Notes under the pieces: model-generated
Seen by the model: the letters and a program-made list of their open reading frames with translations, nothing else
Databases searched by the model: none
Told to the model about the DNA's origin: nothing
In this document: positions 1 to 59,860 of the stretch, in pieces
Layout of the letters: the number at the start of each line of letters is the position of its first letter
Numbering within the stretch: the stretch's first letter is position 1
Position numbers and translations under genes: made by a program
Source: an uncultured Pseudomonadota bacterium
GTDB taxonomy: Bacteria > Pseudomonadota > Alphaproteobacteria > Rs-D84
Direction of reading: 5' to 3'
NCBI GenBank assembly: GCA_902787305.1
Contig: CADAFS010000009.1
Location: forward strand, 1 to 59,860
DNA: 59,860 nucleotides

Positions 1-16
1 GTCAAGCCAAAATTCG

Positions 17-190
17 GAAATTCGTAAGTCATTGATTTTACAGGAAATAAAAATTTTGGATTTTTGAAAAAAAGTGTTGACTAAAAACCTTGGTTTTTTG
101 ACACCTTTTTTATCCGCCACAACCCCAAGGATTCCGCGGGTTTGCGTAAAATACTACCCCAAAAAAACCACCCCAAAAATCGTGCATTTT
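17..190 (-). repeat. ~175-bp intergenic repeat, copy 1 (inverted relative to 59565-59737)
   Basis: Reverse complement matches 59565-59737 over most of its length, e.g. gaaattcgtaagtcattgattttacaggaaataaaaatttt and aaaagtgttgactaaaaaccttggtttttt. Confidence 0.92.
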
Positions 191-218
191 AGCGGTAAGA
201 AAGTCATTGAAGCAGAAC

Positions 219-1169
219 TTACATTAACACGTGTTTCAATTCCAACATATCGTTGGGCAGGTTCGTTTTGAATTTCATTGATGCGCCCGTTACAGGATGT
301 GCGAATTCCAAAATCTGGGCATGCAGCATTTGGCCATTGTGTGTTTTGATAAAATCTAACAATTCCGGATTTTTAACCGACCCCAGACGCGACGATGCAC
401 GACCGTATACCCCATCACATAAAACCGGAAAACCATGCGCCGACAAATGAACCCTGATTTGGTGTGTGCGCCCGGTCATCAGTGTGCAACGAAATTCCGA
501 AACGCCGTCACGTGGCCACGCGTCCAAAACTTCGACAATTGTGTGTGCGGGTTTGCCACCACTTTTTACCATCGTCATCTTTTGCCGGTTGCGCGAAGAA
601 CGGGCGATATTGCCGGTTATGTCCGCGCCCGTCCAATTCGGAATACCCCAAACGAACGCGATATATTTGCGGGTAAGGTTATGTGTGCTAAAAATTTTTA
701 CCAATTCGCGGTATGCCGCATCAGATTTTGCAAAAACGACAACGCCACTGGTATCTTTATCAAGTCGATGGACCACACCCGGGCGTGTCGGCCCGCCAAG
801 CACAGAAAGGTGCGTATGCGACAAAATGTTTTGAACCAATGTTCCCGTCTTGTTGCCCGCCGACGGATACATAACGACACCGCGCGGTTTATTCACAACA
901 ATTATGTCATCGTCTTCGTATAAAATTTCCAGTTCGATTTCGTCCGATATGTTATCGGTTGCAACATCCGTTTGTACGGGTGGAATTTCGACAAAGATTT
1001 TGTCACCGGATTTTACTTTTTCGGAAAACTTTATATTTTTGCCATCGCGCGTGACGGCGAAACGCTGAATTTCACTGCGCGAAAAAGTCGGCAATTGCGA
1101 CACCAAAAATTTATCTAATCGCATGCCGACCGATTCGTCTGCAACAATAAATTCGCGCACTTCGTTCAT
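219..1169 (-). CDS. rluD: RluA-family 23S rRNA pseudouridine synthase (RluD-like)
   Basis: S4-like RLDKFL N-terminus, VVNKPRG, catalytic VHRLDKDTSG, TGRTHQIRVH. Confidence 0.9.
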   Translation of the reverse strand: MNEVREFIVADESVGMRLDKFLVSQLPTFSRSEIQRFAVTRDGKNIKFSEKVKSGDKIFVEIPPVQTDVATDNISDEIELEILYEDDDIIVVNKPRGVVMYPSAGNKTGTLVQNILSHTHLSVLGGPTRPGVVHRLDKDTSGVVVFAKSDAAYRELVKIFSTHNLTRKYIAFVWGIPNWTGADITGNIARSSRNRQKMTMVKSGGKPAHTIVEVLDAWPRDGVSEFRCTLMTGRTHQIRVHLSAHGFPVLCDGVYGRASSRLGSVKNPELLDFIKTHNGQMLHAQILEFAHPVTGASMKFKTNLPNDMLELKHVLM

Positions 1170-1171
1170 TT

Positions 1172-1651
1172 TTATTTATATTCCTTCCATTCGGGGCCGC
1201 GAACACATTTTGAAAAATCGATATCCAATTCGCGGTCACCGGTCACGGGACATTTTAGCAAACCGGTACTTTGTGCCTGGTCCGCGTCACGGGTGGCGTA
1301 TCGCCATGTAAAACTTATTTCCGTGGGCGCATGCACACACACCAATCGCAATATCCCGGTTGATTGCTTATTTGGCCCAAGCCAGATGCGAACACTGTCG
1401 GCTTCGCCATAACAAGGGAAAGCATCAAGGTAATACAAAACCATGCCACGTTCAACATCAGAATTTTTCCATGTGAATTTTCCAACATATTGGCGCAGTG
1501 GCAATCCGGTCAACGCCGCCCAATCGGTTGTAGTTGAAAAAATACTTACACGCGGGATGTTTGGTGTTGGTGGTGTTTGTGGCGTGTCGGTTGCAATCGC
1601 GTTAAACGACAGAACACCAATAAAAACGCAAAATAAAATTTTCTTTATCAT
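1172..1651 (-). CDS. Hypothetical secreted protein
   Basis: Signal-peptide-like N-terminus; ATGA overlap with the upstream gene. Confidence 0.65.
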   Translation of the reverse strand: MIKKILFCVFIGVLSFNAIATDTPQTPPTPNIPRVSIFSTTTDWAALTGLPLRQYVGKFTWKNSDVERGMVLYYLDAFPCYGEADSVRIWLGPNKQSTGILRLVCVHAPTEISFTWRYATRDADQAQSTGLLKCPVTGDRELDIDFSKCVRGPEWKEYK

Positions 1652-2160
1652 TTTTTATCCCCTATATTCATCAATTCAACACCGACACGCCGAACCCCAG
1701 AAACATCACCCGAAAGTTTATGTGTGAACCCGACCGTTTGACCAACATCCAAAAACGTTGCCGACGGCATAAACCGTTGACGCCCGATAACGGAACCATC
1801 TTCGCCATAAAGGACGATTGCCAAGTCGGGAAACGCATATATATCATCCGAACGATTTGTCACCGTTCCACGCACCACCATTTGTTCCACACCATTTGTC
1901 GTCACCGTTTGAATATCATCAACAACCGCAACAAGTGGTTTATTATTCGAATCATCGCGACGTGATGTAATGATAACCGCAACCGCAAAAACCGTCGCCG
2001 CAAGCAATGCACAAAGTGACGCAAAAAACACCATCAATCCAGAACGATTTTTTTTCACCTTTACCGTCCATGTGTGGCCACATATCGCACAGCGCACATC
2101 GCCCGATGTCTTGGCCGGCAAGTTATATTCAGTTTTACAAACATCACATTTTATTTTCAT
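1648..2160 (-). CDS. Zinc-ribbon (MJ0042-type finger) / DUF3426 membrane protein
   Basis: CDVC...CAIC ribbon, one TM helix, then VRGTVTNRS periplasmic domain. Confidence 0.8.
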   Translation of the reverse strand: MKIKCDVCKTEYNLPAKTSGDVRCAICGHTWTVKVKKNRSGLMVFFASLCALLAATVFAVAVIITSRRDDSNNKPLVAVVDDIQTVTTNGVEQMVVRGTVTNRSDDIYAFPDLAIVLYGEDGSVIGRQRFMPSATFLDVGQTVGFTHKLSGDVSGVRRVGVELMNIGDKK

Positions 2161-2191
2161 ATTGCACCTTTGGCATTATGTATACCACAAA

Positions 2192-3505
2192 TTATTCCAA
2201 TTTCAACAGTCGATATTTCCCACGCACACTTTTTTCTATTTCAATTATCGCATTCATAAAATCACCCATAGTTGCGTTTTTGTTCGACACAACTGAACTA
2301 AATATCTGGGTGGCCGTTGACCCAGAAACAGATTCGCGACGCAAAATATTTGTCGCCATATCCGAAAGTGTTGGGGATTTTATATCACCAAGGTTTGCGA
2401 CGCGGGTACTTACATTCCAATAGTATGCCGGATTCATCGAATCGACAATTTTTTCTTTGACCCCAAGACGCGGTGTTATTGAACCGGTAAAACCAACCGT
2501 CACAAACATCGCACTTATTCGACCTTCGGTCATATCAAGTGAACCGCCGATTCGTATTGTCGATAGTGACCCCGACGGCACAGAAAATCCGCCAAGGGTT
2601 AAATTTGTCACAGACAAACTGTCCGCCGTAAACGAAGATAATTTTGCAAAGTCCGCGACACTAAACGGCCCGTTTACCGTTATACTTTTTGAATCGCCCG
2701 AAAATGTTCCGGACACCAGTGCGGTTTGCGTGTTATATGTGGAATCTATGGTTGTTCTATTTTTGAATATCACGTCCGTAGATGTCAATTTTCCGATTTC
2801 CAAAGATTCTTCTAATGATAAACTATCGGCATTTACAAATCCCGCATTATTTATATCGCGATTGCCAAGGTTCAAAATAGACGCCATTGTTGCATCAGAC
2901 GCACTGGCCGACGGGACGCGCCATAAATACATTGCGTTATCACGTGTTATCCCCGTTGTTTGAACAATACCCGATGTGCCACCAACACCCAAATCAACCG
3001 TATCGGCGCGCCATGTCCCAAAACCACCGTATGCGCGTGTGCCTTCGATGAATCCGATTTTATCGTCACCCATTTTAACAATTTCACGTGTGCGCATGGC
3101 GTTTATTTCCGGGTCGTTAAACACAATCACACCTTGCAATGTTGATTGGTCACCAACATCAATTGATTTTAAAATGCGTAATTGATATTTGACCGCCATA
3201 TCTTTTGCAAAATTTTCATCAAGCCCATACGGGATTAAATCGGTCAATTTTATTTTTATGATATTGCGCCCCGTGGTTTTTAACATTTCTTCGCGATTTT
3301 GCACAATATAGTGTTCCAAAATTGTCTGAATTTTTTGCATTTGACGCGTGACACGCAAACTTTCCGCGCGCGCAATCGCACGTGTTTGATAACGGTATAT
3401 AAACGGAATCAATGTCCCCGCAAGTGCGATAGTTAACAAAAATTCTATCAACACCGTTCCACGGGATGCATTGGATACAGAAAAAATCAAATTTCTTTTT
3501 TTCAT
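2192..3505 (-). CDS. Type IVb minor pilin / PilV (Shufflon_N)-like adhesin 3
   Basis: Prepilin site RG|TVLIEFLLTIAL; YLWRVP...TMASILNLGNRDINN motif; ATGA overlap with upstream gene. Confidence 0.7.
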   Translation of the reverse strand: MKKRNLIFSVSNASRGTVLIEFLLTIALAGTLIPFIYRYQTRAIARAESLRVTRQMQKIQTILEHYIVQNREEMLKTTGRNIIKIKLTDLIPYGLDENFAKDMAVKYQLRILKSIDVGDQSTLQGVIVFNDPEINAMRTREIVKMGDDKIGFIEGTRAYGGFGTWRADTVDLGVGGTSGIVQTTGITRDNAMYLWRVPSASASDATMASILNLGNRDINNAGFVNADSLSLEESLEIGKLTSTDVIFKNRTTIDSTYNTQTALVSGTFSGDSKSITVNGPFSVADFAKLSSFTADSLSVTNLTLGGFSVPSGSLSTIRIGGSLDMTEGRISAMFVTVGFTGSITPRLGVKEKIVDSMNPAYYWNVSTRVANLGDIKSPTLSDMATNILRRESVSGSTATQIFSSVVSNKNATMGDFMNAIIEIEKSVRGKYRLLKLE

Positions 3506-4701
3506 TGCGTTTTCCAACCACTTTTCATCAACGGTTCAAATTCTTTCCTGTCTGGAATTTTCGGAATCGGCGACCGCGCCAACGTCAAAGACACAAACGA
3601 TGGCGGTGTTTTTGACGGAAAAGACCAATTACCCAATTTTATCGGTGCATTTGATGATAACAGCAATTCACCAGACACCGTCAATCCAAAATTTCCCGCA
3701 AATGTCAATTCGCCCGCCGACAGATATGGTGCATACACCGTACCCGTCGTCATTCCGGCAAAACCACTTATTGTTTTCAAACTTGTGGATTTAAGGATAA
3801 ATTCGTTCCCTATATTTATTGAGTTATTTACTGTTGCACGGTCGGCGATTATACGCGCATTCAAATCGATTCCATTTCCGCTCAATTTTTTCGCGGTGAT
3901 ATTTCTAAAACCGCTAAGGTCGCCGGTGACACGAATTGTCCCGATTGTTGTACTGTCGCCGTTCATGTTCGCGCCCGATGAAAAATAGACATTTTTTGTA
4001 TTGACTGATTCGGCAACAACAAATGTCGCATTAAGATTGCGGACACGCAAGAATTTTCCATTTATTCCACCAACATTACGAATGTCGTGATTTCCCATAT
4101 TCAAATCGCGCTGCATAGTATTTAATTCTGCATCACCCGAAGAACCACGATGTAAAAAACGCGTTGTATCAAAATCGCTTTGGTTGCGTGTTATTCTGTA
4201 AATTAAATTTCCGGGTAAAAATTCGGGTGCGGTGACCGCCCATGTGTCGCCATACGCGACACCGTCCGCGCCAACAACCGCCGCGTCCGCACCGACATTT
4301 GCCGCAATTCGCGCAATACGCTTTGCCGTTGTATCTAAATTAAACGCAAGGTAAACATCGACCACCGTTCCGCCATTGACATTATATTTATCAATAAATC
4401 CCGCAGAAAGCGATTCAGAAATCGCCGCACGTTCATCATCGGTCATTTTAATCTGTGCTTCGTCCGGCCAAAGGTCTTGGTTCAATCGAACAAAGTTCAA
4501 CATTGTTTCACGCAAACTTATTATATCATTTGCAACCGCCATATCGTGTATTGTATGCGTTGTATCGGCAATCATCGAATATGTGTACGGGGCCGCCACG
4601 GCAATAATAACCATGGCAAGCAGGACCTCGACTAGGCCGCCACCGCGTTGTGCTATGACTTCTGATTTTTTTAGTATCTTAGTCACAACTGGTCCCCCCA
4701 T
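3502..4701 (-). CDS. Type IVb minor pilin / PilV (Shufflon_N)-like adhesin 2
   Basis: Prepilin site RG|GGLVEVLLAMVII; FLHRG...ELNTMQRDLNMGNHDIRN resembles the PilV constant region; start may be GTG at 4686. Confidence 0.75.
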   Translation of the reverse strand: MGGPVVTKILKKSEVIAQRGGGLVEVLLAMVIIAVAAPYTYSMIADTTHTIHDMAVANDIISLRETMLNFVRLNQDLWPDEAQIKMTDDERAAISESLSAGFIDKYNVNGGTVVDVYLAFNLDTTAKRIARIAANVGADAAVVGADGVAYGDTWAVTAPEFLPGNLIYRITRNQSDFDTTRFLHRGSSGDAELNTMQRDLNMGNHDIRNVGGINGKFLRVRNLNATFVVAESVNTKNVYFSSGANMNGDSTTIGTIRVTGDLSGFRNITAKKLSGNGIDLNARIIADRATVNNSINIGNEFILKSTSLKTISGFAGMTTGTVYAPYLSAGELTFAGNFGLTVSGELLLSSNAPIKLGNWSFPSKTPPSFVSLTLARSPIPKIPDRKEFEPLMKSGWKTQ

Positions 4702-6049
4702 TTATTAAACATTGTTTTATATCTATGCGCCGTTCAAGACGTTGCCAATAAACATACTGACATATTATATATTGCGCCAAAGATTTTGCGTTATACGAAT
4801 TTCCCATTCCTGATATAATAGAACTGCAATTCACCACAGCATCATTATCTTCGGTTGGATTGGCCAATATGCCGAACGCGCCATTATCAATTGTATCAAC
4901 CAACGCGTCTGGCAAAATCGATGTGCCCGATGGCCGTATATCCAAAAGTGTTGCGCCACCACTGTCGCCCCGCGTGAGTGCCCCCGATGTTTGTTCACGC
5001 AATGTTATATTGCCGGCATAAACACTGTTGGCATCAATTCCACTGGCACTGCTGTATGTAAGTGTTGTCGAATCAATGAACACGTCTTGCCCACGCGTAA
5101 GGTTTACAAAAGACCCCACATCCAATCTTTCAACATTAAATGTTATTCGACTTGCAACCAGGTTTCCACCAACCGACCATTTTGTTGGCCCCGTAAATCC
5201 AGTGCGCCCCGCCGACATATCAAAACTTACCACATCGGCATCGGTAACCGTCACATTGCTTGCATCACCAAATTTTGCAACCGTTCGCGCGACCATTGAA
5301 CCAACCTTTAATGTGCCACGTGTCAACGAAAGTGCTGATTCACCACCCATCGATTGAAAAACCGTTTTGTTTGTCGTTAGTGATTTTATGTTGCTGCGCT
5401 CTTTACGGCCGGCCTCGGCCCCGGTTATGGTTAGCGTCACCGATTCGCCACCATCAAATTTTGCACGTCGCGCAAATATGTTTGCAATGTTGTTTATATT
5501 AAAATTATCCATATCTAAATCGGTCAAAAATCCCGAATAAGAAAAATTTCCATCGTTTCGGCGAACAACATCCGAATACATTTCGCCAAGATGAATTCCA
5601 ACGTCAATGTTTCCGGTTGTATCTTCGGGATCAAACACCGCGTAAAAACCGATTCTTCGCGCAAGTTCCGCGCGTTGCATGGTGTTTAGATTTCCACCGC
5701 TGACGCGAATAAAGGCCGAAACTTCTTGGGTATCTTTGTTAATAATCAAACTTATATCTTGGCCAAATGCGGTTCGTGTTATGAACCCAATTGGCAATCC
5801 ATACGGTTCCAGCAAATCAGATAAACTGTCGCCCGATATTTTTGTTTGGTCATACGATAAACTTGAAACATTTTCTTGGATATAAATCTTTGCGGCGGTT
5901 CGAATTGTGTCGATTTGACGTGTGGCGGAATACATTTGCGCATTTATATCACGGGTCGCAATCCGGTGCGCCAAAAACGGCATAAACACGAACACCAATG
6001 TCAACGCAAGCAACGCTTGGATTAAAAAACTTCCGCGTTCAGACGACAT
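4679..6049 (-). CDS. Type IVb minor pilin / PilV (Shufflon_N)-like adhesin 1
   Basis: GGAGG RBS; RG|SFLIQALLALTL; ELARRIG and LTDLDMDNFNINN motifs; Cys-containing C-terminus. Confidence 0.7.
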   Translation of the reverse strand: MSSERGSFLIQALLALTLVFVFMPFLAHRIATRDINAQMYSATRQIDTIRTAAKIYIQENVSSLSYDQTKISGDSLSDLLEPYGLPIGFITRTAFGQDISLIINKDTQEVSAFIRVSGGNLNTMQRAELARRIGFYAVFDPEDTTGNIDVGIHLGEMYSDVVRRNDGNFSYSGFLTDLDMDNFNINNIANIFARRAKFDGGESVTLTITGAEAGRKERSNIKSLTTNKTVFQSMGGESALSLTRGTLKVGSMVARTVAKFGDASNVTVTDADVVSFDMSAGRTGFTGPTKWSVGGNLVASRITFNVERLDVGSFVNLTRGQDVFIDSTTLTYSSASGIDANSVYAGNITLREQTSGALTRGDSGGATLLDIRPSGTSILPDALVDTIDNGAFGILANPTEDNDAVVNCSSIISGMGNSYNAKSLAQYIICQYVYWQRLERRIDIKQCLINGGTSCD

Positions 6050-6195
6050 GAACCCTCCTGATATATAACAAAGCATAGCAACAGAAAAAATTTATTGCAA
6101 TTGGTTTTAAGATGTTTTAACATTGCCATTGGTTTAATTGTTCGGTTGACCGAACAAAGTTTATAAAGAGTTTACTTCCAAACAAAAGAATTATT

Positions 6196-6573
6196 ATGCA
6201 ACCAAGAAAAAATCAAACGAATTCACGTGGGCAATCGTCCAACAATTCACGAAATCAATCGCCGGTTATTGCGATGATTCAACGGTGTCATAAATGGCGC
6301 ATGAAACGCAAACAGTATATGGACCAGGCGCGTCTTGCAACCGATGAAATCGAACGCGAACGGTTGTTGCAATCGGCGGAACATTACGGCCGCATTGTTA
6401 ACGAAGAACAGGCCAAGATTGATTCTTCGCGTACACCGGGCGACAAAACACCGATTCCGGACGTTCCGGTGGCGGCCGAAAACGGAACACAATCCGACAA
6501 TCCTGAAAATTCGGAAAACACCGATACGGACGAAGAACAGGTTTTTCCAACCTTTTTGACAAGTTTGAATTAG
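6196..6573 (+). CDS. DUF4167-like protein
   Basis: YMDQARLA..DEIERERLLQSAEHYGRI matches the alphaproteobacterial DUF4167 core; disordered acidic tail. Confidence 0.7.
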   Translation: MQPRKNQTNSRGQSSNNSRNQSPVIAMIQRCHKWRMKRKQYMDQARLATDEIERERLLQSAEHYGRIVNEEQAKIDSSRTPGDKTPIPDVPVAAENGTQSDNPENSENTDTDEEQVFPTFLTSLN

Positions 6574-6584
6574 TGTATCACCGC

Positions 6585-6640
6585 GAAGCGGTGCCGTGAC
6601 TACTCCAAGACTGTGCCAGGGCTTTGCCCTGGCTTGGTGT
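6585..6640 (+). repeat. Dispersed palindromic repeat (…gccagggctttgccctggcttggtgt family)
   Basis: Near-identical copy at 59451-59505 and partial copy at ~17316-17335; all three lie shortly after a stop codon. Confidence 0.8.
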
Positions 6641-7004
6641 TGGGTGTTTCGCGTACATTTTGCTTCCACTAACTTACAATTTTTTTACTACCAAAATTGT
6701 GCAGTTTGTTGAATCAGAGGCCTTGTCCTGTAATGCCTATAGTAATAAACTAAAAACCACCCTGAGGGGCCCACCTTACTGTAGCGATACCGAAAACGGG
6801 ACGACGTGATTTAATTTATGCGTCGCGAACATAGGTGTCTCTTTTGTTTTTTATGTGTGAATATTGCCATTTTTCAACGAAAATACAAGTATAAATGTAG
6901 GATAAAAATAAAAAAGTTAAAAAAAAGTTGCAAATGAAAATTTACTGTTCTACAATCGGCTTGTTCTTAAAAGATAAGAACGTTTGTTTGTTGTTGTGTG
7001 TGTT

Positions 7005-7062
<58 letters not shown>

Positions 7063-7081
<19 letters not shown>

Positions 7082-7390
7082 TAAATTAAAATTGCCCCGT
7101 CCCCTCGGGGCAATTTTGATTTATGATTGATGTGACAATTGGATTTGATACATAGCATACGCAAGTATGCCAGGTTCGGAACAAGCACGCAACGCGTGCG
7201 CAGTGAAAGGGGCCCGCGAACGAAGTGAGTGGGAATTACAATCCTGTTACTCCGACCATAAATTAAAATCGCGTCGTCCCCTCGGCGCGATTTTTAATTT
7301 ATGATTGATGTGACAATTGGATTTGATACATAGCATACGCAAGTATGCCAGGTTCGACACGATAGTTGGTTCGCACAAGCGACCGTTGCG
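7063..7390 (+). repeat. tRNA-linked tandem repeat (duplicated tRNA-Pro 3' end plus hairpin)
   Basis: 7063-7177 is repeated at 7240-7356, including aatcctgttactccgacca. Confidence 0.88.
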
Positions 7391-7441
7391 TTAATAGCCA
7401 GATCGATCGGCGATTTTTTACATTTTTTATGTTGACAATAT

Positions 7442-8941
7442 ATGTTTTTGGTGTATTATTGCCACCACAAAGGTTTAATTTTGACAGACGAAGATATAAA
7501 TTATAACTATAAGCAATTGAAAAGACATCATGGTGAGGCTTTTGCCCGCGTTATGCGTGATGCAGGATTGTTAAATATACACAATATTGTACATATCTTG
7601 GAATTTGCCGGAAACAATCCAGACGATGCACAAAATTTAGTTAAATATATTCAAACAAGATATAATCGCAGCCCAAAAATAAAGGCATTAACGGAAAAAA
7701 CGCCTTTTGAATTATTGGATGAAGCCGGGTACGATGCGTTCTTGGTTGAAACATTGGAACAGCAAAATTCTATTAAAAAATATTTTCGCCCACACGAAGA
7801 ATTATGCACATTTGATGATCCATCGCGATATAAAACACATTATATGATTCATGCGGTCAAACGTGGTGCAGATAAAATTAAACCGTCCACCAAGCCACAA
7901 AGACAAGACGAATATGGAACATCGGTTATATCGATTCAAATATCAAAGGTTGATAATCATATATCCATAAAAAATCGGTATAACCACAGTGTCAGTTGTT
8001 GTGATGCAACTTTTTCGAATAACCCAGATAATATTATTCCTGGATTGACACATGCATTGAACAAATATTTTGGTAAAGACATTTGTGCAGCAGATATGCC
8101 CGAACATTTTATCGAAAGGCAGGGGCAGTTTATGTGGTATGAATACGAAATTGAAGGAAAACATTTTGGGCATGATTGTTACGCGACACACGAAGGAATT
8201 CACAGGATAAATAAAGACCACCAAATGTTGCTTGATTGTATGATATTAGATACTAAAACTGGCGAAATAACACGTTTATATAATTTTTTTGGGGACGAAC
8301 ATTTTAAATTTTTTGAAAGTTTTTTCAAAGGTAAAAAAATACAAGTTACAACAAATCCGCAAAATAAAACGCAACAACTTATATCTGTAGATAATAAACA
8401 TATTGCAACAGTGGCGGGCAATTATATCATCGAATTAACATTACCAGGACTTCATGATTTAGACGATGGAATCGGGTTTGAATGTATATTCTTTAAATTG
8501 CAAGAAATCAATTTGCCAGATATAGAAGAAATCCCGGGTGGATTTTTTTCAAAATGTCAATCATCGTCAACATTAAAAGTTGTTAATATTCCAAAGGCAC
8601 GAATTATTGACAATTCTTTTTTGTTTGATTGCGATATAACAACATTAAATGCGCCAATGGTTGAAGAAGTCGGTGTTCAAGTATTGTGGTACAATAATTC
8701 ATTAGAATATTTGTATATGCCAATGTTGCAACGCATAGGTGACGATAGAGAGGATAGCTATTTTCGTCAAATTTTGCATGCCAATAAAGTTTTGAAATCT
8801 GCATATGTTCCAAAATTGCAACTCACAATGCCCGAAGAATATGCCAGATTACAGGCTATTGTGGCACAAAACAATGTTCAAAATATAAAATGCGCGCAAC
8901 AAATGGCGATGAACAACGGCATATCCGTAGCATGTAAATAA
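7442..8941 (+). CDS. Hypothetical protein with unknown N-terminal domain and C-terminal BspA-type leucine-rich repeats
   Basis: LxLPxL/IxxF repeats in the C-terminal third; AT-rich; start uncertain. Confidence 0.65.
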   Translation: MFLVYYCHHKGLILTDEDINYNYKQLKRHHGEAFARVMRDAGLLNIHNIVHILEFAGNNPDDAQNLVKYIQTRYNRSPKIKALTEKTPFELLDEAGYDAFLVETLEQQNSIKKYFRPHEELCTFDDPSRYKTHYMIHAVKRGADKIKPSTKPQRQDEYGTSVISIQISKVDNHISIKNRYNHSVSCCDATFSNNPDNIIPGLTHALNKYFGKDICAADMPEHFIERQGQFMWYEYEIEGKHFGHDCYATHEGIHRINKDHQMLLDCMILDTKTGEITRLYNFFGDEHFKFFESFFKGKKIQVTTNPQNKTQQLISVDNKHIATVAGNYIIELTLPGLHDLDDGIGFECIFFKLQEINLPDIEEIPGGFFSKCQSSSTLKVVNIPKARIIDNSFLFDCDITTLNAPMVEEVGVQVLWYNNSLEYLYMPMLQRIGDDREDSYFRQILHANKVLKSAYVPKLQLTMPEEYARLQAIVAQNNVQNIKCAQQMAMNNGISVACK

Positions 8942-9188
8942 TTTTCGAATTAAAATAATTTTGTATTAGTCGTGTTTTTTACACCCCTATAAAAGCAAGA
9001 AAATACTTGCCCGCCATAAATTAAAATCGCGCCGTCCCGCTTTCGCTTAGCTACAGCGAGGCAGGCCCCTCGGCGCGGTTTTTTCCACATTCGCCAAAGG
9101 CTACGGTGGACAGGGTGGTGCGGATTGTTGTGTTTGCACTAATCACTCGCTTGCAAAATGAATTTTATCTGCAATAATTCCCAACGTT

Positions 9189-10208
9189 ATGCGCAGGCGT
9201 AAAAAGAAAATCTTTACACGTTATATTTCTGGAATCGCGGGGCTGTTGTTTGCCGTGATTTTCTATGGTCTTTGTATTCGGTCGCCGATTCGCGAATCGG
9301 TTAATTTTAATATCAATTCAGGGGACACAGTTTCGTCGGTTGCGCGACGGTTGGATAAAGATAAAATTGTGTTTTCTGATATGGCATTCAAATTTGCGAT
9401 TCGTATGCGTGGTGGCCGCGTGCAAAAGGGCGAATATGAAATTCCCGCCGGGGCATCCGCGTGGCGAATCGCCGGAATGTTTTCGCGTGGAAAAATCGCA
9501 ACCGTGAAAATTGTTATTCCCGAAGGTCTTACCATTTTGCAAATCAAAGATTTATTGCGTGGGTACAGCGCGCTTTCGGGTGATGTTGATTGCCGTGATT
9601 GGCGCGCGGTGTGCGATGTTGCGGACGGTGATGTTTTTCCGGATACATATTATGTTGCACGTGGAACATCGCGTTTGGCGGTGTTGGATTTGGCGCGCAA
9701 AAAAATGGACGAGGTAAAAAATAAATGGTTGCGGACGCGGCGGAATCCGCCGGCACCACTTACGGGGTGGAACGATGTTGTGACACTTGCGTCGATTGTG
9801 CAACGCGAAACACCGCGAACGGGAGAGATGAAAATTGTGGCGAGTGTTTATTTGAATCGCCTGCGGCGCGGTATGCGGTTGCAAGCCGATCCGACGGTGA
9901 TTTATGCGATAACCGATGGATATGGTGATATGCGGGGCGAACCGTTGTTGCGTGGGCATTTAAAGGTGGACAGTCCGTATAACACATATCGCAATAATGG
10001 TTTGCCGCCGTCACCAATTGCAAATGTTGGTTCGCATGCGATTCGCGCGGTGTTGGAACCTGCGGATACCAAGTACCTGTATTTCGTGGCGGACGGTCGT
10101 GGTGGACATAAATTTTCAACCGATTATGAAACGCATTTGAAAAATCATGCTGACTGGCGCGAGATAAAAAAATCAAAGAATCCCGAATTGAATTTTGACA
10201 ATGATTAA
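9189..10208 (+). CDS. mltG: Endolytic transglycosylase MltG (YceG)
   Basis: IPEG, LASIVQRE, RLQADPTVIY, SPYNTY..GLPPSPI, YLYFVADG. Confidence 0.93.
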   Translation: MRRRKKKIFTRYISGIAGLLFAVIFYGLCIRSPIRESVNFNINSGDTVSSVARRLDKDKIVFSDMAFKFAIRMRGGRVQKGEYEIPAGASAWRIAGMFSRGKIATVKIVIPEGLTILQIKDLLRGYSALSGDVDCRDWRAVCDVADGDVFPDTYYVARGTSRLAVLDLARKKMDEVKNKWLRTRRNPPAPLTGWNDVVTLASIVQRETPRTGEMKIVASVYLNRLRRGMRLQADPTVIYAITDGYGDMRGEPLLRGHLKVDSPYNTYRNNGLPPSPIANVGSHAIRAVLEPADTKYLYFVADGRGGHKFSTDYETHLKNHADWREIKKSKNPELNFDND

Positions 10209-10450
10209 ATCGTGTTTGCGAATCGCCACATTAAAAAAAATTCATGTATGTGAAAAAAAGTTTTGAATTTGTGCGCGTTTGCGCGTGGAATTAAAAATAC
10301 AAATCTAAATCGGCGGGCATTGTATCATATTTTTATGCGTTTATCAAAAATCTTTTTTCTTGAAAAAAATCTTATCCGTGGGAAAATATGCTTAGCTAGG
10401 AGCAGGGAAAGTTCTAGTTTCCAATTAACAAATAAAGGAAAGGAAAAAAA

Positions 10451-11239
10451 ATGAAAAAAATTGCTTTGACTTCTTTATTGACTATTGCGATGGCGTCCGC
10501 CGCGCATGCAAGTGTGAATGTTATGGATGGAAATCCGCTGTATATGCCACGTGCGGGACATTTTTACAGTGAAACATCACTTGGTTCCAATTCCAAAACA
10601 ACGGAAAGTTGGGCGTTGGGTGAAAGTTTCGGTTATGGTATTACCGATAGATTCGCAATTGGTTTAACAACCGCGTTGGCCGAACACGATTCTTTTGATT
10701 TGTTCGGATGGGATGGTTTGTCGTTGGGTGCAGCATATCGTGTTTTGAAAAACGGTCATTGGGTTGCTGATTTGGTCGGATCATATAATGTTGATGGTTG
10801 GCTGTATGCGTATGATGAAAATGCCGATGATGGTTACTTTATGGAAAAAGAATTGTTGAACTATACATGGAAAGCCGGTATCCGTGGTGGCTATACGGTT
10901 GCGCGCTTTACCGTTGCGGGTCATGTGATGTTCAGTTATGAAAACAGTGAATCATTTAATTGGAACGAAGATGGCGCACATCGTCTTGCGTTCGGGTTGG
11001 ATGGTCAATATGTAATCAATCGCGATTGGAATTTGGTTGCGGGTATCGAATATTCTGGTCAGATTGATGACGGTGTGAAAAATACCGGTCGTTTGATTGG
11101 TGATTTTGGTATAAATTATAACATAAGTTCGTCATCGTATGTTGGCGCGTATGTTGCCGGCGAAATGTTGCATAAAACCGGTGATTGGAAATGGAATGAA
11201 GGCATGGGATTTGGTGTTAAATTCGGTGTCGATTTCTAA
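10451..11239 (+). CDS. Outer-membrane beta-barrel protein, paralog A
   Basis: Signal peptide, amphipathic strands, C-terminal KFGVDF BAM-type motif. Confidence 0.75.
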   Translation: MKKIALTSLLTIAMASAAHASVNVMDGNPLYMPRAGHFYSETSLGSNSKTTESWALGESFGYGITDRFAIGLTTALAEHDSFDLFGWDGLSLGAAYRVLKNGHWVADLVGSYNVDGWLYAYDENADDGYFMEKELLNYTWKAGIRGGYTVARFTVAGHVMFSYENSESFNWNEDGAHRLAFGLDGQYVINRDWNLVAGIEYSGQIDDGVKNTGRLIGDFGINYNISSSSYVGAYVAGEMLHKTGDWKWNEGMGFGVKFGVDF

Positions 11240-11409
11240 GGGTTTGATAGGTGATGTGCCCCGTATGATTTTGTATGGGGCACATTTGCTTTCTATGAAT
11301 AAAATCATTTTTTACTTGAAAGTATGATGGTTTTTAGGATAAAATGCATACAACTAGGATGGGAATGAATTTCTAGTTTCCAATTAACAAATAAAGGAAA
11401 GGAAAAAAA

Positions 11410-12207
11410 ATGAAAAAAATTGCTTTGACTTCTTTATTGACGGTTGTTGCGGCTTCTGCGGCACACGCGAGTATCAATGTTATCGATGGTAATCCATTGT
11501 ATATGCCGATGAAAGGGCACTTTTACAGTGAAACATCGTTGGAATCGAAAACAGATATGACCACGGCGGTTGAATTGGGTGAAGAATTTGGATACGGTAT
11601 TACTGATCGCTTGGCGGTAAGTGTTTCAACATCGGTTGCGGAAAATGATTGGTTTGAAGGTAATAGTTGGAATGAAATGGGAATTGATGCCACATATCGT
11701 CTGATTGGCGATGGCGCATGGAAGTTGGATGTTATGGGTGGTTTTGCTTTGAGTCCAATGTGGGGTGATCATAGTTCGTTCTTGGATAAAGATGATACAA
11801 AATATATGTGGGGTGCCGGCGTTCGTGGTGGTTATGTGAACAATGACTGGACAATTGCCGCACACGCAAACTTTATTTATCAAAATACCGAAGCATTTAA
11901 TTGGGGTAAAGAAGATGTGGACGGTTTGTGGAAAAATCATATGTTGAATTTGGGTGTTGCAGGTCATTGGACAATGAGTGATACCTGGAGTGCACTTGTG
12001 ACTGCGGATTATTTCAAATCGTTGGATCGTTACAATGATGCAGAATCGCATGGTTCTTGGGCGATTACCGCGGGTTTGAACTATAACATTGATACAACCA
12101 AGTATGTCGGTGTTTATGTCAGCAAAGATGTTGACCATAGAGCTGCTGGTTCATGGGTTGTTGAAGATGGTTTTGGTTTCGGTGCTAAATTCGGTATCGA
12201 TTTCTAA
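11410..12207 (+). CDS. Outer-membrane beta-barrel protein, paralog B
   Basis: Shares DGNPLYMP..GHFYSETSL, FGYGITDR and KFGIDF with paralog A. Confidence 0.75.
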   Translation: MKKIALTSLLTVVAASAAHASINVIDGNPLYMPMKGHFYSETSLESKTDMTTAVELGEEFGYGITDRLAVSVSTSVAENDWFEGNSWNEMGIDATYRLIGDGAWKLDVMGGFALSPMWGDHSSFLDKDDTKYMWGAGVRGGYVNNDWTIAAHANFIYQNTEAFNWGKEDVDGLWKNHMLNLGVAGHWTMSDTWSALVTADYFKSLDRYNDAESHGSWAITAGLNYNIDTTKYVGVYVSKDVDHRAAGSWVVEDGFGFGAKFGIDF

Positions 12208-12221
12208 TCGTTTGAATAAAC

Positions 12222-12254
12222 AAAAAACGCCGTCCGTTTGGACGGTGTTTTTTT
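12222..12254 (+). terminator. Rho-independent terminator
   Basis: cgccgtcc-gttt-ggacggtg followed by a T-run. Confidence 0.75.
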
Positions 12255-12446
12255 AGTGTAAGTGGCTAGTGTAAGTGGTTAGTATTGTTTGGAATTTGTT
12301 CGTGATTGTGAATTTATTCCAGAAAGCAAAGTTCCCCTCTAGAGAGGGGTGCCGGGTATCGGGCCCCGCAAAATTTGAAAAATTTTGTGGGTGATGTCCA
12401 CCCGGCGGGGGGTGGTTCACTAACCACTACCCACTAACACTTACAT
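12254..12446. repeat. Nested repeat: inverted TTAGTG(G)-like arrays enclosing a CCCCTC-type palindrome
   Basis: tagtgtaagtggctagtgtaagtggttag ... cactaaccactacccactaacacttaca. Confidence 0.7.
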
Positions 12447-12537
12447 TGTAAAAAATCATTGACATGGCGGATGGTTGTGCAACAATACGCTTGAACGAAT
12501 CGGGGGCCGGAGAGATTTAACAAACAAAGGAAAGAAA

Positions 12538-12933
12538 ATGCAAAAAATTTTGTCTTTTATGATTGTGGCCGGTGTGATTACGGGTTGTTCATACTATGAT
12601 TATTATCGTGGTGGCGTGCGCTATGTCCAACGCGGTGATAATTGTGTGTATTATTCGGAAGAATCTTCGGAAGAACAATTTTCAGAAAAGGTCGAAGAAT
12701 TCGATGACGAAAACCGTATCGTTTATAAAAATACCCGTTGCGAAGATTTGTTCGCACGTGATAATGCGGGTCGTATGGATCGTAACAAACGCCATGTCTT
12801 GGCGCCGGCGACGGTTGCAAACCGCAAGCCGAAACCCGTGGCGGTGGCAAAGCCGGTTGAAAAACCGTGCTGTGAATGCAAGGCGGAATTGGTTCCGGTT
12901 TCGGGTCAGTTTTTCGCGTTGACCGCAAAATAA
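12538..12933 (+). CDS. Putative lipoprotein
   Basis: MQKILSFMIVAGVITGC lipobox after AAAGGAAAG RBS. Confidence 0.7.
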   Translation: MQKILSFMIVAGVITGCSYYDYYRGGVRYVQRGDNCVYYSEESSEEQFSEKVEEFDDENRIVYKNTRCEDLFARDNAGRMDRNKRHVLAPATVANRKPKPVAVAKPVEKPCCECKAELVPVSGQFFALTAK

Positions 12934-13059
12934 GTTTTGTTTGTTGTTGGTTGCACCGCCCACCCCGGGCGGTGTTTTTTTTTAGTGGTTATTCCGTCAC
13001 GACCGTGGCGCGGTCATGCCGCGACGGATGTTAGTGATTTGTGGTTGGCGGTTAGTGCC

Positions 13060-13150
13060 GTCATACCGCCGCAGGGCGGGATCTTTGCGAAGTTTTAGAG
13101 AATTCTTCCGCAACTTGTTTGATGAGATACCGCATCAAGTGCGGTATGAC
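13060..13150. repeat. GTCAT-type REP doublet (MITE-like)
   Basis: gtcataccgccgcagggcgggatc ... gataccgcatcaagtgcggtatgac in inverted orientation. Confidence 0.75.
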
Positions 13151-13222
13151 AAAACTTTCCACTTTTTCATTTGAAACTGGGTTAAATTTGTGATAAAATT
13201 GTGGGAGAAAAGGAGATTTAGT

Positions 13223-13570
13223 ATGAAAAGTAAAATTTCAAAGTATTTTTTAATTGTGTCAACTTTTGTTATGGCGAATGTTCCGGCATTTGCGGCGGAT
13301 AATAGTGGGGCGTGTAAGCTGATTGAAAGTTTAAAACCGGTAATTCAAACATTACGAACACTTGCGTTTATTGGTGCGGCATTTGTTCTGATGGATTGGG
13401 CGTGGGGTTTTATTAAAAGTGGAAAAGTTGAAATGAAAGATATTGAAACAAAGGGAATCGGTATGTTTGTTGGGTTCTTCTTGTTGTTTGGTGTTGGTCT
13501 TATTTTGCAATTTGTTGGTTCCAATGCAGGGCAGGAGTATTTCGGTTGTGTCACGGGTGCATTGAAATAA
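13223..13570 (+). CDS. TrbC/VirB2-like pilin
   Basis: Signal peptide ending PAFA|A followed by two hydrophobic helices; ~115 aa; AGGAG RBS. Confidence 0.55.
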   Translation: MKSKISKYFLIVSTFVMANVPAFAADNSGACKLIESLKPVIQTLRTLAFIGAAFVLMDWAWGFIKSGKVEMKDIETKGIGMFVGFFLLFGVGLILQFVGSNAGQEYFGCVTGALK

Positions 13571-13616
13571 AAACCAAACAGAAAAAAAATTTAACGGCGC
13601 GTTTGCGCCGTTTTTT

Positions 13617-14522
13617 TTATCTTACTTTTTCATGAATGTATTTATTTATAAATGTTTGTTCGCGTTTTTCACGGTCGGCAATAACATTTTTTACTGGCGT
13701 AACAGAAAGGTTTTGTTTCGTGGAATCGTGTGCATCGGCAAAGTGCTTGCGAATAGAGAGCATTTCATTTCGTGAGATTGTATAAAGGTTGTTATATGTT
13801 TTATTTTGTGAATTGTTGTATCGGTTAACTATGTTTTCCAAAGCATTTGCGTATAGTGGTAATAATTTGTGGTTCATATAATCGGTAATATGAGAATAAT
13901 TCTGTAAATTGTTATCAGAATTGTATTCTTTTGGAAATAACCAGGTATATAGCAATATGTAAAATTTTCCAAATTGATAGTTTTGATTTATAAGGGTGCC
14001 AAGTATGCCATCGAGTTGTTTTTTGTATGTTTTTACCCGTTCGCGGGCATTGATTCGGGATATTTCGTTGACGCGTGCGACGATTGCGTTTGATTCTTGG
14101 TTTGGATACATAAAGTATTCTTGGTGAAAGGTTGTGTCGCGGTGTTTCCCAATTTCTTTCATGATTGCCCATGCGGCATAGCGGGATATTTCCGCCGTCA
14201 TACTTTCGGCGGTAACTTTGATTATGTGTATGTGATTATCAATAAGTTCAAATTTTTGCATTGGTAACATATCCATCGGTGCATATTCACGTAAAATGCC
14301 TCCGATGGTGGAACTGCTCTGATAATCTTTTGTTTCTAAATTTTTTACGGTCCCAAGGACATCGGTTAACAACCAAACGTCAGTTCCGGTATTTGCGGTG
14401 GTTGTTTGATTTGGTATTTTCTTTGGCCACAAAGATGGGGTTATATATTCACGCGCAATCGATTTTGTTTGTTTTGTGGAATTTAGTGTGTCGAAAATAT
14501 TTTGATATGAATAATCTTGCAT
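13617..14522 (-). CDS. Divergent DinD/BRO-like protein
   Basis: ISRYAAWAI, QEYF, RINARERV and ITDYMN resemble DinD motifs (LSRYACYLI, QTYF, ILDHMG). Confidence 0.5.
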   Translation of the reverse strand: MQDYSYQNIFDTLNSTKQTKSIAREYITPSLWPKKIPNQTTTANTGTDVWLLTDVLGTVKNLETKDYQSSSTIGGILREYAPMDMLPMQKFELIDNHIHIIKVTAESMTAEISRYAAWAIMKEIGKHRDTTFHQEYFMYPNQESNAIVARVNEISRINARERVKTYKKQLDGILGTLINQNYQFGKFYILLYTWLFPKEYNSDNNLQNYSHITDYMNHKLLPLYANALENIVNRYNNSQNKTYNNLYTISRNEMLSIRKHFADAHDSTKQNLSVTPVKNVIADREKREQTFINKYIHEKVR

Positions 14523-14528
14523 TTTCTT

Positions 14529-14756
14529 TTACCCCTTGTCTTCGTCCGTGTTCGCAATCGAAAACAGGACCGATGAAATAAGTGATTGATACGGAACATG
14601 ATGCGTGTCCGCAAGTTCTTTTAACTTGTCCAATATCGGACGTGGAATTCGCATATTTATAACCGCATCTGATTTATTAAAGGCGCGATATGCCGCATAT
14701 TCCCGGAGCAGGGATTCGATGTTCATCACAAAGAGTTGCTGCATCACATTTGGCAT
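14529..14756 (-). CDS. CopG/ribbon-helix-helix regulator (BrnA-like)
   Basis: INMRIPRPILDKLKELA..HHVPYQSLI. Confidence 0.75.
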   Translation of the reverse strand: MPNVMQQLFVMNIESLLREYAAYRAFNKSDAVINMRIPRPILDKLKELADTHHVPYQSLISSVLFSIANTDEDKG

Positions 14757-14788
14757 AAGATTTTATCCTATACAATATTCAATACTGT

Positions 14789-14834
14789 TGTATCCACAAG
14801 GCACTATACCAATGTATTTACAATTGTCAATACA
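14789..14834 (-). promoter_or_regulatory. Sigma70 promoter with repeated TGTRnnKACA operator-like boxes
   Basis: TTGACA-16nt-(TGn)TATAGT on the minus strand; boxes tgtattgaca, tgtaaataca, tgtggataca. Confidence 0.55.
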
Positions 14835-14916
14835 AATGTCTAGATCCTTGTGTTTACTGGGGTGTGGACGATTGTAGGGGCGTTTGTATCGTTGGCGAAA
14901 TTTGTATTTTGTGATC

Positions 14917-15441
14917 TAATGTCTGCGACGCAAGTTTTTGCATTCGCAAAAACTGGGTCCCGGCCTTCGCCGGGATGACGACGCTCTGGAATAATTGGAT
15001 AATTATTGAAATTTGTTTCTTTTGTTATAGCATGTTTTCTATGAAATCTGGTGGTTGTGTTTATATTATGACGAATAAACGAAATGGAACATTATATATT
15101 GGTTCCACTTCGGATATCGTTGGTCGTGTGTTTGAACATAAAACCAAAGTTTATCCCAACTGTTTTACCGCAAAACATAATCTTAATAAATTGGTCTATG
15201 TTGAATGGTATGATAGTTTGGAAAACATGGTTGCGCGTGAACGACAATTGAAGGAATGGAATCGTAATTGGAAAATAAGATTGATAGTAAAACAAAACCC
15301 AGGGTGGAAAGATTTGTATAATGATATATTGGCTGAATATGGTTTCGCACCGTTTTAAGTAATAATTCCAGATAATCGTCATCCCGCGGAAGCGCGGGAT
15401 CCAGTTTACGGCAACGCCGTAAACTTGCGTCGCAGACGATT
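14917..15441. mobile_element. GIY-YIG cassette bounded by ~60-80-bp structured inverted repeats
   Basis: 14921-14980 and 15377-15437 are reverse complements with compensatory hairpin changes. Confidence 0.7.
15041..15358 (+). CDS. GIY-YIG nuclease family protein
   Basis: CVYIMTNKRNGTLYIGST...FTAKHNLNKLVYVE...ARERQLKEWNRNWKIRLI...NPGWKDL. Confidence 0.92.
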   Translation: MKSGGCVYIMTNKRNGTLYIGSTSDIVGRVFEHKTKVYPNCFTAKHNLNKLVYVEWYDSLENMVARERQLKEWNRNWKIRLIVKQNPGWKDLYNDILAEYGFAPF

Positions 15442-15539
15442 AAATGTGTTGTATACTGAATTTTCCGTTTTGTCCGCTTGCACTTTTTTTATTTGTATCC
15501 TAGAATGCGGACGAAGATACTTAAAATAAGGAAGGAAAA

Positions 15540-16859
15540 ATGTTAAAACGAATTTTCGCGTTGGCGTTTGCCATACTGTCTTTTGTAAATGTTGCACATG
15601 CGGAATTAAAGGTTGATATCGTTGCGGGGGGAATGGAACCGACATCAATCGCCGTGCAAAAATTTGAACTGGCGGGTGGGGCGCCGGCGGCGGATGCGGC
15701 GACGATTCGCGATGTGGTAGAGGCCGACCTGAAACGCACCGGTTTTTTTCATATTGTAAATCACAATGCCTTTCCGGAATTTGTAAAGTTGGATAAAATG
15801 CCGTCGTTTAAATCTTGGGCGGCGATAAAGGCGCAAATTTTGGTGACATCGAAACTGACCAAGCAAAAAGATGGACGATATAAACTTGAATTCTTTGTGT
15901 GGGATATCGCGTCCCAAGAACAGATAGAAGCGCAAAGTTTGGTTGCGTCGAAAAAATCCGTGCGCAGACTTGGGCATATTATGGCGGATGCGATTTATGA
16001 ACGACTTACGGGCGAAGTTGGTTATTTCGACACGCAAATCGTCTTTATCGCCGAAACGGGGCCGATTGATAATCGCACAAAGCGTATGGCGATTATGGAC
16101 CAAGACGGATATGGGTTGCGTTATCTGTCCGACACAAAAACATTGGTTATGTCACCGCATTTTTCGCCGAATATGCAATCGGTGGTGTTCTTGTCATATT
16201 ATAATGATGACCCGATGGTTTGGATTTTGGATTTGAACACGGGCGCGCAACGGCGGCTTGGGAAGTTCGGCGGTATGAATTTTGCCCCGCGCTTTTCACC
16301 GGACGGGTCACATGTGGCGTTGTCTTTGGTAAAGGACGGAATTACACATATATATGAATACGATATTGAAAATAATTTGCTGCGCCAATTGACCAGTGGC
16401 AATTCAATAAACACCAGTCCGACGTATTCCCCCGACGGGCGCAAAATTGCCTTTAATTCCGACCGCAGCGGCAGCCAGCAAATTCACGTTTTGGATTTGA
16501 ATACATTGGCGGAAGAACGCATAACATATGGGGCGGGGCGGTATGCAACGCCGGCATGGTCACCGGACGGACAGTTTATCGCGTTCACGAAAATGGCGGA
16601 CGATACATTCTATGTCGGGGTGATGGACCCGCGCGGGAAAAATGAAAAAATTCTTGCCGGTGGTTGGTTTATGGAGGCCCCATCATGGGCGCCCGGTTCG
16701 CGCAGGTTGGTTTATTATGAAACGGAACGCACCGATGACGATATGGAACGCGTAAGCCATATTCGCAGTGTCGATATCACCGGCCAGAATTTATATGAAA
16801 TCGATTTGCCCGATGGTGTGAACGGTTTGGAACCAACCTGGTCGCCAAGGTTGCCGTGA
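15540..16859 (+). CDS. tolB: Tol-Pal beta-propeller protein TolB
   Basis: DAIYERLTGEVGYFDTQIVF, MDQDG, repeated P.(W/F/Y)SPDG blades. Confidence 0.93.
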   Translation: MLKRIFALAFAILSFVNVAHAELKVDIVAGGMEPTSIAVQKFELAGGAPAADAATIRDVVEADLKRTGFFHIVNHNAFPEFVKLDKMPSFKSWAAIKAQILVTSKLTKQKDGRYKLEFFVWDIASQEQIEAQSLVASKKSVRRLGHIMADAIYERLTGEVGYFDTQIVFIAETGPIDNRTKRMAIMDQDGYGLRYLSDTKTLVMSPHFSPNMQSVVFLSYYNDDPMVWILDLNTGAQRRLGKFGGMNFAPRFSPDGSHVALSLVKDGITHIYEYDIENNLLRQLTSGNSINTSPTYSPDGRKIAFNSDRSGSQQIHVLDLNTLAEERITYGAGRYATPAWSPDGQFIAFTKMADDTFYVGVMDPRGKNEKILAGGWFMEAPSWAPGSRRLVYYETERTDDDMERVSHIRSVDITGQNLYEIDLPDGVNGLEPTWSPRLP

Positions 16860-17272
16860 TGAAGTGGTTTTGTGTCCCCGTTTTGGTGTTTACCTGGGGC
16901 GCATCGGCGTTTGCCGTGCCGGCGCGGGTAGGGCACATTTTGGATGGTGACACTTTTTCTGCGGCGGTTAGTTTGGATGCGGATACGACCGTTTCGGTGC
17001 GTGTTCGGTTGCGTAATGTTGATACGCCGGAAATGAATGGCGATTGCGAATATGAACGGTCGCGCGCAATTGCGGCACGCGACCGACTTTCCGAAATAAT
17101 CCCCGTTGGGTCGATGGTGGAACTTAGTAATGTCAAAGATGACAAGTACCTTGGGCGGATTGATGCAAATGTGAAAAATGCGAACGGTGCCGATGTGGGC
17201 GAAATTTTAATTCGTGAAAAATTCGGTCGCAAATATAACGGCGGCCGGCGTAAACCGTGGTGTGGGAAATAA
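16856..17272 (+). CDS. Thermonuclease (SNase-like), secreted
   Basis: DGDT, VRLRNVDTPE, DKYLGR; signal peptide. Confidence 0.85.
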   Translation: MMKWFCVPVLVFTWGASAFAVPARVGHILDGDTFSAAVSLDADTTVSVRVRLRNVDTPEMNGDCEYERSRAIAARDRLSEIIPVGSMVELSNVKDDKYLGRIDANVKNANGADVGEILIREKFGRKYNGGRRKPWCGK

Positions 17273-17455
17273 TGTTATCCGTCTGTGCAAAGCACTATGG
17301 TGAGGCCGCAATATAGCTTTGCCCTGGCTTGGTGTAAGTGGTTGGTGAAATCGGGCGCGTTATGCACCCGTTGACATTTATAATGATAACATGGGCCTGC
17401 GCCACTTTGCATAGGTATGGATACCTTTGTGAAATTTGGGGCGTGCGATAACCAT

Positions 17456-17531
17456 GGGTGCATAGCTCAGTTGGTAGAGCAACTGACTCTTAATCAGTGG
17501 GTCTGGGGTTCGAGTCCCCATGCGCCCACCA
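17456..17531 (+). tRNA. tRNA-Lys(CTT)
   Basis: Cloverleaf; actga-ctCTTaa-tcagt; encoded CCA. Confidence 0.97.
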
Positions 17532-17780
17532 AAATTCAATCCGGCCGATGGCCGGATTTAATTTTGGTTTGGACAAGTTGGACGAGAACCCCATTGGGGT
17601 TCGACACGATAGCCGGTTTTGCAAGTGTTAACGCAGCGAAACCGTTGCGTGTGGAAGGGCCCCCATCACGGCACATTTATGTGACGGATGGGGATGTGCA
17701 ATCCCCATGCGCCCACCACAAATTTTCGTTAATAAAAAATCGTCATTTGGCGAATTTTTTATTTAAGAAAATTTAGTGCC
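17532..17780 (+). repeat. tRNA-linked element with duplicated tRNA-Lys 3' end
   Basis: tccccatgcgcccacca repeated at 17702-17718; shares ggttcgacacgatag with the tRNA-Pro element. Confidence 0.8.
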
Positions 17781-17852
17781 ACGCCGTAGCGTTTCGCGAA
17801 GGCGGGCAAAATTCCAGATAATTAAAATTTTTAGTGTCGCGCCGTTTTGCAA

Positions 17853-18953
17853 TTACTCTATACTCCAAAGCCAACAATGTTCGTCGGTGTGTGTATCACT
17901 GTCCCAACCGGCACATACCATTTTGTTTTGTTTTGTTTCAACAAATCCGGCGGTGGCAAGTTTTGTTGCATCGGTTTGCGCATTGTAGGCGTTCGCCGGG
18001 TCGTAAACCGCGCGTTCGCCAAATTCTTGGACACCGGTTTCGGCATTTACGCCGTTATACGTCACAACCGTGCCGGTCGTCCCCGTCGGCAATGCATTGT
18101 TCGTAATTTTAGAATTCAGTTCACTATACACATCCTTTAACAGTTCCAATGACACCAACGCACCCTTGATATAGTTTTGATTTGTGTTTGCGACATCACC
18201 GGTTCCACCAAAGTTTGATGTTTGATACTGTGCCAATGTTTTTGTTCCGTTAATATACAATATAACATTATCCGCGCCGGATCTTTTGGTAAGTGGTTGC
18301 GACCCACCCGCGGTGATATAACGCCGATTGACATCCCAATTGAACAACTCAATTGTTTGCCCACCAGTGGAGGCCATAGCATACGGATTTGTTGTGCTTG
18401 TCCATGCCGCCGGGAGTTTATCTTGTTTATTCACCAATCCTTCTGCCACGGCACGAACGGTCGGAACATAATTATCCATTTCTGGACCATATCCATTGCC
18501 ATCAGAATACGAGTCTAACGCCCCCTCATCATCCCAAATTGTTTGCACATCTAAAATACCTATCTTATTACCAACAAGTCCACTTGTAGAATCATATGTC
18601 GTAATCGCCGGCAACATTGTTTCGTCAGTAAACTCCACCAACCCGGTTATGATTTTGTCCTGTTTCGTATCGACATAGGCCTTAGATGCGACGGTTTTCT
18701 TGTCCAATTCGGTTGGTTCCGCAAATGATGGTGTGGCGACAAAAAGTGCAACAAGCGTGGCGAACCACACACCAAATTTGCGACACCCCGCCCTTGCGGG
18801 CACCCCTTTGGCCAGAGGGGAAATTGGACCGCGACAAGACGAGAGCAAAATTCTCCTCTGGCCAGAGGAGTCCGGCGTGGAACGCCGGGAGGTGTCGCCA
18901 ATAGCAAATAACGATTTATTTGCGGTATTAAAAATGTTGTTTATTTTTTTCAT
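17853..18953 (-). CDS. Secreted fibre/adhesin-like protein (family member 1)
   Basis: Signal peptide ending PSFA; TVASKAYVD, VPTVRAV and LATAGFV motifs resemble those of 36432 and 44588. Confidence 0.65.
   Translation of the reverse strand: MKKINNIFNTANKSLFAIGDTSRRSTPDSSGQRRILLSSCRGPISPLAKGVPARAGCRKFGVWFATLVALFVATPSFAEPTELDKKTVASKAYVDTKQDKIITGLVEFTDETMLPAITTYDSTSGLVGNKIGILDVQTIWDDEGALDSYSDGNGYGPEMDNYVPTVRAVAEGLVNKQDKLPAAWTSTTNPYAMASTGGQTIELFNWDVNRRYITAGGSQPLTKRSGADNVILYINGTKTLAQYQTSNFGGTGDVANTNQNYIKGALVSLELLKDVYSELNSKITNNALPTGTTGTVVTYNGVNAETGVQEFGERAVYDPANAYNAQTDATKLATAGFVETKQNKMVCAGWDSDTHTDEHCWLWSIE
18781..18897. repeat. CCCCTC-type palindromic element inserted in frame in the CDS
   Basis: cgacacc...cccctttggccagagggg ... 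ctcctctggccagaggag...ggtgtcg; 117 nt. Confidence 0.75.
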
Positions 18954-19095
18954 TGTGTCCTCTCCCTATTTTGTTTGTTGTTTTGTGTCCTTTGCCAGAG
19001 AAAGTGGCAACATTTCTGGAATACGAAAGACCACCTCCCCCTGCGGGTACTCCTCCACAGGAGGAGAACTAAAAAACGTCGCCAAATGGGACGTG

Positions 19096-19287
19096 TCGGG
19101 GTGTTGAGAAATCATCGTATCAGTGATTCCGTGGCCTTTTGCAAGTGCATTATAACCAACGGCACCCCAACAAGCGGGGGACAAACTATTACGGTGCAAA
19201 ACATTAGGAAAATCACAATGGATTGCGATGCTTTGCACCGGACACGATAGGCTTCTCACAGCCCCGAACCAGATTCCCATCTGATTC
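19096..19287 (-). ncRNA. Structured 5' leader resembling phage C4 antisense RNA with downstream target
   Basis: GNRA hairpin, GGC-TGTGAGAA-GCC loop, long third stem, complementary ttctcaacaccccga and gatacgat downstream. Confidence 0.5.
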
Positions 19288-19293
19288 AAGTTT

Positions 19294-19323
19294 ATTATAT
19301 CAAAAATCACCGAATCGGGTCAA
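19294..19323 (-). promoter_or_regulatory. Sigma70 promoter with CGATTCG in the spacer
   Basis: TTGACC-CGATTCG-gtgatttttga-TATAAT. Confidence 0.65.
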
Positions 19324-19368
19324 GGGTAAAAAAATTACTTTAAGAATTTTGTCCCATGTGGTAAAATT

Positions 19369-20937
19369 GTGGGTATGAGAAATGTGCTGAAATTCCTTTG
19401 TAATTTTGCGTTGTGCTTTGTCGCAATAGATGCATGGGCGATAGAGATAGGTAGTACATATGACGAAAGTAATCCATATGGGGATATTAGTTTTGGGCCT
19501 TTGGATTCAGATACTACTATTATAAACCATGGTGTGATAGGTGGAACGATAACTATTACTGGGGGTATTCTTGTTACGATTCAAAATTATGGTGAGATAA
19601 TAAATCCAATTTTATGCATAGATTGTGTTCCGGCAAATATAAATCAGATTATTACTGGAAACGGGGATATGAATCTGATTGCCGGTTTATCGGGGCATAG
19701 GGTTATTGTTGATAACGAAAATAATAACATAAATTTATCTGATGTTATTGCCGCCGCGGGTGGTGCGGGGAAAATTGTTCTGACCGGTGCAAATGTCGTC
19801 CTTGATATTGGCGCGATTGATACACACCCGGCCATAGAATTTAACCCTGGGGCGGCTGGAAATTCCACGAATTCGGTGGCCTTTATAATTCGTGGGTGGA
19901 ATGAAAACTGGGATGAATCACAACCGATATTGAATGGCATAGTGCTTAGCAATGCCAGTGATAATTTTGGTGGCGCGGAATTTATAGGTGTTGATTCAAT
20001 GTTTGACCCCTATGCGGAATTGAACGGCAGTCGTTTATACGCCCGCTTTGCGCGACAGACAAATTACGGCATCGTTTTCGAAAACGATCTTGGTGATTGG
20101 TTGGACGAATTACGCGATGAAAATCCGGATGATAAATTGATTGGTGCATTAGATGCCGCACGCAGTCGGGCGGGGTTGCGCGATGTGTTGTTGAATTCAA
20201 TGCGGACAAATCCGATACGGTTGTTGGATCCGGTGCGGTCGTTTAATACATTTATGCTCGGCGACCACATACATGATTTGGCGTTCGGGGTTGTGGCGGA
20301 ACCGTTCTATATTTATTCCGGTGATTTTTCCGTCCTTGGTGGCGGTGTGGGTGTTGCCGGGCGCGTTGCCAAGAATTTGGTTGCAAAGTTTGGGGGCTAT
20401 GCGGGCCGAATGGATTATGATGGCGAAATTGATAATTTTAATGCGATGGTATATGGTGCGAATTTTGGCGCGTTGTATAAAGATTCTGATTTTTATGCGC
20501 GGGCGGTTGGAACGTTGTCTTCGGCGCAATTTAAAGACATAGAAATTTTTGATGGTGTGCGTGGCAAACAAAATCCAAATGGAATTTCCGGGGCGGGAAT
20601 TGCCGACGGTGGAATCGTGTTTCGGGTGCTTGATGAATTTGATTTAACGCCGTTTATTGGTGCGCGGTTTGACTATGCCGGGGTTGCGGGATTTTCGGAT
20701 ACGGATGTGAATATGCGGTTTGGTGTGAATATAGATAAAGAAACGGTTGTTGATGGAAATAAATATGCGTTTGGGTTAAGTGCGGTTGGGCAAACGAATG
20801 GCGATATCTATGGTTCGATTTATACCGATATAATGTCGGTTGTTGATGGTGTCGGTGGGCGGTTGCAGTTTGGAATTTTGAACGATGATTTGGGTTTGTC
20901 GTATCGTGTTTCGTTGGATGCAAAGTTTGCATTTTAA
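19369..20937 (+). CDS. Autotransporter-like outer-membrane protein
   Basis: Signal peptide, Gly/Asn/Ile-rich passenger, C-terminal barrel ending AKFAF. Confidence 0.65.
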   Translation: MGMRNVLKFLCNFALCFVAIDAWAIEIGSTYDESNPYGDISFGPLDSDTTIINHGVIGGTITITGGILVTIQNYGEIINPILCIDCVPANINQIITGNGDMNLIAGLSGHRVIVDNENNNINLSDVIAAAGGAGKIVLTGANVVLDIGAIDTHPAIEFNPGAAGNSTNSVAFIIRGWNENWDESQPILNGIVLSNASDNFGGAEFIGVDSMFDPYAELNGSRLYARFARQTNYGIVFENDLGDWLDELRDENPDDKLIGALDAARSRAGLRDVLLNSMRTNPIRLLDPVRSFNTFMLGDHIHDLAFGVVAEPFYIYSGDFSVLGGGVGVAGRVAKNLVAKFGGYAGRMDYDGEIDNFNAMVYGANFGALYKDSDFYARAVGTLSSAQFKDIEIFDGVRGKQNPNGISGAGIADGGIVFRVLDEFDLTPFIGARFDYAGVAGFSDTDVNMRFGVNIDKETVVDGNKYAFGLSAVGQTNGDIYGSIYTDIMSVVDGVGGRLQFGILNDDLGLSYRVSLDAKFAF

Positions 20938-22232
20938 TCAACAATTTTTCCACGCAATGATGCGCGGTTCGCCGCGGTGATTTTGATGTTCGCCATTTGT
21001 TTCGGATTTTCCACGCGCGCAACGATACACTGTTGCATATATGGTGTGCGATAGAGCAGGTGGCGCCCGGTTTTATCCGCGCCTTCGTAAAGGCAGGTTA
21101 GTTTTTTTCCGACACATGTTTCATTGAATTCGCGTTGAATTTCGTTTAGCACGCCGTCAAGTATCGCAAGTCGTTCGCGTTTTACCTTTTCGCTGATTTG
21201 GTCGGGCATCAATGCCGCCGCCGTATGCGGGCGGGGCGAATATTTGAATGAATAAGAATTTATATAACGAACGCGGCGTGCGATTTCCAGTGTTTGTTCA
21301 AAATCAGAATCAGTTTCGCCAGGAAATCCAACGATAAAGTCCGATGAAATTTGAATGTCCGCACGCGCGGCGCGCAATTTGTTTATGATGTCCATGTACG
21401 CGTCCAAACTGTATGGGCGATTCATGCGGCGCAACACATCGGGTGAACCACTTTGAATTGGCATATTCAAAAATGGCAACAGTTTTTGTTCGGTCGCAAA
21501 CATTTGAATTAAATCGTCCGTCATTTCCGTTGGATAACTGGAAGTAAATCGTATACGGCGGATTTCTGGGATTTTTGCGGTTGCGCGTATTAAATCAGAA
21601 AGACGGAAAATTTTGCCGTTTTCATCGGTGTATTTATATCCGTTCACATTTTGCCCAAGGAAACAAATTTCCACCGCGCCGGTTTTCGCCGCATGCAACG
21701 TGTCGCGCATAACATCATCGAATGCGCGTGAAATTTCGCGCCCGCGTGTGTATGGCACAATGCAATATGTACAACAATGATTGCAACCTTCCTGAATTGG
21801 GATATAAGATACGGTTGGCGCGGTTGTCATTTGTGGCAATTCATCGAATTTTTCAAGACCGGTTAAATCGATGTTTAACAATTTTGTATCCGGGTCGGAT
21901 AAAATTTCTGGCAACCGATGATAACTTTGCGGACCCAAAACAAAATTTAATTCGGGGATTCGATGAAATGCGGCGGCGCCAACCTCACGCGCGACACAAC
22001 CAACAATGCCGAAAATTGCGTCCGGCTTTTTCGCGTCGCGCACGCGCCCCAGTTCGGAAAATACTTTATTTGTTGCCTTTTCACGGACGGAACAAGTGTT
22101 TAGTATTATTATGTCCGCGTCGGCAACACTTTTGGTTGCCGTCATTCCGCGCGCATTCAGCATGGCGGCGATGCGCCAACTGTCGTACACGTTCATCTGA
22201 CAACCAAAAGTTTTAATAAAGTATTTTTTCAT
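20934..22232 (-). CDS. miaB: tRNA-2-methylthio-N6-isopentenyladenosine synthase MiaB
   Basis: TFGCQMNVYDS, NTCSVRE, CNHCCTYC radical-SAM motif, SSDFIVGFPGET. Confidence 0.95.
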   Translation of the reverse strand: MKKYFIKTFGCQMNVYDSWRIAAMLNARGMTATKSVADADIIILNTCSVREKATNKVFSELGRVRDAKKPDAIFGIVGCVAREVGAAAFHRIPELNFVLGPQSYHRLPEILSDPDTKLLNIDLTGLEKFDELPQMTTAPTVSYIPIQEGCNHCCTYCIVPYTRGREISRAFDDVMRDTLHAAKTGAVEICFLGQNVNGYKYTDENGKIFRLSDLIRATAKIPEIRRIRFTSSYPTEMTDDLIQMFATEQKLLPFLNMPIQSGSPDVLRRMNRPYSLDAYMDIINKLRAARADIQISSDFIVGFPGETDSDFEQTLEIARRVRYINSYSFKYSPRPHTAAALMPDQISEKVKRERLAILDGVLNEIQREFNETCVGKKLTCLYEGADKTGRHLLYRTPYMQQCIVARVENPKQMANIKITAANRASLRGKIVD

Positions 22233-22234
22233 TT

Positions 22235-22969
22235 TTATTTTTCATGATAGAGAGAACGCATACAATCTGCAAAACGTTGTTGTCGTTCTTTGTCATAGGC
22301 CCGTTTACACGCCATTTCCAAACGTTCCCTGGAAATATGGTGATTTTCATCCATAGTAAGTTCATAAAAATCCGCCGATGACAATTGTTCTTCCGGAGTT
22401 CCCTGCATTAATTGTTTTGCGCGTCTACGATCCGCCCGGACTTGTTTACGTGTGTGGCGGCCATGCACAGGTTTTTTAGAACGGTATTGCAAAGGTGACT
22501 TTTTGGCTGGCAAGTTTAACCCCAACACGTCTTCATAAGGATCAGTGACAGTTGATACATACCCATACAAATTAGGTGAAAATTCTATGAGTAGTAATCT
22601 TCTTAGGGCTGTGCTATCCAACGCCGCAGCACAACAGCGTAGTGCTTTTTTATCCAAATGTCTGCCTTCTGGTGTCATTGGGCGCATACGGGTATGTTTT
22701 GGTTTTATTTTTATTGTTTTTTTTGATTCTAGTGCTTCAGAAACAGCGAATTTTTTTGGTTCTTCTTTTTTTGTGGTCGGTTTTTTGACAATGTCGCTTC
22801 CTGGGCGATGCAAAGGGTTATATTTAACCAGTTGTATCGGTTTTCGTTTTGTTTTTACTGGATTGATTTCAGATACCGGAACATATGTGATAACCGTACC
22901 CGTTCGTGGTATGGACATTTCACCAGTGATTGGATTGTAATTTACTATGATTCTGTCAGTCATTTTCAT
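22235..22969 (-). CDS. Hypothetical basic protein
   Basis: 244-aa ORF with AAGGA RBS, abutting miaB; Lys/Arg-rich. Confidence 0.6.
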   Translation of the reverse strand: MKMTDRIIVNYNPITGEMSIPRTGTVITYVPVSEINPVKTKRKPIQLVKYNPLHRPGSDIVKKPTTKKEEPKKFAVSEALESKKTIKIKPKHTRMRPMTPEGRHLDKKALRCCAAALDSTALRRLLLIEFSPNLYGYVSTVTDPYEDVLGLNLPAKKSPLQYRSKKPVHGRHTRKQVRADRRRAKQLMQGTPEEQLSSADFYELTMDENHHISRERLEMACKRAYDKERQQRFADCMRSLYHEK

Positions 22970-22982
22970 TTCCTTTTGGTTT

Positions 22983-23168
22983 TTATTTACATTTTGTTCG
23001 ATTAAATAAAGTTTGTTGTTTTATTATTATTTTGTATCTGTTGTTTGTTTTGGGGTTTTCTTGATATTCGGGTTTGCGTGGTGTTAGTTGGATATCTAAA
23101 TTCATAATTTCTTGTCGAAATTTTTCAACAATTATTTCTACAAATTTCTCCAATTCCATCAATGCCAT
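22983..23168 (-). CDS. Small hypothetical protein
   Basis: 61-aa ORF filling the gap between gatB and 22969 on the same strand. Confidence 0.4.
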   Translation of the reverse strand: MALMELEKFVEIIVEKFRQEIMNLDIQLTPRKPEYQENPKTNNRYKIIIKQQTLFNRTKCK

Positions 23169-23180
23169 TTCAAAATCCGT

Positions 23181-24701
23181 TTACCCCAATTTCTTTTTCA
23201 AAATTTCATTTACGACCGCGGGGTTTGCCTTGCCGGCGGACGCCTTCATAACATTCCCAACAAAGAACCCAAGCAATCCCGTTTTGCCAGATTTATATTG
23301 TTCAACCTGTGGCGTGTTGTTGGCGATAACTTCGTCGACGGTTTTTTCAATCGCGGATGTGTCGGTTATTTGCTTCATGCCGAATTTGTCGGCGATTTCG
23401 CGCGGTGTGCCCGATTCGCCATCAAGCATTTTGATAAATATGTCTTTGGCCTGTTTCCCGTTGATTTCGTTCGCCGCAACCATATCGACCAATTCCGCCA
23501 AATCGGTTGGTGTGATAATTCGCATACCATCAACCACGCCCGATTTTTCATTTGTTATGTCATAGTTTTCCGGGTGCGCGAACAGTTCGGAAATCATCCA
23601 ATTTGCAACGCCCTTGGCGCGTTCGGTTTTGTCCGCGACCGCCGCATCGAACCAGTGTGAAATATCAACCGTTTCGGTAAGGCGTGTCGCATCGTATTCC
23701 GCAAGCCCCAGTTTTTCAACATAGCGCGCGCGTGTCGCCGCCGGCAATTCCGGCATGGTGCGCCGTATGCGTTCGATTCTTTCGTCAGTGATAATCAACG
23801 GCAATAAATCCGGGTCCGGGAAATACCGGTAATCCAATGCGTCTTCTTTGCTGCGCATGACGGTTGTTGTGCCGTCGCCTTGGTTAAAACGCATGGTGCA
23901 ACGGTCAATCGTTCCGCCGTTTTCAAGGATTTCGATTTGACGCCGTGCCTCGTATTCAATGGCGGTTTTTATAAATTTGAACGATACCATGTTTTTGATT
24001 TCGCAACGTTCATTAAAATATTTTGCGCCAACGGGACGGACCGATACATTGACGTCTGCACGCATGGAGCCTTCCTCCATGTTTGCCTTGGATACGCCAA
24101 GTGCGCGTGCAATTTCGCGAATTTGACGCAGATATTTTTCCGCTTCGTCTGGTGACGTGATAAAGGAATTGTTTTCTGGATTTTTCACGTCCAAGAAAGT
24201 GACAATTTCAAGCAACGCGACACCCGTGCGGTTATAATCCGCGAAAGATTTTGTTGGGTGGACATCGTGTTTCAATTTCCCGGCATCCTGTTCCAAATGG
24301 GCACGTTCAATCAGAATTTTTTTGGGGTTCCCGTCGTCACCAATAATTTCAATGTAGCCACGGCCGACGACCGGTGGTTGATCGGCGGGTTGTGAAATCT
24401 GATACCCCTGGGGCAGGTCAGGATAGAAATACTGTTTACGGGCAAAACAACTTTTATGCGAAATTTCCGCATTGATGCCCAGGCCGAATTTAATCGCCTG
24501 GTCCACACAGTATTCGTTTAAAACCGGCAACATCCCCGGCATGGCGACATCGACCATGGAAACCTGGGTGTTGGGGGCGACGGTCGGGTTATAGTCCGCC
24601 GATGCACCACTGAAAATCTTACTTTTGGACAGAACCTCTATATGGGTTTCAAGTCCAACAACCACTTCCCAATCGCCCGTTTTGCCTTTTATCGTAAACA
24701 T
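23181..24701 (-). CDS. gatB: Asp/Glu-tRNA amidotransferase subunit B
   Basis: VVGLETH, YFYPDLPQGYQISQ, HLEQDAGK, MRADVNVS, YRYFPDPDL. Confidence 0.97.
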   Translation of the reverse strand: MFTIKGKTGDWEVVVGLETHIEVLSKSKIFSGASADYNPTVAPNTQVSMVDVAMPGMLPVLNEYCVDQAIKFGLGINAEISHKSCFARKQYFYPDLPQGYQISQPADQPPVVGRGYIEIIGDDGNPKKILIERAHLEQDAGKLKHDVHPTKSFADYNRTGVALLEIVTFLDVKNPENNSFITSPDEAEKYLRQIREIARALGVSKANMEEGSMRADVNVSVRPVGAKYFNERCEIKNMVSFKFIKTAIEYEARRQIEILENGGTIDRCTMRFNQGDGTTTVMRSKEDALDYRYFPDPDLLPLIITDERIERIRRTMPELPAATRARYVEKLGLAEYDATRLTETVDISHWFDAAVADKTERAKGVANWMISELFAHPENYDITNEKSGVVDGMRIITPTDLAELVDMVAANEINGKQAKDIFIKMLDGESGTPREIADKFGMKQITDTSAIEKTVDEVIANNTPQVEQYKSGKTGLLGFFVGNVMKASAGKANPAVVNEILKKKLG

Positions 24702-24754
24702 TTTCTTTTTCCTTGCTTTTTTGTTTTTTGTATTTTATTATACACCTCACGGAT

Positions 24755-24830
24755 GGCCAGATAGCTCAGTTGGTAGAGCAAGGGACTGAAAATCCCTGTG
24801 TCAGTGGTTCGATTCCACTTCTGGCCACCA
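24755..24830 (+). tRNA. tRNA-Phe(GAA)
   Basis: Cloverleaf; aggga-ctGAAaa-tccct; encoded CCA. Confidence 0.97.
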
Positions 24831-24834
24831 TTTT

Positions 24835-26301
24835 TTATTCCCCCATTATTTTTGTTGGACGGTTATCGACATTTGCAAACTGTTCGATATGACGCGCCAA
24901 TTGCAATACGCGAACATCATCAAACATTGGACCTACGACCTGCACGCCCAATGGCAACCCGTCCGTTGCCAAACCCGCCGGCACAGAAACCGCCGGCACG
25001 CCCGCCAAATTCATCGCCACCGTAAATAAATCCAATGCATAGTATTCAAGTGGTGTCATATCGGAATCCAGTGGTTTTGCCGTTCCCGCACCCGACGGGC
25101 AAACGATTAAATCGCAACTTTCAAATGCGCGGTCGAATGCGTCCGCAATCATACGGCGAACACGTGCGGCCTGCATAAAATAAACATCGTATGATTCAGA
25201 CGACAATACCGCGGTGCCGATAATCATACGGCGTTTAACCTCGTCACCGAAACCGGCGGCGCGTGTCTTTTTATATGTGTCGTAAATGTCGGACCCTTCG
25301 ACGCGCAGGCCATATCGCACACCGTCATATCGGGCAAGATTTGATGATGCCTCGGCCGGGGCGATTATGTAATATGCGGCGAGTGCATCCAAAATGTTTG
25401 GAATTGAAACTTCGATTATTTCCGCACCGATTGATTTCAAATCCGCAATTCTTTTTTCAAACAGGTTTTTCATATCGTCGGAAATTTTGACATCGCCCAA
25501 TTCGCGTATAACCCCGACGCGCAATTTTTTCCCGTCACCCAAAATTGGTTGTAACGGCGTTTGCATATTTAATTTGAAATCCGCACTTGTGGAATCTTTT
25601 GGGTCGTGCCCCGCCATTACGGATAATAACAGTGCTGCATCATCAACCGTTCGCGCAATTGGGCCCGGTGTATCAAGTGACGACGCAAATGCAACACAGC
25701 CCCAACGCGAACATAAACCATAGGTTGGCTTCATACCGACAAGGCCGGTGATAGAGCAGGGGAAACGTATCGACCCGCCCGTGTCCGTCCCGGTTGCGCC
25801 CATTGCCATACCCGACGCGACGGCGGACGTGGAACCGCCCGAAGAACCGCCGGCGGTTAAACGGCGTTCCCGTTGCCATGGATTTACCGGTGCGCCAAAG
25901 AACGATGTTTTCGAAAATGTTCCCATCGCGAATTCGTCCAAATTTGATTTGCCAAGCAACACTGTCCCGCTATCAATAAATTTCTGGGATACGGTCGATT
26001 CATATTCGGGGACAAAGTTTTCAAGCATATGCGACGCCGCCGTCGTGCGAATGCCACGTGTTGCAAATAAATCCTTCATCGCAATTGGAATCCCGTCAAG
26101 TGGTTGCGCGTTTCCGTTTTTAATGCGTTCATCCGCGGCGGTCGCATCCGCCATCGCGCGTTCGGCGGTGACCGTAATATACGCGTTCAGTTCGGGGTTA
26201 TATTTTTCAATGCGGCCAAGGTGCGCGCGCGTAAGTTCGGTCGCAGATATTTCGCGCGATTGTAATTTCCTTAATGCTTCGGTAATGGTTAAATCTATCA
26301 T
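24835..26301 (-). CDS. gatA: Asp/Glu-tRNA amidotransferase subunit A
   Basis: GGSSGGS, GTDTGGSIR, EASSNLARYDGVRYG, GFGDEVKRR. Confidence 0.97.
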   Translation of the reverse strand: MIDLTITEALRKLQSREISATELTRAHLGRIEKYNPELNAYITVTAERAMADATAADERIKNGNAQPLDGIPIAMKDLFATRGIRTTAASHMLENFVPEYESTVSQKFIDSGTVLLGKSNLDEFAMGTFSKTSFFGAPVNPWQRERRLTAGGSSGGSTSAVASGMAMGATGTDTGGSIRFPCSITGLVGMKPTYGLCSRWGCVAFASSLDTPGPIARTVDDAALLLSVMAGHDPKDSTSADFKLNMQTPLQPILGDGKKLRVGVIRELGDVKISDDMKNLFEKRIADLKSIGAEIIEVSIPNILDALAAYYIIAPAEASSNLARYDGVRYGLRVEGSDIYDTYKKTRAAGFGDEVKRRMIIGTAVLSSESYDVYFMQAARVRRMIADAFDRAFESCDLIVCPSGAGTAKPLDSDMTPLEYYALDLFTVAMNLAGVPAVSVPAGLATDGLPLGVQVVGPMFDDVRVLQLARHIEQFANVDNRPTKIMGE

Positions 26302-26316
26302 TTTGTTTCCCTGGGG

Positions 26317-26736
26317 TTAATGTTCAATCGCATTTGTTGGTAAAAGTTCACGAATGTGTGTTATAAAGGGTGATTTGCAAAGACCACGTTGAAAAATCAT
26401 CGCGCAATTAGCCTCTTCTTTTAGTCCACAATCACGTTCTTCTTTATCGGCGGCCGGAATAATTTCGATAATCATTTCGTTCGGTTTATTCATTGGACGA
26501 ATTGGCGCAAATTGCTGTGCCGGTCGAATACCACTCGCGTGAATTATTGTTGTATCGAAATGCAGGTTGCAAAAGCATTTGGTACCAGAAAAATTATCCG
26601 GGTTATAGTTTTTAATAAAATTTAATAGGTATTGCTTTTGTTCTTCGGTCCATGGTCCCAATTTTACCTCTGCCGGTTTGCCAACATTTGACATTGACTT
26701 GTTTGTTAAAATTACTTTTATTTCCTTATCTGCCAT
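26317..26736 (-). CDS. Hypothetical Cys-motif protein
   Basis: ORF with RBS inside the gatC-gatA interval; C..C....G.C..F tail. Confidence 0.6.
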   Translation of the reverse strand: MADKEIKVILTNKSMSNVGKPAEVKLGPWTEEQKQYLLNFIKNYNPDNFSGTKCFCNLHFDTTIIHASGIRPAQQFAPIRPMNKPNEMIIEIIPAADKEERDCGLKEEANCAMIFQRGLCKSPFITHIRELLPTNAIEH

Positions 26737-26746
26737 TGTTTTTACC

Positions 26747-27130
26747 TTATTTATTTTTTATGCCGGTAAATAATTGCCGTGCAAGTTTATATGGACATTT
26801 GCCATCCTGCATGCGTTGTAAACATTTTTGTACTTGGGCTGCGCGGTCGGTTGGTGCATTTTTTAGTGACATGCATTTGAAATCGATAGCTATAAACTCT
26901 ATGAGAATTTTGTCTGTACAAATACGTATTTGTAACCTCCACAGGCATTCTTCTGCGCTTTTATTCCATGTCTGGTTGTTTACATGAACCGGTGCCCCGT
27001 TTGCAAGTTTGACCTGTTGTTTGGCCGCCGTTAACCCCCGGGCTGGGAGTGTGTACACGAAAAACACTGGCTTCGGATTGTCCATTCGGTTAAAAACTCT
27101 ATATCCATATCTTGTCATTTTAATCTCCAT
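26747..27130 (-). CDS. Hypothetical Cys-motif protein (possible paralog of 26317)
   Basis: IEFIAIDFKC...KCLQRMQDGKCPY. Confidence 0.6.
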   Translation of the reverse strand: MEIKMTRYGYRVFNRMDNPKPVFFVYTLPARGLTAAKQQVKLANGAPVHVNNQTWNKSAEECLWRLQIRICTDKILIEFIAIDFKCMSLKNAPTDRAAQVQKCLQRMQDGKCPYKLARQLFTGIKNK

Positions 27131-27416
27131 CCATAACTTTTGGCACCGCGAAGTATCCGCGGCTTACGCCCGATTTGTCGGGTGCGTTTGCCATAATTGC
27201 GTCGCGAATACCGCCGTCCGTCACAACATCCGCACGCAATGGTAAATCGTGCTTTGCGGGTGACAGCATTGGTTCAACGCCGCGTGTGTCAATCTGTTTC
27301 AATTTATCAATCCATTCGATAACGGAATCGATATTCATTTTTTCAAGTTGTTCGTCGGAAATGTCGATTTTTATCAAATCCGCGAATTTCTGTAATTGTT
27401 GCTTGCTAAACGCCAT
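27120..27416 (-). CDS. gatC: Asp/Glu-tRNA amidotransferase subunit C
   Basis: IDTRGVEPM, LRADVVTDG, NAP, YFAVPKV. Confidence 0.93.
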   Translation of the reverse strand: MAFSKQQLQKFADLIKIDISDEQLEKMNIDSVIEWIDKLKQIDTRGVEPMLSPAKHDLPLRADVVTDGGIRDAIMANAPDKSGVSRGYFAVPKVMDGD

Positions 27417-27453
27417 TTTACATCCTATATTAAAGTGCAAAGGTGATTATACA

Positions 27454-27903
27454 ATGATTTTATCAGATTTCAAGGCATTAGAAAAAAAAGGTCGGTTGTT
27501 AGGCATCGATTGGGGCGCGCGCCGGACGGGTATCGCGGTTTCGGATGCATCTTGGTCACTGGTGTTCCCGCGGTCGCCGATTTTGCCACATAATGAATTG
27601 GATTTATTGAAAAAAGTCGAAAAATTGATAAAAGATGACGCTTTCGCGGGCGTTATTATCGGTTTGCCGTTGCGGACGGATGGGACTGATTCCGATACAA
27701 CGCGGGCGGTGCGTACGTTCGCGGATGAACTTTCCAAATTGGTTGATACGCCGATTGCATTTATTGATGAAGCATTAACGTCCATTGTCGCGATGGATTA
27801 TTTGGGGCGGCGGGTGCGCCGGCATGATATTAAAACGCGCCTTGATTCATTTGCCGCCAAGGTTATTTTGGAAAATGCGATTGCACTTATTAAGCGCGGG
27901 TAA
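27454..27903 (+). CDS. ruvX: RuvX/YqgF pre-16S rRNA nuclease
   Basis: LLGIDWGARRTGIAVSD, IGLP, IDEALTS, DSFAAKVIL. Confidence 0.92.
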   Translation: MILSDFKALEKKGRLLGIDWGARRTGIAVSDASWSLVFPRSPILPHNELDLLKKVEKLIKDDAFAGVIIGLPLRTDGTDSDTTRAVRTFADELSKLVDTPIAFIDEALTSIVAMDYLGRRVRRHDIKTRLDSFAAKVILENAIALIKRG

Positions 27904-28050
27904 GTGTTAGTGGTTAGTGCTAGTCCGTCACGACTGCGGTGCGCAGTGCCGAAAGCAAAATGATGAAGGCCGCCGGCAAAACAATGCCAAAAAAACGCGC
28001 ATCGCGCAAGGTTTCGCGTTTAACACGCGCCGTCGCAAAATTGGCCTAGC

Positions 28051-28122
28051 AGTTCCCCTTCGCTGGCGAAGGGGTGGTGCCGAACGGCACCGGGGTAGTG
28101 GCGGCGAAGCCAGACGGGGTAG
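28051..28122. repeat. CCCCT-type palindromic repeat
   Basis: agttccccttcgctggcgaaggggtggtgccgaacggcaccggggtag; similar to 12330 and 19030. Confidence 0.65.
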
Positions 28123-28172
28123 TTTCAGGCGTGCATTCCTGCACGCCGTTTATTCGTGACGGAAATTCTCAA

Positions 28173-29324
28173 CTATTTACGAATATAATCAATTAATGCA
28201 ATCGGATTCACAATAACACACTTTGCTTTTTCGCTATACGTTCCTGTTTCTAAACCGACTTTGAAAAACTCTTCTGGTGTAATATCTCGTTTTACTTGTT
28301 TTGCTAATACATATACACCCGCCTCAAACGGTTTCATCCAAGAAAAACCACCATTTGCATAATGAACATAATCGTTAATACCATTTGGCGCCGCAGTCGT
28401 TCTGTGGTCCATCGGGAAACATAATGTATTTTTTTGAATATCAACAGGCATATCATAACCAATTTGCCAATTTGTCTGTCTATAAGATTCAAAATCATCA
28501 GGTTCTTGCGAAACAAATCTGTAAACACCATTATCACGAAGTCCGTATTCTTTTTCAATATGTGTTGTTGTCACAAAAATTCCTGCTTGTTTCGCTTTTT
28601 CTAGTGCTTTTTCCCATATTTCCGGGTCACGCGATAACGCAGGTGATGCAGACACAGATACAACAACAATCTTTTCTTTATCGGGTAATTTTTTATTTAT
28701 TTCTATAATTCTATCCAAAGCAGCCGCAAAATATTTAGAAATTTTCCTTTTCTCTTCATCATTTTGAAATTGTCCATCTGTGATATCAGCAGCAAAATAA
28801 TATAACTTTGCTTTTGGTGCAACACCTACAGTTTTCCCAACCGCTATTGAAGAAACAGCGGCCCCATGCATTGAACCAGGTTGCTTTTTATAAACCAAAA
28901 ATTCTTCATAATAGGCAAGATTGTCATTGTATTCATTATGCGGGGATAGTGGTTGGTCTATAATAGCCATAGATATACCACTCCCATCAATTCCTTGTTC
29001 ATGTAATTTATGCAAATTTAACCCAGGATTTTTATGTTTTTCCATTATAGCATTTGCATTAAAATCAGTAGGTAATTTTGAAGCATTCTTCGGAAACACT
29101 GTTCCATTGTCAAAAGATATTTGTTCCGCTGTATATTTTGATAAATCTTTATTCGTACAATCCATAGACCTTATATCTAACTCTTGTTCTTTTTCTGAAA
29201 ATGATAATTCTTCGTTTTTCAACCAAGAATAATCCGCATAGGGGGCCAACTTAGAAATCACATTATTACCAATCGCCCATGCACCAAACGTGGCAAACAA
29301 CAAAGAAATGCACACACCCTTCAT
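28173..29324 (-). CDS. Secreted S8 (subtilisin-like) peptidase
   Basis: AIIDQ (Asp), MHGAAVSSIAVG (His), GGFSW (Ser); signal peptide; AT-rich. Confidence 0.8.
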   Translation of the reverse strand: MKGVCISLLFATFGAWAIGNNVISKLAPYADYSWLKNEELSFSEKEQELDIRSMDCTNKDLSKYTAEQISFDNGTVFPKNASKLPTDFNANAIMEKHKNPGLNLHKLHEQGIDGSGISMAIIDQPLSPHNEYNDNLAYYEEFLVYKKQPGSMHGAAVSSIAVGKTVGVAPKAKLYYFAADITDGQFQNDEEKRKISKYFAAALDRIIEINKKLPDKEKIVVVSVSASPALSRDPEIWEKALEKAKQAGIFVTTTHIEKEYGLRDNGVYRFVSQEPDDFESYRQTNWQIGYDMPVDIQKNTLCFPMDHRTTAAPNGINDYVHYANGGFSWMKPFEAGVYVLAKQVKRDITPEEFFKVGLETGTYSEKAKCVIVNPIALIDYIRK

Positions 29325-29364
29325 TTACATTCTCCTTTTTATACTATATAAAAAGACCGTCGTT

Positions 29365-29418
29365 TAATCTGACCCCAGGGGCGGTTTTTATCTTGTCCAC
29401 TTTTTGGGATACAGTTCG
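29365..29418. mobile_element. Internally deleted IS3-family remnant inside a terminator loop
   Basis: Ends taatctgacccc and tgtccactttttgggatacagttc resemble IS3/IS150 inverted repeats; flanked by repeated gtt(t). Confidence 0.5.
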
Positions 29419-29437
29419 TTTGACGGTCTTTCTATTT

Positions 29438-31063
29438 TTAATTCAATGGGGCGCCCCAATGTTGCTGTATCGTGCGTTCCGCATCCATCGGGCTAACCAA
29501 CACTTGCGGGGTCAAAATGACGACCAACACATCACGGGTTGATGCCGTTTCACGCGACCCAGACAACAACATAAAATCCGGATCCCCAAGCCCATAGCGC
29601 ATATCATTATTCGCCTGTTTTTCAAAGCCCGACACAACCAACATTTGCCCAGATTCCATGATAACTTCCTGCATGAAACTGCGTTCTTCAACCTCTGGCA
29701 ATTGCAGGGTCACTTCGCCAATTGTTTGACTTGACATCTTTAACAATTCGCGAACCGACATACGGAACAACAACAATATCTTTCCATTTTCCAAAATGTT
29801 CGGCAATAACTGCATCGAAAAACCGGTTTCCAAACTGTCTTGGTCCACGGTACTTGATTCGACGGTTGTAAAGTTCCGCGATTCGAACCGTTTAATATAC
29901 CCGGTACTCTTGGTATTATTGACCGGCGCAACACGGTTATTACGCGTTGTCACACCAACATTGGTCACCAACGAAACCTTGCCTTGCTTTGCCAATGCCT
30001 GAACCAACGCTGTACTGCCCGCGATACCGGCAAGTGAACCATTATTTATTTGGTCATTGGTATATGCGCCCGGAACCGTCGCCCCATTTTCCAAATGCGT
30101 CGCCCCGGTCAGGCCCGACAATTCATTCGACAAAACCGCGATATTTATGGCACTGGCCTCTGGGGACGAGAAATTATTCTTTGGATTTGCAACAATGTTA
30201 AGCCCCGTCGCCGCATTTATCGCCGCCGCCAAATTCAAACCAAACCCCGAATCGTTTGCGATTGAAACCTGTAAAACCTTGACATCAATCGTCACCAATT
30301 GTGACAACCGTTTATTTTGCCGTGCGATATAATCGCCAACACGCGCCAACACCGACGGTGGTGCGGTCACGGTTATTGTTCCCAAACTGCGCGACACGGT
30401 AAAGTTCGCATTTTCCGCCTTGCCAATAATTGATGAAATGGTGCTTTCAACTTCGTCCCATTCTTTCAGTGTTGTTTCCAAATAAACCTGATTTCCGTCA
30501 TCCGTTTGTACCGACGATTGATACGACACATCCGTTCCCAATGCGTACAATGTAAACGTCCGTGTTTCCGTTTCATAGAACACAATCGCCGTCTTATCAT
30601 AATACCAGAGCAAATCTAAATCGGTCGCAACCTGGGACAATAACCCAGACAACTTTCCGGTGTACGCAACATTCATCGTACGCTTTAATTTATCAGATGC
30701 AATCTGGCTATCAATCTTTACCGGAATACGCGTAATAGAATTGATATTATTCGCCAACACTTGCAACGTCACGGGTTCATTCAACAAAATTGTGACGCCG
30801 GTATCGGTTTCAAATTGTTTCGGCAAATCATTTTTATGTTCCAACAGCATCGATTTCCCACCAAGCCACACACCTTCGGACATTGAAACCGTGTCACCAC
30901 TGGCAACCTTGGCACGCGGATTTTTTGCCATTTCAAAGGCATCATATACATTAACAAAATCTTTATCAACGGTGGCGGCAACCTTGGCCGAATTACGTGT
31001 CGCACAACCCGCGACCGCAACAAAAATCAAAAGTGCAACAAAAAATTTAAACGCCTTGAACAT
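29438..31063 (-). CDS. Type IVb pilus lipoprotein secretin (PilN/BfpB-like)
   Basis: Lipobox VAGC, Secretin_N-like segment (LGTITVTAPPSVL), C-terminal secretin domain (TGFSMQLLP, QLPEV, SGQMLVVSGFE, VVILTP). Confidence 0.85.
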   Translation of the reverse strand: MFKAFKFFVALLIFVAVAGCATRNSAKVAATVDKDFVNVYDAFEMAKNPRAKVASGDTVSMSEGVWLGGKSMLLEHKNDLPKQFETDTGVTILLNEPVTLQVLANNINSITRIPVKIDSQIASDKLKRTMNVAYTGKLSGLLSQVATDLDLLWYYDKTAIVFYETETRTFTLYALGTDVSYQSSVQTDDGNQVYLETTLKEWDEVESTISSIIGKAENANFTVSRSLGTITVTAPPSVLARVGDYIARQNKRLSQLVTIDVKVLQVSIANDSGFGLNLAAAINAATGLNIVANPKNNFSSPEASAINIAVLSNELSGLTGATHLENGATVPGAYTNDQINNGSLAGIAGSTALVQALAKQGKVSLVTNVGVTTRNNRVAPVNNTKSTGYIKRFESRNFTTVESSTVDQDSLETGFSMQLLPNILENGKILLLFRMSVRELLKMSSQTIGEVTLQLPEVEERSFMQEVIMESGQMLVVSGFEKQANNDMRYGLGDPDFMLLSGSRETASTRDVLVVILTPQVLVSPMDAERTIQQHWGAPLN

Positions 31064-31087
31064 GTGTATCTCCCTGCATTTTTATAT

Positions 31088-32167
31088 TTAATCTTCGGTT
31101 GTTGATATTACCAAAACACGATTTCCCTTGTAAAACTTGGCATACGGCACCGGTATAGCACGTCCGAAATTACGCACCACCGCGGACGCGACATCAACGA
31201 AACGACCTTTGAACACGGCACTGGCCTCTATCGGATATTCACGTGATGTTGTCCAAACCAAATCCCAACCTTCCTTGTCACACCAAGATTGCAAAACTTC
31301 GCGTAATGTTTGACCACTTGCCACAACCCAAGAACGAACCTGGTCTTGCAAGCTAACCGGTGGTTCCGCATCCGCCGACAAATCAACCACCATTTCCGAA
31401 CCTTCGGCAATAACCATCGTGTCTTGGCCTGGGGTTATATTGTTCACAACACTAACCACACCATTACCGTCAACGGTTATAACACCACCGCCGGTGACAA
31501 TATCACCGTTCGCCGTTCTTTCAACCAAACCATTGCGTGCCAAATACGCATCGTACCCATCGGCATAGCGAACACATTTTTTGCGCCCACTGCGTGACAC
31601 CGCCAAAACATTTCCACCATCATCTTCCAACACTTCGCGTTGCAACAACGGCATTTCCGCACCATTTACACATTCAGTGTCAAACCCGGTCGGTATCGGC
31701 ATTCCGTGCAACATATTTGCGCCACCGGACCACCCCGAACCATCACGCGCACCACGAACGCCCATATTAAAATTATTTTCCACAACCAAATCATCCCCAA
31801 CCTTGGAAACAATTTTTATATTATCAGATTGCTTCTTTTTAGAACAAACACCTTCGGCACAGGAAACGGTGGTATCCGCCTCGGACCCGATGGGCCACGC
31901 CGGAATTGCAACCGGTTGCACCGGCATAGGTTGCGGTTGATATTCAACCTGTTGGTATTCGTATGCCTGTTCCTGATAGGGCTGTTGTTCATAATAAACC
32001 TCCCTATACTGTACCGGCTGTTGATATTGTTCTGTATAATTTTCCCTATCGTCACGGTCTTCTTTATAAAACACCTCTGACGTCACGACCTGTTCCAACG
32101 CATTCGCCGCAAAGCAATAGCCAGCGGCGGTTGCAAGCATAGCAGCAATTAAAATTTTGCGAAACAT
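31088..32167 (-). CDS. TcpQ-domain pilus biogenesis protein (PilL/TcpQ-like)
   Basis: C-terminal W.VASGQTLREVLQSWCDKEGWDLVW....YPIEASAVFKGRF; signal peptide. Confidence 0.8.
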   Translation of the reverse strand: MFRKILIAAMLATAAGYCFAANALEQVVTSEVFYKEDRDDRENYTEQYQQPVQYREVYYEQQPYQEQAYEYQQVEYQPQPMPVQPVAIPAWPIGSEADTTVSCAEGVCSKKKQSDNIKIVSKVGDDLVVENNFNMGVRGARDGSGWSGGANMLHGMPIPTGFDTECVNGAEMPLLQREVLEDDGGNVLAVSRSGRKKCVRYADGYDAYLARNGLVERTANGDIVTGGGVITVDGNGVVSVVNNITPGQDTMVIAEGSEMVVDLSADAEPPVSLQDQVRSWVVASGQTLREVLQSWCDKEGWDLVWTTSREYPIEASAVFKGRFVDVASAVVRNFGRAIPVPYAKFYKGNRVLVISTTED

Positions 32168-32342
32168 AAACCTTCCTTTCCTTGCATTTTTCCTTTCTTC
32201 TATTACGCATTATAACAATTTGACCGAATCTGTGCAAGACCTAAAAATGCATTTGGCGAACCTTTTTAAAATTATTTTACATAAACCCGCGCGAATCGGA
32301 AAAAGTGTGTTATACTTTATTTATCGAAACAAAGGAAAAGAA

Positions 32343-32894
32343 ATGGATTTTACAATAATATCAATATGTTTTGGAATTTTGGGCTTTGTATGTGTAATCA
32401 CAATGATAATGGTTATCATCGCGAACCGACATATAGAGGCACTTGAAAAAAACAATTCTTATATCCAAGACATGATTATCAAAATGCAAAATATATTAAA
32501 GAATAAATCTGCAACAAATGCGGTGGCGGAACACGCCGAAATGATATACCAAGATTTATTGCAAAACCTTATTCCAATTTTGGCGGCACTGGACATAATG
32601 CCACGCAACACATCGGAACACCCATTGTGGCGAACACTGGGCGGGCTGTTGGACGAATATGCAAAAAATCCATTTGTAATGGAAAAATTGCGGCGCGCAA
32701 TAAAACTTGATTCAAATGTAAAGCGTAATGTGTCAAACTATATGTCGCGCGCCGAAAATTTATTGGAAAATCTTAACGCAACCGAACCCGACGGAATTTT
32801 GGCAACAACTTTCCTAAACGGATTGCTTGGGCAATCACTAACCTTTTTCACCCAAGGTTATCAACTTGCAACCGCGGACACCGACATTAAATGA
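32343..32894 (+). CDS. Hypothetical protein with N-terminal TM helix
   Basis: AAGGA RBS; ATGA overlap with sufB. Confidence 0.65.
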   Translation: MDFTIISICFGILGFVCVITMIMVIIANRHIEALEKNNSYIQDMIIKMQNILKNKSATNAVAEHAEMIYQDLLQNLIPILAALDIMPRNTSEHPLWRTLGGLLDEYAKNPFVMEKLRRAIKLDSNVKRNVSNYMSRAENLLENLNATEPDGILATTFLNGLLGQSLTFFTQGYQLATADTDIK

Positions 32895-34240
32895 CGAAAC
32901 TTTCACCCGAACTTGTTCGTGAAATATCACATCGCCGCGCCGAACCGGCATGGCTTACCGAATGGCGATTGGCGGCATTTGATGCATGGCAAAAAATGAC
33001 CGAACCCCACTGGGGTGAAATTGATTATGCGCCAATCGATTACGATACATTAAATTATTATAATACCCCAACACCAATCGATAACCGCGACCTTAAAAAC
33101 ACATACGATAAAATGGGTTTGCCGGAATCTGAACAACGCGCATTGCTTGGTATGGCAACCGACACCGTTATCGACAGTGAATCCGTCCACACATCATACA
33201 CGACGGAACTCGGCTCACGCGGAATAATCTTTCTACCTTTTTCACGTGCGGTTTTGGAATACCCCGATTTAGTTCAAAAATACCTTGGGACGGTCGTTCC
33301 GCCAACCGACAATTTTTTTGCGGCACTAAATTCCGCCGTTTTTTCAGACGGCACATTTGTATATGTTCCACCGCACACCGAATGCCCAATTGACTTGGCA
33401 AGTTATTTTAGAATCGAAACTGCAAAAATCGGTCAATTCGAACGCACGCTTATCATCGCGGATACGGGCGCAAAACTTAGTTATATGGAGGGGTGCAGTG
33501 CCCCGCGCCGCCCAAACCACCAATTGCACAGTGGCGTTGTTGAAATAATTGTGGGCGACGATGCATATGTCAAATACGCAACCGTCCAAAACTGGCACGC
33601 GGGCGATGCGCCAAAACCCGGCGCATATAACAATACCGGAATTTTGAATTTTGTGACCAAACGCGGCAAATGTTATAACAACGCGCGCCTTGATTGGACC
33701 CAGTTCGAGGTTGGATCCGCCATGACATGGAAATATCCATCAACGATTTTATATGGGGACGGCGCGGCAAGTGATTTTTATTCACTAACCATAACACGCG
33801 GGGGCCAACAAAGTGACACCGGAACAAAAATGTTGCACATTGGCGACAACACGACATCTAATATATTATCATACGGTGTTGCACTTGATTGGTCGCGCCA
33901 AACATTCCGCAGTTTGGTAAAATTTTCGGGACACGGCGGAAAAAATGTATCAAAGTGCGACACACGAATTGTTGGCGACATGGCGACAACAAACGCATTG
34001 CCGGATATAGTTTATGAAAACACCGACAACATTCAAACGCACGAGGCATCAACCGGTTCAATTGATATAACGCAGTTAAATTATTTGAATATGGCGGGAA
34101 TCGATACCGACACGGCAACGGCACTTATTATCGGTGCAACCGCGACACCGATACTTTCACGATTGCCGATGGAATTTTTGGTTGAATCGCGACAACTTAT
34201 CCAAATGGCACTTTCCAAAACCGATGGGGGAATAAAATGA
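32891..34240 (+). CDS. sufB: Fe-S cluster assembly protein SufB
   Basis: FFAALNSAVFSDGTFVYVP, GQFERTLI, LHSGVVE, NFVTKRG, GSAMTWKYPS, DTGTKM. Confidence 0.95.
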   Translation: MTKLSPELVREISHRRAEPAWLTEWRLAAFDAWQKMTEPHWGEIDYAPIDYDTLNYYNTPTPIDNRDLKNTYDKMGLPESEQRALLGMATDTVIDSESVHTSYTTELGSRGIIFLPFSRAVLEYPDLVQKYLGTVVPPTDNFFAALNSAVFSDGTFVYVPPHTECPIDLASYFRIETAKIGQFERTLIIADTGAKLSYMEGCSAPRRPNHQLHSGVVEIIVGDDAYVKYATVQNWHAGDAPKPGAYNNTGILNFVTKRGKCYNNARLDWTQFEVGSAMTWKYPSTILYGDGAASDFYSLTITRGGQQSDTGTKMLHIGDNTTSNILSYGVALDWSRQTFRSLVKFSGHGGKNVSKCDTRIVGDMATTNALPDIVYENTDNIQTHEASTGSIDITQLNYLNMAGIDTDTATALIIGATATPILSRLPMEFLVESRQLIQMALSKTDGGIK

Positions 34241-34917
34241 TACTTGAAATAAAAAACCTGTGCGTATCTTTTGATGGAAAAAAATTATTATCAGACATAA
34301 ATATAAATGTCGAAACCGGCGCACGACATTTAATTTGCGGTCACAACGGTTCGGGCAAATCGACACTTGTTGGCGCAATATCCGGCGACCCAATATATAA
34401 AATAGATGACGGCAAAATCATTTTTGACGGTCGCGACATAACAAACGAAAACGCAACATCGCGCGCATTGATGGGCATATTCACCGGCACGCAAAATGTT
34501 CCTGAAATTCCGGGTTTAACAATTACCAGTTTTCTTAAACATTCCGCGTCCGCGCATCATCATTTTGAATCAGGCCGCGATTTACCGATGTCCGAATTTA
34601 TCGAAAGATTAGAAGAAGCACGCGACATATTGAACATACCACGCGAATGGTTAAATCGTTCGGTAAATGTTGGTTTTTCCGGCGGCGAAAGGAAACGCAT
34701 AATGCTGTTGCGATTACTGCTAACCAACCCGAAACTTGCGATTTTGGACGAACCGGATTCCGGCGCGGATACCGAAACACAATCGCAAATTGCGGACGTA
34801 ATAAAATCGATGCCGAACACAACATTTATGTTCATAAGTCACCAACAAAATTTCACAAATTTAATACACCCATCACATACAACCACTTTATCAAATGGTA
34901 AAATTGTGATAGAATAA
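34237..34917 (+). CDS. sufC: Fe-S cluster assembly ATPase SufC
   Basis: GHNGSGKST, VNVGFSGGERKR, LDEPDSG. Confidence 0.9.
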   Translation: MILEIKNLCVSFDGKKLLSDININVETGARHLICGHNGSGKSTLVGAISGDPIYKIDDGKIIFDGRDITNENATSRALMGIFTGTQNVPEIPGLTITSFLKHSASAHHHFESGRDLPMSEFIERLEEARDILNIPREWLNRSVNVGFSGGERKRIMLLRLLLTNPKLAILDEPDSGADTETQSQIADVIKSMPNTTFMFISHQQNFTNLIHPSHTTTLSNGKIVIE

Positions 34918-34942
34918 ATACGAACGAACAAAAGGCGTACCC

Positions 34943-35980
34943 ATGAACGGACTTATTTTATTTGTTGCGGCGATATTCATACTTTGGATTGGCGGTTCGA
35001 TATTTATACCATTATTGGTTGCAACATTTTTGTGGTATTTGATAAACGCAACGGCAACATATTATCGCAAACTTTTCCCCGCCTGCGACAATGGCAAATG
35101 TGCAATTTCCAAACCGTTATTTAATTTACTGTCCACAATTTTATCCATTGCGACCTTTGTCGGTTTAATCTATCTTTTTGCGACACGCGTTCGCCCAATG
35201 TTTAGTGAACTGTTGGCGGCAATGCCTGGAATTCAAATAAGGTTGAACGGTCTTTGGAATTACATATCCGATACATTGGATATTGATATAACCTCTGTCG
35301 CCTTGCCCAGTATTACATCAATTGTATCCAGCATCGGTTCGTCGGTCGCGAAACTTGCGACATCAATGGGTATGGTCATTGTATATATGATATTTATGTT
35401 TGTGGAACAAAGCACATTTCATAAAAAATTTGCCGAACTTTTCCCGAACAAAAGTCACAACAAAAAATTGCGCTATATCATACAAAGCATTGATGAAAAT
35501 ATGAAAAAATATCTGTTTATGAAAACACTTGTTTCCGGGATTACGGGCCTTATCTCTTATGCATGGATGTGGATACTGGGACTTGAATTCGCGGGCGTGT
35601 GGGCATTTGCGATATTTATCCTCAGTTATATTCCAACAATCGGTGCAATTATCGGTTGCGGTCTGCCGATACTGTTTGGTGCAATATCGGGCGCAACATT
35701 AAACGAACTTGTATTGCTTGCCTTGGGCCTTATCGGATTACAGATTGTATTTGGCAACATCATCGAACCAAAACTTACGGGAAAAACATTAAACCTTTCG
35801 ACACTTGCGATTTTAATAAATTTGGTATTTTGGGGTTTGATATGGGGCGTTGCGGGAATGTTTTTCAGTGTTCCATTACTTGTCGCGGTATTCATTGTCA
35901 CGGCCCAGTTTGATTCCACGCGTTGGATTGCGATATTACTTTCCACCGACGGCAAGATACCGGATAAAAGCGAAGGGTAA
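34943..35980 (+). CDS. AI-2E family transporter
   Basis: Multi-TM; YIPTIG, IIEPKL.GKTLNLS, WGLIWGVAGMFFSVPL. Confidence 0.9.
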   Translation: MNGLILFVAAIFILWIGGSIFIPLLVATFLWYLINATATYYRKLFPACDNGKCAISKPLFNLLSTILSIATFVGLIYLFATRVRPMFSELLAAMPGIQIRLNGLWNYISDTLDIDITSVALPSITSIVSSIGSSVAKLATSMGMVIVYMIFMFVEQSTFHKKFAELFPNKSHNKKLRYIIQSIDENMKKYLFMKTLVSGITGLISYAWMWILGLEFAGVWAFAIFILSYIPTIGAIIGCGLPILFGAISGATLNELVLLALGLIGLQIVFGNIIEPKLTGKTLNLSTLAILINLVFWGLIWGVAGMFFSVPLLVAVFIVTAQFDSTRWIAILLSTDGKIPDKSEG

Positions 35981-36171
35981 TAAAACAACAGTTAAAACAG
36001 AACAAAAAGATTCCAAGGATTCATCAAGTTTGTAGATGTTGCTAAATTCGTTGACGGATAATTTTCCCCAAGAAAATCATCACACCGTGAAATCCGCTTA
36101 TGTCAAGGTTGCACCGTGATAGTGTCCGGTGCCTATCTTCAGCGGTGCTTTGCATTGATGTTTGTTCCGCA

Positions 36172-36270
36172 GTGATTCTGAAACAAGTTCAGAATGACAA
36201 TTTATTTGATGTCTGCGGTGCAAGTTTTTGCATTTACAAAAACTGGGTTCCGGTCTTCGCTGAGGTGACG
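36172..36270. repeat. Solo copy of the GIY-YIG left-end repeat plus adjacent GTCAT-type palindrome
   Basis: atgtctgcggtgcaagtttttgcatttacaaaaactgggttccggtcttcgctgaggtgacg matches 14919-14980. Confidence 0.75.
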
Positions 36271-36374
36271 CAGTTCTATAAATCGTTGCGTTATTACTGT
36301 AATTTTGTCACCAAAATTACTAACAACTACGATATCACCGTAGTGTGGTATAATGGCATTTTTTTGATGGTCAA

Positions 36375-36408
36375 AAAAACAATGGCGGGGAAAGAGACCC
36401 GCCATTGT
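36375..36408 (-). terminator. Rho-independent terminator of the fibre gene
   Basis: acaatggcggg...cccgccattgt plus T-run on the minus strand. Confidence 0.7.
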
Positions 36409-36431
36409 CACATTATGCAACAAACCAATCA

Positions 36432-37970
36432 TTACGGATTCGACGATACCGTCTGTGCCATCGGTATCCATTCAAGTGCAACACCCCCAGCATTGTCATT
36501 AGCAGATGCACTGTAAGACAACACCAACGCACATGCCACACCATTAGTGCTGGTAATTCCATTAGCACCATACTCACAATCCCCGGTTGGTTCTGGAATC
36601 GTAAGTCCACCGGTTAAACCTGTAACATACTCTTTAACCGCATATGCCGACGCAAGTTTGTCTTTTCCAGCCATAGCATCTGCAGCTGTAGCAGAACTAA
36701 TAGCGCTACCAGCATGACCAACATTTAATAATCTCACTTCTGCAAGGTTTGAAATTTCTGGATTCGGGGCAACTTCAATGTAGCCACCTTCATAAACATT
36801 GTTCTGCATAGTGTAATCACCAACCAACTCTCTCCAGCCAGATGAATATGTTGTGTCGCTTCCACTGGTCGTCGCTGTATTATAACCAATCATAACCTTG
36901 CCTGTACTGGTATTCTCAATTTTTGGTTGATAACTCTCCCCCGCGGCACTAATCGCACCCGTCACAAAATTATAAACGTTTTTGACGGTTGGAACTTTCT
37001 TATCACCATCGGTTCCAGTAGCATTGGTGCTGTTAATCGTGGTTGCATCCGTGCCAGAGCCAGCCGTTTGCAATAACGAATAAACCGCTTTACCTGTCGC
37101 CAATTTCGTACCATTGTTTGTAATATCCCCTATCACCGTTCCAACTTGTCCGCTCGGAATGTTAATTTTGTAAACACCAGAATCTTCTTTTATGGTAACA
37201 TAGTCCGTGCTTGACTGCGCACCAGTTGCCACTGCCTCTAACTTTTTCCAGTCTGCGATATTGTTTGTACCATCAACGGTGTTATGTCCAAGGTACAAAC
37301 TTGTTCCATCTGTGGTCGGCGCCTTTGGTTGGAAATTACCACCTTGGGTCGTCACGAAATCATACACGGCCTTGGCCGACGGATACTTTGTGGGGCTATT
37401 ATAAAACTGCGCTATAGTATTATTATCATTCCCATCTAACTTATTCCCTTTCTTTTCGGCATAACTTACAACTGCCGCCGATGTTGGCACCGTTGTATCA
37501 TTTTCGGCATCACTACCACTCGTCGCGTCACTAAGGGACGTATCAAGCAAACCTCTAACCGCGCCAACTGTCGTCAATCTTTCTGTATTCGTATTACTCG
37601 TAATATTTGATGTAGTACCAAGTTTCGTTGTATCAATTCCAACGGTCCATGTTCCATTATTGTTACTCGCAGTTGTATATGTGTTATCACCCTGGATAGT
37701 AACCGCGGCATCACCAACCGTGTCAGTCACGAATTTATAAACATTTAATGCAGATGGTGCTTTGTCATTCGGGGAATTCTCATCAATAGTTGTGTCACCA
37801 TACGTAAGGTTGGCACCGCTCCCTGTTTCTGTAACGCCCTCAACCTTGCTATCAACATACAATTTTGATGTTACGGTCTTGGCATCCGTCGTGGGATCTG
37901 CCATTGCACTTTGGGCGAAAACGGCCGCGGCAAATCCAACAAAGACCAGCCCCCTAATTTTTACTCTCAT
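36432..37970 (-). CDS. Secreted fibre/adhesin-like protein (family member 2)
   Basis: Signal peptide MRVKIRGLVFVGFAAAVFAQSAMA; repeated P(S/T)xxxVYxFV and LxTxxAV motifs; C-terminal IPEP..C..CALV..LEWxxMAQ. Confidence 0.75.
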   Translation of the reverse strand: MRVKIRGLVFVGFAAAVFAQSAMADPTTDAKTVTSKLYVDSKVEGVTETGSGANLTYGDTTIDENSPNDKAPSALNVYKFVTDTVGDAAVTIQGDNTYTTASNNNGTWTVGIDTTKLGTTSNITSNTNTERLTTVGAVRGLLDTSLSDATSGSDAENDTTVPTSAAVVSYAEKKGNKLDGNDNNTIAQFYNSPTKYPSAKAVYDFVTTQGGNFQPKAPTTDGTSLYLGHNTVDGTNNIADWKKLEAVATGAQSSTDYVTIKEDSGVYKINIPSGQVGTVIGDITNNGTKLATGKAVYSLLQTAGSGTDATTINSTNATGTDGDKKVPTVKNVYNFVTGAISAAGESYQPKIENTSTGKVMIGYNTATTSGSDTTYSSGWRELVGDYTMQNNVYEGGYIEVAPNPEISNLAEVRLLNVGHAGSAISSATAADAMAGKDKLASAYAVKEYVTGLTGGLTIPEPTGDCEYGANGITSTNGVACALVLSYSASANDNAGGVALEWIPMAQTVSSNP

Positions 37971-38277
37971 TTTTTTCCTCTTTGTTTGTTGTTGTTTTGC
38001 GCACGAACCTTTTCCGATCGGGCAAGTATTCATAACGCTATTTCCCCACATTTTCACCGGTTTCATCCGATTTCAATGGGGGTCCCTTTGTGTCCTTTAC
38101 GATTGTATTATACCACAAATTCGAATCGCGAAAAAGACCTTTTTTATAAAAAATGAAATTTTTTTACAGTGGTTAGTGCAAGTGTTAGTGATCAGTGAAA
38201 AAAGAAATTAGGTGCGTTGCGCCACCGCCCTTACCCTGCCGCCGTTCGTGGCCGCCCTTTCTCACGAAAATGTAAAA

Positions 38278-38985
38278 TTATGCACTGTGTTTATTGATTG
38301 CGGCATGGACATCGGCCAATGTTGCGGTTGACGGCAAAATGTCTTCAAAATAAATTTTTGCCGTGCCGGGTTTCATTTTTCCGCGCTTTGGCCAATAAAG
38401 TCCGGTATCAACGCCGACCGGGGTAATCGGCAACTTTAATTGTTCCGCCAAAAACAGCAGGCCGCGTTTTAATTGAATCTTTTGCCCGGGTTTTACACGT
38501 GTGCCTTCGGGAAAGATGATAAGCGTTTGGCCGTTCATTATGCGCGCGGCGACCGATGCCGAAAGTTTTTTCATATTTGTTGCGCCACGTGTGCGGTTCA
38601 CCGGTTGCAATCCCATGCGCCAAAATGACCACCCGTAAATTGGTATCCAAAATAATTCGCGCTTTACAATAAAAAATGGATTTTGAATGTTGGTGACCAA
38701 AATCGCAACCTCCATAATTGACATATGTTTTGATGCGATAATCGCCTTGCCATCGGTGCGGATATTGTCGTTCGGTTGGACGGGGACACCGTTTTCTTCG
38801 GTTGGGGGATAAAAAATGCAATACTTTATTCCGCATATTATGCGTGCAAGTTTTAATACGCCACGTGCATCCGCAACAATCGCGCGCAGTGTCATTTTGC
38901 GCGATGGCAATACGACCAATAATATCGGCGCCCACAAAACAAAGTATATGCCAAGTATGATTTTGAAAATAATTGTCCTAAACAT
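38278..38985 (-). CDS. plsC: 1-acyl-sn-glycerol-3-phosphate acyltransferase
   Basis: SKHMSIME, IFPEGTR. Confidence 0.88.
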   Translation of the reverse strand: MFRTIIFKIILGIYFVLWAPILLVVLPSRKMTLRAIVADARGVLKLARIICGIKYCIFYPPTEENGVPVQPNDNIRTDGKAIIASKHMSIMEVAILVTNIQNPFFIVKRELFWIPIYGWSFWRMGLQPVNRTRGATNMKKLSASVAARIMNGQTLIIFPEGTRVKPGQKIQLKRGLLFLAEQLKLPITPVGVDTGLYWPKRGKMKPGTAKIYFEDILPSTATLADVHAAINKHSA

Positions 38986-38997
38986 TTTTTTACCTTT

Positions 38998-39525
38998 TTA
39001 TTTATATGAAGATTCCGGGCCTTCCCTGATTCCAATCATTGTGACCAAGAATTTTACATATTCAACCATCCAACGTTCCAATCGGCGTGCGGGTCGCATT
39101 TCATGCAGTGCAACCGGGCATGACACGATTTGCGTTTCCGGTAATTCCGATTTTATAAGAAATGTTGCGCGTTGAATATGATCTTCGGTTGTGATGACAA
39201 CGATTCGGTCCAGTCCCGATTTTTCCACAATATCCTTTATCGCCAATGCGTTTTGATATGTTGACTTTGATTCCGATTCGATTATGGCACGTTCGGTGCC
39301 AATATATGGTGCGCCGGGGCCCGCACCGATTATATAAAGGTCCGCGTCGGGATACTTTTCAACCTGGCGCAGGGCGAATGGAACACGGCGAAAATCACCC
39401 GTTAGGACGAAAATGCTGTCGCTATTTAAAATAAAGTCGCAATCGTTTGGTGATGTCAATTTGAAAACAATTCCGCCAATGACGAACATGCCAAGTAATA
39501 AAAATGATGGACGCAGCAATTTCAT
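38998..39525 (-). CDS. YdcF/DUF218 family protein
   Basis: VLTGD..R, SKSTYQNA, ITTEDHIQRA, EYVKF. Confidence 0.8.
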   Translation of the reverse strand: MKLLRPSFLLLGMFVIGGIVFKLTSPNDCDFILNSDSIFVLTGDFRRVPFALRQVEKYPDADLYIIGAGPGAPYIGTERAIIESESKSTYQNALAIKDIVEKSGLDRIVVITTEDHIQRATFLIKSELPETQIVSCPVALHEMRPARRLERWMVEYVKFLVTMIGIREGPESSYK

Positions 39526-40364
39526 GATTCGGTTTTTAATATCTTTAATGTTGTTCGTTTCGTTACCATTATCGCAAACAGCACGATTATAAATGGAACC
39601 AGCAAAAGTGCAACCCATCCGGCCCCGGATATTTCCAGCATCGCCATCAACCCAACGCGGGCGGACCGCGCAAGCCCCAATGTCATAAGTAATATCGGGC
39701 ATGCAATTGCAAAACCAATGATGCATGCGATGGTGCAAATTCGTGCGACAATTATTTGCATTTGCCGTGTTATAAACCTATCACTGGCGCCGACCTGGTT
39801 CAAAATTTCAAGTTCGCGTCGATGTAAAATTGCCGTGTTGCGTGCGATAAATGAAACACATGTGCCGATTGTCACAATGATAAGCCCAAGCAGTAATGCA
39901 AGTATCGTCACCATTTTCCATCCCGCGGATATTGACGGCCGTAATGCATCATAATGTGGAATAAAACGCGCATTTGTACCGATTAAAGCGCCGATTGTGT
40001 TCATATCGGATTTTGATTTAAATTTAACCTCGAACATTACCGGCAGATATTTTTTTAGAACGCCATTACCGCCACCAAGCCATGGTTTCATTAGGTTTGA
40101 CATTTCGGCATCGTCAATTTGGCGCATACTATCAATTTTATCCTGGTTCGATTCAAAAATTTTCTTGATTGTGTCGGTTTTTTCGGAATTTGTAATTTGC
40201 ACCGTGGCATGGACATCCCATTGGCGATTCCAATTTACAATCCCCGTGCCAATCGCCAGTGCCAAACCCAATGACAACACCGCCAAAAAAGTCATAATGC
40301 CCATAATTGCCGTCATAAATACGGACTGGTCGTGAAACAGTGAAAACACAATCGGTTTTTTCAT
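39522..40364 (-). CDS. ftsX: Cell division permease FtsX
   Basis: Four TM helices, HRRELEILNQVGASDRFI; downstream of ftsE. Confidence 0.85.
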   Translation of the reverse strand: MKKPIVFSLFHDQSVFMTAIMGIMTFLAVLSLGLALAIGTGIVNWNRQWDVHATVQITNSEKTDTIKKIFESNQDKIDSMRQIDDAEMSNLMKPWLGGGNGVLKKYLPVMFEVKFKSKSDMNTIGALIGTNARFIPHYDALRPSISAGWKMVTILALLLGLIIVTIGTCVSFIARNTAILHRRELEILNQVGASDRFITRQMQIIVARICTIACIIGFAIACPILLMTLGLARSARVGLMAMLEISGAGWVALLLVPFIIVLFAIMVTKRTTLKILKTES

Positions 40365-40366
40365 CT

Positions 40367-41146
40367 TTATTTATTTCCAATATCGTTAAATTGTTTTGAT
40401 AATTCCGTAAAATACTTTGTGTCGTGGATTTCAGGCGCAACCCTTTTCGCCCCGGTATGCGCGCGCGCCGGCCCCGTGAATGCCAGTTTATGATTTTCAA
40501 CATGCATAACCGGGAATTTATATGTTTCCATCAGTTTTGAATTATGTGTGGCAAGAATAATTGTCGTTCCAAACATTTTATTCATCTGAATAAACAGTTC
40601 CATCAAACGTGACGCGTTTTCATCGTCCAAATTTCCGGTTGGTTCGTCCGCAAGCATAATTGATGGCTGAACAATAATTGCACGTGCCACAGAAACGCGT
40701 TGTTGTTGGCCGCCACTTAAACTCTTGGGATTCGCATTTGCGTATTTGGCAAGTCCGACCCATTCCAATGTTTTTGTGACGAGTTTTTTTATCTTTACTT
40801 CATCCACACCACGCACACGCAGGGGCAATGCGACATTATCAAACACCGATATGTGCGAAAGCAAAGAATATTCTTGGAACACAATCGCCATTTTGTGGCG
40901 CATTTCGGTTATTTCGTCGCGCGACATAGAATCGGTCGGAACACCAAAAATCTTTATCGTTCCGCGACAAGGTTTGTGCAGATGATATATCAATCGCAAC
41001 AGTGTCGTTTTGCCCGCGCCCGATGCCCCCGACAGGAAATAAAACGAACCCGCACCGATGTTAAAAGACACATCAGTCAATATATCCGGATCGTTGTCAT
41101 AACGTGCACCAACGCCGATAAAAGAAATCACGGTATTATCTTCCAT
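40367..41146 (-). CDS. ftsE: Cell division ATP-binding protein FtsE
   Basis: GASGAGKTT, LSGGQQQRV, LADEPTGNLD, ATH. Confidence 0.9.
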   Translation of the reverse strand: MEDNTVISFIGVGARYDNDPDILTDVSFNIGAGSFYFLSGASGAGKTTLLRLIYHLHKPCRGTIKIFGVPTDSMSRDEITEMRHKMAIVFQEYSLLSHISVFDNVALPLRVRGVDEVKIKKLVTKTLEWVGLAKYANANPKSLSGGQQQRVSVARAIIVQPSIMLADEPTGNLDDENASRLMELFIQMNKMFGTTIILATHNSKLMETYKFPVMHVENHKLAFTGPARAHTGAKRVAPEIHDTKYFTELSKQFNDIGNK

Positions 41147-41274
41147 AACGTGTATACTAGTAAAAAAAGTTTTTGCGGTCAAGGGCGTTAGAAAGCGAAC
41201 GAAAAATTTTTGTCTTTTATAAAAAATTCAAATGTGTTATAGTTTTAAGGAAAGGAAGCATTTAGGAGATTTTT

Positions 41275-42234
41275 ATGAAGCGTTTTTTGGGCGGATTTGT
41301 GGCGTTTTGTACCGTTTTGGGTTGTAATCGGGCTTATGCGGCGGGTGGCACCCCCAGGGTTGTTTCTAGTGCTATGCCAATTGGTGGTGTAATCACTAGT
41401 GTAAACCCCAGAACGCGCTATGTTGGTAGTACGCCGGTTGTGACACGCAGTTATGGCCAGCGTACTTATGTCCCGCAACAGAATGTCAATAGGCAACCAA
41501 CAAGTTATCAACGAACAAATTATGTGACACAGCCAAATATCCGAACAATGACGTATCAGCAATCACGCCTGGTTGGTGATAATTCCGGAACTTCAGGGGC
41601 GTATGTGTATAACAAAACCAAAATCGGTTATGTCGGAATGAGTTTAGATGTGAACCTATTGAATTGGACCAACAAGTACAAGGCCACCCCAGACGAAGCG
41701 GTTTATAATGCGGCATTTGATCATGATGATTATCGTTTTAAAATGCTAATAGGTGGACATATTGTTGCGGGTTATCGCTTTAACCCGGGTTGGCGCATGG
41801 ATATAGAGGGCGGATTTACATCGGAATTCGAAGATTCTGATAATGGTATAAGTTTTAAGTTATCGGTGCCATACGCGACGGCGAACGTGTATCACGATTT
41901 TAAAAATGGACTTTATCTTGGAATCGGTGGCGGTGTCGCATTTCCGACGATTTCAATGGAATGGGTGCAATTTACGGCTAATAATTCAAGCAAGACTGCG
42001 ACATCACCCATGGGTGCGGCGATGCTTGGGTACACATACTATTTATCAGAAAATTTGATTTTGGATGTGCGTTATCGTTTTGCCGGGTTCAAGGGACCAA
42101 AACTTAAACGTGGGGTACAAGATTGGCCCCCAGAGGGCACAGTAGTGGAAACGGCACCATTGGAGTCATTGGAAACCAGTATTGGTTTTATGATGGATAA
42201 TTCGATTTCAATCGGACTTAAATACGAATTTTAG
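41275..42234 (+). CDS. Opacity/Msp4-like outer-membrane beta-barrel
   Basis: Signal peptide, ANVYHDF, YLGIGGG, LDVRYRF, terminal GLKYEF. Confidence 0.75.
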   Translation: MKRFLGGFVAFCTVLGCNRAYAAGGTPRVVSSAMPIGGVITSVNPRTRYVGSTPVVTRSYGQRTYVPQQNVNRQPTSYQRTNYVTQPNIRTMTYQQSRLVGDNSGTSGAYVYNKTKIGYVGMSLDVNLLNWTNKYKATPDEAVYNAAFDHDDYRFKMLIGGHIVAGYRFNPGWRMDIEGGFTSEFEDSDNGISFKLSVPYATANVYHDFKNGLYLGIGGGVAFPTISMEWVQFTANNSSKTATSPMGAAMLGYTYYLSENLILDVRYRFAGFKGPKLKRGVQDWPPEGTVVETAPLESLETSIGFMMDNSISIGLKYEF

Positions 42235-42293
42235 TTGACGAAAATTTGAAACAAAATTCCCGCGATTTTTTCGCGGGTATTTTTTCCTAAAAA

Positions 42294-42379
42294 CGATTCG
42301 TTTTCCGCAGAAAACCGATTCGTTTTTAGGAAAAAAAGCGAATCGGTTTGTTTGACAAAAAAATATAAAAATCGATTCG
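42294..42379. promoter_or_regulatory. Array of four CGATTCG (GANTC) sites
   Basis: Sites at 42294, 42316, 42339 (inverted) and 42373. Confidence 0.65.
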
Positions 42380-42482
42380 GTTTATCACGTGAACACGGCG
42401 GAAACCGTGGCATAGAAAAAATTTAGTGGACAAATTTTGTGAACAGCCAAACCGGTGATATAATATGGTTAGAGGAAGAGAG

Positions 42483-44162
42483 ATGAAGTTCACATTTCAT
42501 ACATCTTTGATTGCGTTGATTTTTGCAGTTGGTGCATCGGATACATTTGCGGCACCGGCGGTGCGTCAATTGGGTGGTGGTTTTACCGGTCTGGGGTCTG
42601 GGAACACATCTACGGGTATGGCTGTGAATACATCTGGGGGAACGTCTGGGAATATGCCAGGGGGGAATATAAATACAAAGCCGGCGGGTATAACAGCGTC
42701 GCGTGCGGGTTCAATACGTTCAATGCCCCGTCCGACGGCCACGTCAAATGGTTCTGCGCCGGTTGCAACGGTTTCATCAGGAACGGCCGATACAAATCGT
42801 TCGGCATCCACGCAACAGCGTTTATCAATTGGCAGTTATATCGGTGCCCCGCGTCAGATTAGTAGTGGTGGCGGTGGTGATACCACAGAAATTACCAATG
42901 ATATAAAAAATATCAATAACGAGATTCAAAACATCACGAACATAGTTGAAGGTTTGGAAACAGATATTTCCGGTAAGGTTGATAAAGAACAAGGTATCAA
43001 TGAGGCCGGCAAGGCATTGGTTGTTGGGTCTGATGGTTTTGTGACTACGTCTGAATTTGTGACGCCGGGCGAATTGGATGTGGATTTGTCGGGCAAGGTT
43101 GATAAAAATCAGGGTATAGGCGAAGCCGGCAAAGCGTTGATTGTCAATGCCGACGGTATTGTGACGACCGGCGATGTTTTGAAACCGGGCGATGTCGATT
43201 TATCTGGCAAGGTTGATGTGCTTCAGGGTCGTCAATATAAAGGCAAGGCATTGGTCGTAGATAATGATGGCAAGGTAAGACCGATTGGTGAATTTATGAC
43301 CCCGGGCGAAGTTGATATTTCCGGCAAGGTTGATAAATTCCAAGGCCCGGAACATGCCGGCAGTGCATTAATTGTTGACCAATATGGAAATGTGCAACCG
43401 ACCGGTGATTTTGTTGAAGCCGACCAAGGTGTGGAACATCATGGCAAGGCATTGGTTATTAATGATGAAGGCAAGGTTGTTCCAAGTACGGTCGATATTG
43501 GCCAGGTAAGTGTTGACCTTAGTGGCAAAGTTGATAAGAACCAAGGTGTTGATGCCGCTGGTCATGTTTTGTCTGTGAATAGTGAAGGCAAGGTCACCAA
43601 TGAAAACGCAGTTTATTTCAAGCCTGAAATGGATACAAAACTGTCGCAAAAATTGAACAATACCGCAGACCCAGAATTGTATTCTGGCCGTGCAATGGTT
43701 GTGAATTCGGATGGTGACATTGTTCCGACGGGTGATTTTGTTGAAACCGACCAAGGTGTGGAACATCATGGCAAAGCATTGGTTATTAATGATGAAGGTA
43801 AGGTTGTTCCAAGTACGGTTGATATTGGCCAGGTAAGTGTTGACCTTAGTGGCAAAGTTGATAAATTGCAAGGCGATGAACATGTAAACGAAGTTTTGGT
43901 CGTTGGTTCGGATGGCAAGGTCACCGATCAAAAGATTGTAAATGCCAATGTTTCAGACGATGCGGCGTTGGAACGTAAAAAGATGGCCGCGGACATAACA
44001 GATACGCTTGATTGGGTTGATGCGTGGAAGAACCAGGCGGGAGGCGATCCAACATCTGAAGATCCGACAAATCCATACAAACTGAATTTAGGTACGCGGT
44101 ATGTTATGGCATTGGATGAATTCGGTCAAAAGGCATGGTTCCGTGTCGTCGTAGACGAATAA
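42483..44162 (+). CDS. Secreted repeat protein (SGKVDKxQG...GKALVV repeats; tail-fibre-like)
   Basis: Signal peptide, coiled coil, about nine ~30-38-aa repeats; DNA repeat 43398-43537 / 43725-43864. Confidence 0.75.
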   Translation: MKFTFHTSLIALIFAVGASDTFAAPAVRQLGGGFTGLGSGNTSTGMAVNTSGGTSGNMPGGNINTKPAGITASRAGSIRSMPRPTATSNGSAPVATVSSGTADTNRSASTQQRLSIGSYIGAPRQISSGGGGDTTEITNDIKNINNEIQNITNIVEGLETDISGKVDKEQGINEAGKALVVGSDGFVTTSEFVTPGELDVDLSGKVDKNQGIGEAGKALIVNADGIVTTGDVLKPGDVDLSGKVDVLQGRQYKGKALVVDNDGKVRPIGEFMTPGEVDISGKVDKFQGPEHAGSALIVDQYGNVQPTGDFVEADQGVEHHGKALVINDEGKVVPSTVDIGQVSVDLSGKVDKNQGVDAAGHVLSVNSEGKVTNENAVYFKPEMDTKLSQKLNNTADPELYSGRAMVVNSDGDIVPTGDFVETDQGVEHHGKALVINDEGKVVPSTVDIGQVSVDLSGKVDKLQGDEHVNEVLVVGSDGKVTDQKIVNANVSDDAALERKKMAADITDTLDWVDAWKNQAGGDPTSEDPTNPYKLNLGTRYVMALDEFGQKAWFRVVVDE

Positions 44163-44587
44163 AGAGAGTTTCGAACAACAATGAACAAACAAAAAAAGGA
44201 TAAAAAAAGTAAGAGAATAGAGGGGAAATCAAAAATTTAAATTTGTCGGATGGGACCATCACCTTTCCCCGGGCCCCGAAAAATGCGCAGCATTTTTTGG
44301 GTGGTTCACTGGAAAGGGATCCGGCGGGATCGCCGGGGGGTATGGGTTTATCCTATGACATTGGCATACCTGTTTGGTGTGGTGGTGGGTTTTACGATTT
44401 TGTTTGACCCTTACCCCGTCGCCATTCGGCGCCACCCCTTCCCGCCGGGAAGGGGAGAATGAGAGCTTTGGTAGTAAAAAGGGACACAATAAACCTTTGA
44501 ATACCACAGAAAGCGCATTAAACCGCCGTGTTCAATTGACACCCGGGGTGGTGCAAAACAACAACAAACAAAAAAAAGGGAAAAACA

Positions 44588-45985
44588 ATGAAAGTAAAAA
44601 TCAGAGGATTAGTATTTGCAGGCTTTGCCGCGGCGGTGTTCGCGCAAAGTGCGATGGCTGTCGTTCCGCCATCCTTGATGACGTCGGAAGATTTGCCACA
44701 AGGGTATACAACAGTTGATGACTATACAGCGGATGTGAAAAAGACGGTTACGTCGAAAAAGTACACCAATGAAACATTCCAAGAAAGATTGCAGGGTAAT
44801 GCGACCAACTCTCCCGATACAGCTCTTGAAGAAGGTGGTGATGGAAGTGTTACGGAAAAAGCGGCGTTCATCGGATGGAATTATGGTCAAGGTGGTGAAA
44901 ACAAAGAATGGGTGAAACTTACTGGTGCGGTACAGGCTGGTGACAATACATACGTTGAAATCGTGCACGATACTAAAAGTGCAACAAAAACGCACAATGT
45001 TCGATTGAATCCGGCTGCAATCACTGGGACGGCTAATGATATTTTGAGTGCCGATTCAGATGCTACGAATACTGTTAGAAAGAAATTGACAACCGCTGAG
45101 GCTGTATATGGGGTGCTTGATCGTGAAACGGACGGTACCAATGGTTTGGGAACAACCACCATCAGTGCAGACTCAACAGATAACAAGGTTCCAACATCGA
45201 AAAACGTGTATGACTTTGTGAATGGAAAACTTGACGGAATGGGTGCAAATATGAAGGGTAATGTGACATATCATACGCAAAAGGTTGCGGTAATGAAAGA
45301 CTCTTGGGTTCAGATTCACCCTTCGGATGCACCGTATGTTGTGACCCCGACGGGAGACCAGTTGAATAATATCGACCATTGGGAACTGATTGTCCCGAAT
45401 GCCAGGGTTGCGAGTTCGGCACAAAACATTATTGATGGTGGAACATCTGGTGATACGGATGTGCAAACCAATTTGACCACCGCCAAGGCCGTGTATGATT
45501 ATGCACAACCAGGTGCGACGTCTGCAGCCGGGGCACAGGTTGGTGTTAAAAGTGGGAATACTTCGACATGGTATACATTGGCCGCCGGTCAAGATGGAAG
45601 AAACATAGGTACCAATACCCAAGATACACCGTATGCCCAGATTACTCGCGATAATGGTGAGGGTACCAATACGGCCGGTGTTTATGTCGACTTGAATCAT
45701 AGTCGGGTAATGTTGGCTTCAGATTATACTGGTAGTGATTTCCAAAAAGGTATCGCCAATGTTACTGACAATATCGCGGGTGCTGGGTTGGCATTGGCAA
45801 CCGCGGGTGCCGTCAAAGAGTATGTTGATAGCATAACCAATGGTAATAATTTACCGGAAATGCCGGGAAAATGTAAGGTTGATGGTGTTCATTGTGCTTT
45901 GGTTACGGTTCCTCATGCGGCCGATGCCACGCATGACGAAGCATATGCTACCTTGGAATGGACCGTCATGGCACAGGCACAGTAA
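44588..45985 (+). CDS. Secreted fibre/adhesin-like protein (family member 3)
   Basis: Near-identical signal peptide to 37970; KTVTSK, VPTSKNVYDFV, LATAGAVKEYV, LPEMP.KC..CALV..LEWTVMAQ. Confidence 0.75.
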   Translation: MKVKIRGLVFAGFAAAVFAQSAMAVVPPSLMTSEDLPQGYTTVDDYTADVKKTVTSKKYTNETFQERLQGNATNSPDTALEEGGDGSVTEKAAFIGWNYGQGGENKEWVKLTGAVQAGDNTYVEIVHDTKSATKTHNVRLNPAAITGTANDILSADSDATNTVRKKLTTAEAVYGVLDRETDGTNGLGTTTISADSTDNKVPTSKNVYDFVNGKLDGMGANMKGNVTYHTQKVAVMKDSWVQIHPSDAPYVVTPTGDQLNNIDHWELIVPNARVASSAQNIIDGGTSGDTDVQTNLTTAKAVYDYAQPGATSAAGAQVGVKSGNTSTWYTLAAGQDGRNIGTNTQDTPYAQITRDNGEGTNTAGVYVDLNHSRVMLASDYTGSDFQKGIANVTDNIAGAGLALATAGAVKEYVDSITNGNNLPEMPGKCKVDGVHCALVTVPHAADATHDEAYATLEWTVMAQAQ

Positions 45986-46152
45986 GTTAGTTTAACAAGA
46001 GTGGTATTAAATAGAACCATAGGAGTGTGAATAGAAAAAGAAAAATGTTGTTTTAAGTTGTGTCCTTATGTGATGGTGGGCTTCCTCTCCCACCATCATG
46101 TTTTTTATAGTGTTAGTGTGGGCGCGGTGCGCCCAATTTCTTGCTTATTCTT

Positions 46153-46303
46153 GTCATTGCGGCGAAGGCCGGGATCTTTGTGGTTGTTGTCGAAGTTCAA
46201 CGGGATACCATGTTTCGCTCGGCATAAATGCCTGCACGCAAATTTGTAGTTGTTCGAACTTCGCTTATGCTCGTTCTCACATACAAATTTTCCGCGGTAT
46301 GAC
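46153..46303. repeat. GTCAT-type REP doublet with nested insertion
   Basis: gtcattgcggcgaaggccgggatc ... ccgcggtatgac. Confidence 0.6.
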
Positions 46304-46387
46304 GGGGAAAGGGGGAAGTATTCCCATGTGCTTGAAAATTCATTTCTGATAATTATATATGTGGCAACGATATAAAAGGAGTCATAA

Positions 46388-48445
46388 ATGGATCCACAAG
46401 ATATGCAAGAAACCCCAGAACAGGCGATTGCAAAATATACGACGGACTTTACAAAACTGGCCGCCGATGGGAAATTGGACCCGGTGATCGGGCGCGATGA
46501 AGAAATTCGCCGCACTATTCAGGTTTTGTCACGGCGCACGAAAAATAACCCGGTTTTAATCGGAAATCCCGGCGTTGGTAAAACCGCGATTGTCGAAGGT
46601 TTGGCGGAACGCATTATTTCCCGCGATATTCCGGAAAATTTGCAGAATAAAAAACTGTTGTCGTTGGATATGGGGGCACTCATGGCGGGTGCGATGTTCC
46701 GCGGTCAATTCGAAGCCCGGTTCAAGGCGATTCTAAAAGCCGTCAAAGACGCGGACGGTGGAATCATTTTGTTTATCGATGAATTGCATACACTGGTCGG
46801 CGCGGGCAAGGGCGAAGGCAGTATGGATGCCGGAAACCTTATTAAACCGATGCTGGCGCGTGGGGAATTGCACTGTTTGGGGGCGACGACACTGGACGAA
46901 TACCGGCAATATATTGAAAAAGACCCGGCACTGGCGCGGCGTTTTCAGCCCGTTTATATCGATGAACCGACCGTTGATGATACGATTTCAATTCTGCGCG
47001 GACTTAAAGAAAAATACGAAGGCCACCATGGGGTGCGTATCGCCGACAGCGCGCTTGTCGCGGCGGTGCGGTTGTCGAATCGGTATATTACCGACCGGTT
47101 CTTGCCGGACAAGGCAATTGACCTTATTGACGAAGCGGCGGCGCGCGTGCGTATAGAGGTTGCGTCAAAACCCGAAGATTTGGACGAGGTTGATCGGCAC
47201 CTGATGCAACTTAAAATCGAACAACAGGCATTGAAAAAAGAAAAAGACGAGGAATCGAAAAAGCGACTTGCCGATTTGGAAAAAATTATTGCGGAAACAG
47301 AAAAGAAATCCGCGGATATGACCGCAAAGTGGCGCGCCGAACAGGAAAAAATGCGCGGGCTTTCGGACGCGATGGCGGCACTGGATGCGGCCAAGGCAGA
47401 GGTTGCATCCGCAATGCGAAATGGCGACTATGAAAAGGCGTCCGCGTTGCAATATGGAAAAATTCCGGAATTGGAAGAAAAAATCAAAAAGATGAACACC
47501 GAATCGCGCGAATATAAAACGGTCTTGCCGGAACATATCGCCGCGGTGGTCAGCAAGTGGACCGGTGTGCCGGCGGAACGGCTTTCGGTTGCGGAACAAT
47601 CAAAATTGTTAAATATCGAAGACGAATTGCGCAAACGTGTTGTGGGCCAGGATGAAGCGTTATCCGTTGTGTCGCGTGCGATTCGTCGTTCGCGTGCGGG
47701 TTTGTCGGACCCGCGCCGGCCGTCGGGCAGTTTTATGTTCCTGGGGCCCACCGGCGTTGGAAAAACCGAGGTTGCCAAGGCATTGGCGGAATACCTGTTT
47801 AATGATGATACGGCGATGACACGAATCGATATGAGTGAATATATGGAACCGCATTCGGTCGCGCGCCTTATTGGTGCGCCCCCGGGGTATGTTGGTTATG
47901 ACCAAGGTGGGGTTTTGACCGAATCGGTGCGCCGCCGCCCGTACCAAGTTTTGCTGTTCGATGAAATCGAAAAGGCAAATCCGGACGTGTTTAATGTGTT
48001 CTTGCAAATACTGGACGATGGGCGACTTACCGACGGCCAGGGGCATGTTGTGAACTTTACGAACACGATAATTATCATGACCAGTAATTTACCCGATATG
48101 AACGCCGTGCGGAAACAGTTTCGGCCAGAATTCATCAACCGAATCGATGAAATCATATTCTTTAACCAATTGGGCAAAGATGTGATGGCGGACATTGTGA
48201 AAATTCAACTGCGGGGCCTAAGGTCGCGTTTGGCGGCGCGGCGCATCGATTTGGATGTGTCGGACAGTGCGATAAAGTGGCTGGGCGAACATGGGTATGA
48301 CCCGGTGTTCGGGGCGCGACCGCTGAAACGCCTTATTACGTCCATGGTTGAAGATAAAATCGCAGATTTGATTTTGTCCGACGCCGTCACCGAAGGCAAC
48401 ACCGTGCATGTCACAACCCATGGCAAAGATTTGGTCGTGAAATAA
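46388..48445 (+). CDS. clpB: Chaperone ClpB lacking the N-terminal domain
   Basis: [22 protein letters not shown]-domain coiled coil, [15 protein letters not shown]; AAGGAG RBS. Confidence 0.93.
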
Positions 48446-48545
48446 AATAAAGGGGCGCAAAAGCGCCCTTTCTTTTTGGTGTGCCTATCTTGATTTTGCA
48501 TTTTTTATAATCTATGATTTTATTCAGTAAATATAGAGGTAAAAA

Positions 48546-51224
48546 ATGTATAAATATATTGTTATGCCTTTTGTTGCATTGGTTGCGTGCAATGCGTATG
48601 GCAGTTTCGATTTTGCAAATTATACCCCGACATTGGGAACGGACAGCGCATATACAATAACCTTTACCCAGGTTGCGAATAACAGCGCACCAAATACCAT
48701 TACTACATATTCAGTTGATACAAATGATTATTCCATTACACCGGTTTATTATACGTATTCGGTCGTTCATGGTGGCGCAACAAATAATCATTTGAATGTA
48801 AATTCAAGCACAAGTCCGGATATAACAGAATCTTTTATATTACAGACGTCAAATTTAGGTGACGCTGGTGCGATAAATAATTCTGGTTTTAATGTCAATT
48901 CTATTACTGGTGATTTTATCAGTAATTCTATGGAATCGGCTTTGACAGCAGGGGCAATTAATAATCAATCTAATGCCACGACTTTTTCTATTACTGGTGA
49001 TTTTATTGATAATCATGCTACTTATGGTGGGGCAATCAGGAATAGCCATAAAGCGAATATTGGTTCTATCACTGGCAATTTTATTGGCAATTATTCTACG
49101 ACATTTGGTGGCGCCATTGTGAATTATGATTCACAAATAGATTCTATTTTAGGGAATTTTATAGGTAATTATGGAACCAGTTCGGTGGTTGGGGGTGGCG
49201 CAATAAATAATAGTGGTGGCGGCACAATAAATCACATTACAGGCGATTTTATTGGTAATTATACAGCAAATCGTGGTGGTGCGATATATAATTACGATGC
49301 AATTGGTGATATTACAGGAAATTTTATAGGCAATGTTGCGACAAATAATGCTGGTGCTATTTGGAACAAGGGCTCAATAGAATCTATCACTGGTAGTTTT
49401 ATAGGTAATTCGGCTACCGGGTATGCGGGCACTATTTATAATGATGGCACAATTGAATATATCACCGGGGATTTTATTGGTAATTCTGCAACAAATGATG
49501 CGGGGGCGATTTATAATGATTGGATAATAGGTAGTATTTCTGGAAATTTCATTGGTAATTACACAATCGAAACAAATGGTGGTGCGATATATACCAGTGA
49601 AAGCATAAAGTTTTTATCAGAAACAGATAATTATGTTATATCGGGTAATTATGCCGGAGACAAAGATATTGCCATAACTGTGGGTGATGATTACGATGTA
49701 TCAAAGGATATATTTATCACGTTTGAGAATAACAATTCTACGCATTATATCGTGAATGATGAAATCAGAAATGATATAACGGTTGATAGTCCATACAGCA
49801 TAACCGTGACTGGTGATGGCACGGGATACACGCAATTCAATAATGATTTGCATAATGTCAATACTATAAATATAAACAACGGAACAATGATTTTTGGACA
49901 AACGCCCGACAATTATACCAGAACGGCAGATATTGGGCATTTTGTTGGTACGAATAACCCAACTATGAATTTGGAAAACGGAATATTTAATATCGCAAAT
50001 GGTTATACGGAAACTATTACATTGACCGGTCTGAATTCTGTTGGGAATAATAACTTTATTGCGTTGGATTTAGATGTTGCGAATAACAGTGCGGATTTTA
50101 TAACCGTGACTGACAACATATCGGGACAGATTAATCTGGTTGTTCAATCTTTGTCCGACTTGGATATAGGCAATGATATAATCTGGTTTGCGGACGTGAA
50201 TACGGATGATGCCGATTTATTTAATCTGTATTCTGTGTCTGGGTTGGATTACGAATTGGGATTATATTTTGATGAAGATAATCATAAATACGGATTGCTG
50301 AGATTGGGAAATGTTCCGGTAAAAACTTTGTCGGCGGCCGTGTTGCAAAAGGTGAATCATGGTGCCGTGGCTGTTACGCATACTGTTAAAAAACTAACGG
50401 GTTCGATGCACAAAAGGGTCGGCGAATTGCAATGGGGGCTAAAAGATACAGAACAAAGACCGGGGTTGAATAACGCTTTTTGGACGCGTAATGTTTATAG
50501 AAATTTTGATATAGGCGACGGTTCTATGGTGTTGTCGGGTATAGAGTTTGGATATGACAGGGTTGTATTATCAAGCAATAATTACAAATTGTATATCGGT
50601 GGTTTGGGGTATGTTTCCGGTGGAAATAGCGAAATGAAGGACAACAAACTTGATATCGGCGGATATGGTTTGGGTGCATATATAATGTTGCTTGGGAAAT
50701 CGGGTTGGTTTGGCGATTTGGTGTTTAGACAACATTTTATTGATATGGATTCGTTGAGTGAAAAAAATAATTACACCGCAAGCACTTTGGATATAGAGGT
50801 TGGTAAAGATTTTGTCTTTGGTGGTGATACCGATAAATTAAATTGGTTTATAAAACCGTCCATAGGTGGGACTTTTATCGCGATACAGGATGCAAAAATT
50901 GATTCATTTGAAATCAAAGGTTCAACATCTGCGATGGGGGCCATGTCTGTTATGACGGGGCCAAGATGGAAACTTGAAAATGGCGGTAAATCCCAGATTT
51001 ATGGTAAGGTGGGATATCTGTTGGATGCCGCCGCCGATGTGGATGTTATGGTAAGTAGTGTTAGTACAAAACAAGATGTCGCGACAAATACCCTGGAAAT
51101 TGGTGGCGGGTTTAATTATTCCGGGATTGGGGATTCAACGAATATCTATTTAGAAGCATTGTATATCACGGGAAGCGAGTATTCAGAAGTATCGGGTAAT
51201 TTTGGATTCAGGTATGCTTTTTAA
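48546..51224 (+). CDS. Autotransporter adhesin with Pmp-like GGAI/FxxN repeats
   Basis: About nine GGAI.N...ITGDFIGN repeats; autochaperone-like region; barrel ending GFRYAF. Confidence 0.85.
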   Translation: MYKYIVMPFVALVACNAYGSFDFANYTPTLGTDSAYTITFTQVANNSAPNTITTYSVDTNDYSITPVYYTYSVVHGGATNNHLNVNSSTSPDITESFILQTSNLGDAGAINNSGFNVNSITGDFISNSMESALTAGAINNQSNATTFSITGDFIDNHATYGGAIRNSHKANIGSITGNFIGNYSTTFGGAIVNYDSQIDSILGNFIGNYGTSSVVGGGAINNSGGGTINHITGDFIGNYTANRGGAIYNYDAIGDITGNFIGNVATNNAGAIWNKGSIESITGSFIGNSATGYAGTIYNDGTIEYITGDFIGNSATNDAGAIYNDWIIGSISGNFIGNYTIETNGGAIYTSESIKFLSETDNYVISGNYAGDKDIAITVGDDYDVSKDIFITFENNNSTHYIVNDEIRNDITVDSPYSITVTGDGTGYTQFNNDLHNVNTININNGTMIFGQTPDNYTRTADIGHFVGTNNPTMNLENGIFNIANGYTETITLTGLNSVGNNNFIALDLDVANNSADFITVTDNISGQINLVVQSLSDLDIGNDIIWFADVNTDDADLFNLYSVSGLDYELGLYFDEDNHKYGLLRLGNVPVKTLSAAVLQKVNHGAVAVTHTVKKLTGSMHKRVGELQWGLKDTEQRPGLNNAFWTRNVYRNFDIGDGSMVLSGIEFGYDRVVLSSNNYKLYIGGLGYVSGGNSEMKDNKLDIGGYGLGAYIMLLGKSGWFGDLVFRQHFIDMDSLSEKNNYTASTLDIEVGKDFVFGGDTDKLNWFIKPSIGGTFIAIQDAKIDSFEIKGSTSAMGAMSVMTGPRWKLENGGKSQIYGKVGYLLDAAADVDVMVSSVSTKQDVATNTLEIGGGFNYSGIGDSTNIYLEALYITGSEYSEVSGNFGFRYAF

Positions 51225-51299
51225 AGAATATCACAAAAGATTACTTGACTTTGCGGGTTTTTTGTTATAAATTATCCCGGCAATTATAAAGGATTTGAT

Positions 51300-51671
51300 A
51301 TGCCACGTGTATGTAAAGTTACAGGTAAAAAAACAGAAGTCGGTATGAATGTTTCGCATTCTGAACGTCATACAAAGCGCACGTTCTTGCCGAATCTGCA
51401 TGTTTTGAAGTTCCATAGTGATATTTTGGGACGGGATTTTTCGTTGCGTTTGTCGGCCGCGGGTTTGCGGACACTGACCAAGCACGGCGGATTGGATGCC
51501 TATGTCATGGCAAAGCCGATTTCGCGCCTTGCCCCGGAAATGGCGGAAATTAAACGCGCGATTATTAAAAAGAATGGCGCGCCGGTGAAACCCGTGAAAA
51601 AACCGACGCACAAGGCGAATCGCAGTGCGCGTTTGGTGAAAAAGGTCGAATCGAAAAAGACCGCAAAATAA
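51300..51671 (+). CDS. rpmB: 50S ribosomal protein L28
   Basis: RVCKVTGK, NVSHS..HTKRTFLPNL, GGLD; basic C-terminal extension. Confidence 0.95.
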   Translation: MPRVCKVTGKKTEVGMNVSHSERHTKRTFLPNLHVLKFHSDILGRDFSLRLSAAGLRTLTKHGGLDAYVMAKPISRLAPEMAEIKRAIIKKNGAPVKPVKKPTHKANRSARLVKKVESKKTAK

Positions 51672-51683
51672 TAAAAGTCGTCT

Positions 51684-51768
51684 GGCCCTGTGGTGGAATT
51701 GGTAGACGCGCTTGACTCAAAATCAAGTTCCGCAAGGAGTGTCGGTTCAAGTCCGACCAGGGCCACCA
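51684..51768 (+). tRNA. tRNA-Leu(CAA)
   Basis: Type II cloverleaf; cttga-ctCAAaa-tcaag; encoded CCA. Confidence 0.97.
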
Positions 51769-51929
51769 CCAATTTTCGTTAATAAAAATCCGCCGTTTGG
51801 CGGATTTTTGTTTAAGAAAATTGAGTGCCGCGGCGGAGTGTGCAAAGCGCACGAAGACGGGCAATCGTTTCATATTGTTTTGTATTGTGATTCTGTGATA
51901 TAATCTGACGGTAAAGAAAAGAGACATCT

Positions 51930-52250
51930 ATGAAAAAATCTGTTAAAAATAAAAATTCAAAAGATATATGGCGCTGGGTTGTATTGGTGCCCGCAATTTG
52001 TGTGACGTGGTTGGTTGTGGTGTTCGGTTGGGCATTTATAGAAGGTTTTCTTTATAGATGGGAATTTTGGCAATCTTTGGGTGAATCCTTTATTATTGTG
52101 GATTTCTTTATTTTGCCAAGTATCGCAATATTTTTTGTGGCAAGGTGGATTGCGCCTAAATATAAAAATATAACTGCTATTTCTGCGGGTGTGTTGAGTG
52201 TTTTATGGGGTGTGTATTTCCTTTATGGATTAAGCCATATGGCGTATTGA
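51930..52250 (+). CDS. Hypothetical membrane protein (3 TM)
   Basis: Three hydrophobic segments. Confidence 0.65.
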   Translation: MKKSVKNKNSKDIWRWVVLVPAICVTWLVVVFGWAFIEGFLYRWEFWQSLGESFIIVDFFILPSIAIFFVARWIAPKYKNITAISAGVLSVLWGVYFLYGLSHMAY

Positions 52251-52252
52251 TA

Positions 52253-52825
52253 TTACAACGCGAACATCAACAGAATCCCGATGCCGGCGATGATGATTGC
52301 GCCGATGGTCAATGGCCAAAAGAATTTTTTTACAATTGCGTTCGCGCGTTCTTGGAATCGCCAGAGCAGGTAGCCGACGATTGCGAATCGGCCGGTGCGT
52401 AAAATCGCCGACAGCCCCAGGAACAACACCGCCGGAAAACCCATGAATCCCGCGCATATTGCCATAAGTTTATATGGAACCGGGGTCACGGCCGTCAAAA
52501 ATATGATAAATATGCCATGCTTTATAAATAAACTTTGTGCCAGTTCGAATTTTTCCATGCTTGCGAAATTATTGATAAGCCAAATCCCAACCGAATCGAA
52601 AAGCCACATGCCAATGCAATATGCGATAATTCCGCCGACAATTGACCCAAGTGATGCCGCCAAAACGACCGGGACGGCGCGTTTTTTATTTGCGATTATG
52701 GGTGGGGTCATAAAAACTTCTGGGGGAATAAATAAAAATATCGATTCGCATACCGTTAGGATGAAAACCGCCCATGTGTATGCTTTGCTTTCCGCACGCG
52801 CCAGCAAGTATTCAGAAAATTTCAT
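52253..52825 (-). CDS. YqaA/DedA family membrane protein
   Basis: ESIFLFIPPE, SLGSIVGG, TPVPYK, RTGRF. Confidence 0.88.
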   Translation of the reverse strand: MKFSEYLLARAESKAYTWAVFILTVCESIFLFIPPEVFMTPPIIANKKRAVPVVLAASLGSIVGGIIAYCIGMWLFDSVGIWLINNFASMEKFELAQSLFIKHGIFIIFLTAVTPVPYKLMAICAGFMGFPAVLFLGLSAILRTGRFAIVGYLLWRFQERANAIVKKFFWPLTIGAIIIAGIGILLMFAL

Positions 52826-52911
52826 AATTTTATCCCCAATGTAAAAATTTTTTCTTGATTATGGTTGAATATCTTATACCGTAGAATACAATGATAGCAA
52901 CGGATACGTCA

Positions 52912-53271
52912 ATGCCAAAAAAACATACTGATTCAAATAGAAACGAACGCGTCGCCGCCAAGGTGCATACCATTGTGGCGGAAATTTTGCGCAAAGATTA
53001 CGCGGATGACCCGATAATTTCCAAGGTGTCACTTGTTGGTGCGGATGCGCACGGGGGATTGCAATTTGTGCGATTGTTCTTTCATTGCCCGATTGATGAT
53101 ATTGATGTTGCAAAGCGTGCATTGGATATAGAAACGCGAACGATTCGCTTTAAAATGGGACAACAGATTGACCAAAAATACGTGCCACAGATACGGTTCA
53201 CATATGATGATACGTTAGAGAGGGCAGAGAGGATAGAAGAGTTGTTGGGAAGTGTCAGTGTTAGTGGTTAG
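52912..53271 (+). CDS. rbfA: Ribosome-binding factor A
   Basis: RNERVA, KYVPQIRFTYDDTLERAERIEELL. Confidence 0.85.
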   Translation: MPKKHTDSNRNERVAAKVHTIVAEILRKDYADDPIISKVSLVGADAHGGLQFVRLFFHCPIDDIDVAKRALDIETRTIRFKMGQQIDQKYVPQIRFTYDDTLERAERIEELLGSVSVSG

Positions 53272-53673
53272 TGTTAGTGTAAGTGGTTAGTGGGGTTTGT
53301 TATGAAATCGGTAAAGGAGTTAAAAGTTTATAAAATGGCATTTCAAATTAGTCTTGACATTTATAAATTGACCGAACGTTTTCCGCGGGTTGAGCAATTT
53401 GGTCTGGTGTCACAGATGCGCCGTGCCGCTGTTTCGGTTTGTTCAAATTTGGTAGAAGGGGCTTCGCGTGGGACAACAAAAGATTATTTACATTTTGTGC
53501 ATGTCGCAAAAGGAAGTGCATCGGAATTAGGGTGTCAGATAGATTTGTCAGCGGCGTTGGGATTCATCAAGGAACCATTTGCAAAAAAATTAAAGAGTGA
53601 TATAAATGAAATACTAAGGATGTTATCGGGTTTGGTAAATACACTAACACTAACCACTAGCACTAGCCACTAA
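53251..53673. mobile_element. Four-helix-bundle cassette bracketed by inverted TTAGTG/TTAGTGG arrays
   Basis: Left array 53251-53292; right array 53641-53673 (reverse complement). Confidence 0.6.
53302..53673 (+). CDS. Four-helix-bundle protein (23S rRNA IVP / Avd-like)
   Basis: [45 protein letters not shown]. Confidence 0.92.
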
Positions 53674-53678
53674 AAGTC

Positions 53679-55466
53679 ATGAAACAAGAAAATATACGAA
53701 ATTTTTCAATTGTTGCGCATATCGATCATGGAAAATCGACACTGTCGGACCGGCTTATTGAAATGACGGGCGGATTGGAATCGCGCGAAATGAAGGCCCA
53801 GGTTTTGGATTCTATGGACATTGAACGCGAACGCGGAATTACGATAAAGGCGCAGACGGTGCGGTTGAACTATCGCGCAAAAGATGGTCAGGTTTATCAG
53901 TTGAACTTGATGGATACGCCGGGGCATGTGGATTTTTCATATGAAGTGTCGCGGTCGCTTGCGGCGTGCGAAGGGGCGTTGATTTTGGTTGATGCGACCC
54001 AAGGGGTCCAGGCGCAGACACTCGCGAATGCGTATTTGGCACTTGATAACGATTTGGAAATGTTGCCGGTATTGAATAAAATTGATTTGCCGTCAAGTGA
54101 TGTTGACGCGGTCCGTGCCCAGATTTCCGATGTTATCGGACTTGACGCGGCGGATGCAATTGCGGTGTCGGGAAAAACCGGTGCGGGGGTCGCGGAATTG
54201 TTGGAAGAAATCGTGCATAAATTGCCGGCGCCAAGCGGTGACGAAAATGCGCCAACGCGTGCGCTGTTGGTTGATTCGTGGTATGATTCTTATTTGGGTG
54301 TTGTTGTGTTGGTGCGCGTTGTTGATGGCACACTGTGGCGCGGACAAAAGATAAAGTTTATTGCAACCGGTGCGGAATATACGGTTGAAAAAATTGGATA
54401 CTTTACGCCCAAAATGGTAAATGTCGATTCGCTTTCCACCGGGGAAATTGGGTTTATTATCACGGGCATGAAAACGATTCATGATTGCAAGGTTGGCGAT
54501 ACGATTGCGGATGCGCGTGCGGATGTTGATGTGTTGCCGGGGTTCAAACCATCTGTGCCGGTGGTGTTTTCTTCGTTCTTTCCGGTGGAATCGGACGATT
54601 ACCCGACACTGCGCGAAAGTGCGGAAAAATTGGCGTTAAATGATGCGTCGTTCGTATTTACAACCGAAAAATCTTCGGCATTGGGTTTTGGGCTTCGTTG
54701 TGGATTTTTGGGGTTGTTGCATATGGAAATCATTAGTGAAAGATTAAATCGCGAATTTAACCTTTCGCTGATAAATACGGTGCCAAGTGTGCTGTATAAA
54801 ATTCATATGCGTAATGGTGAAGTTATCGATTTGGAAAATCCCGCCGATATGCCGGACATTACCAAGGTTGAATACATCGAAGAACCGTGGGTGCGCGCGA
54901 CGATTATGATGCCTGATAAATATATGGGTGGAATAATGCAACTTTGTTCCGAACGGCGCGGGGTCCAAGAAAATATATCCTATGTTGGCAACCGTGCGGT
55001 ATTGGTGTACCAATTGCCGTTGGCAGAGATTGTATTTGATTTCTATGACCGTGTTAAATCGATTTCTTCGGGTTATGCATCGTTTGATTATGTGGTAAAT
55101 GGGTATCAACAATCAGATTTGGTAAAGGTTTCAATTCTTGTAAACGAAGAAAATGTTGAACCGCTATCATTCATGTGTCATCGTTCATCTGCGGAAAAAC
55201 GGGGGCGGACGATCGTTGAAAAATTAAAGGACCTTATACCGCGGCACCAATTCAAAATACCGCTCCAGGCGGCAATCGGTGGAAAAATTATTGCGCGTGA
55301 AACGATTGCAGCGTACCGTAAAGATGTGACCGCAAAATGCTATGGCGGGGATATCACGCGTAAAAGAAAACTTTTGGAGAAGCAGAAAGAGGGTAAAAAG
55401 CGTATGCGGACGTTCGGTAATGTTGAAATACCACAATCCGCATTCATAAATGCACTTAAAGTATAA
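53679..55466 (+). CDS. lepA: Elongation factor 4
   Basis: [51 protein letters not shown]. Confidence 0.98.
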
Positions 55467-55479
55467 AAAGGAAAATAAA

Positions 55480-55728
55480 ATGGATATTAGATATTTTTTA
55501 GATAAAAAAGTTGGTTGGCCGCTTTTGTGTGCGTGTGTTCGTTTGAGTCATGCGCGTAGGGATACGGCAGATTGGCTGAAAAAGGTGCGTAAAGCCAACG
55601 AAGGTGTGCGGGCGGCACGTCATGTCACCAGGGTGAAACCTCGTAGCGATGATGCGTGGGACAAATTGAATCAGGCAAAGGATTATCGTAGAAAGTGTTT
55701 CCGTGAAATGTTTGGGTTACAAAAATAA
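55480..55728 (+). CDS. Small basic hypothetical protein
   Basis: RBS; tightly packed after lepA. Confidence 0.5.
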   Translation: MDIRYFLDKKVGWPLLCACVRLSHARRDTADWLKKVRKANEGVRAARHVTRVKPRSDDAWDKLNQAKDYRRKCFREMFGLQK

Positions 55729-55738
55729 AGGTGAAAAG

Positions 55739-56125
55739 ATGTTTGATGATTTAAGACAACTTTTTTTGGTGACACGCGATATTAAACGTAAACGCCAAAG
55801 GGTTGGGTATTTGCAAAATAAAAATCTTGATGCCAAGGAAATGATAACCGCGGTGCCGGTGAATCGTTGCCCGGATTCCGAAATGGGAACAGTGTCAAGA
55901 ATGCATTGTGTGTTTTTATATTTGCAAAAAGGTGTGCCTGATGATAATTGTGAAAGATATTCCAGACGTGAATATTGTGATAATTCAAAATGTCCGGGCT
56001 ATGGCGCAAATAAGCGATATATAAGGACCACAAGAAAATTGCAATGCGCAGAGCGTGAATATAGGGAACTATTGGCAGCGCGTCGGCTTATGGTTCGTAA
56101 ATTATTTAGCCATTATGGTAGATAA
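55739..56125 (+). CDS. Basic Cys-cluster hypothetical protein
   Basis: C...C..C..C.N cluster between helical segments. Confidence 0.6.
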   Translation: MFDDLRQLFLVTRDIKRKRQRVGYLQNKNLDAKEMITAVPVNRCPDSEMGTVSRMHCVFLYLQKGVPDDNCERYSRREYCDNSKCPGYGANKRYIRTTRKLQCAEREYRELLAARRLMVRKLFSHYGR

Positions 56126-56142
56126 AACAAGAGAAATAAAAA

Positions 56143-56670
56143 ATGTTAGGTAAAAATTTCAAAGAAAGAGTAGATGCACTATCGAATGCACAGGACTATG
56201 TTCGCCTGTGGCGTGGGGAACGTGATAGAATGGGGTTTCGGTGCACGCGTGTCGATACTACAATTGATGAGTTCAATGGTGGGGCGCATAGTACATCGTC
56301 GCGCTGCGGGGATTATAAATCATGTGAAAAGTGTGAACAAAAATGCGAACATCAGCCATGGAATAGTGACGCTGTCGATTTGAATTTGAAATTGCGCAAT
56401 GCGCGACATGACCGTAATTGGGCAATTATAAATTTGTTCTTTGTGACGCGTAAAGGGGCGCAGTTGGCAAAATATGTATGGTTGAAAGCGAGTGTTGCAA
56501 AATTATTTAAGGCGTATGATGCCGCCCTTGATAAATTGTCAGGAATGAAAAGCAATGATCCGCAATATGACAAAGCGGTTGAAGATAAAAGGCAAAAAGA
56601 AATAGCATATTGTGATGTCGCCCAGCAAATGAATGTGGCGCGTGCAAAACTTTGGGTTTCTACAAAATAA
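56143..56670 (+). CDS. Basic Cys-cluster hypothetical protein
   Basis: RC...RCGDYKSCEKCEQKCEHQPWN. Confidence 0.6.
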   Translation: MLGKNFKERVDALSNAQDYVRLWRGERDRMGFRCTRVDTTIDEFNGGAHSTSSRCGDYKSCEKCEQKCEHQPWNSDAVDLNLKLRNARHDRNWAIINLFFVTRKGAQLAKYVWLKASVAKLFKAYDAALDKLSGMKSNDPQYDKAVEDKRQKEIAYCDVAQQMNVARAKLWVSTK

Positions 56671-56688
56671 AATAAAAGAGGAGCGGAG

Positions 56689-57693
56689 ATGGCGCATCAA
56701 TTCTTTTTTAATCCGTATATTTTGGATAACCTTAATGCGCCATCGCGCGGGTTTGATGTGGTTCAGGATATTTCTGAACCGCGCCTGCGTTTGTATATAA
56801 CAAGTCGCGGGGTGAAAACGTTCTTTGTGCGCAAGCGTATAAATGGGCGCGATCGTCGTATTTTAATTGGTAAATATCCCGATATGGACATCGAAGAGGC
56901 GCGCGGTGCGGTTGCAACCGTTTTGGATAATGCGTCAAAAAAAGTTTCGATAAAGCGCAAGAAAATTTTGTTTTCTGATTTTGTGCAAATGTATCTGAAA
57001 AATCGTGTACATCGGTCGGTTGGGTCGTATGACAAATTGGTGCGGTCGATAAATCAACATTTGAAATTGCTGTTTGATAAAAATGTTTCGGATATAACAA
57101 CCGATGATGTTCGTGAAACAATTGGTGCAATTGGTGGCGCGGCGATTGCAACACGTATGCAAGAATTGTTGCAAAGCATATTTCGCTATGCGTGTGAAAC
57201 GGGGTATGTGATATCAAATCCGGTGTCGGAATTGCCGCGTCAAAAACAAAATCGTCGGGCGCGGCCACTGAATAAATATGGTCTTAATCGATTGGTTGAA
57301 TCGATAAATAATTATCCAGATTCCACAATGCGGGCGGCGTTTTTAATGCTGATTTACGGGTTTGCGACTAAGAATCAGATTTTTTCTATGCAATGGGAAG
57401 ACCTGGATTTCAATCGCGATATGTGGGGTGAACGGCCGTTGTCTGATAGGGCGGTTGTGTTATTGCAAGATTTACCCCAAGACGGTTATTGGGTTTTTCC
57501 GGGACGCGGGCATGGGCATTTGACCGATCCGCGGGTTGCGTGGGCGCGCGTTATCGCGGACGCGGAAATCCCGGATTTGACGATGGACGATGTATATAAG
57601 TTTATCGCGCGGCGTCTTACCTGGGCCGGGGACAAGGAAGATTTGCGCAATAATATGAATGAATTACTGGATGAATTATTTGATATTGAATAG
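56689..57693 (+). CDS. Integrase-derived protein with arm-DNA-binding domain and degenerate catalytic domain
   Basis: N-terminus G.KTFF.R.R.NGR..RI.IG.YP...IEEAR (DUF4102/Arm-DNA-bind_3-like); core-binding NPV; catalytic motifs substituted. Confidence 0.8.
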   Translation: MAHQFFFNPYILDNLNAPSRGFDVVQDISEPRLRLYITSRGVKTFFVRKRINGRDRRILIGKYPDMDIEEARGAVATVLDNASKKVSIKRKKILFSDFVQMYLKNRVHRSVGSYDKLVRSINQHLKLLFDKNVSDITTDDVRETIGAIGGAAIATRMQELLQSIFRYACETGYVISNPVSELPRQKQNRRARPLNKYGLNRLVESINNYPDSTMRAAFLMLIYGFATKNQIFSMQWEDLDFNRDMWGERPLSDRAVVLLQDLPQDGYWVFPGRGHGHLTDPRVAWARVIADAEIPDLTMDDVYKFIARRLTWAGDKEDLRNNMNELLDELFDIE

Positions 57694-57809
57694 CGGGCGT
57701 GTTTGTTATGGTTTGTTATAATTCCTTGACAGCGGGGTGTGAAAGTGATAGTTTTATGGCGTATGTCATGTTGTGTGACAAAAGGTTTAACAAAAATAAA
57801 GGATGAAAA

Positions 57810-58052
57810 ATGTCAACTTTTGAAAAAGTAAAAAAAATTGTCGCAGATAAATTGGGTGTGGACGAAGCCAAGGTTACCGAAGCCGCCGCATTTGTGAATG
57901 ATTTGGGCGCGGATTCTTTGGATGTCGTCGAATTTGTTATGGAAGTAGAAAAAGAATTCGATATCACAATTCCTGATGAAGAAGCGGCGAAATTGGTGAC
58001 GGTTGGCGATGCAGTGAAATATATTGATGCGCATGCCAAAAAGGCAGAATAA
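57810..58052 (+). CDS. acpP: Acyl carrier protein
   Basis: [11 protein letters not shown]. Confidence 0.97.
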
Positions 58053-58169
58053 GTTTAGTCATGTTTTATTTTTCCGTCGCGTTTTTCGCGACGGATTTTT
58101 TTCTGTATTTTTTGCGGAAAACGTATTATTATATGGGCGTGATTTAACTCTATTAAAAGGATTTATGAT

Positions 58170-59420
58170 ATGAAAAGGGTTGTTATTACGGGTATGGGTA
58201 TTGTGTCGCCGGTCGGGTGCGGAATTGAACACGCGTGGAAAAATATAGTTGCGGGCCGTTCGGGCGTGCGGAAAATAGAAGATTTTGATGCGTCTGAATT
58301 ACCGTGTCAAATTGCGGGTGTGCCCGTGCGCGGGACCGATGCGGGAATGTTTAATCCGGATACGGTGGTTGAACCTCGCGAACAAAGAAAAATGGATAAA
58401 TGTATTTTGTATGCCGTGGTCGCCGCGGACGAAGCGGTGCGCGATGCGGGCCTGGATACATACACCGGTGATATGGACAGGGTCGGTGTTTCGGTCGGCA
58501 GTGGTATCGGCGGGTTGAACACGATTTATGAAAACTGTATTGAACTTGCGAACAATGGGCCGCGGCACATAAGTCCGTTCTTTATCCCAAAGTGCATTAT
58601 CAATATGGCGGCGGGACACATTTCTATTAAATATGGTCTGCGCGGGCCGAACGTTGCGATGGTGACGGCGTGTGCGACCGGTGCGCACAGTATTGGCGAA
58701 GGCGCGCGTCTGATTCAGCATGGCGATGCGGACATTATGGTCTGTGGCGGGTCCGAAGGTGCGGTCGGTAAAATTGGTGTTGCGGGATTTTCTGCGATGA
58801 AGGCGTTAAGTACGCGCAATGATGACCCGGCGCACGCGTCGCGCCCGTGGGACCGCGACAGGGACGGCTTTGTTATGTCCGAAGGCGCGGGTATCTTGGT
58901 ACTCGAAGAATACGAACACGCGGTCGCGCGTGGGGCAAAAATTTATGCCGAGGTTGCCGGCTATGGTCTGTCGGGCGATGCGTATCATATAACCGCCCCG
59001 GCGACGGGGGGCGAAGGTGGCGCGCGTGCGATGATGGCGGCGCTGCGTGACGCGGGGCTGAAACCGGCGGATGTTGACTATATCAATGCGCACGGAACAT
59101 CGACGGGGCTGGGCGATGTCGGTGAATTGTTGGCGGTAAAGAAAATGTTCGCGGGAACGAACGCGTGTATGTCGTCAACGAAATCTATGACCGGGCATTT
59201 GTTGGGGGCCGCCGGCGCGGTAGAGGCGATATTTTGTACACTGGCCATACGTGATGGAATTGTGCCGGCAACAGTCAATTTGGAAAACCCGATTGAAGAA
59301 GTTGGCGATTTCGACCTGGTGCCAAAGGTCGCAAAAAAACGCGATGTCAATGTCGCACTGTCCAATTCGTTTGGATTCGGCGGCACAAACGCATCGTTGG
59401 TGTTGAAGAAGGTGGGTTAG
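58170..59420 (+). CDS. fabF: 3-oxoacyl-ACP synthase II
   Basis: RVVITGMG, TACATG, NAHGTST, GHLLGAAG, SNSFGFGGTN. Confidence 0.96.
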   Translation: MKRVVITGMGIVSPVGCGIEHAWKNIVAGRSGVRKIEDFDASELPCQIAGVPVRGTDAGMFNPDTVVEPREQRKMDKCILYAVVAADEAVRDAGLDTYTGDMDRVGVSVGSGIGGLNTIYENCIELANNGPRHISPFFIPKCIINMAAGHISIKYGLRGPNVAMVTACATGAHSIGEGARLIQHGDADIMVCGGSEGAVGKIGVAGFSAMKALSTRNDDPAHASRPWDRDRDGFVMSEGAGILVLEEYEHAVARGAKIYAEVAGYGLSGDAYHITAPATGGEGGARAMMAALRDAGLKPADVDYINAHGTSTGLGDVGELLAVKKMFAGTNACMSSTKSMTGHLLGAAGAVEAIFCTLAIRDGIVPATVNLENPIEEVGDFDLVPKVAKKRDVNVALSNSFGFGGTNASLVLKKVG

Positions 59421-59423
59421 TGG

Positions 59424-59522
59424 ATATCCGTCTCCGTCCGGCACCGCTGTGCGGTGCCGTGACTACGCCGAGACTGCGCCAGGGCTTTTGCCCTGGCTTG
59501 GTGTTAGTTGTTAGTGTTAGTG
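59424..59522 (+). repeat. Palindromic repeat plus TTAGTG array after fabF
   Basis: Matches 6585-6640; followed by gtgttagttgttagtgttagtg. Confidence 0.75.
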
Positions 59523-59564
59523 AAACGGCGCGGATGCGCCGGTTTTGTTATTTTGCGAACGTCA

Positions 59565-59737
59565 AAAATGCACGATTTTTGGGGTGTTTTTTTGGGGCGG
59601 TATTTTACGCAAACCCGCGGAATTCGTGGGTTTTTGGTGGTAAAAAGTGTTGAAAAAAAACCAAGGTTTTTAGTCAACACTTTTTTTCAAAAAATCAAAA
59701 TTTTTATTTCCTGTAAAATCAATGACTTACGAATTTC
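59565..59737 (+). repeat. ~175-bp intergenic repeat, copy 2
   Basis: Reverse complement of 17-190. Confidence 0.92.
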
Positions 59738-59826
59738 GGTTTTTTAACCAAAAGTGTATAAAAAAAACCTTGGTTTTTGTTACACTTTTAAAAGTAATAA
59801 AACAAGCAGGAAAAGGAGAGTAAATC

Positions 59827-59860
59827 ATGCGAATCGGATTTAGTCATTATAACGCGGAGA
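59827..59860 (+). CDS. Partial CDS (MRIGFSHYNAE...) truncated by the window end
   Basis: AAGGAG RBS upstream of the ATG. Confidence 0.4.
   Translation, partial: MRIGFSHYNAE

Follow-up and report, generated by a model that had tools for sequence, protein, structure and literature searches.

What are the secreted, fibre-like proteins encoded at this locus, how large is the group to which they belong, and would they act inside the envelope, at the cell surface or away from the cell? The stretch of DNA analyzed here (59,860 nucleotides, hereafter the window) belongs to an uncultured gut alphaproteobacterium of the order Rs-D84 with a genome of roughly 0.9 Mb. The initial annotation had described three window proteins as a family of variable, anchor-less, trimeric adhesins with a Cys/Trp C-terminal module, displayed by a type IVb pilus or another export route. 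These claims were examined by comparative sequence analysis and structure modeling.

Three Secreted Fibre Proteins in the Window

All three ORFs were real and open. Their features were as follows.

17853..18953, minus strand: P0001, fibre of the CWLW-ending subfamily A1, 366 aa, stop codon counted in the span (open ORF and translation)
18720..18953, minus strand: extended signal peptide of P0001, residues 1-78, ending ..ATPSFA/EP (from sequence)
18802..18871, no strand assigned: palindromic repeat element, an in-frame insertion within the P0001 signal peptide (inverted repeat with 24-nt arms, 83% complementary)
18669..18698, minus strand: N-motif KTVASKAYVD of P0001 (pattern match)
17856..17915, minus strand: C-terminal Cys-stapled hairpin of P0001, CAGWDSDTHTDEHCWLWSIE (invariant residues, model strands, trimer contacts)
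36432..37970, minus strand: P0002, fibre of subfamily A2, 512 aa, stop codon counted in the span
37899..37970, minus strand: conserved signal peptide of P0002, MRVKIRGLVFVGFAAAVFAQSAMA (ten invariant columns among 69 A2 sequences)
37851..37880, minus strand: N-motif KTVTSKLYVD of P0002 (pattern match)
36453..36599, minus strand: C-terminal module of P0002, IPEPTGDC..CALV..LEWIPMAQ (translation; conserved A2 columns)
44588..45985, plus strand: P0003, fibre of subfamily A2, 465 aa, stop codon counted in the span
44588..44659, plus strand: conserved signal peptide of P0003 (A2 conservation; DNA similarity to the relative G116 ends at 44662)
44741..44767, plus strand: N-motif KTVTSKKYT of P0003, with a 27-aa variable insert before it (sequence)
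45851..45976, plus strand: C-terminal module of P0003, LPEMPGKC..CALV..LEWTVMAQ (translation; A2 conservation)

P0001 starts at ATG 18953, in front of which lies the RBS GGGAGAGGA, and the short MKKI...ATPSFA signal is the consensus of 76 P0001 (A1) relatives. The longer reading frame of P0002 extends to 38066. ATG 37970 is its likely start because the DNA similarity to the 5' end of P0003 begins ~35 nt upstream, at the ribosome-binding site AAAGAGGAAAAA; this similarity is conserved from about -35 through codon 24.

The three proteins all possess the Sec signals ascribed to them, with a hydrophobic N-terminus and an AxA site (..PSFA/EP, ..SAMA/DP, and ..SAMA/VV, respectively). They have no lipobox because no Cys is found at the predicted cleavage site. 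In addition, no 19-aa Kyte-Doolittle window of 1.6 or above was found beyond the signal, and none of the three matched YadA_anchor (E up to 1) or Autotransporter, so that the absence of barrel, transmembrane helix and lipobox was borne out. The TV(T/A)SKxY motif was also present in all three (KTVASKAYVD, KTVTSKLYVD, and KTVTSKKYTN), but it is located 7-28 residues past the predicted cleavage site and not at residue 1. The repeated neck motifs were recovered with a regular expression, which gave 7 matches in P0002, 5 in P0003 and 1 in P0001 compared with means of 0.07, 0.03, and 0.01 in 2000 shuffles; these counts are descriptive only because the expression was derived from the same proteins. 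Each mature protein contains exactly two Cys, and the C-termini were those first described. P0001 ends 3 residues past CWLW, and the Cys/Trp module is at or very near the end of all three proteins, which have no globular tip. Finally, in three bovine-gut studies, contigs from RNA libraries mapped to parts of 42.8-46.1 kb, P0003 included, which is not proof of transcription.

Size, Subfamilies, and Conservation of the Fibre Family

Blastp and motif scans identified 36 fibre ORFs or fragments in the genome, which together cover 31,083 of 904,312 bp (3.4%). They were present on 16 of the 19 contigs and at 19 of the 38 contig ends, and the family accounts for half of this assembly's contig breaks. 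A strict DNA pattern for the N-motif matched 24 times in this genome, and the reversed control gave 0 matches. A Sec signal peptide is present in every intact member, and the members range from 140 to 860 aa. Thus, membership is far above the three genes originally grouped. Within that group, P0002 and P0003 are paralogues over their full length (28% identity, E 1e-26), but P0001 is related to them via the signal peptide and N-motif only. The A1 and A2 profiles likewise aligned over these two elements only (hhalign, 40 columns, probability 95%). The relatives of P0001 numbered 213 at E<=1e-3.

The invariant columns of A1 (76 sequences) fall in the N-motif, of which residues 85-95 are nearly invariant and V88 is invariant, and in the C-terminal hairpin, of which C347, G349, C360, W361, L362, and W363 are invariant. 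Most of those of A2 (69 sequences) are located in the signal peptide and in the C-module, where the conserved columns are C, C-A-L-V, W, M, and A; C436 is invariant and C429 is conserved in at least 90% of the 69 relatives. The anchor-less character held across the family: no Pfam anchor was found in the three window proteins, 13 paralogues or 33 longer relatives, and no anchor, lipobox or other surface-retention motif of known type was found in the fibre proteins.

Homotrimer Model and the Role of the Cys/Trp Module

Modeling suggests that the fibre proteins are probably homotrimeric, as had been supposed. Three copies of residues 79-366 of P0001, the sole member modeled as a trimer, gave a median ipSAE of 0.84 vs. 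0.00 for the best of 3 controls. The ipSAE mark was reached in calibration by 20 of 30 proteins whose solved structure is a homo-pair and by 1 of 23 whose solved structure is a single chain, counts that hold only roughly for the P0001 trimer because they were made for two copies and with the tool's own alignments. Contact agreement among the runs was at least 77%, and partner pLDDT was at least 69. It is unlikely that the model merely reproduced a known structure, because no solved structure resembles P0001 by sequence. The predicted interface comprises residues 88-105, 160-180, 262-301, 328-345, and 358-364, and residues 297, 332, and 338 each contact their counterpart in another chain; the predicted contacts fall on the conserved motifs, including the N-motif within 88-105, and on the C-terminal hairpin. 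The monomer model was poor (pLDDT 55.7), as expected for an obligate oligomer, and places the hairpin at 345-365, with strands at 345-350 and 360-365 (pLDDT about 75).

The terminal module had been suggested to be either a trimeriser or a sorting signal. The former role fits the modeled contacts at 358-364 and the invariant Cys and Trp residues. The latter does not fit the 14 paralogues in which the module is internal and is followed by a tip of 145-215 aa; because of this position, the module is better regarded as a trimer cap or junction. The two hairpin cysteines would form a disulfide. A DsbA-like gene is present in the genome, and DsbB was not found in it (91% complete).

Hypervariability, Mosaicism, and Neighboring Genes

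The variability of the fibres was confirmed by comparison with the relative G116, in which fibres are 32-37% identical (P0003, 37%; P0002, 32%) vs. 95-100% for the backbone, for instance secretin (100%), LepA (99.7%), ClpB (99.4%), and TolB (99.1%). At the DNA level, the similarity between P0003 and G116 ends at the last signal-peptide codon (44662) and returns past the stop codon (45956). Moreover, one RNA-library contig carries 84 other letters in place of 44661-44767 of P0003. The family is also mosaic: one body (93% identical) was found behind two different signal peptides, and one signal peptide (90% identical) was found in front of bodies that are 45% identical. Two further genes precede P0003.

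41275..42234, plus strand: outer-membrane beta-barrel-like protein heading the fibre locus (weak OMP_b-brl match; 69% identical in G116), with its own terminator at 42259-42277
42465..44162, plus strand: secreted repeat protein of 565 aa and of another fibre type (DLSGKVDKxQG..AGKALVV), immediately upstream of P0003 (71% identical in G116)

Tip Domains

By predicted fold, the tip of paralogue C16:14901-15902 is a ConA/LamG lectin-like jelly roll. Its structural matches included VIA (Z 12.4, rmsd 3.1, 165 aligned, 8hgg_C), the lectin domain of Vibrio cholerae sialidase (Z 11.2), and a Bacteroides carbohydrate-binding protein (Z 10.8), and a search of BFVD matched a Siphoviridae protein (E 2.9e-15, 30% identity); confidence in the model is limited to residues 141-180 and 260-333, and a common fold does not establish function. 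One paralogue type carries this lectin-fold tip. By sequence, 14,722 representative proteins contain the domain, frequently as tandem copies, and 11 of 12 sampled carriers have no Pfam model for it. The jelly roll predicted in the tip-bearing paralogues agrees with the adhesin-like character first proposed, and the fibres may be adhesive.

Cys-rich knottin-like tails end some other paralogues, such as C4:50321-52903 (weak matches only).

Proposed Architecture and Diversification

We consider it probable that these proteins constitute a lineage-restricted, recombining multigene family of Sec-exported homotrimeric fibres, which would be exposed contact or adhesion fibres diversified by cassette exchange. 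Each fibre would begin with a conserved signal peptide, followed by a conserved first neck (K-T-V-x-S-K-x-Y-V-D), the sole module common to all subfamilies. The third part would be a stalk of variable beta-rich inserts in alternation with short neck or coiled-coil motifs (D-x-x-[VL]-[PA]-T-x-x-A-V-x-x-[FY]-V) located on the three-fold axis, and the fourth a C-terminal beta-hairpin with a two-Cys staple and an aromatic core (C..CWLW or P-x-P..C..CALV..W..MA). The hairpin would seal the trimer and, in many paralogues, would also link the stalk to a swappable tip such as the lectin-like jelly roll. If the fibres are located at the surface, their conserved N-terminal end would most likely be near the cell, with the variable stalk and tip facing outward, and they may act in contact with or adhesion to a partner cell or host glycan. 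Diversification would proceed by exchange of cassettes between the conserved signal-peptide/N-motif region and the gene end.

Relationship to the Type IVb Pilus

The window also encodes components of a type IVb pilus.

2192..6076, minus strand: three large pilin-like proteins (441, 399, and 465 aa), named the PilV triplet in the initial annotation (N-terminal G/xxxxE-type leaders; weak N_methyl match)
29438-31063, minus strand: type IVb pilus secretin (100% identical in G116)
31088-32167, minus strand: TcpQ (97% identical in G116)

The fibres could be cargo or tip adaptors of this pilus, whose mature N-terminal peptide would bind the minor-pilin trimer before the fibres exit via the pilus secretin and are displayed or released. 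This secretin is the only one found in the genome, and the analysis identified no further known exit for folded Sec substrates. The one module that the subfamilies all share is situated no more than ~30 residues from the mature N-terminus and contains a conserved Tyr; for comparison, the export signal of TcpF/CofJ is given in the available text of PMC10120004 as the N-terminal 10-24 residues, with a critical aromatic, bound in clefts of the minor-pilin trimer. The three large pilin-like genes in the window also speak for such a role. Moreover, paralogue C11:5-439 is directly downstream of the pilus ATPase and platform genes, a placement that resembles the gene order tcpT-tcpE-tcpF.

However, TcpQ was found in 119 of 121 genomes of the order, compared with 3 for A1 fibres, 39 for A2 fibres and 2 for the strict N-motif. 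All genomes with fibres have the pilus, as do nearly all other genomes of the order; thus, the pilus is retained without these fibres. No N-motif ORF was found downstream of the platform gene in 20 same-genus relatives (0/20), in which gyrB is usual at that position, and no conserved synteny between fibres and pilus was found. The genes for P0001, P0002, and P0003 sit among housekeeping genes, outside any conserved pilus-operon position, and the three members in the window are at chance level (2.4 expected). The trimer model predicts that the N-motif is built into a folded three-fold interface and is not a free peptide, and neither the A1 nor the A2 profile resembles the TcpF or CofJ chains in PDB. 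The pilus link made in the initial annotation was not upheld by these comparisons, and we regard a role as pilus cargo or adaptor as unlikely. It is a little more doubtful still that the signal peptide and K-T-V-x-S-K-x-Y-V-D of the ~36 fibres form a common docking or export tag for one conserved machine, for which the trimeric tip of the type IVb pilus that occurs across the order would be the most plausible candidate. If true, one pilus would display an interchangeable set of three-fold symmetric fibres that differ in their tips. Such a modular "pilus-tip adaptor" system would offer a general answer for the exit and attachment of anchor-less fibres like the Bdellovibrio fibres discussed below.

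Alternative Locations and Origins

Trimers that remain periplasmic and never reach the surface, in a role such as spacer or structural link, would also carry a Sec signal, and no outer-membrane route or anchor was identified here; TpsB and Slam searches were without match too, but they are uninformative because neither family matched in any control genome. Against such envelope-internal fibres stand the extreme divergence between near-identical strains, the lectin-fold tips, which are common to surface proteins of other gut bacteria and phages, and the presence of 36 copies in a reduced genome. These features are typical of exposed, selected surfaces and not of housekeeping periplasmic parts, which makes a purely internal location improbable.

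It is very unlikely that the fibres are released soluble lectins or bacteriocin-like effectors that act on other cells instead of tethering the producer. The missing anchor, the lectin-fold tips and the knottin-like tails of some paralogues would suit release, but a shared docking site is the better explanation for an N-terminal module present in all members, and a scan of 16 members revealed no toxin or enzyme domain. The least credible reading is that the genes encode tail fibres of a prophage, tailocin or gene-transfer agent and were mistaken for cellular genes: the motifs are fibre-like, the nearest language-model clusters are viral tail-fibre clusters (0.81-0.89, under the 0.9 bar) and the tip fold occurs in phage proteins too, but every intact member has a Sec signal, whereas phage particles assemble in the cytoplasm, the genes around them have housekeeping functions (e.g., gatCAB, suf, clpB, and rpoC), and no relatives were found by tblastn in 50,697 phage records, in IMG/VR or among PHROGs at E below 0.1.

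Significance of Putatively Exposed Fibres in Rs-D84 Bacteria

Candidatus Enterousia and its Rs-D84 relatives are common in the gut and have genomes of ~0.9 Mb; according to the available text of PMC12306168, they lack respiration and standard nutrient transporters. Because of these deficits, they probably depend on contact with something else. If the fibres are exposed as we propose, the hypervariable set of ~36 members would be the best available candidate for the host's contact apparatus. The family also carries a widespread, uncatalogued lectin-fold domain, and it supplies specific proteins to express, localize and test on glycan arrays.

Comparison With Known Systems

No sequence similarity of the fibres to phage fibres, trimeric autotransporter adhesins (TAAs), the foldon or Bdellovibrio tips was found. 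In the trimeric fibritin fibre of phage T4, short helical segments alternate with loops, and a small beta-hairpin at the C-terminus, with its Trp buried, closes the fibre. The fibres of this study are predicted to be similar in their segmented trimeric design and C-terminal hairpin, and the IPE-x-P lead-in of P0002 is like the start of the foldon. However, the foldon likeness noted in the initial annotation did not hold at the sequence level: the A1 and A2 profiles matched no PDB chain at E up to 10, and PDB includes foldon-tagged chains. Different from fibritin, moreover, the hairpin is stapled by an invariant Cys pair and is internal in 14 paralogues, and the proteins are cellular and Sec-exported.

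Similar to TAAs of the YadA family, the fibres have neck-and-stalk repeats in a predicted trimer, and their weak structural neighbors include proteins with YadA_stalk (TM 0.2-0.28, not significant). No YadA_anchor, head or stalk match was found in them, however, and their polarity is opposite, with the conserved end at the N-terminus. The YadA_anchor test works in this genome because the same family model detected its one true TAA, C5:10962-12737. Phage receptor-binding proteins and gut-bacterial surface proteins with LamG/ConA-like jelly rolls have nothing but the tip in common with paralogue C16:14901-15902, and this domain is absent from P0001, P0002, and P0003.

TcpF and CofJ are likewise Sec-exported and anchor-less, and the host of the fibres has a TcpQ-type pilus. 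The key aromatic of their N-terminal signal (available text of PMC10120004) may have a counterpart in the Tyr of the conserved N-motif. Different from TcpF and CofJ, the fibres share no sequence similarity with them, are not found at a conserved pilus-operon position, comprise many members instead of a single cargo, and have an N-motif predicted to be folded into the trimer.

The closest analogue of the fibre family is the set of mosaic adhesive trimer (MAT) fibres of Bdellovibrio bacteriovorus, for which surface display, a conserved retention end, a mosaic trimer and diverse tips were shown experimentally, according to the available text of Caulton et al. (2024, PMC10769870). The differences from the MATs described there are several. 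MATs share a beta-rich N-domain of ~130 aa after the signal, compared with ~20 residues here; this comparison was made by description, and the 40 profile columns shared by A1 and A2 include the signal peptide. In that text MATs are about 1000 aa in length, vs. 140-860 aa here, and 13 of 21 end in a Peptidase_S74 chaperone, which was found in 0 of the 16 members scanned in this study. The stalk of the fibres closes in a Cys-stapled hairpin, and the A1 and A2 profiles have no sequence match to the crystallized MAT tips in PDB. In addition, the host is a reduced-genome gut alphaproteobacterium and not a known predator, and surface display would still be conjectural in it. In return, both families have, in that order, a Sec signal, a module common to all members, a trimeric mosaic stalk and diverse tips, of which the trimer and, for one tip type, the adhesive fold are predicted here. 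Both are also multigene families, with 21 members in Bdellovibrio (PMC10769870) and 36 ORFs here, and neither has a recognized membrane anchor. The fibres of Rs-D84 would thus be a second, sequence-unrelated lineage with the MAT design, and the export and retention of anchor-less fibres would become a more general question.

Fiber Proteins Encoded in the Window

The genome holding the window comprised 904,312 bp on 19 contigs, of which the window is one complete contig (C9). The ORFs studied and an associated repeat were:

17853–18953, − strand: P0001, 366 amino acid residues
18802–18871, in frame: palindromic repeat with 24-nt arms inside the P0001 signal peptide
36432–37970, − strand: P0002, 512 amino acid residues
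44588–45985, + strand: P0003, 465 amino acid residues

All three ORFs were open as the initial annotation had stated. The longest frame of P0002 began at 38066. The 5′ DNA of P0002 and P0003 was similar only from ~35 nt upstream of the ATG codons at 37970 and 44588, where the ribosome-binding site AAAGAGGAAAAA was found, to the end of the 24-codon signal peptide. Because this similarity began only ~35 nt before ATG 37970, the start assigned initially to P0002 is likely right. P0001 started at ATG 18953, preceded by GGGAGAGGA, and its signal peptide of 78 residues was lengthened by the palindromic element. In paralogues on contigs C2, C4, and C7, translated insertions of this type were longer (..FPSREGWRVAPAGVW.., ..IPAFAGMT..).

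The signal peptides of all three proteins possessed AxA cleavage sites, with no lipobox cysteine at the cleavage site and no hydrophobic window beyond the signal. Neither the three proteins nor 13 paralogues had significant matches in Pfam, NCBIfam, or PHROGs. Thus, P0001–P0003 showed no YadA anchor, as proposed, and no autotransporter domain. Following the cleavage site by 7–28 residues was an N-terminal motif, which was KTVASKAYVD in P0001, KTVTSKLYVD in P0002, and KTVTSKKYTN in P0003. Copies of the neck motif numbered 7 in P0002, 5 in P0003, and 1 in P0001 and shuffle means were at most 0.07, a comparison that is only descriptive because the pattern was derived from these proteins themselves. 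The C-terminal strings matched those reported initially, and each mature protein contained exactly two cysteine residues. A DsbA-like gene was present in the genome, which was 91% complete and in which DsbB was not found.

Family Census and Common Plan

Blastp of P0001–P0003 against all ORFs, with composition correction off, together with motif scans identified 36 family ORFs or fragments in the genome. They summed to 31,083 bp, or 3.4% of the genome, and were present on 16 of the 19 contigs. As 19 of the 38 contig ends had a member within 500 b, the family is the main cause of assembly breaks. The strict DNA pattern of the N-terminal motif matched 24 times, and its reversed control pattern did not match.

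The shared plan consisted of a signal peptide, K-T-V-(T/A/S)-S-K-x-Y-V-D, variable segments between neck motifs, and a two-cysteine Cys/Trp module, C-x(4–22)-C-(W/T/A)-L-(W/V). In 15 of 26 frames with the N-terminal motif, 3–34 residues followed this module. In 14 paralogues (7, plus 7 more from a second reading), 145–215 residues followed it, and in these paralogues the module takes the role of an internal junction. Some members (C4:50321–52903; L048 in genome G114) had a short cystine-rich, knottin-like tail past the module, whose matches to Pfam toxin families were at chance level only.

The initial grouping of the three proteins into one family held in part. P0002 and P0003 were paralogous over their full length (28% identity, E 1e-26); P0001 falls into a second subfamily, whose common part with them is only the signal peptide and N-terminal motif. 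Profiles of the P0001-like subfamily (A1, 76 sequences) and the P0002/P0003-like subfamily (A2, 69 sequences) aligned only over this part (40 columns, probability 95%). Invariant columns in A1 were P80, V88, K97, Q98, I101, C347, G349, C360, W361, L362, and W363. In A2, ten columns of the signal peptide as well as V54, Y349, C436, and L438 were invariant, and C429, W458, M461, and A462 were at least 90% conserved. In addition, ten other genomes of the genus yielded 12 related ORFs, each of which began with MK(V/I)(K/R).., with ..GF(A/M)A.., and contained an (S/T)-x-x-Y-(V/A/T) motif. Six of these ORFs ended in a P-x-P..C..C-(V/A)-L..W module or one of its variants, and six in a cysteine-free ending.

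Trimer Model of P0001

A homotrimer model of P0001 (three copies of residues 79–366, with the A1 alignment) gave ipSAE values of 0.77, 0.84, and 0.87 (median 0.84), and the best of three controls was 0.00, which supports the predicted trimeric state. The tool had been calibrated on two-copy predictions with alignments of its own making, so the counts apply only roughly to this trimer: 20 of 30 proteins whose solved form is a pair of one chain attained this mark, as did 1 of 23 whose solved form is a single chain. Contact agreement among the runs was at least 77%, and partner pLDDT was at least 69. The modeled interface comprised residues 88–105, 160–180, 262–301, 328–345, and 358–364 and coincided exactly with the conserved motifs and the terminal hairpin. 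Moreover, same-residue contacts were found at 297, 332, and 338, as expected for a three-fold axis.

A monomer model of P0001 from AF2 (pLDDT 55.7, pTM 0.27) was too poor for a fold search. It contained helices at 166–179, 253–286, and 329–342 and a terminal hairpin at 345–350/360–365 with pLDDT ~75. Sequence and profile searches of the PDB returned chance-level matches only, and no solved structure resembled A1 or A2. It is therefore unlikely that the trimer result came from memorized structures. Homology to the fibritin foldon, a likeness noted initially, was likewise unsupported by any sequence similarity of the A1 and A2 profiles to PDB entries, as was homology to the tips of the MAT fibers of Bdellovibrio. 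By features, the closest ESM Atlas clusters were viral tail-fiber clusters (0.81–0.89, under the 0.9 bar), and structure matches had TM scores of at most 0.28; both serve as leads only.

Predicted Lectin-Fold Tip

P0001, P0002, and P0003 lacked a lectin-fold tip. The tip of the paralogue at C16:14901–15902 (L005:105–1103), at residues ~140–333, was a member of an uncatalogued and very large family of domains, with relatives in 14,722 representative proteins at E ≤ 0.001, often as 4–12 tandem copies in proteins of 800–3900 residues. Its signature was LPxGYTxLEYIESTGTQYIDTG ... FIPAKR..GMYDTVxGxFFTN. Of the 12 carriers sampled, one had BspA-type LRR and Listeria-Bacteroides repeats and the others, 11 in number, gave no significant Pfam match. 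The tip model was confident at residues 141–180 and 260–333 and resembled ConA/LamG/pentraxin jelly rolls, with a best Z of 12.4 (8hgg_C; rmsd 3.1, 165 aligned residues). Z was 11.2 against the lectin domain of Vibrio cholerae sialidase, 10.8 against a Bacteroides carbohydrate-binding protein, and ~8 against CBM40 modules and a phage CBA120 tailspike. Among viral models, the best match was a Siphoviridae protein (E 2.9e-15, 30% identity). Thus, the tip is predicted to adopt a ConA/LamG-like lectin fold, a likeness that gives no function.

Hypervariability and Mosaicism

The P0003 locus was headed (41275–44162, + strand) by a gene for an OMP-like barrel with its own terminator (41275–42234), followed by one for a 565-residue secreted repeat protein with about nine DLSGKVDKxQG..AGKALVV..DG.V repeats. 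In G116, a relative genome, backbone proteins were 95–100% identical, including the secretin (100%), ClpB (99.4%), LepA (99.7%), and TolB (99.1%); the repeat fiber and the OMP upstream of P0003 were 71 and 69% identical, respectively. The G116 protein in the P0003 slot was 37% identical across residues 190–462, and the best match of P0002 was 32% identical. The DNA flanking P0003 was 94% identical to that of G116; similarity stopped at 44662, the last signal-peptide codon, and restarted at 45956, shortly ahead of the stop codon (ORF end 45985). Signal peptides and bodies also reassorted within the genome. The body of C4:72046 was 93% shared with C1:100667, and its signal peptide was that of C11:5–439 (90% identical), and the bodies of C4:72046 and C11:5–439 were only 45% identical.

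The block at 17400–38100, from tRNA-Lys/P0001 to P0002, was missing at this position in G116 (L015–L017), where the TolB operon adjoined the acyltransferase gene directly; the genes of the block occupied a separate contig and were ordered differently. Either fiber genes were the site of a rearrangement or the MAG was misjoined.

Contigs from three bovine-gut RNA libraries of three studies were 95–99% similar to parts of 42.8–46.1 kb, with zero coverage of 41.2–42.7 kb. They are assembled contigs with word shares of 0.08–0.18, indicating presence in the libraries and giving no proof of transcription, strand, or level. One had 84 other letters in place of 44661–44767, the segment right after the P0003 signal peptide. 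Promoter and terminator scans gave counts no higher than those of shuffles, and only two terminators were used, one after the OMP gene and one after P0003.

Other Loci in the Window

Other loci included two tandem paralogous OMP-like genes (10451–12207, +; 262 and 265 residues) ending in ..FG(V/I)DF, with no Pfam match; a 522-residue protein with a weak autotransporter beta-domain, divergent from P0001 (19369–20937, +); and an 892-residue autotransporter-like protein with Chlamydia-Pmp-like GGAI/FxxN repeats and weak Pertactin and Chlam_PMP matches (48546–51224, +). Three small Cys/Arg-rich ORFs followed by a tyrosine-integrase-like gene (55450–57693, +; Arm-DNA-bind_3 and Phage_int_M only) are possibly what is left of an integrative element; tRNA-Leu was ~4–6 kb upstream (51684–51768).

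Distribution

The 121 genomes searched in the order included 3 with A1, 39 with A2 (mostly via N-terminal profile positions alone), and 2 with the strict N-terminal motif. A2 was absent at E ≤ 1e-5 from 298 sampled Alphaproteobacteria of other genera and from the two same-genus genomes in the sample. Named relatives carried the title "MAG: Alphaproteobacteria bacterium." The 33 longer relatives (642–1490 residues) had no precomputed Pfam domain, so no anchored form was seen among them. No phage relatives were found by tblastn against phage records, nor did any IMG/VR viral contig match either profile. The searched literature on Enterousia yielded no description of such fibers, and the words "adhes" and "secretion" were absent from PMC12306168.

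Relationship to the Type IVb Pilus

Pilus-related genes in the window were:

2192–6076, − strand: three consecutive large pilin-like ORFs (2192–3517, 3502–4701, and 4679–6076; 441, 399, and 465 residues) with class-III-type leaders
29438–32167: secretin and TcpQ

The pilin-like leaders were ..RG|TVLIEF.., ..GG|LVEVLL.., and ..RG|SFLIQA... Pfam gave nothing beyond a weak N_methyl match, and these ORFs may encode tip or minor pilins of the type IVb pilus. Contig C11 carried the genes for the pilus ATPase and platform, and contig C5 that for the prepilin peptidase.

The initial annotation proposed that the fibers are displayed by this pilus or by another, undescribed export route. A specific tie is an idea kept alive by the pilus secretin, the sole secretin found in the genome; as for further outer-membrane components, the searches recovered one Omp85 and three TolC-type proteins. 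The N-terminal motif is also comparable by analogy to the export signal of TcpF and CofJ, which, according to PMC10120004, comprises the first 10–24 mature residues, has a key aromatic residue, and is bound by a minor-pilin trimer. The genomic evidence, however, did not bear the link out. Three fiber genes in 59.9 kb are at chance level (2.4 expected), and housekeeping genes set them apart from the pilus genes. One paralogue lay behind the ATPase and platform genes, a TcpF-like synteny, but none of 20 relatives had a counterpart there among ORFs of at least 80 residues on the strand of the platform gene; gyrB or unrelated variable genes occupied the position. TcpQ was found in 119 of the 121 genomes of the order, regardless of fibers; because it is nearly universal, co-occurrence is uninformative. 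Searches for TpsB (PF03865) and Slam (PF04575) gave no match here or in any control genome and thus say nothing about absence.

The slot between the platform gene and gyrB was variable in the genus (L018; L019–L038), being mostly empty and holding unrelated secreted proteins in some genomes. In the genome of this study (C11:1–5500), it held a 144-residue fiber gene at the contig end.

Similarity to Bdellovibrio MAT Fibers

As described in PMC10769870, the MAT fibers of Bdellovibrio possess a signal peptide, a conserved N-terminal retention module, a meandering trimer, swappable adhesive tips, and a presumed partner on the cell. Literature on mosaic adhesive trimers concerned, judging by titles, Bdellovibrio-like predators in all cases. 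The fibers identified in this study probably follow this design, with the tips represented by the predicted lectin fold of one paralogue type. Different from the MAT fibers, however, they showed neither the MAT-defining N-domain of ~130 residues nor, in the 16 members scanned, the S74 chaperone, and no sequence similarity between the two was found. Thus, the fiber family is best described as a variant of the MAT-like design that lies outside the MAT family itself.
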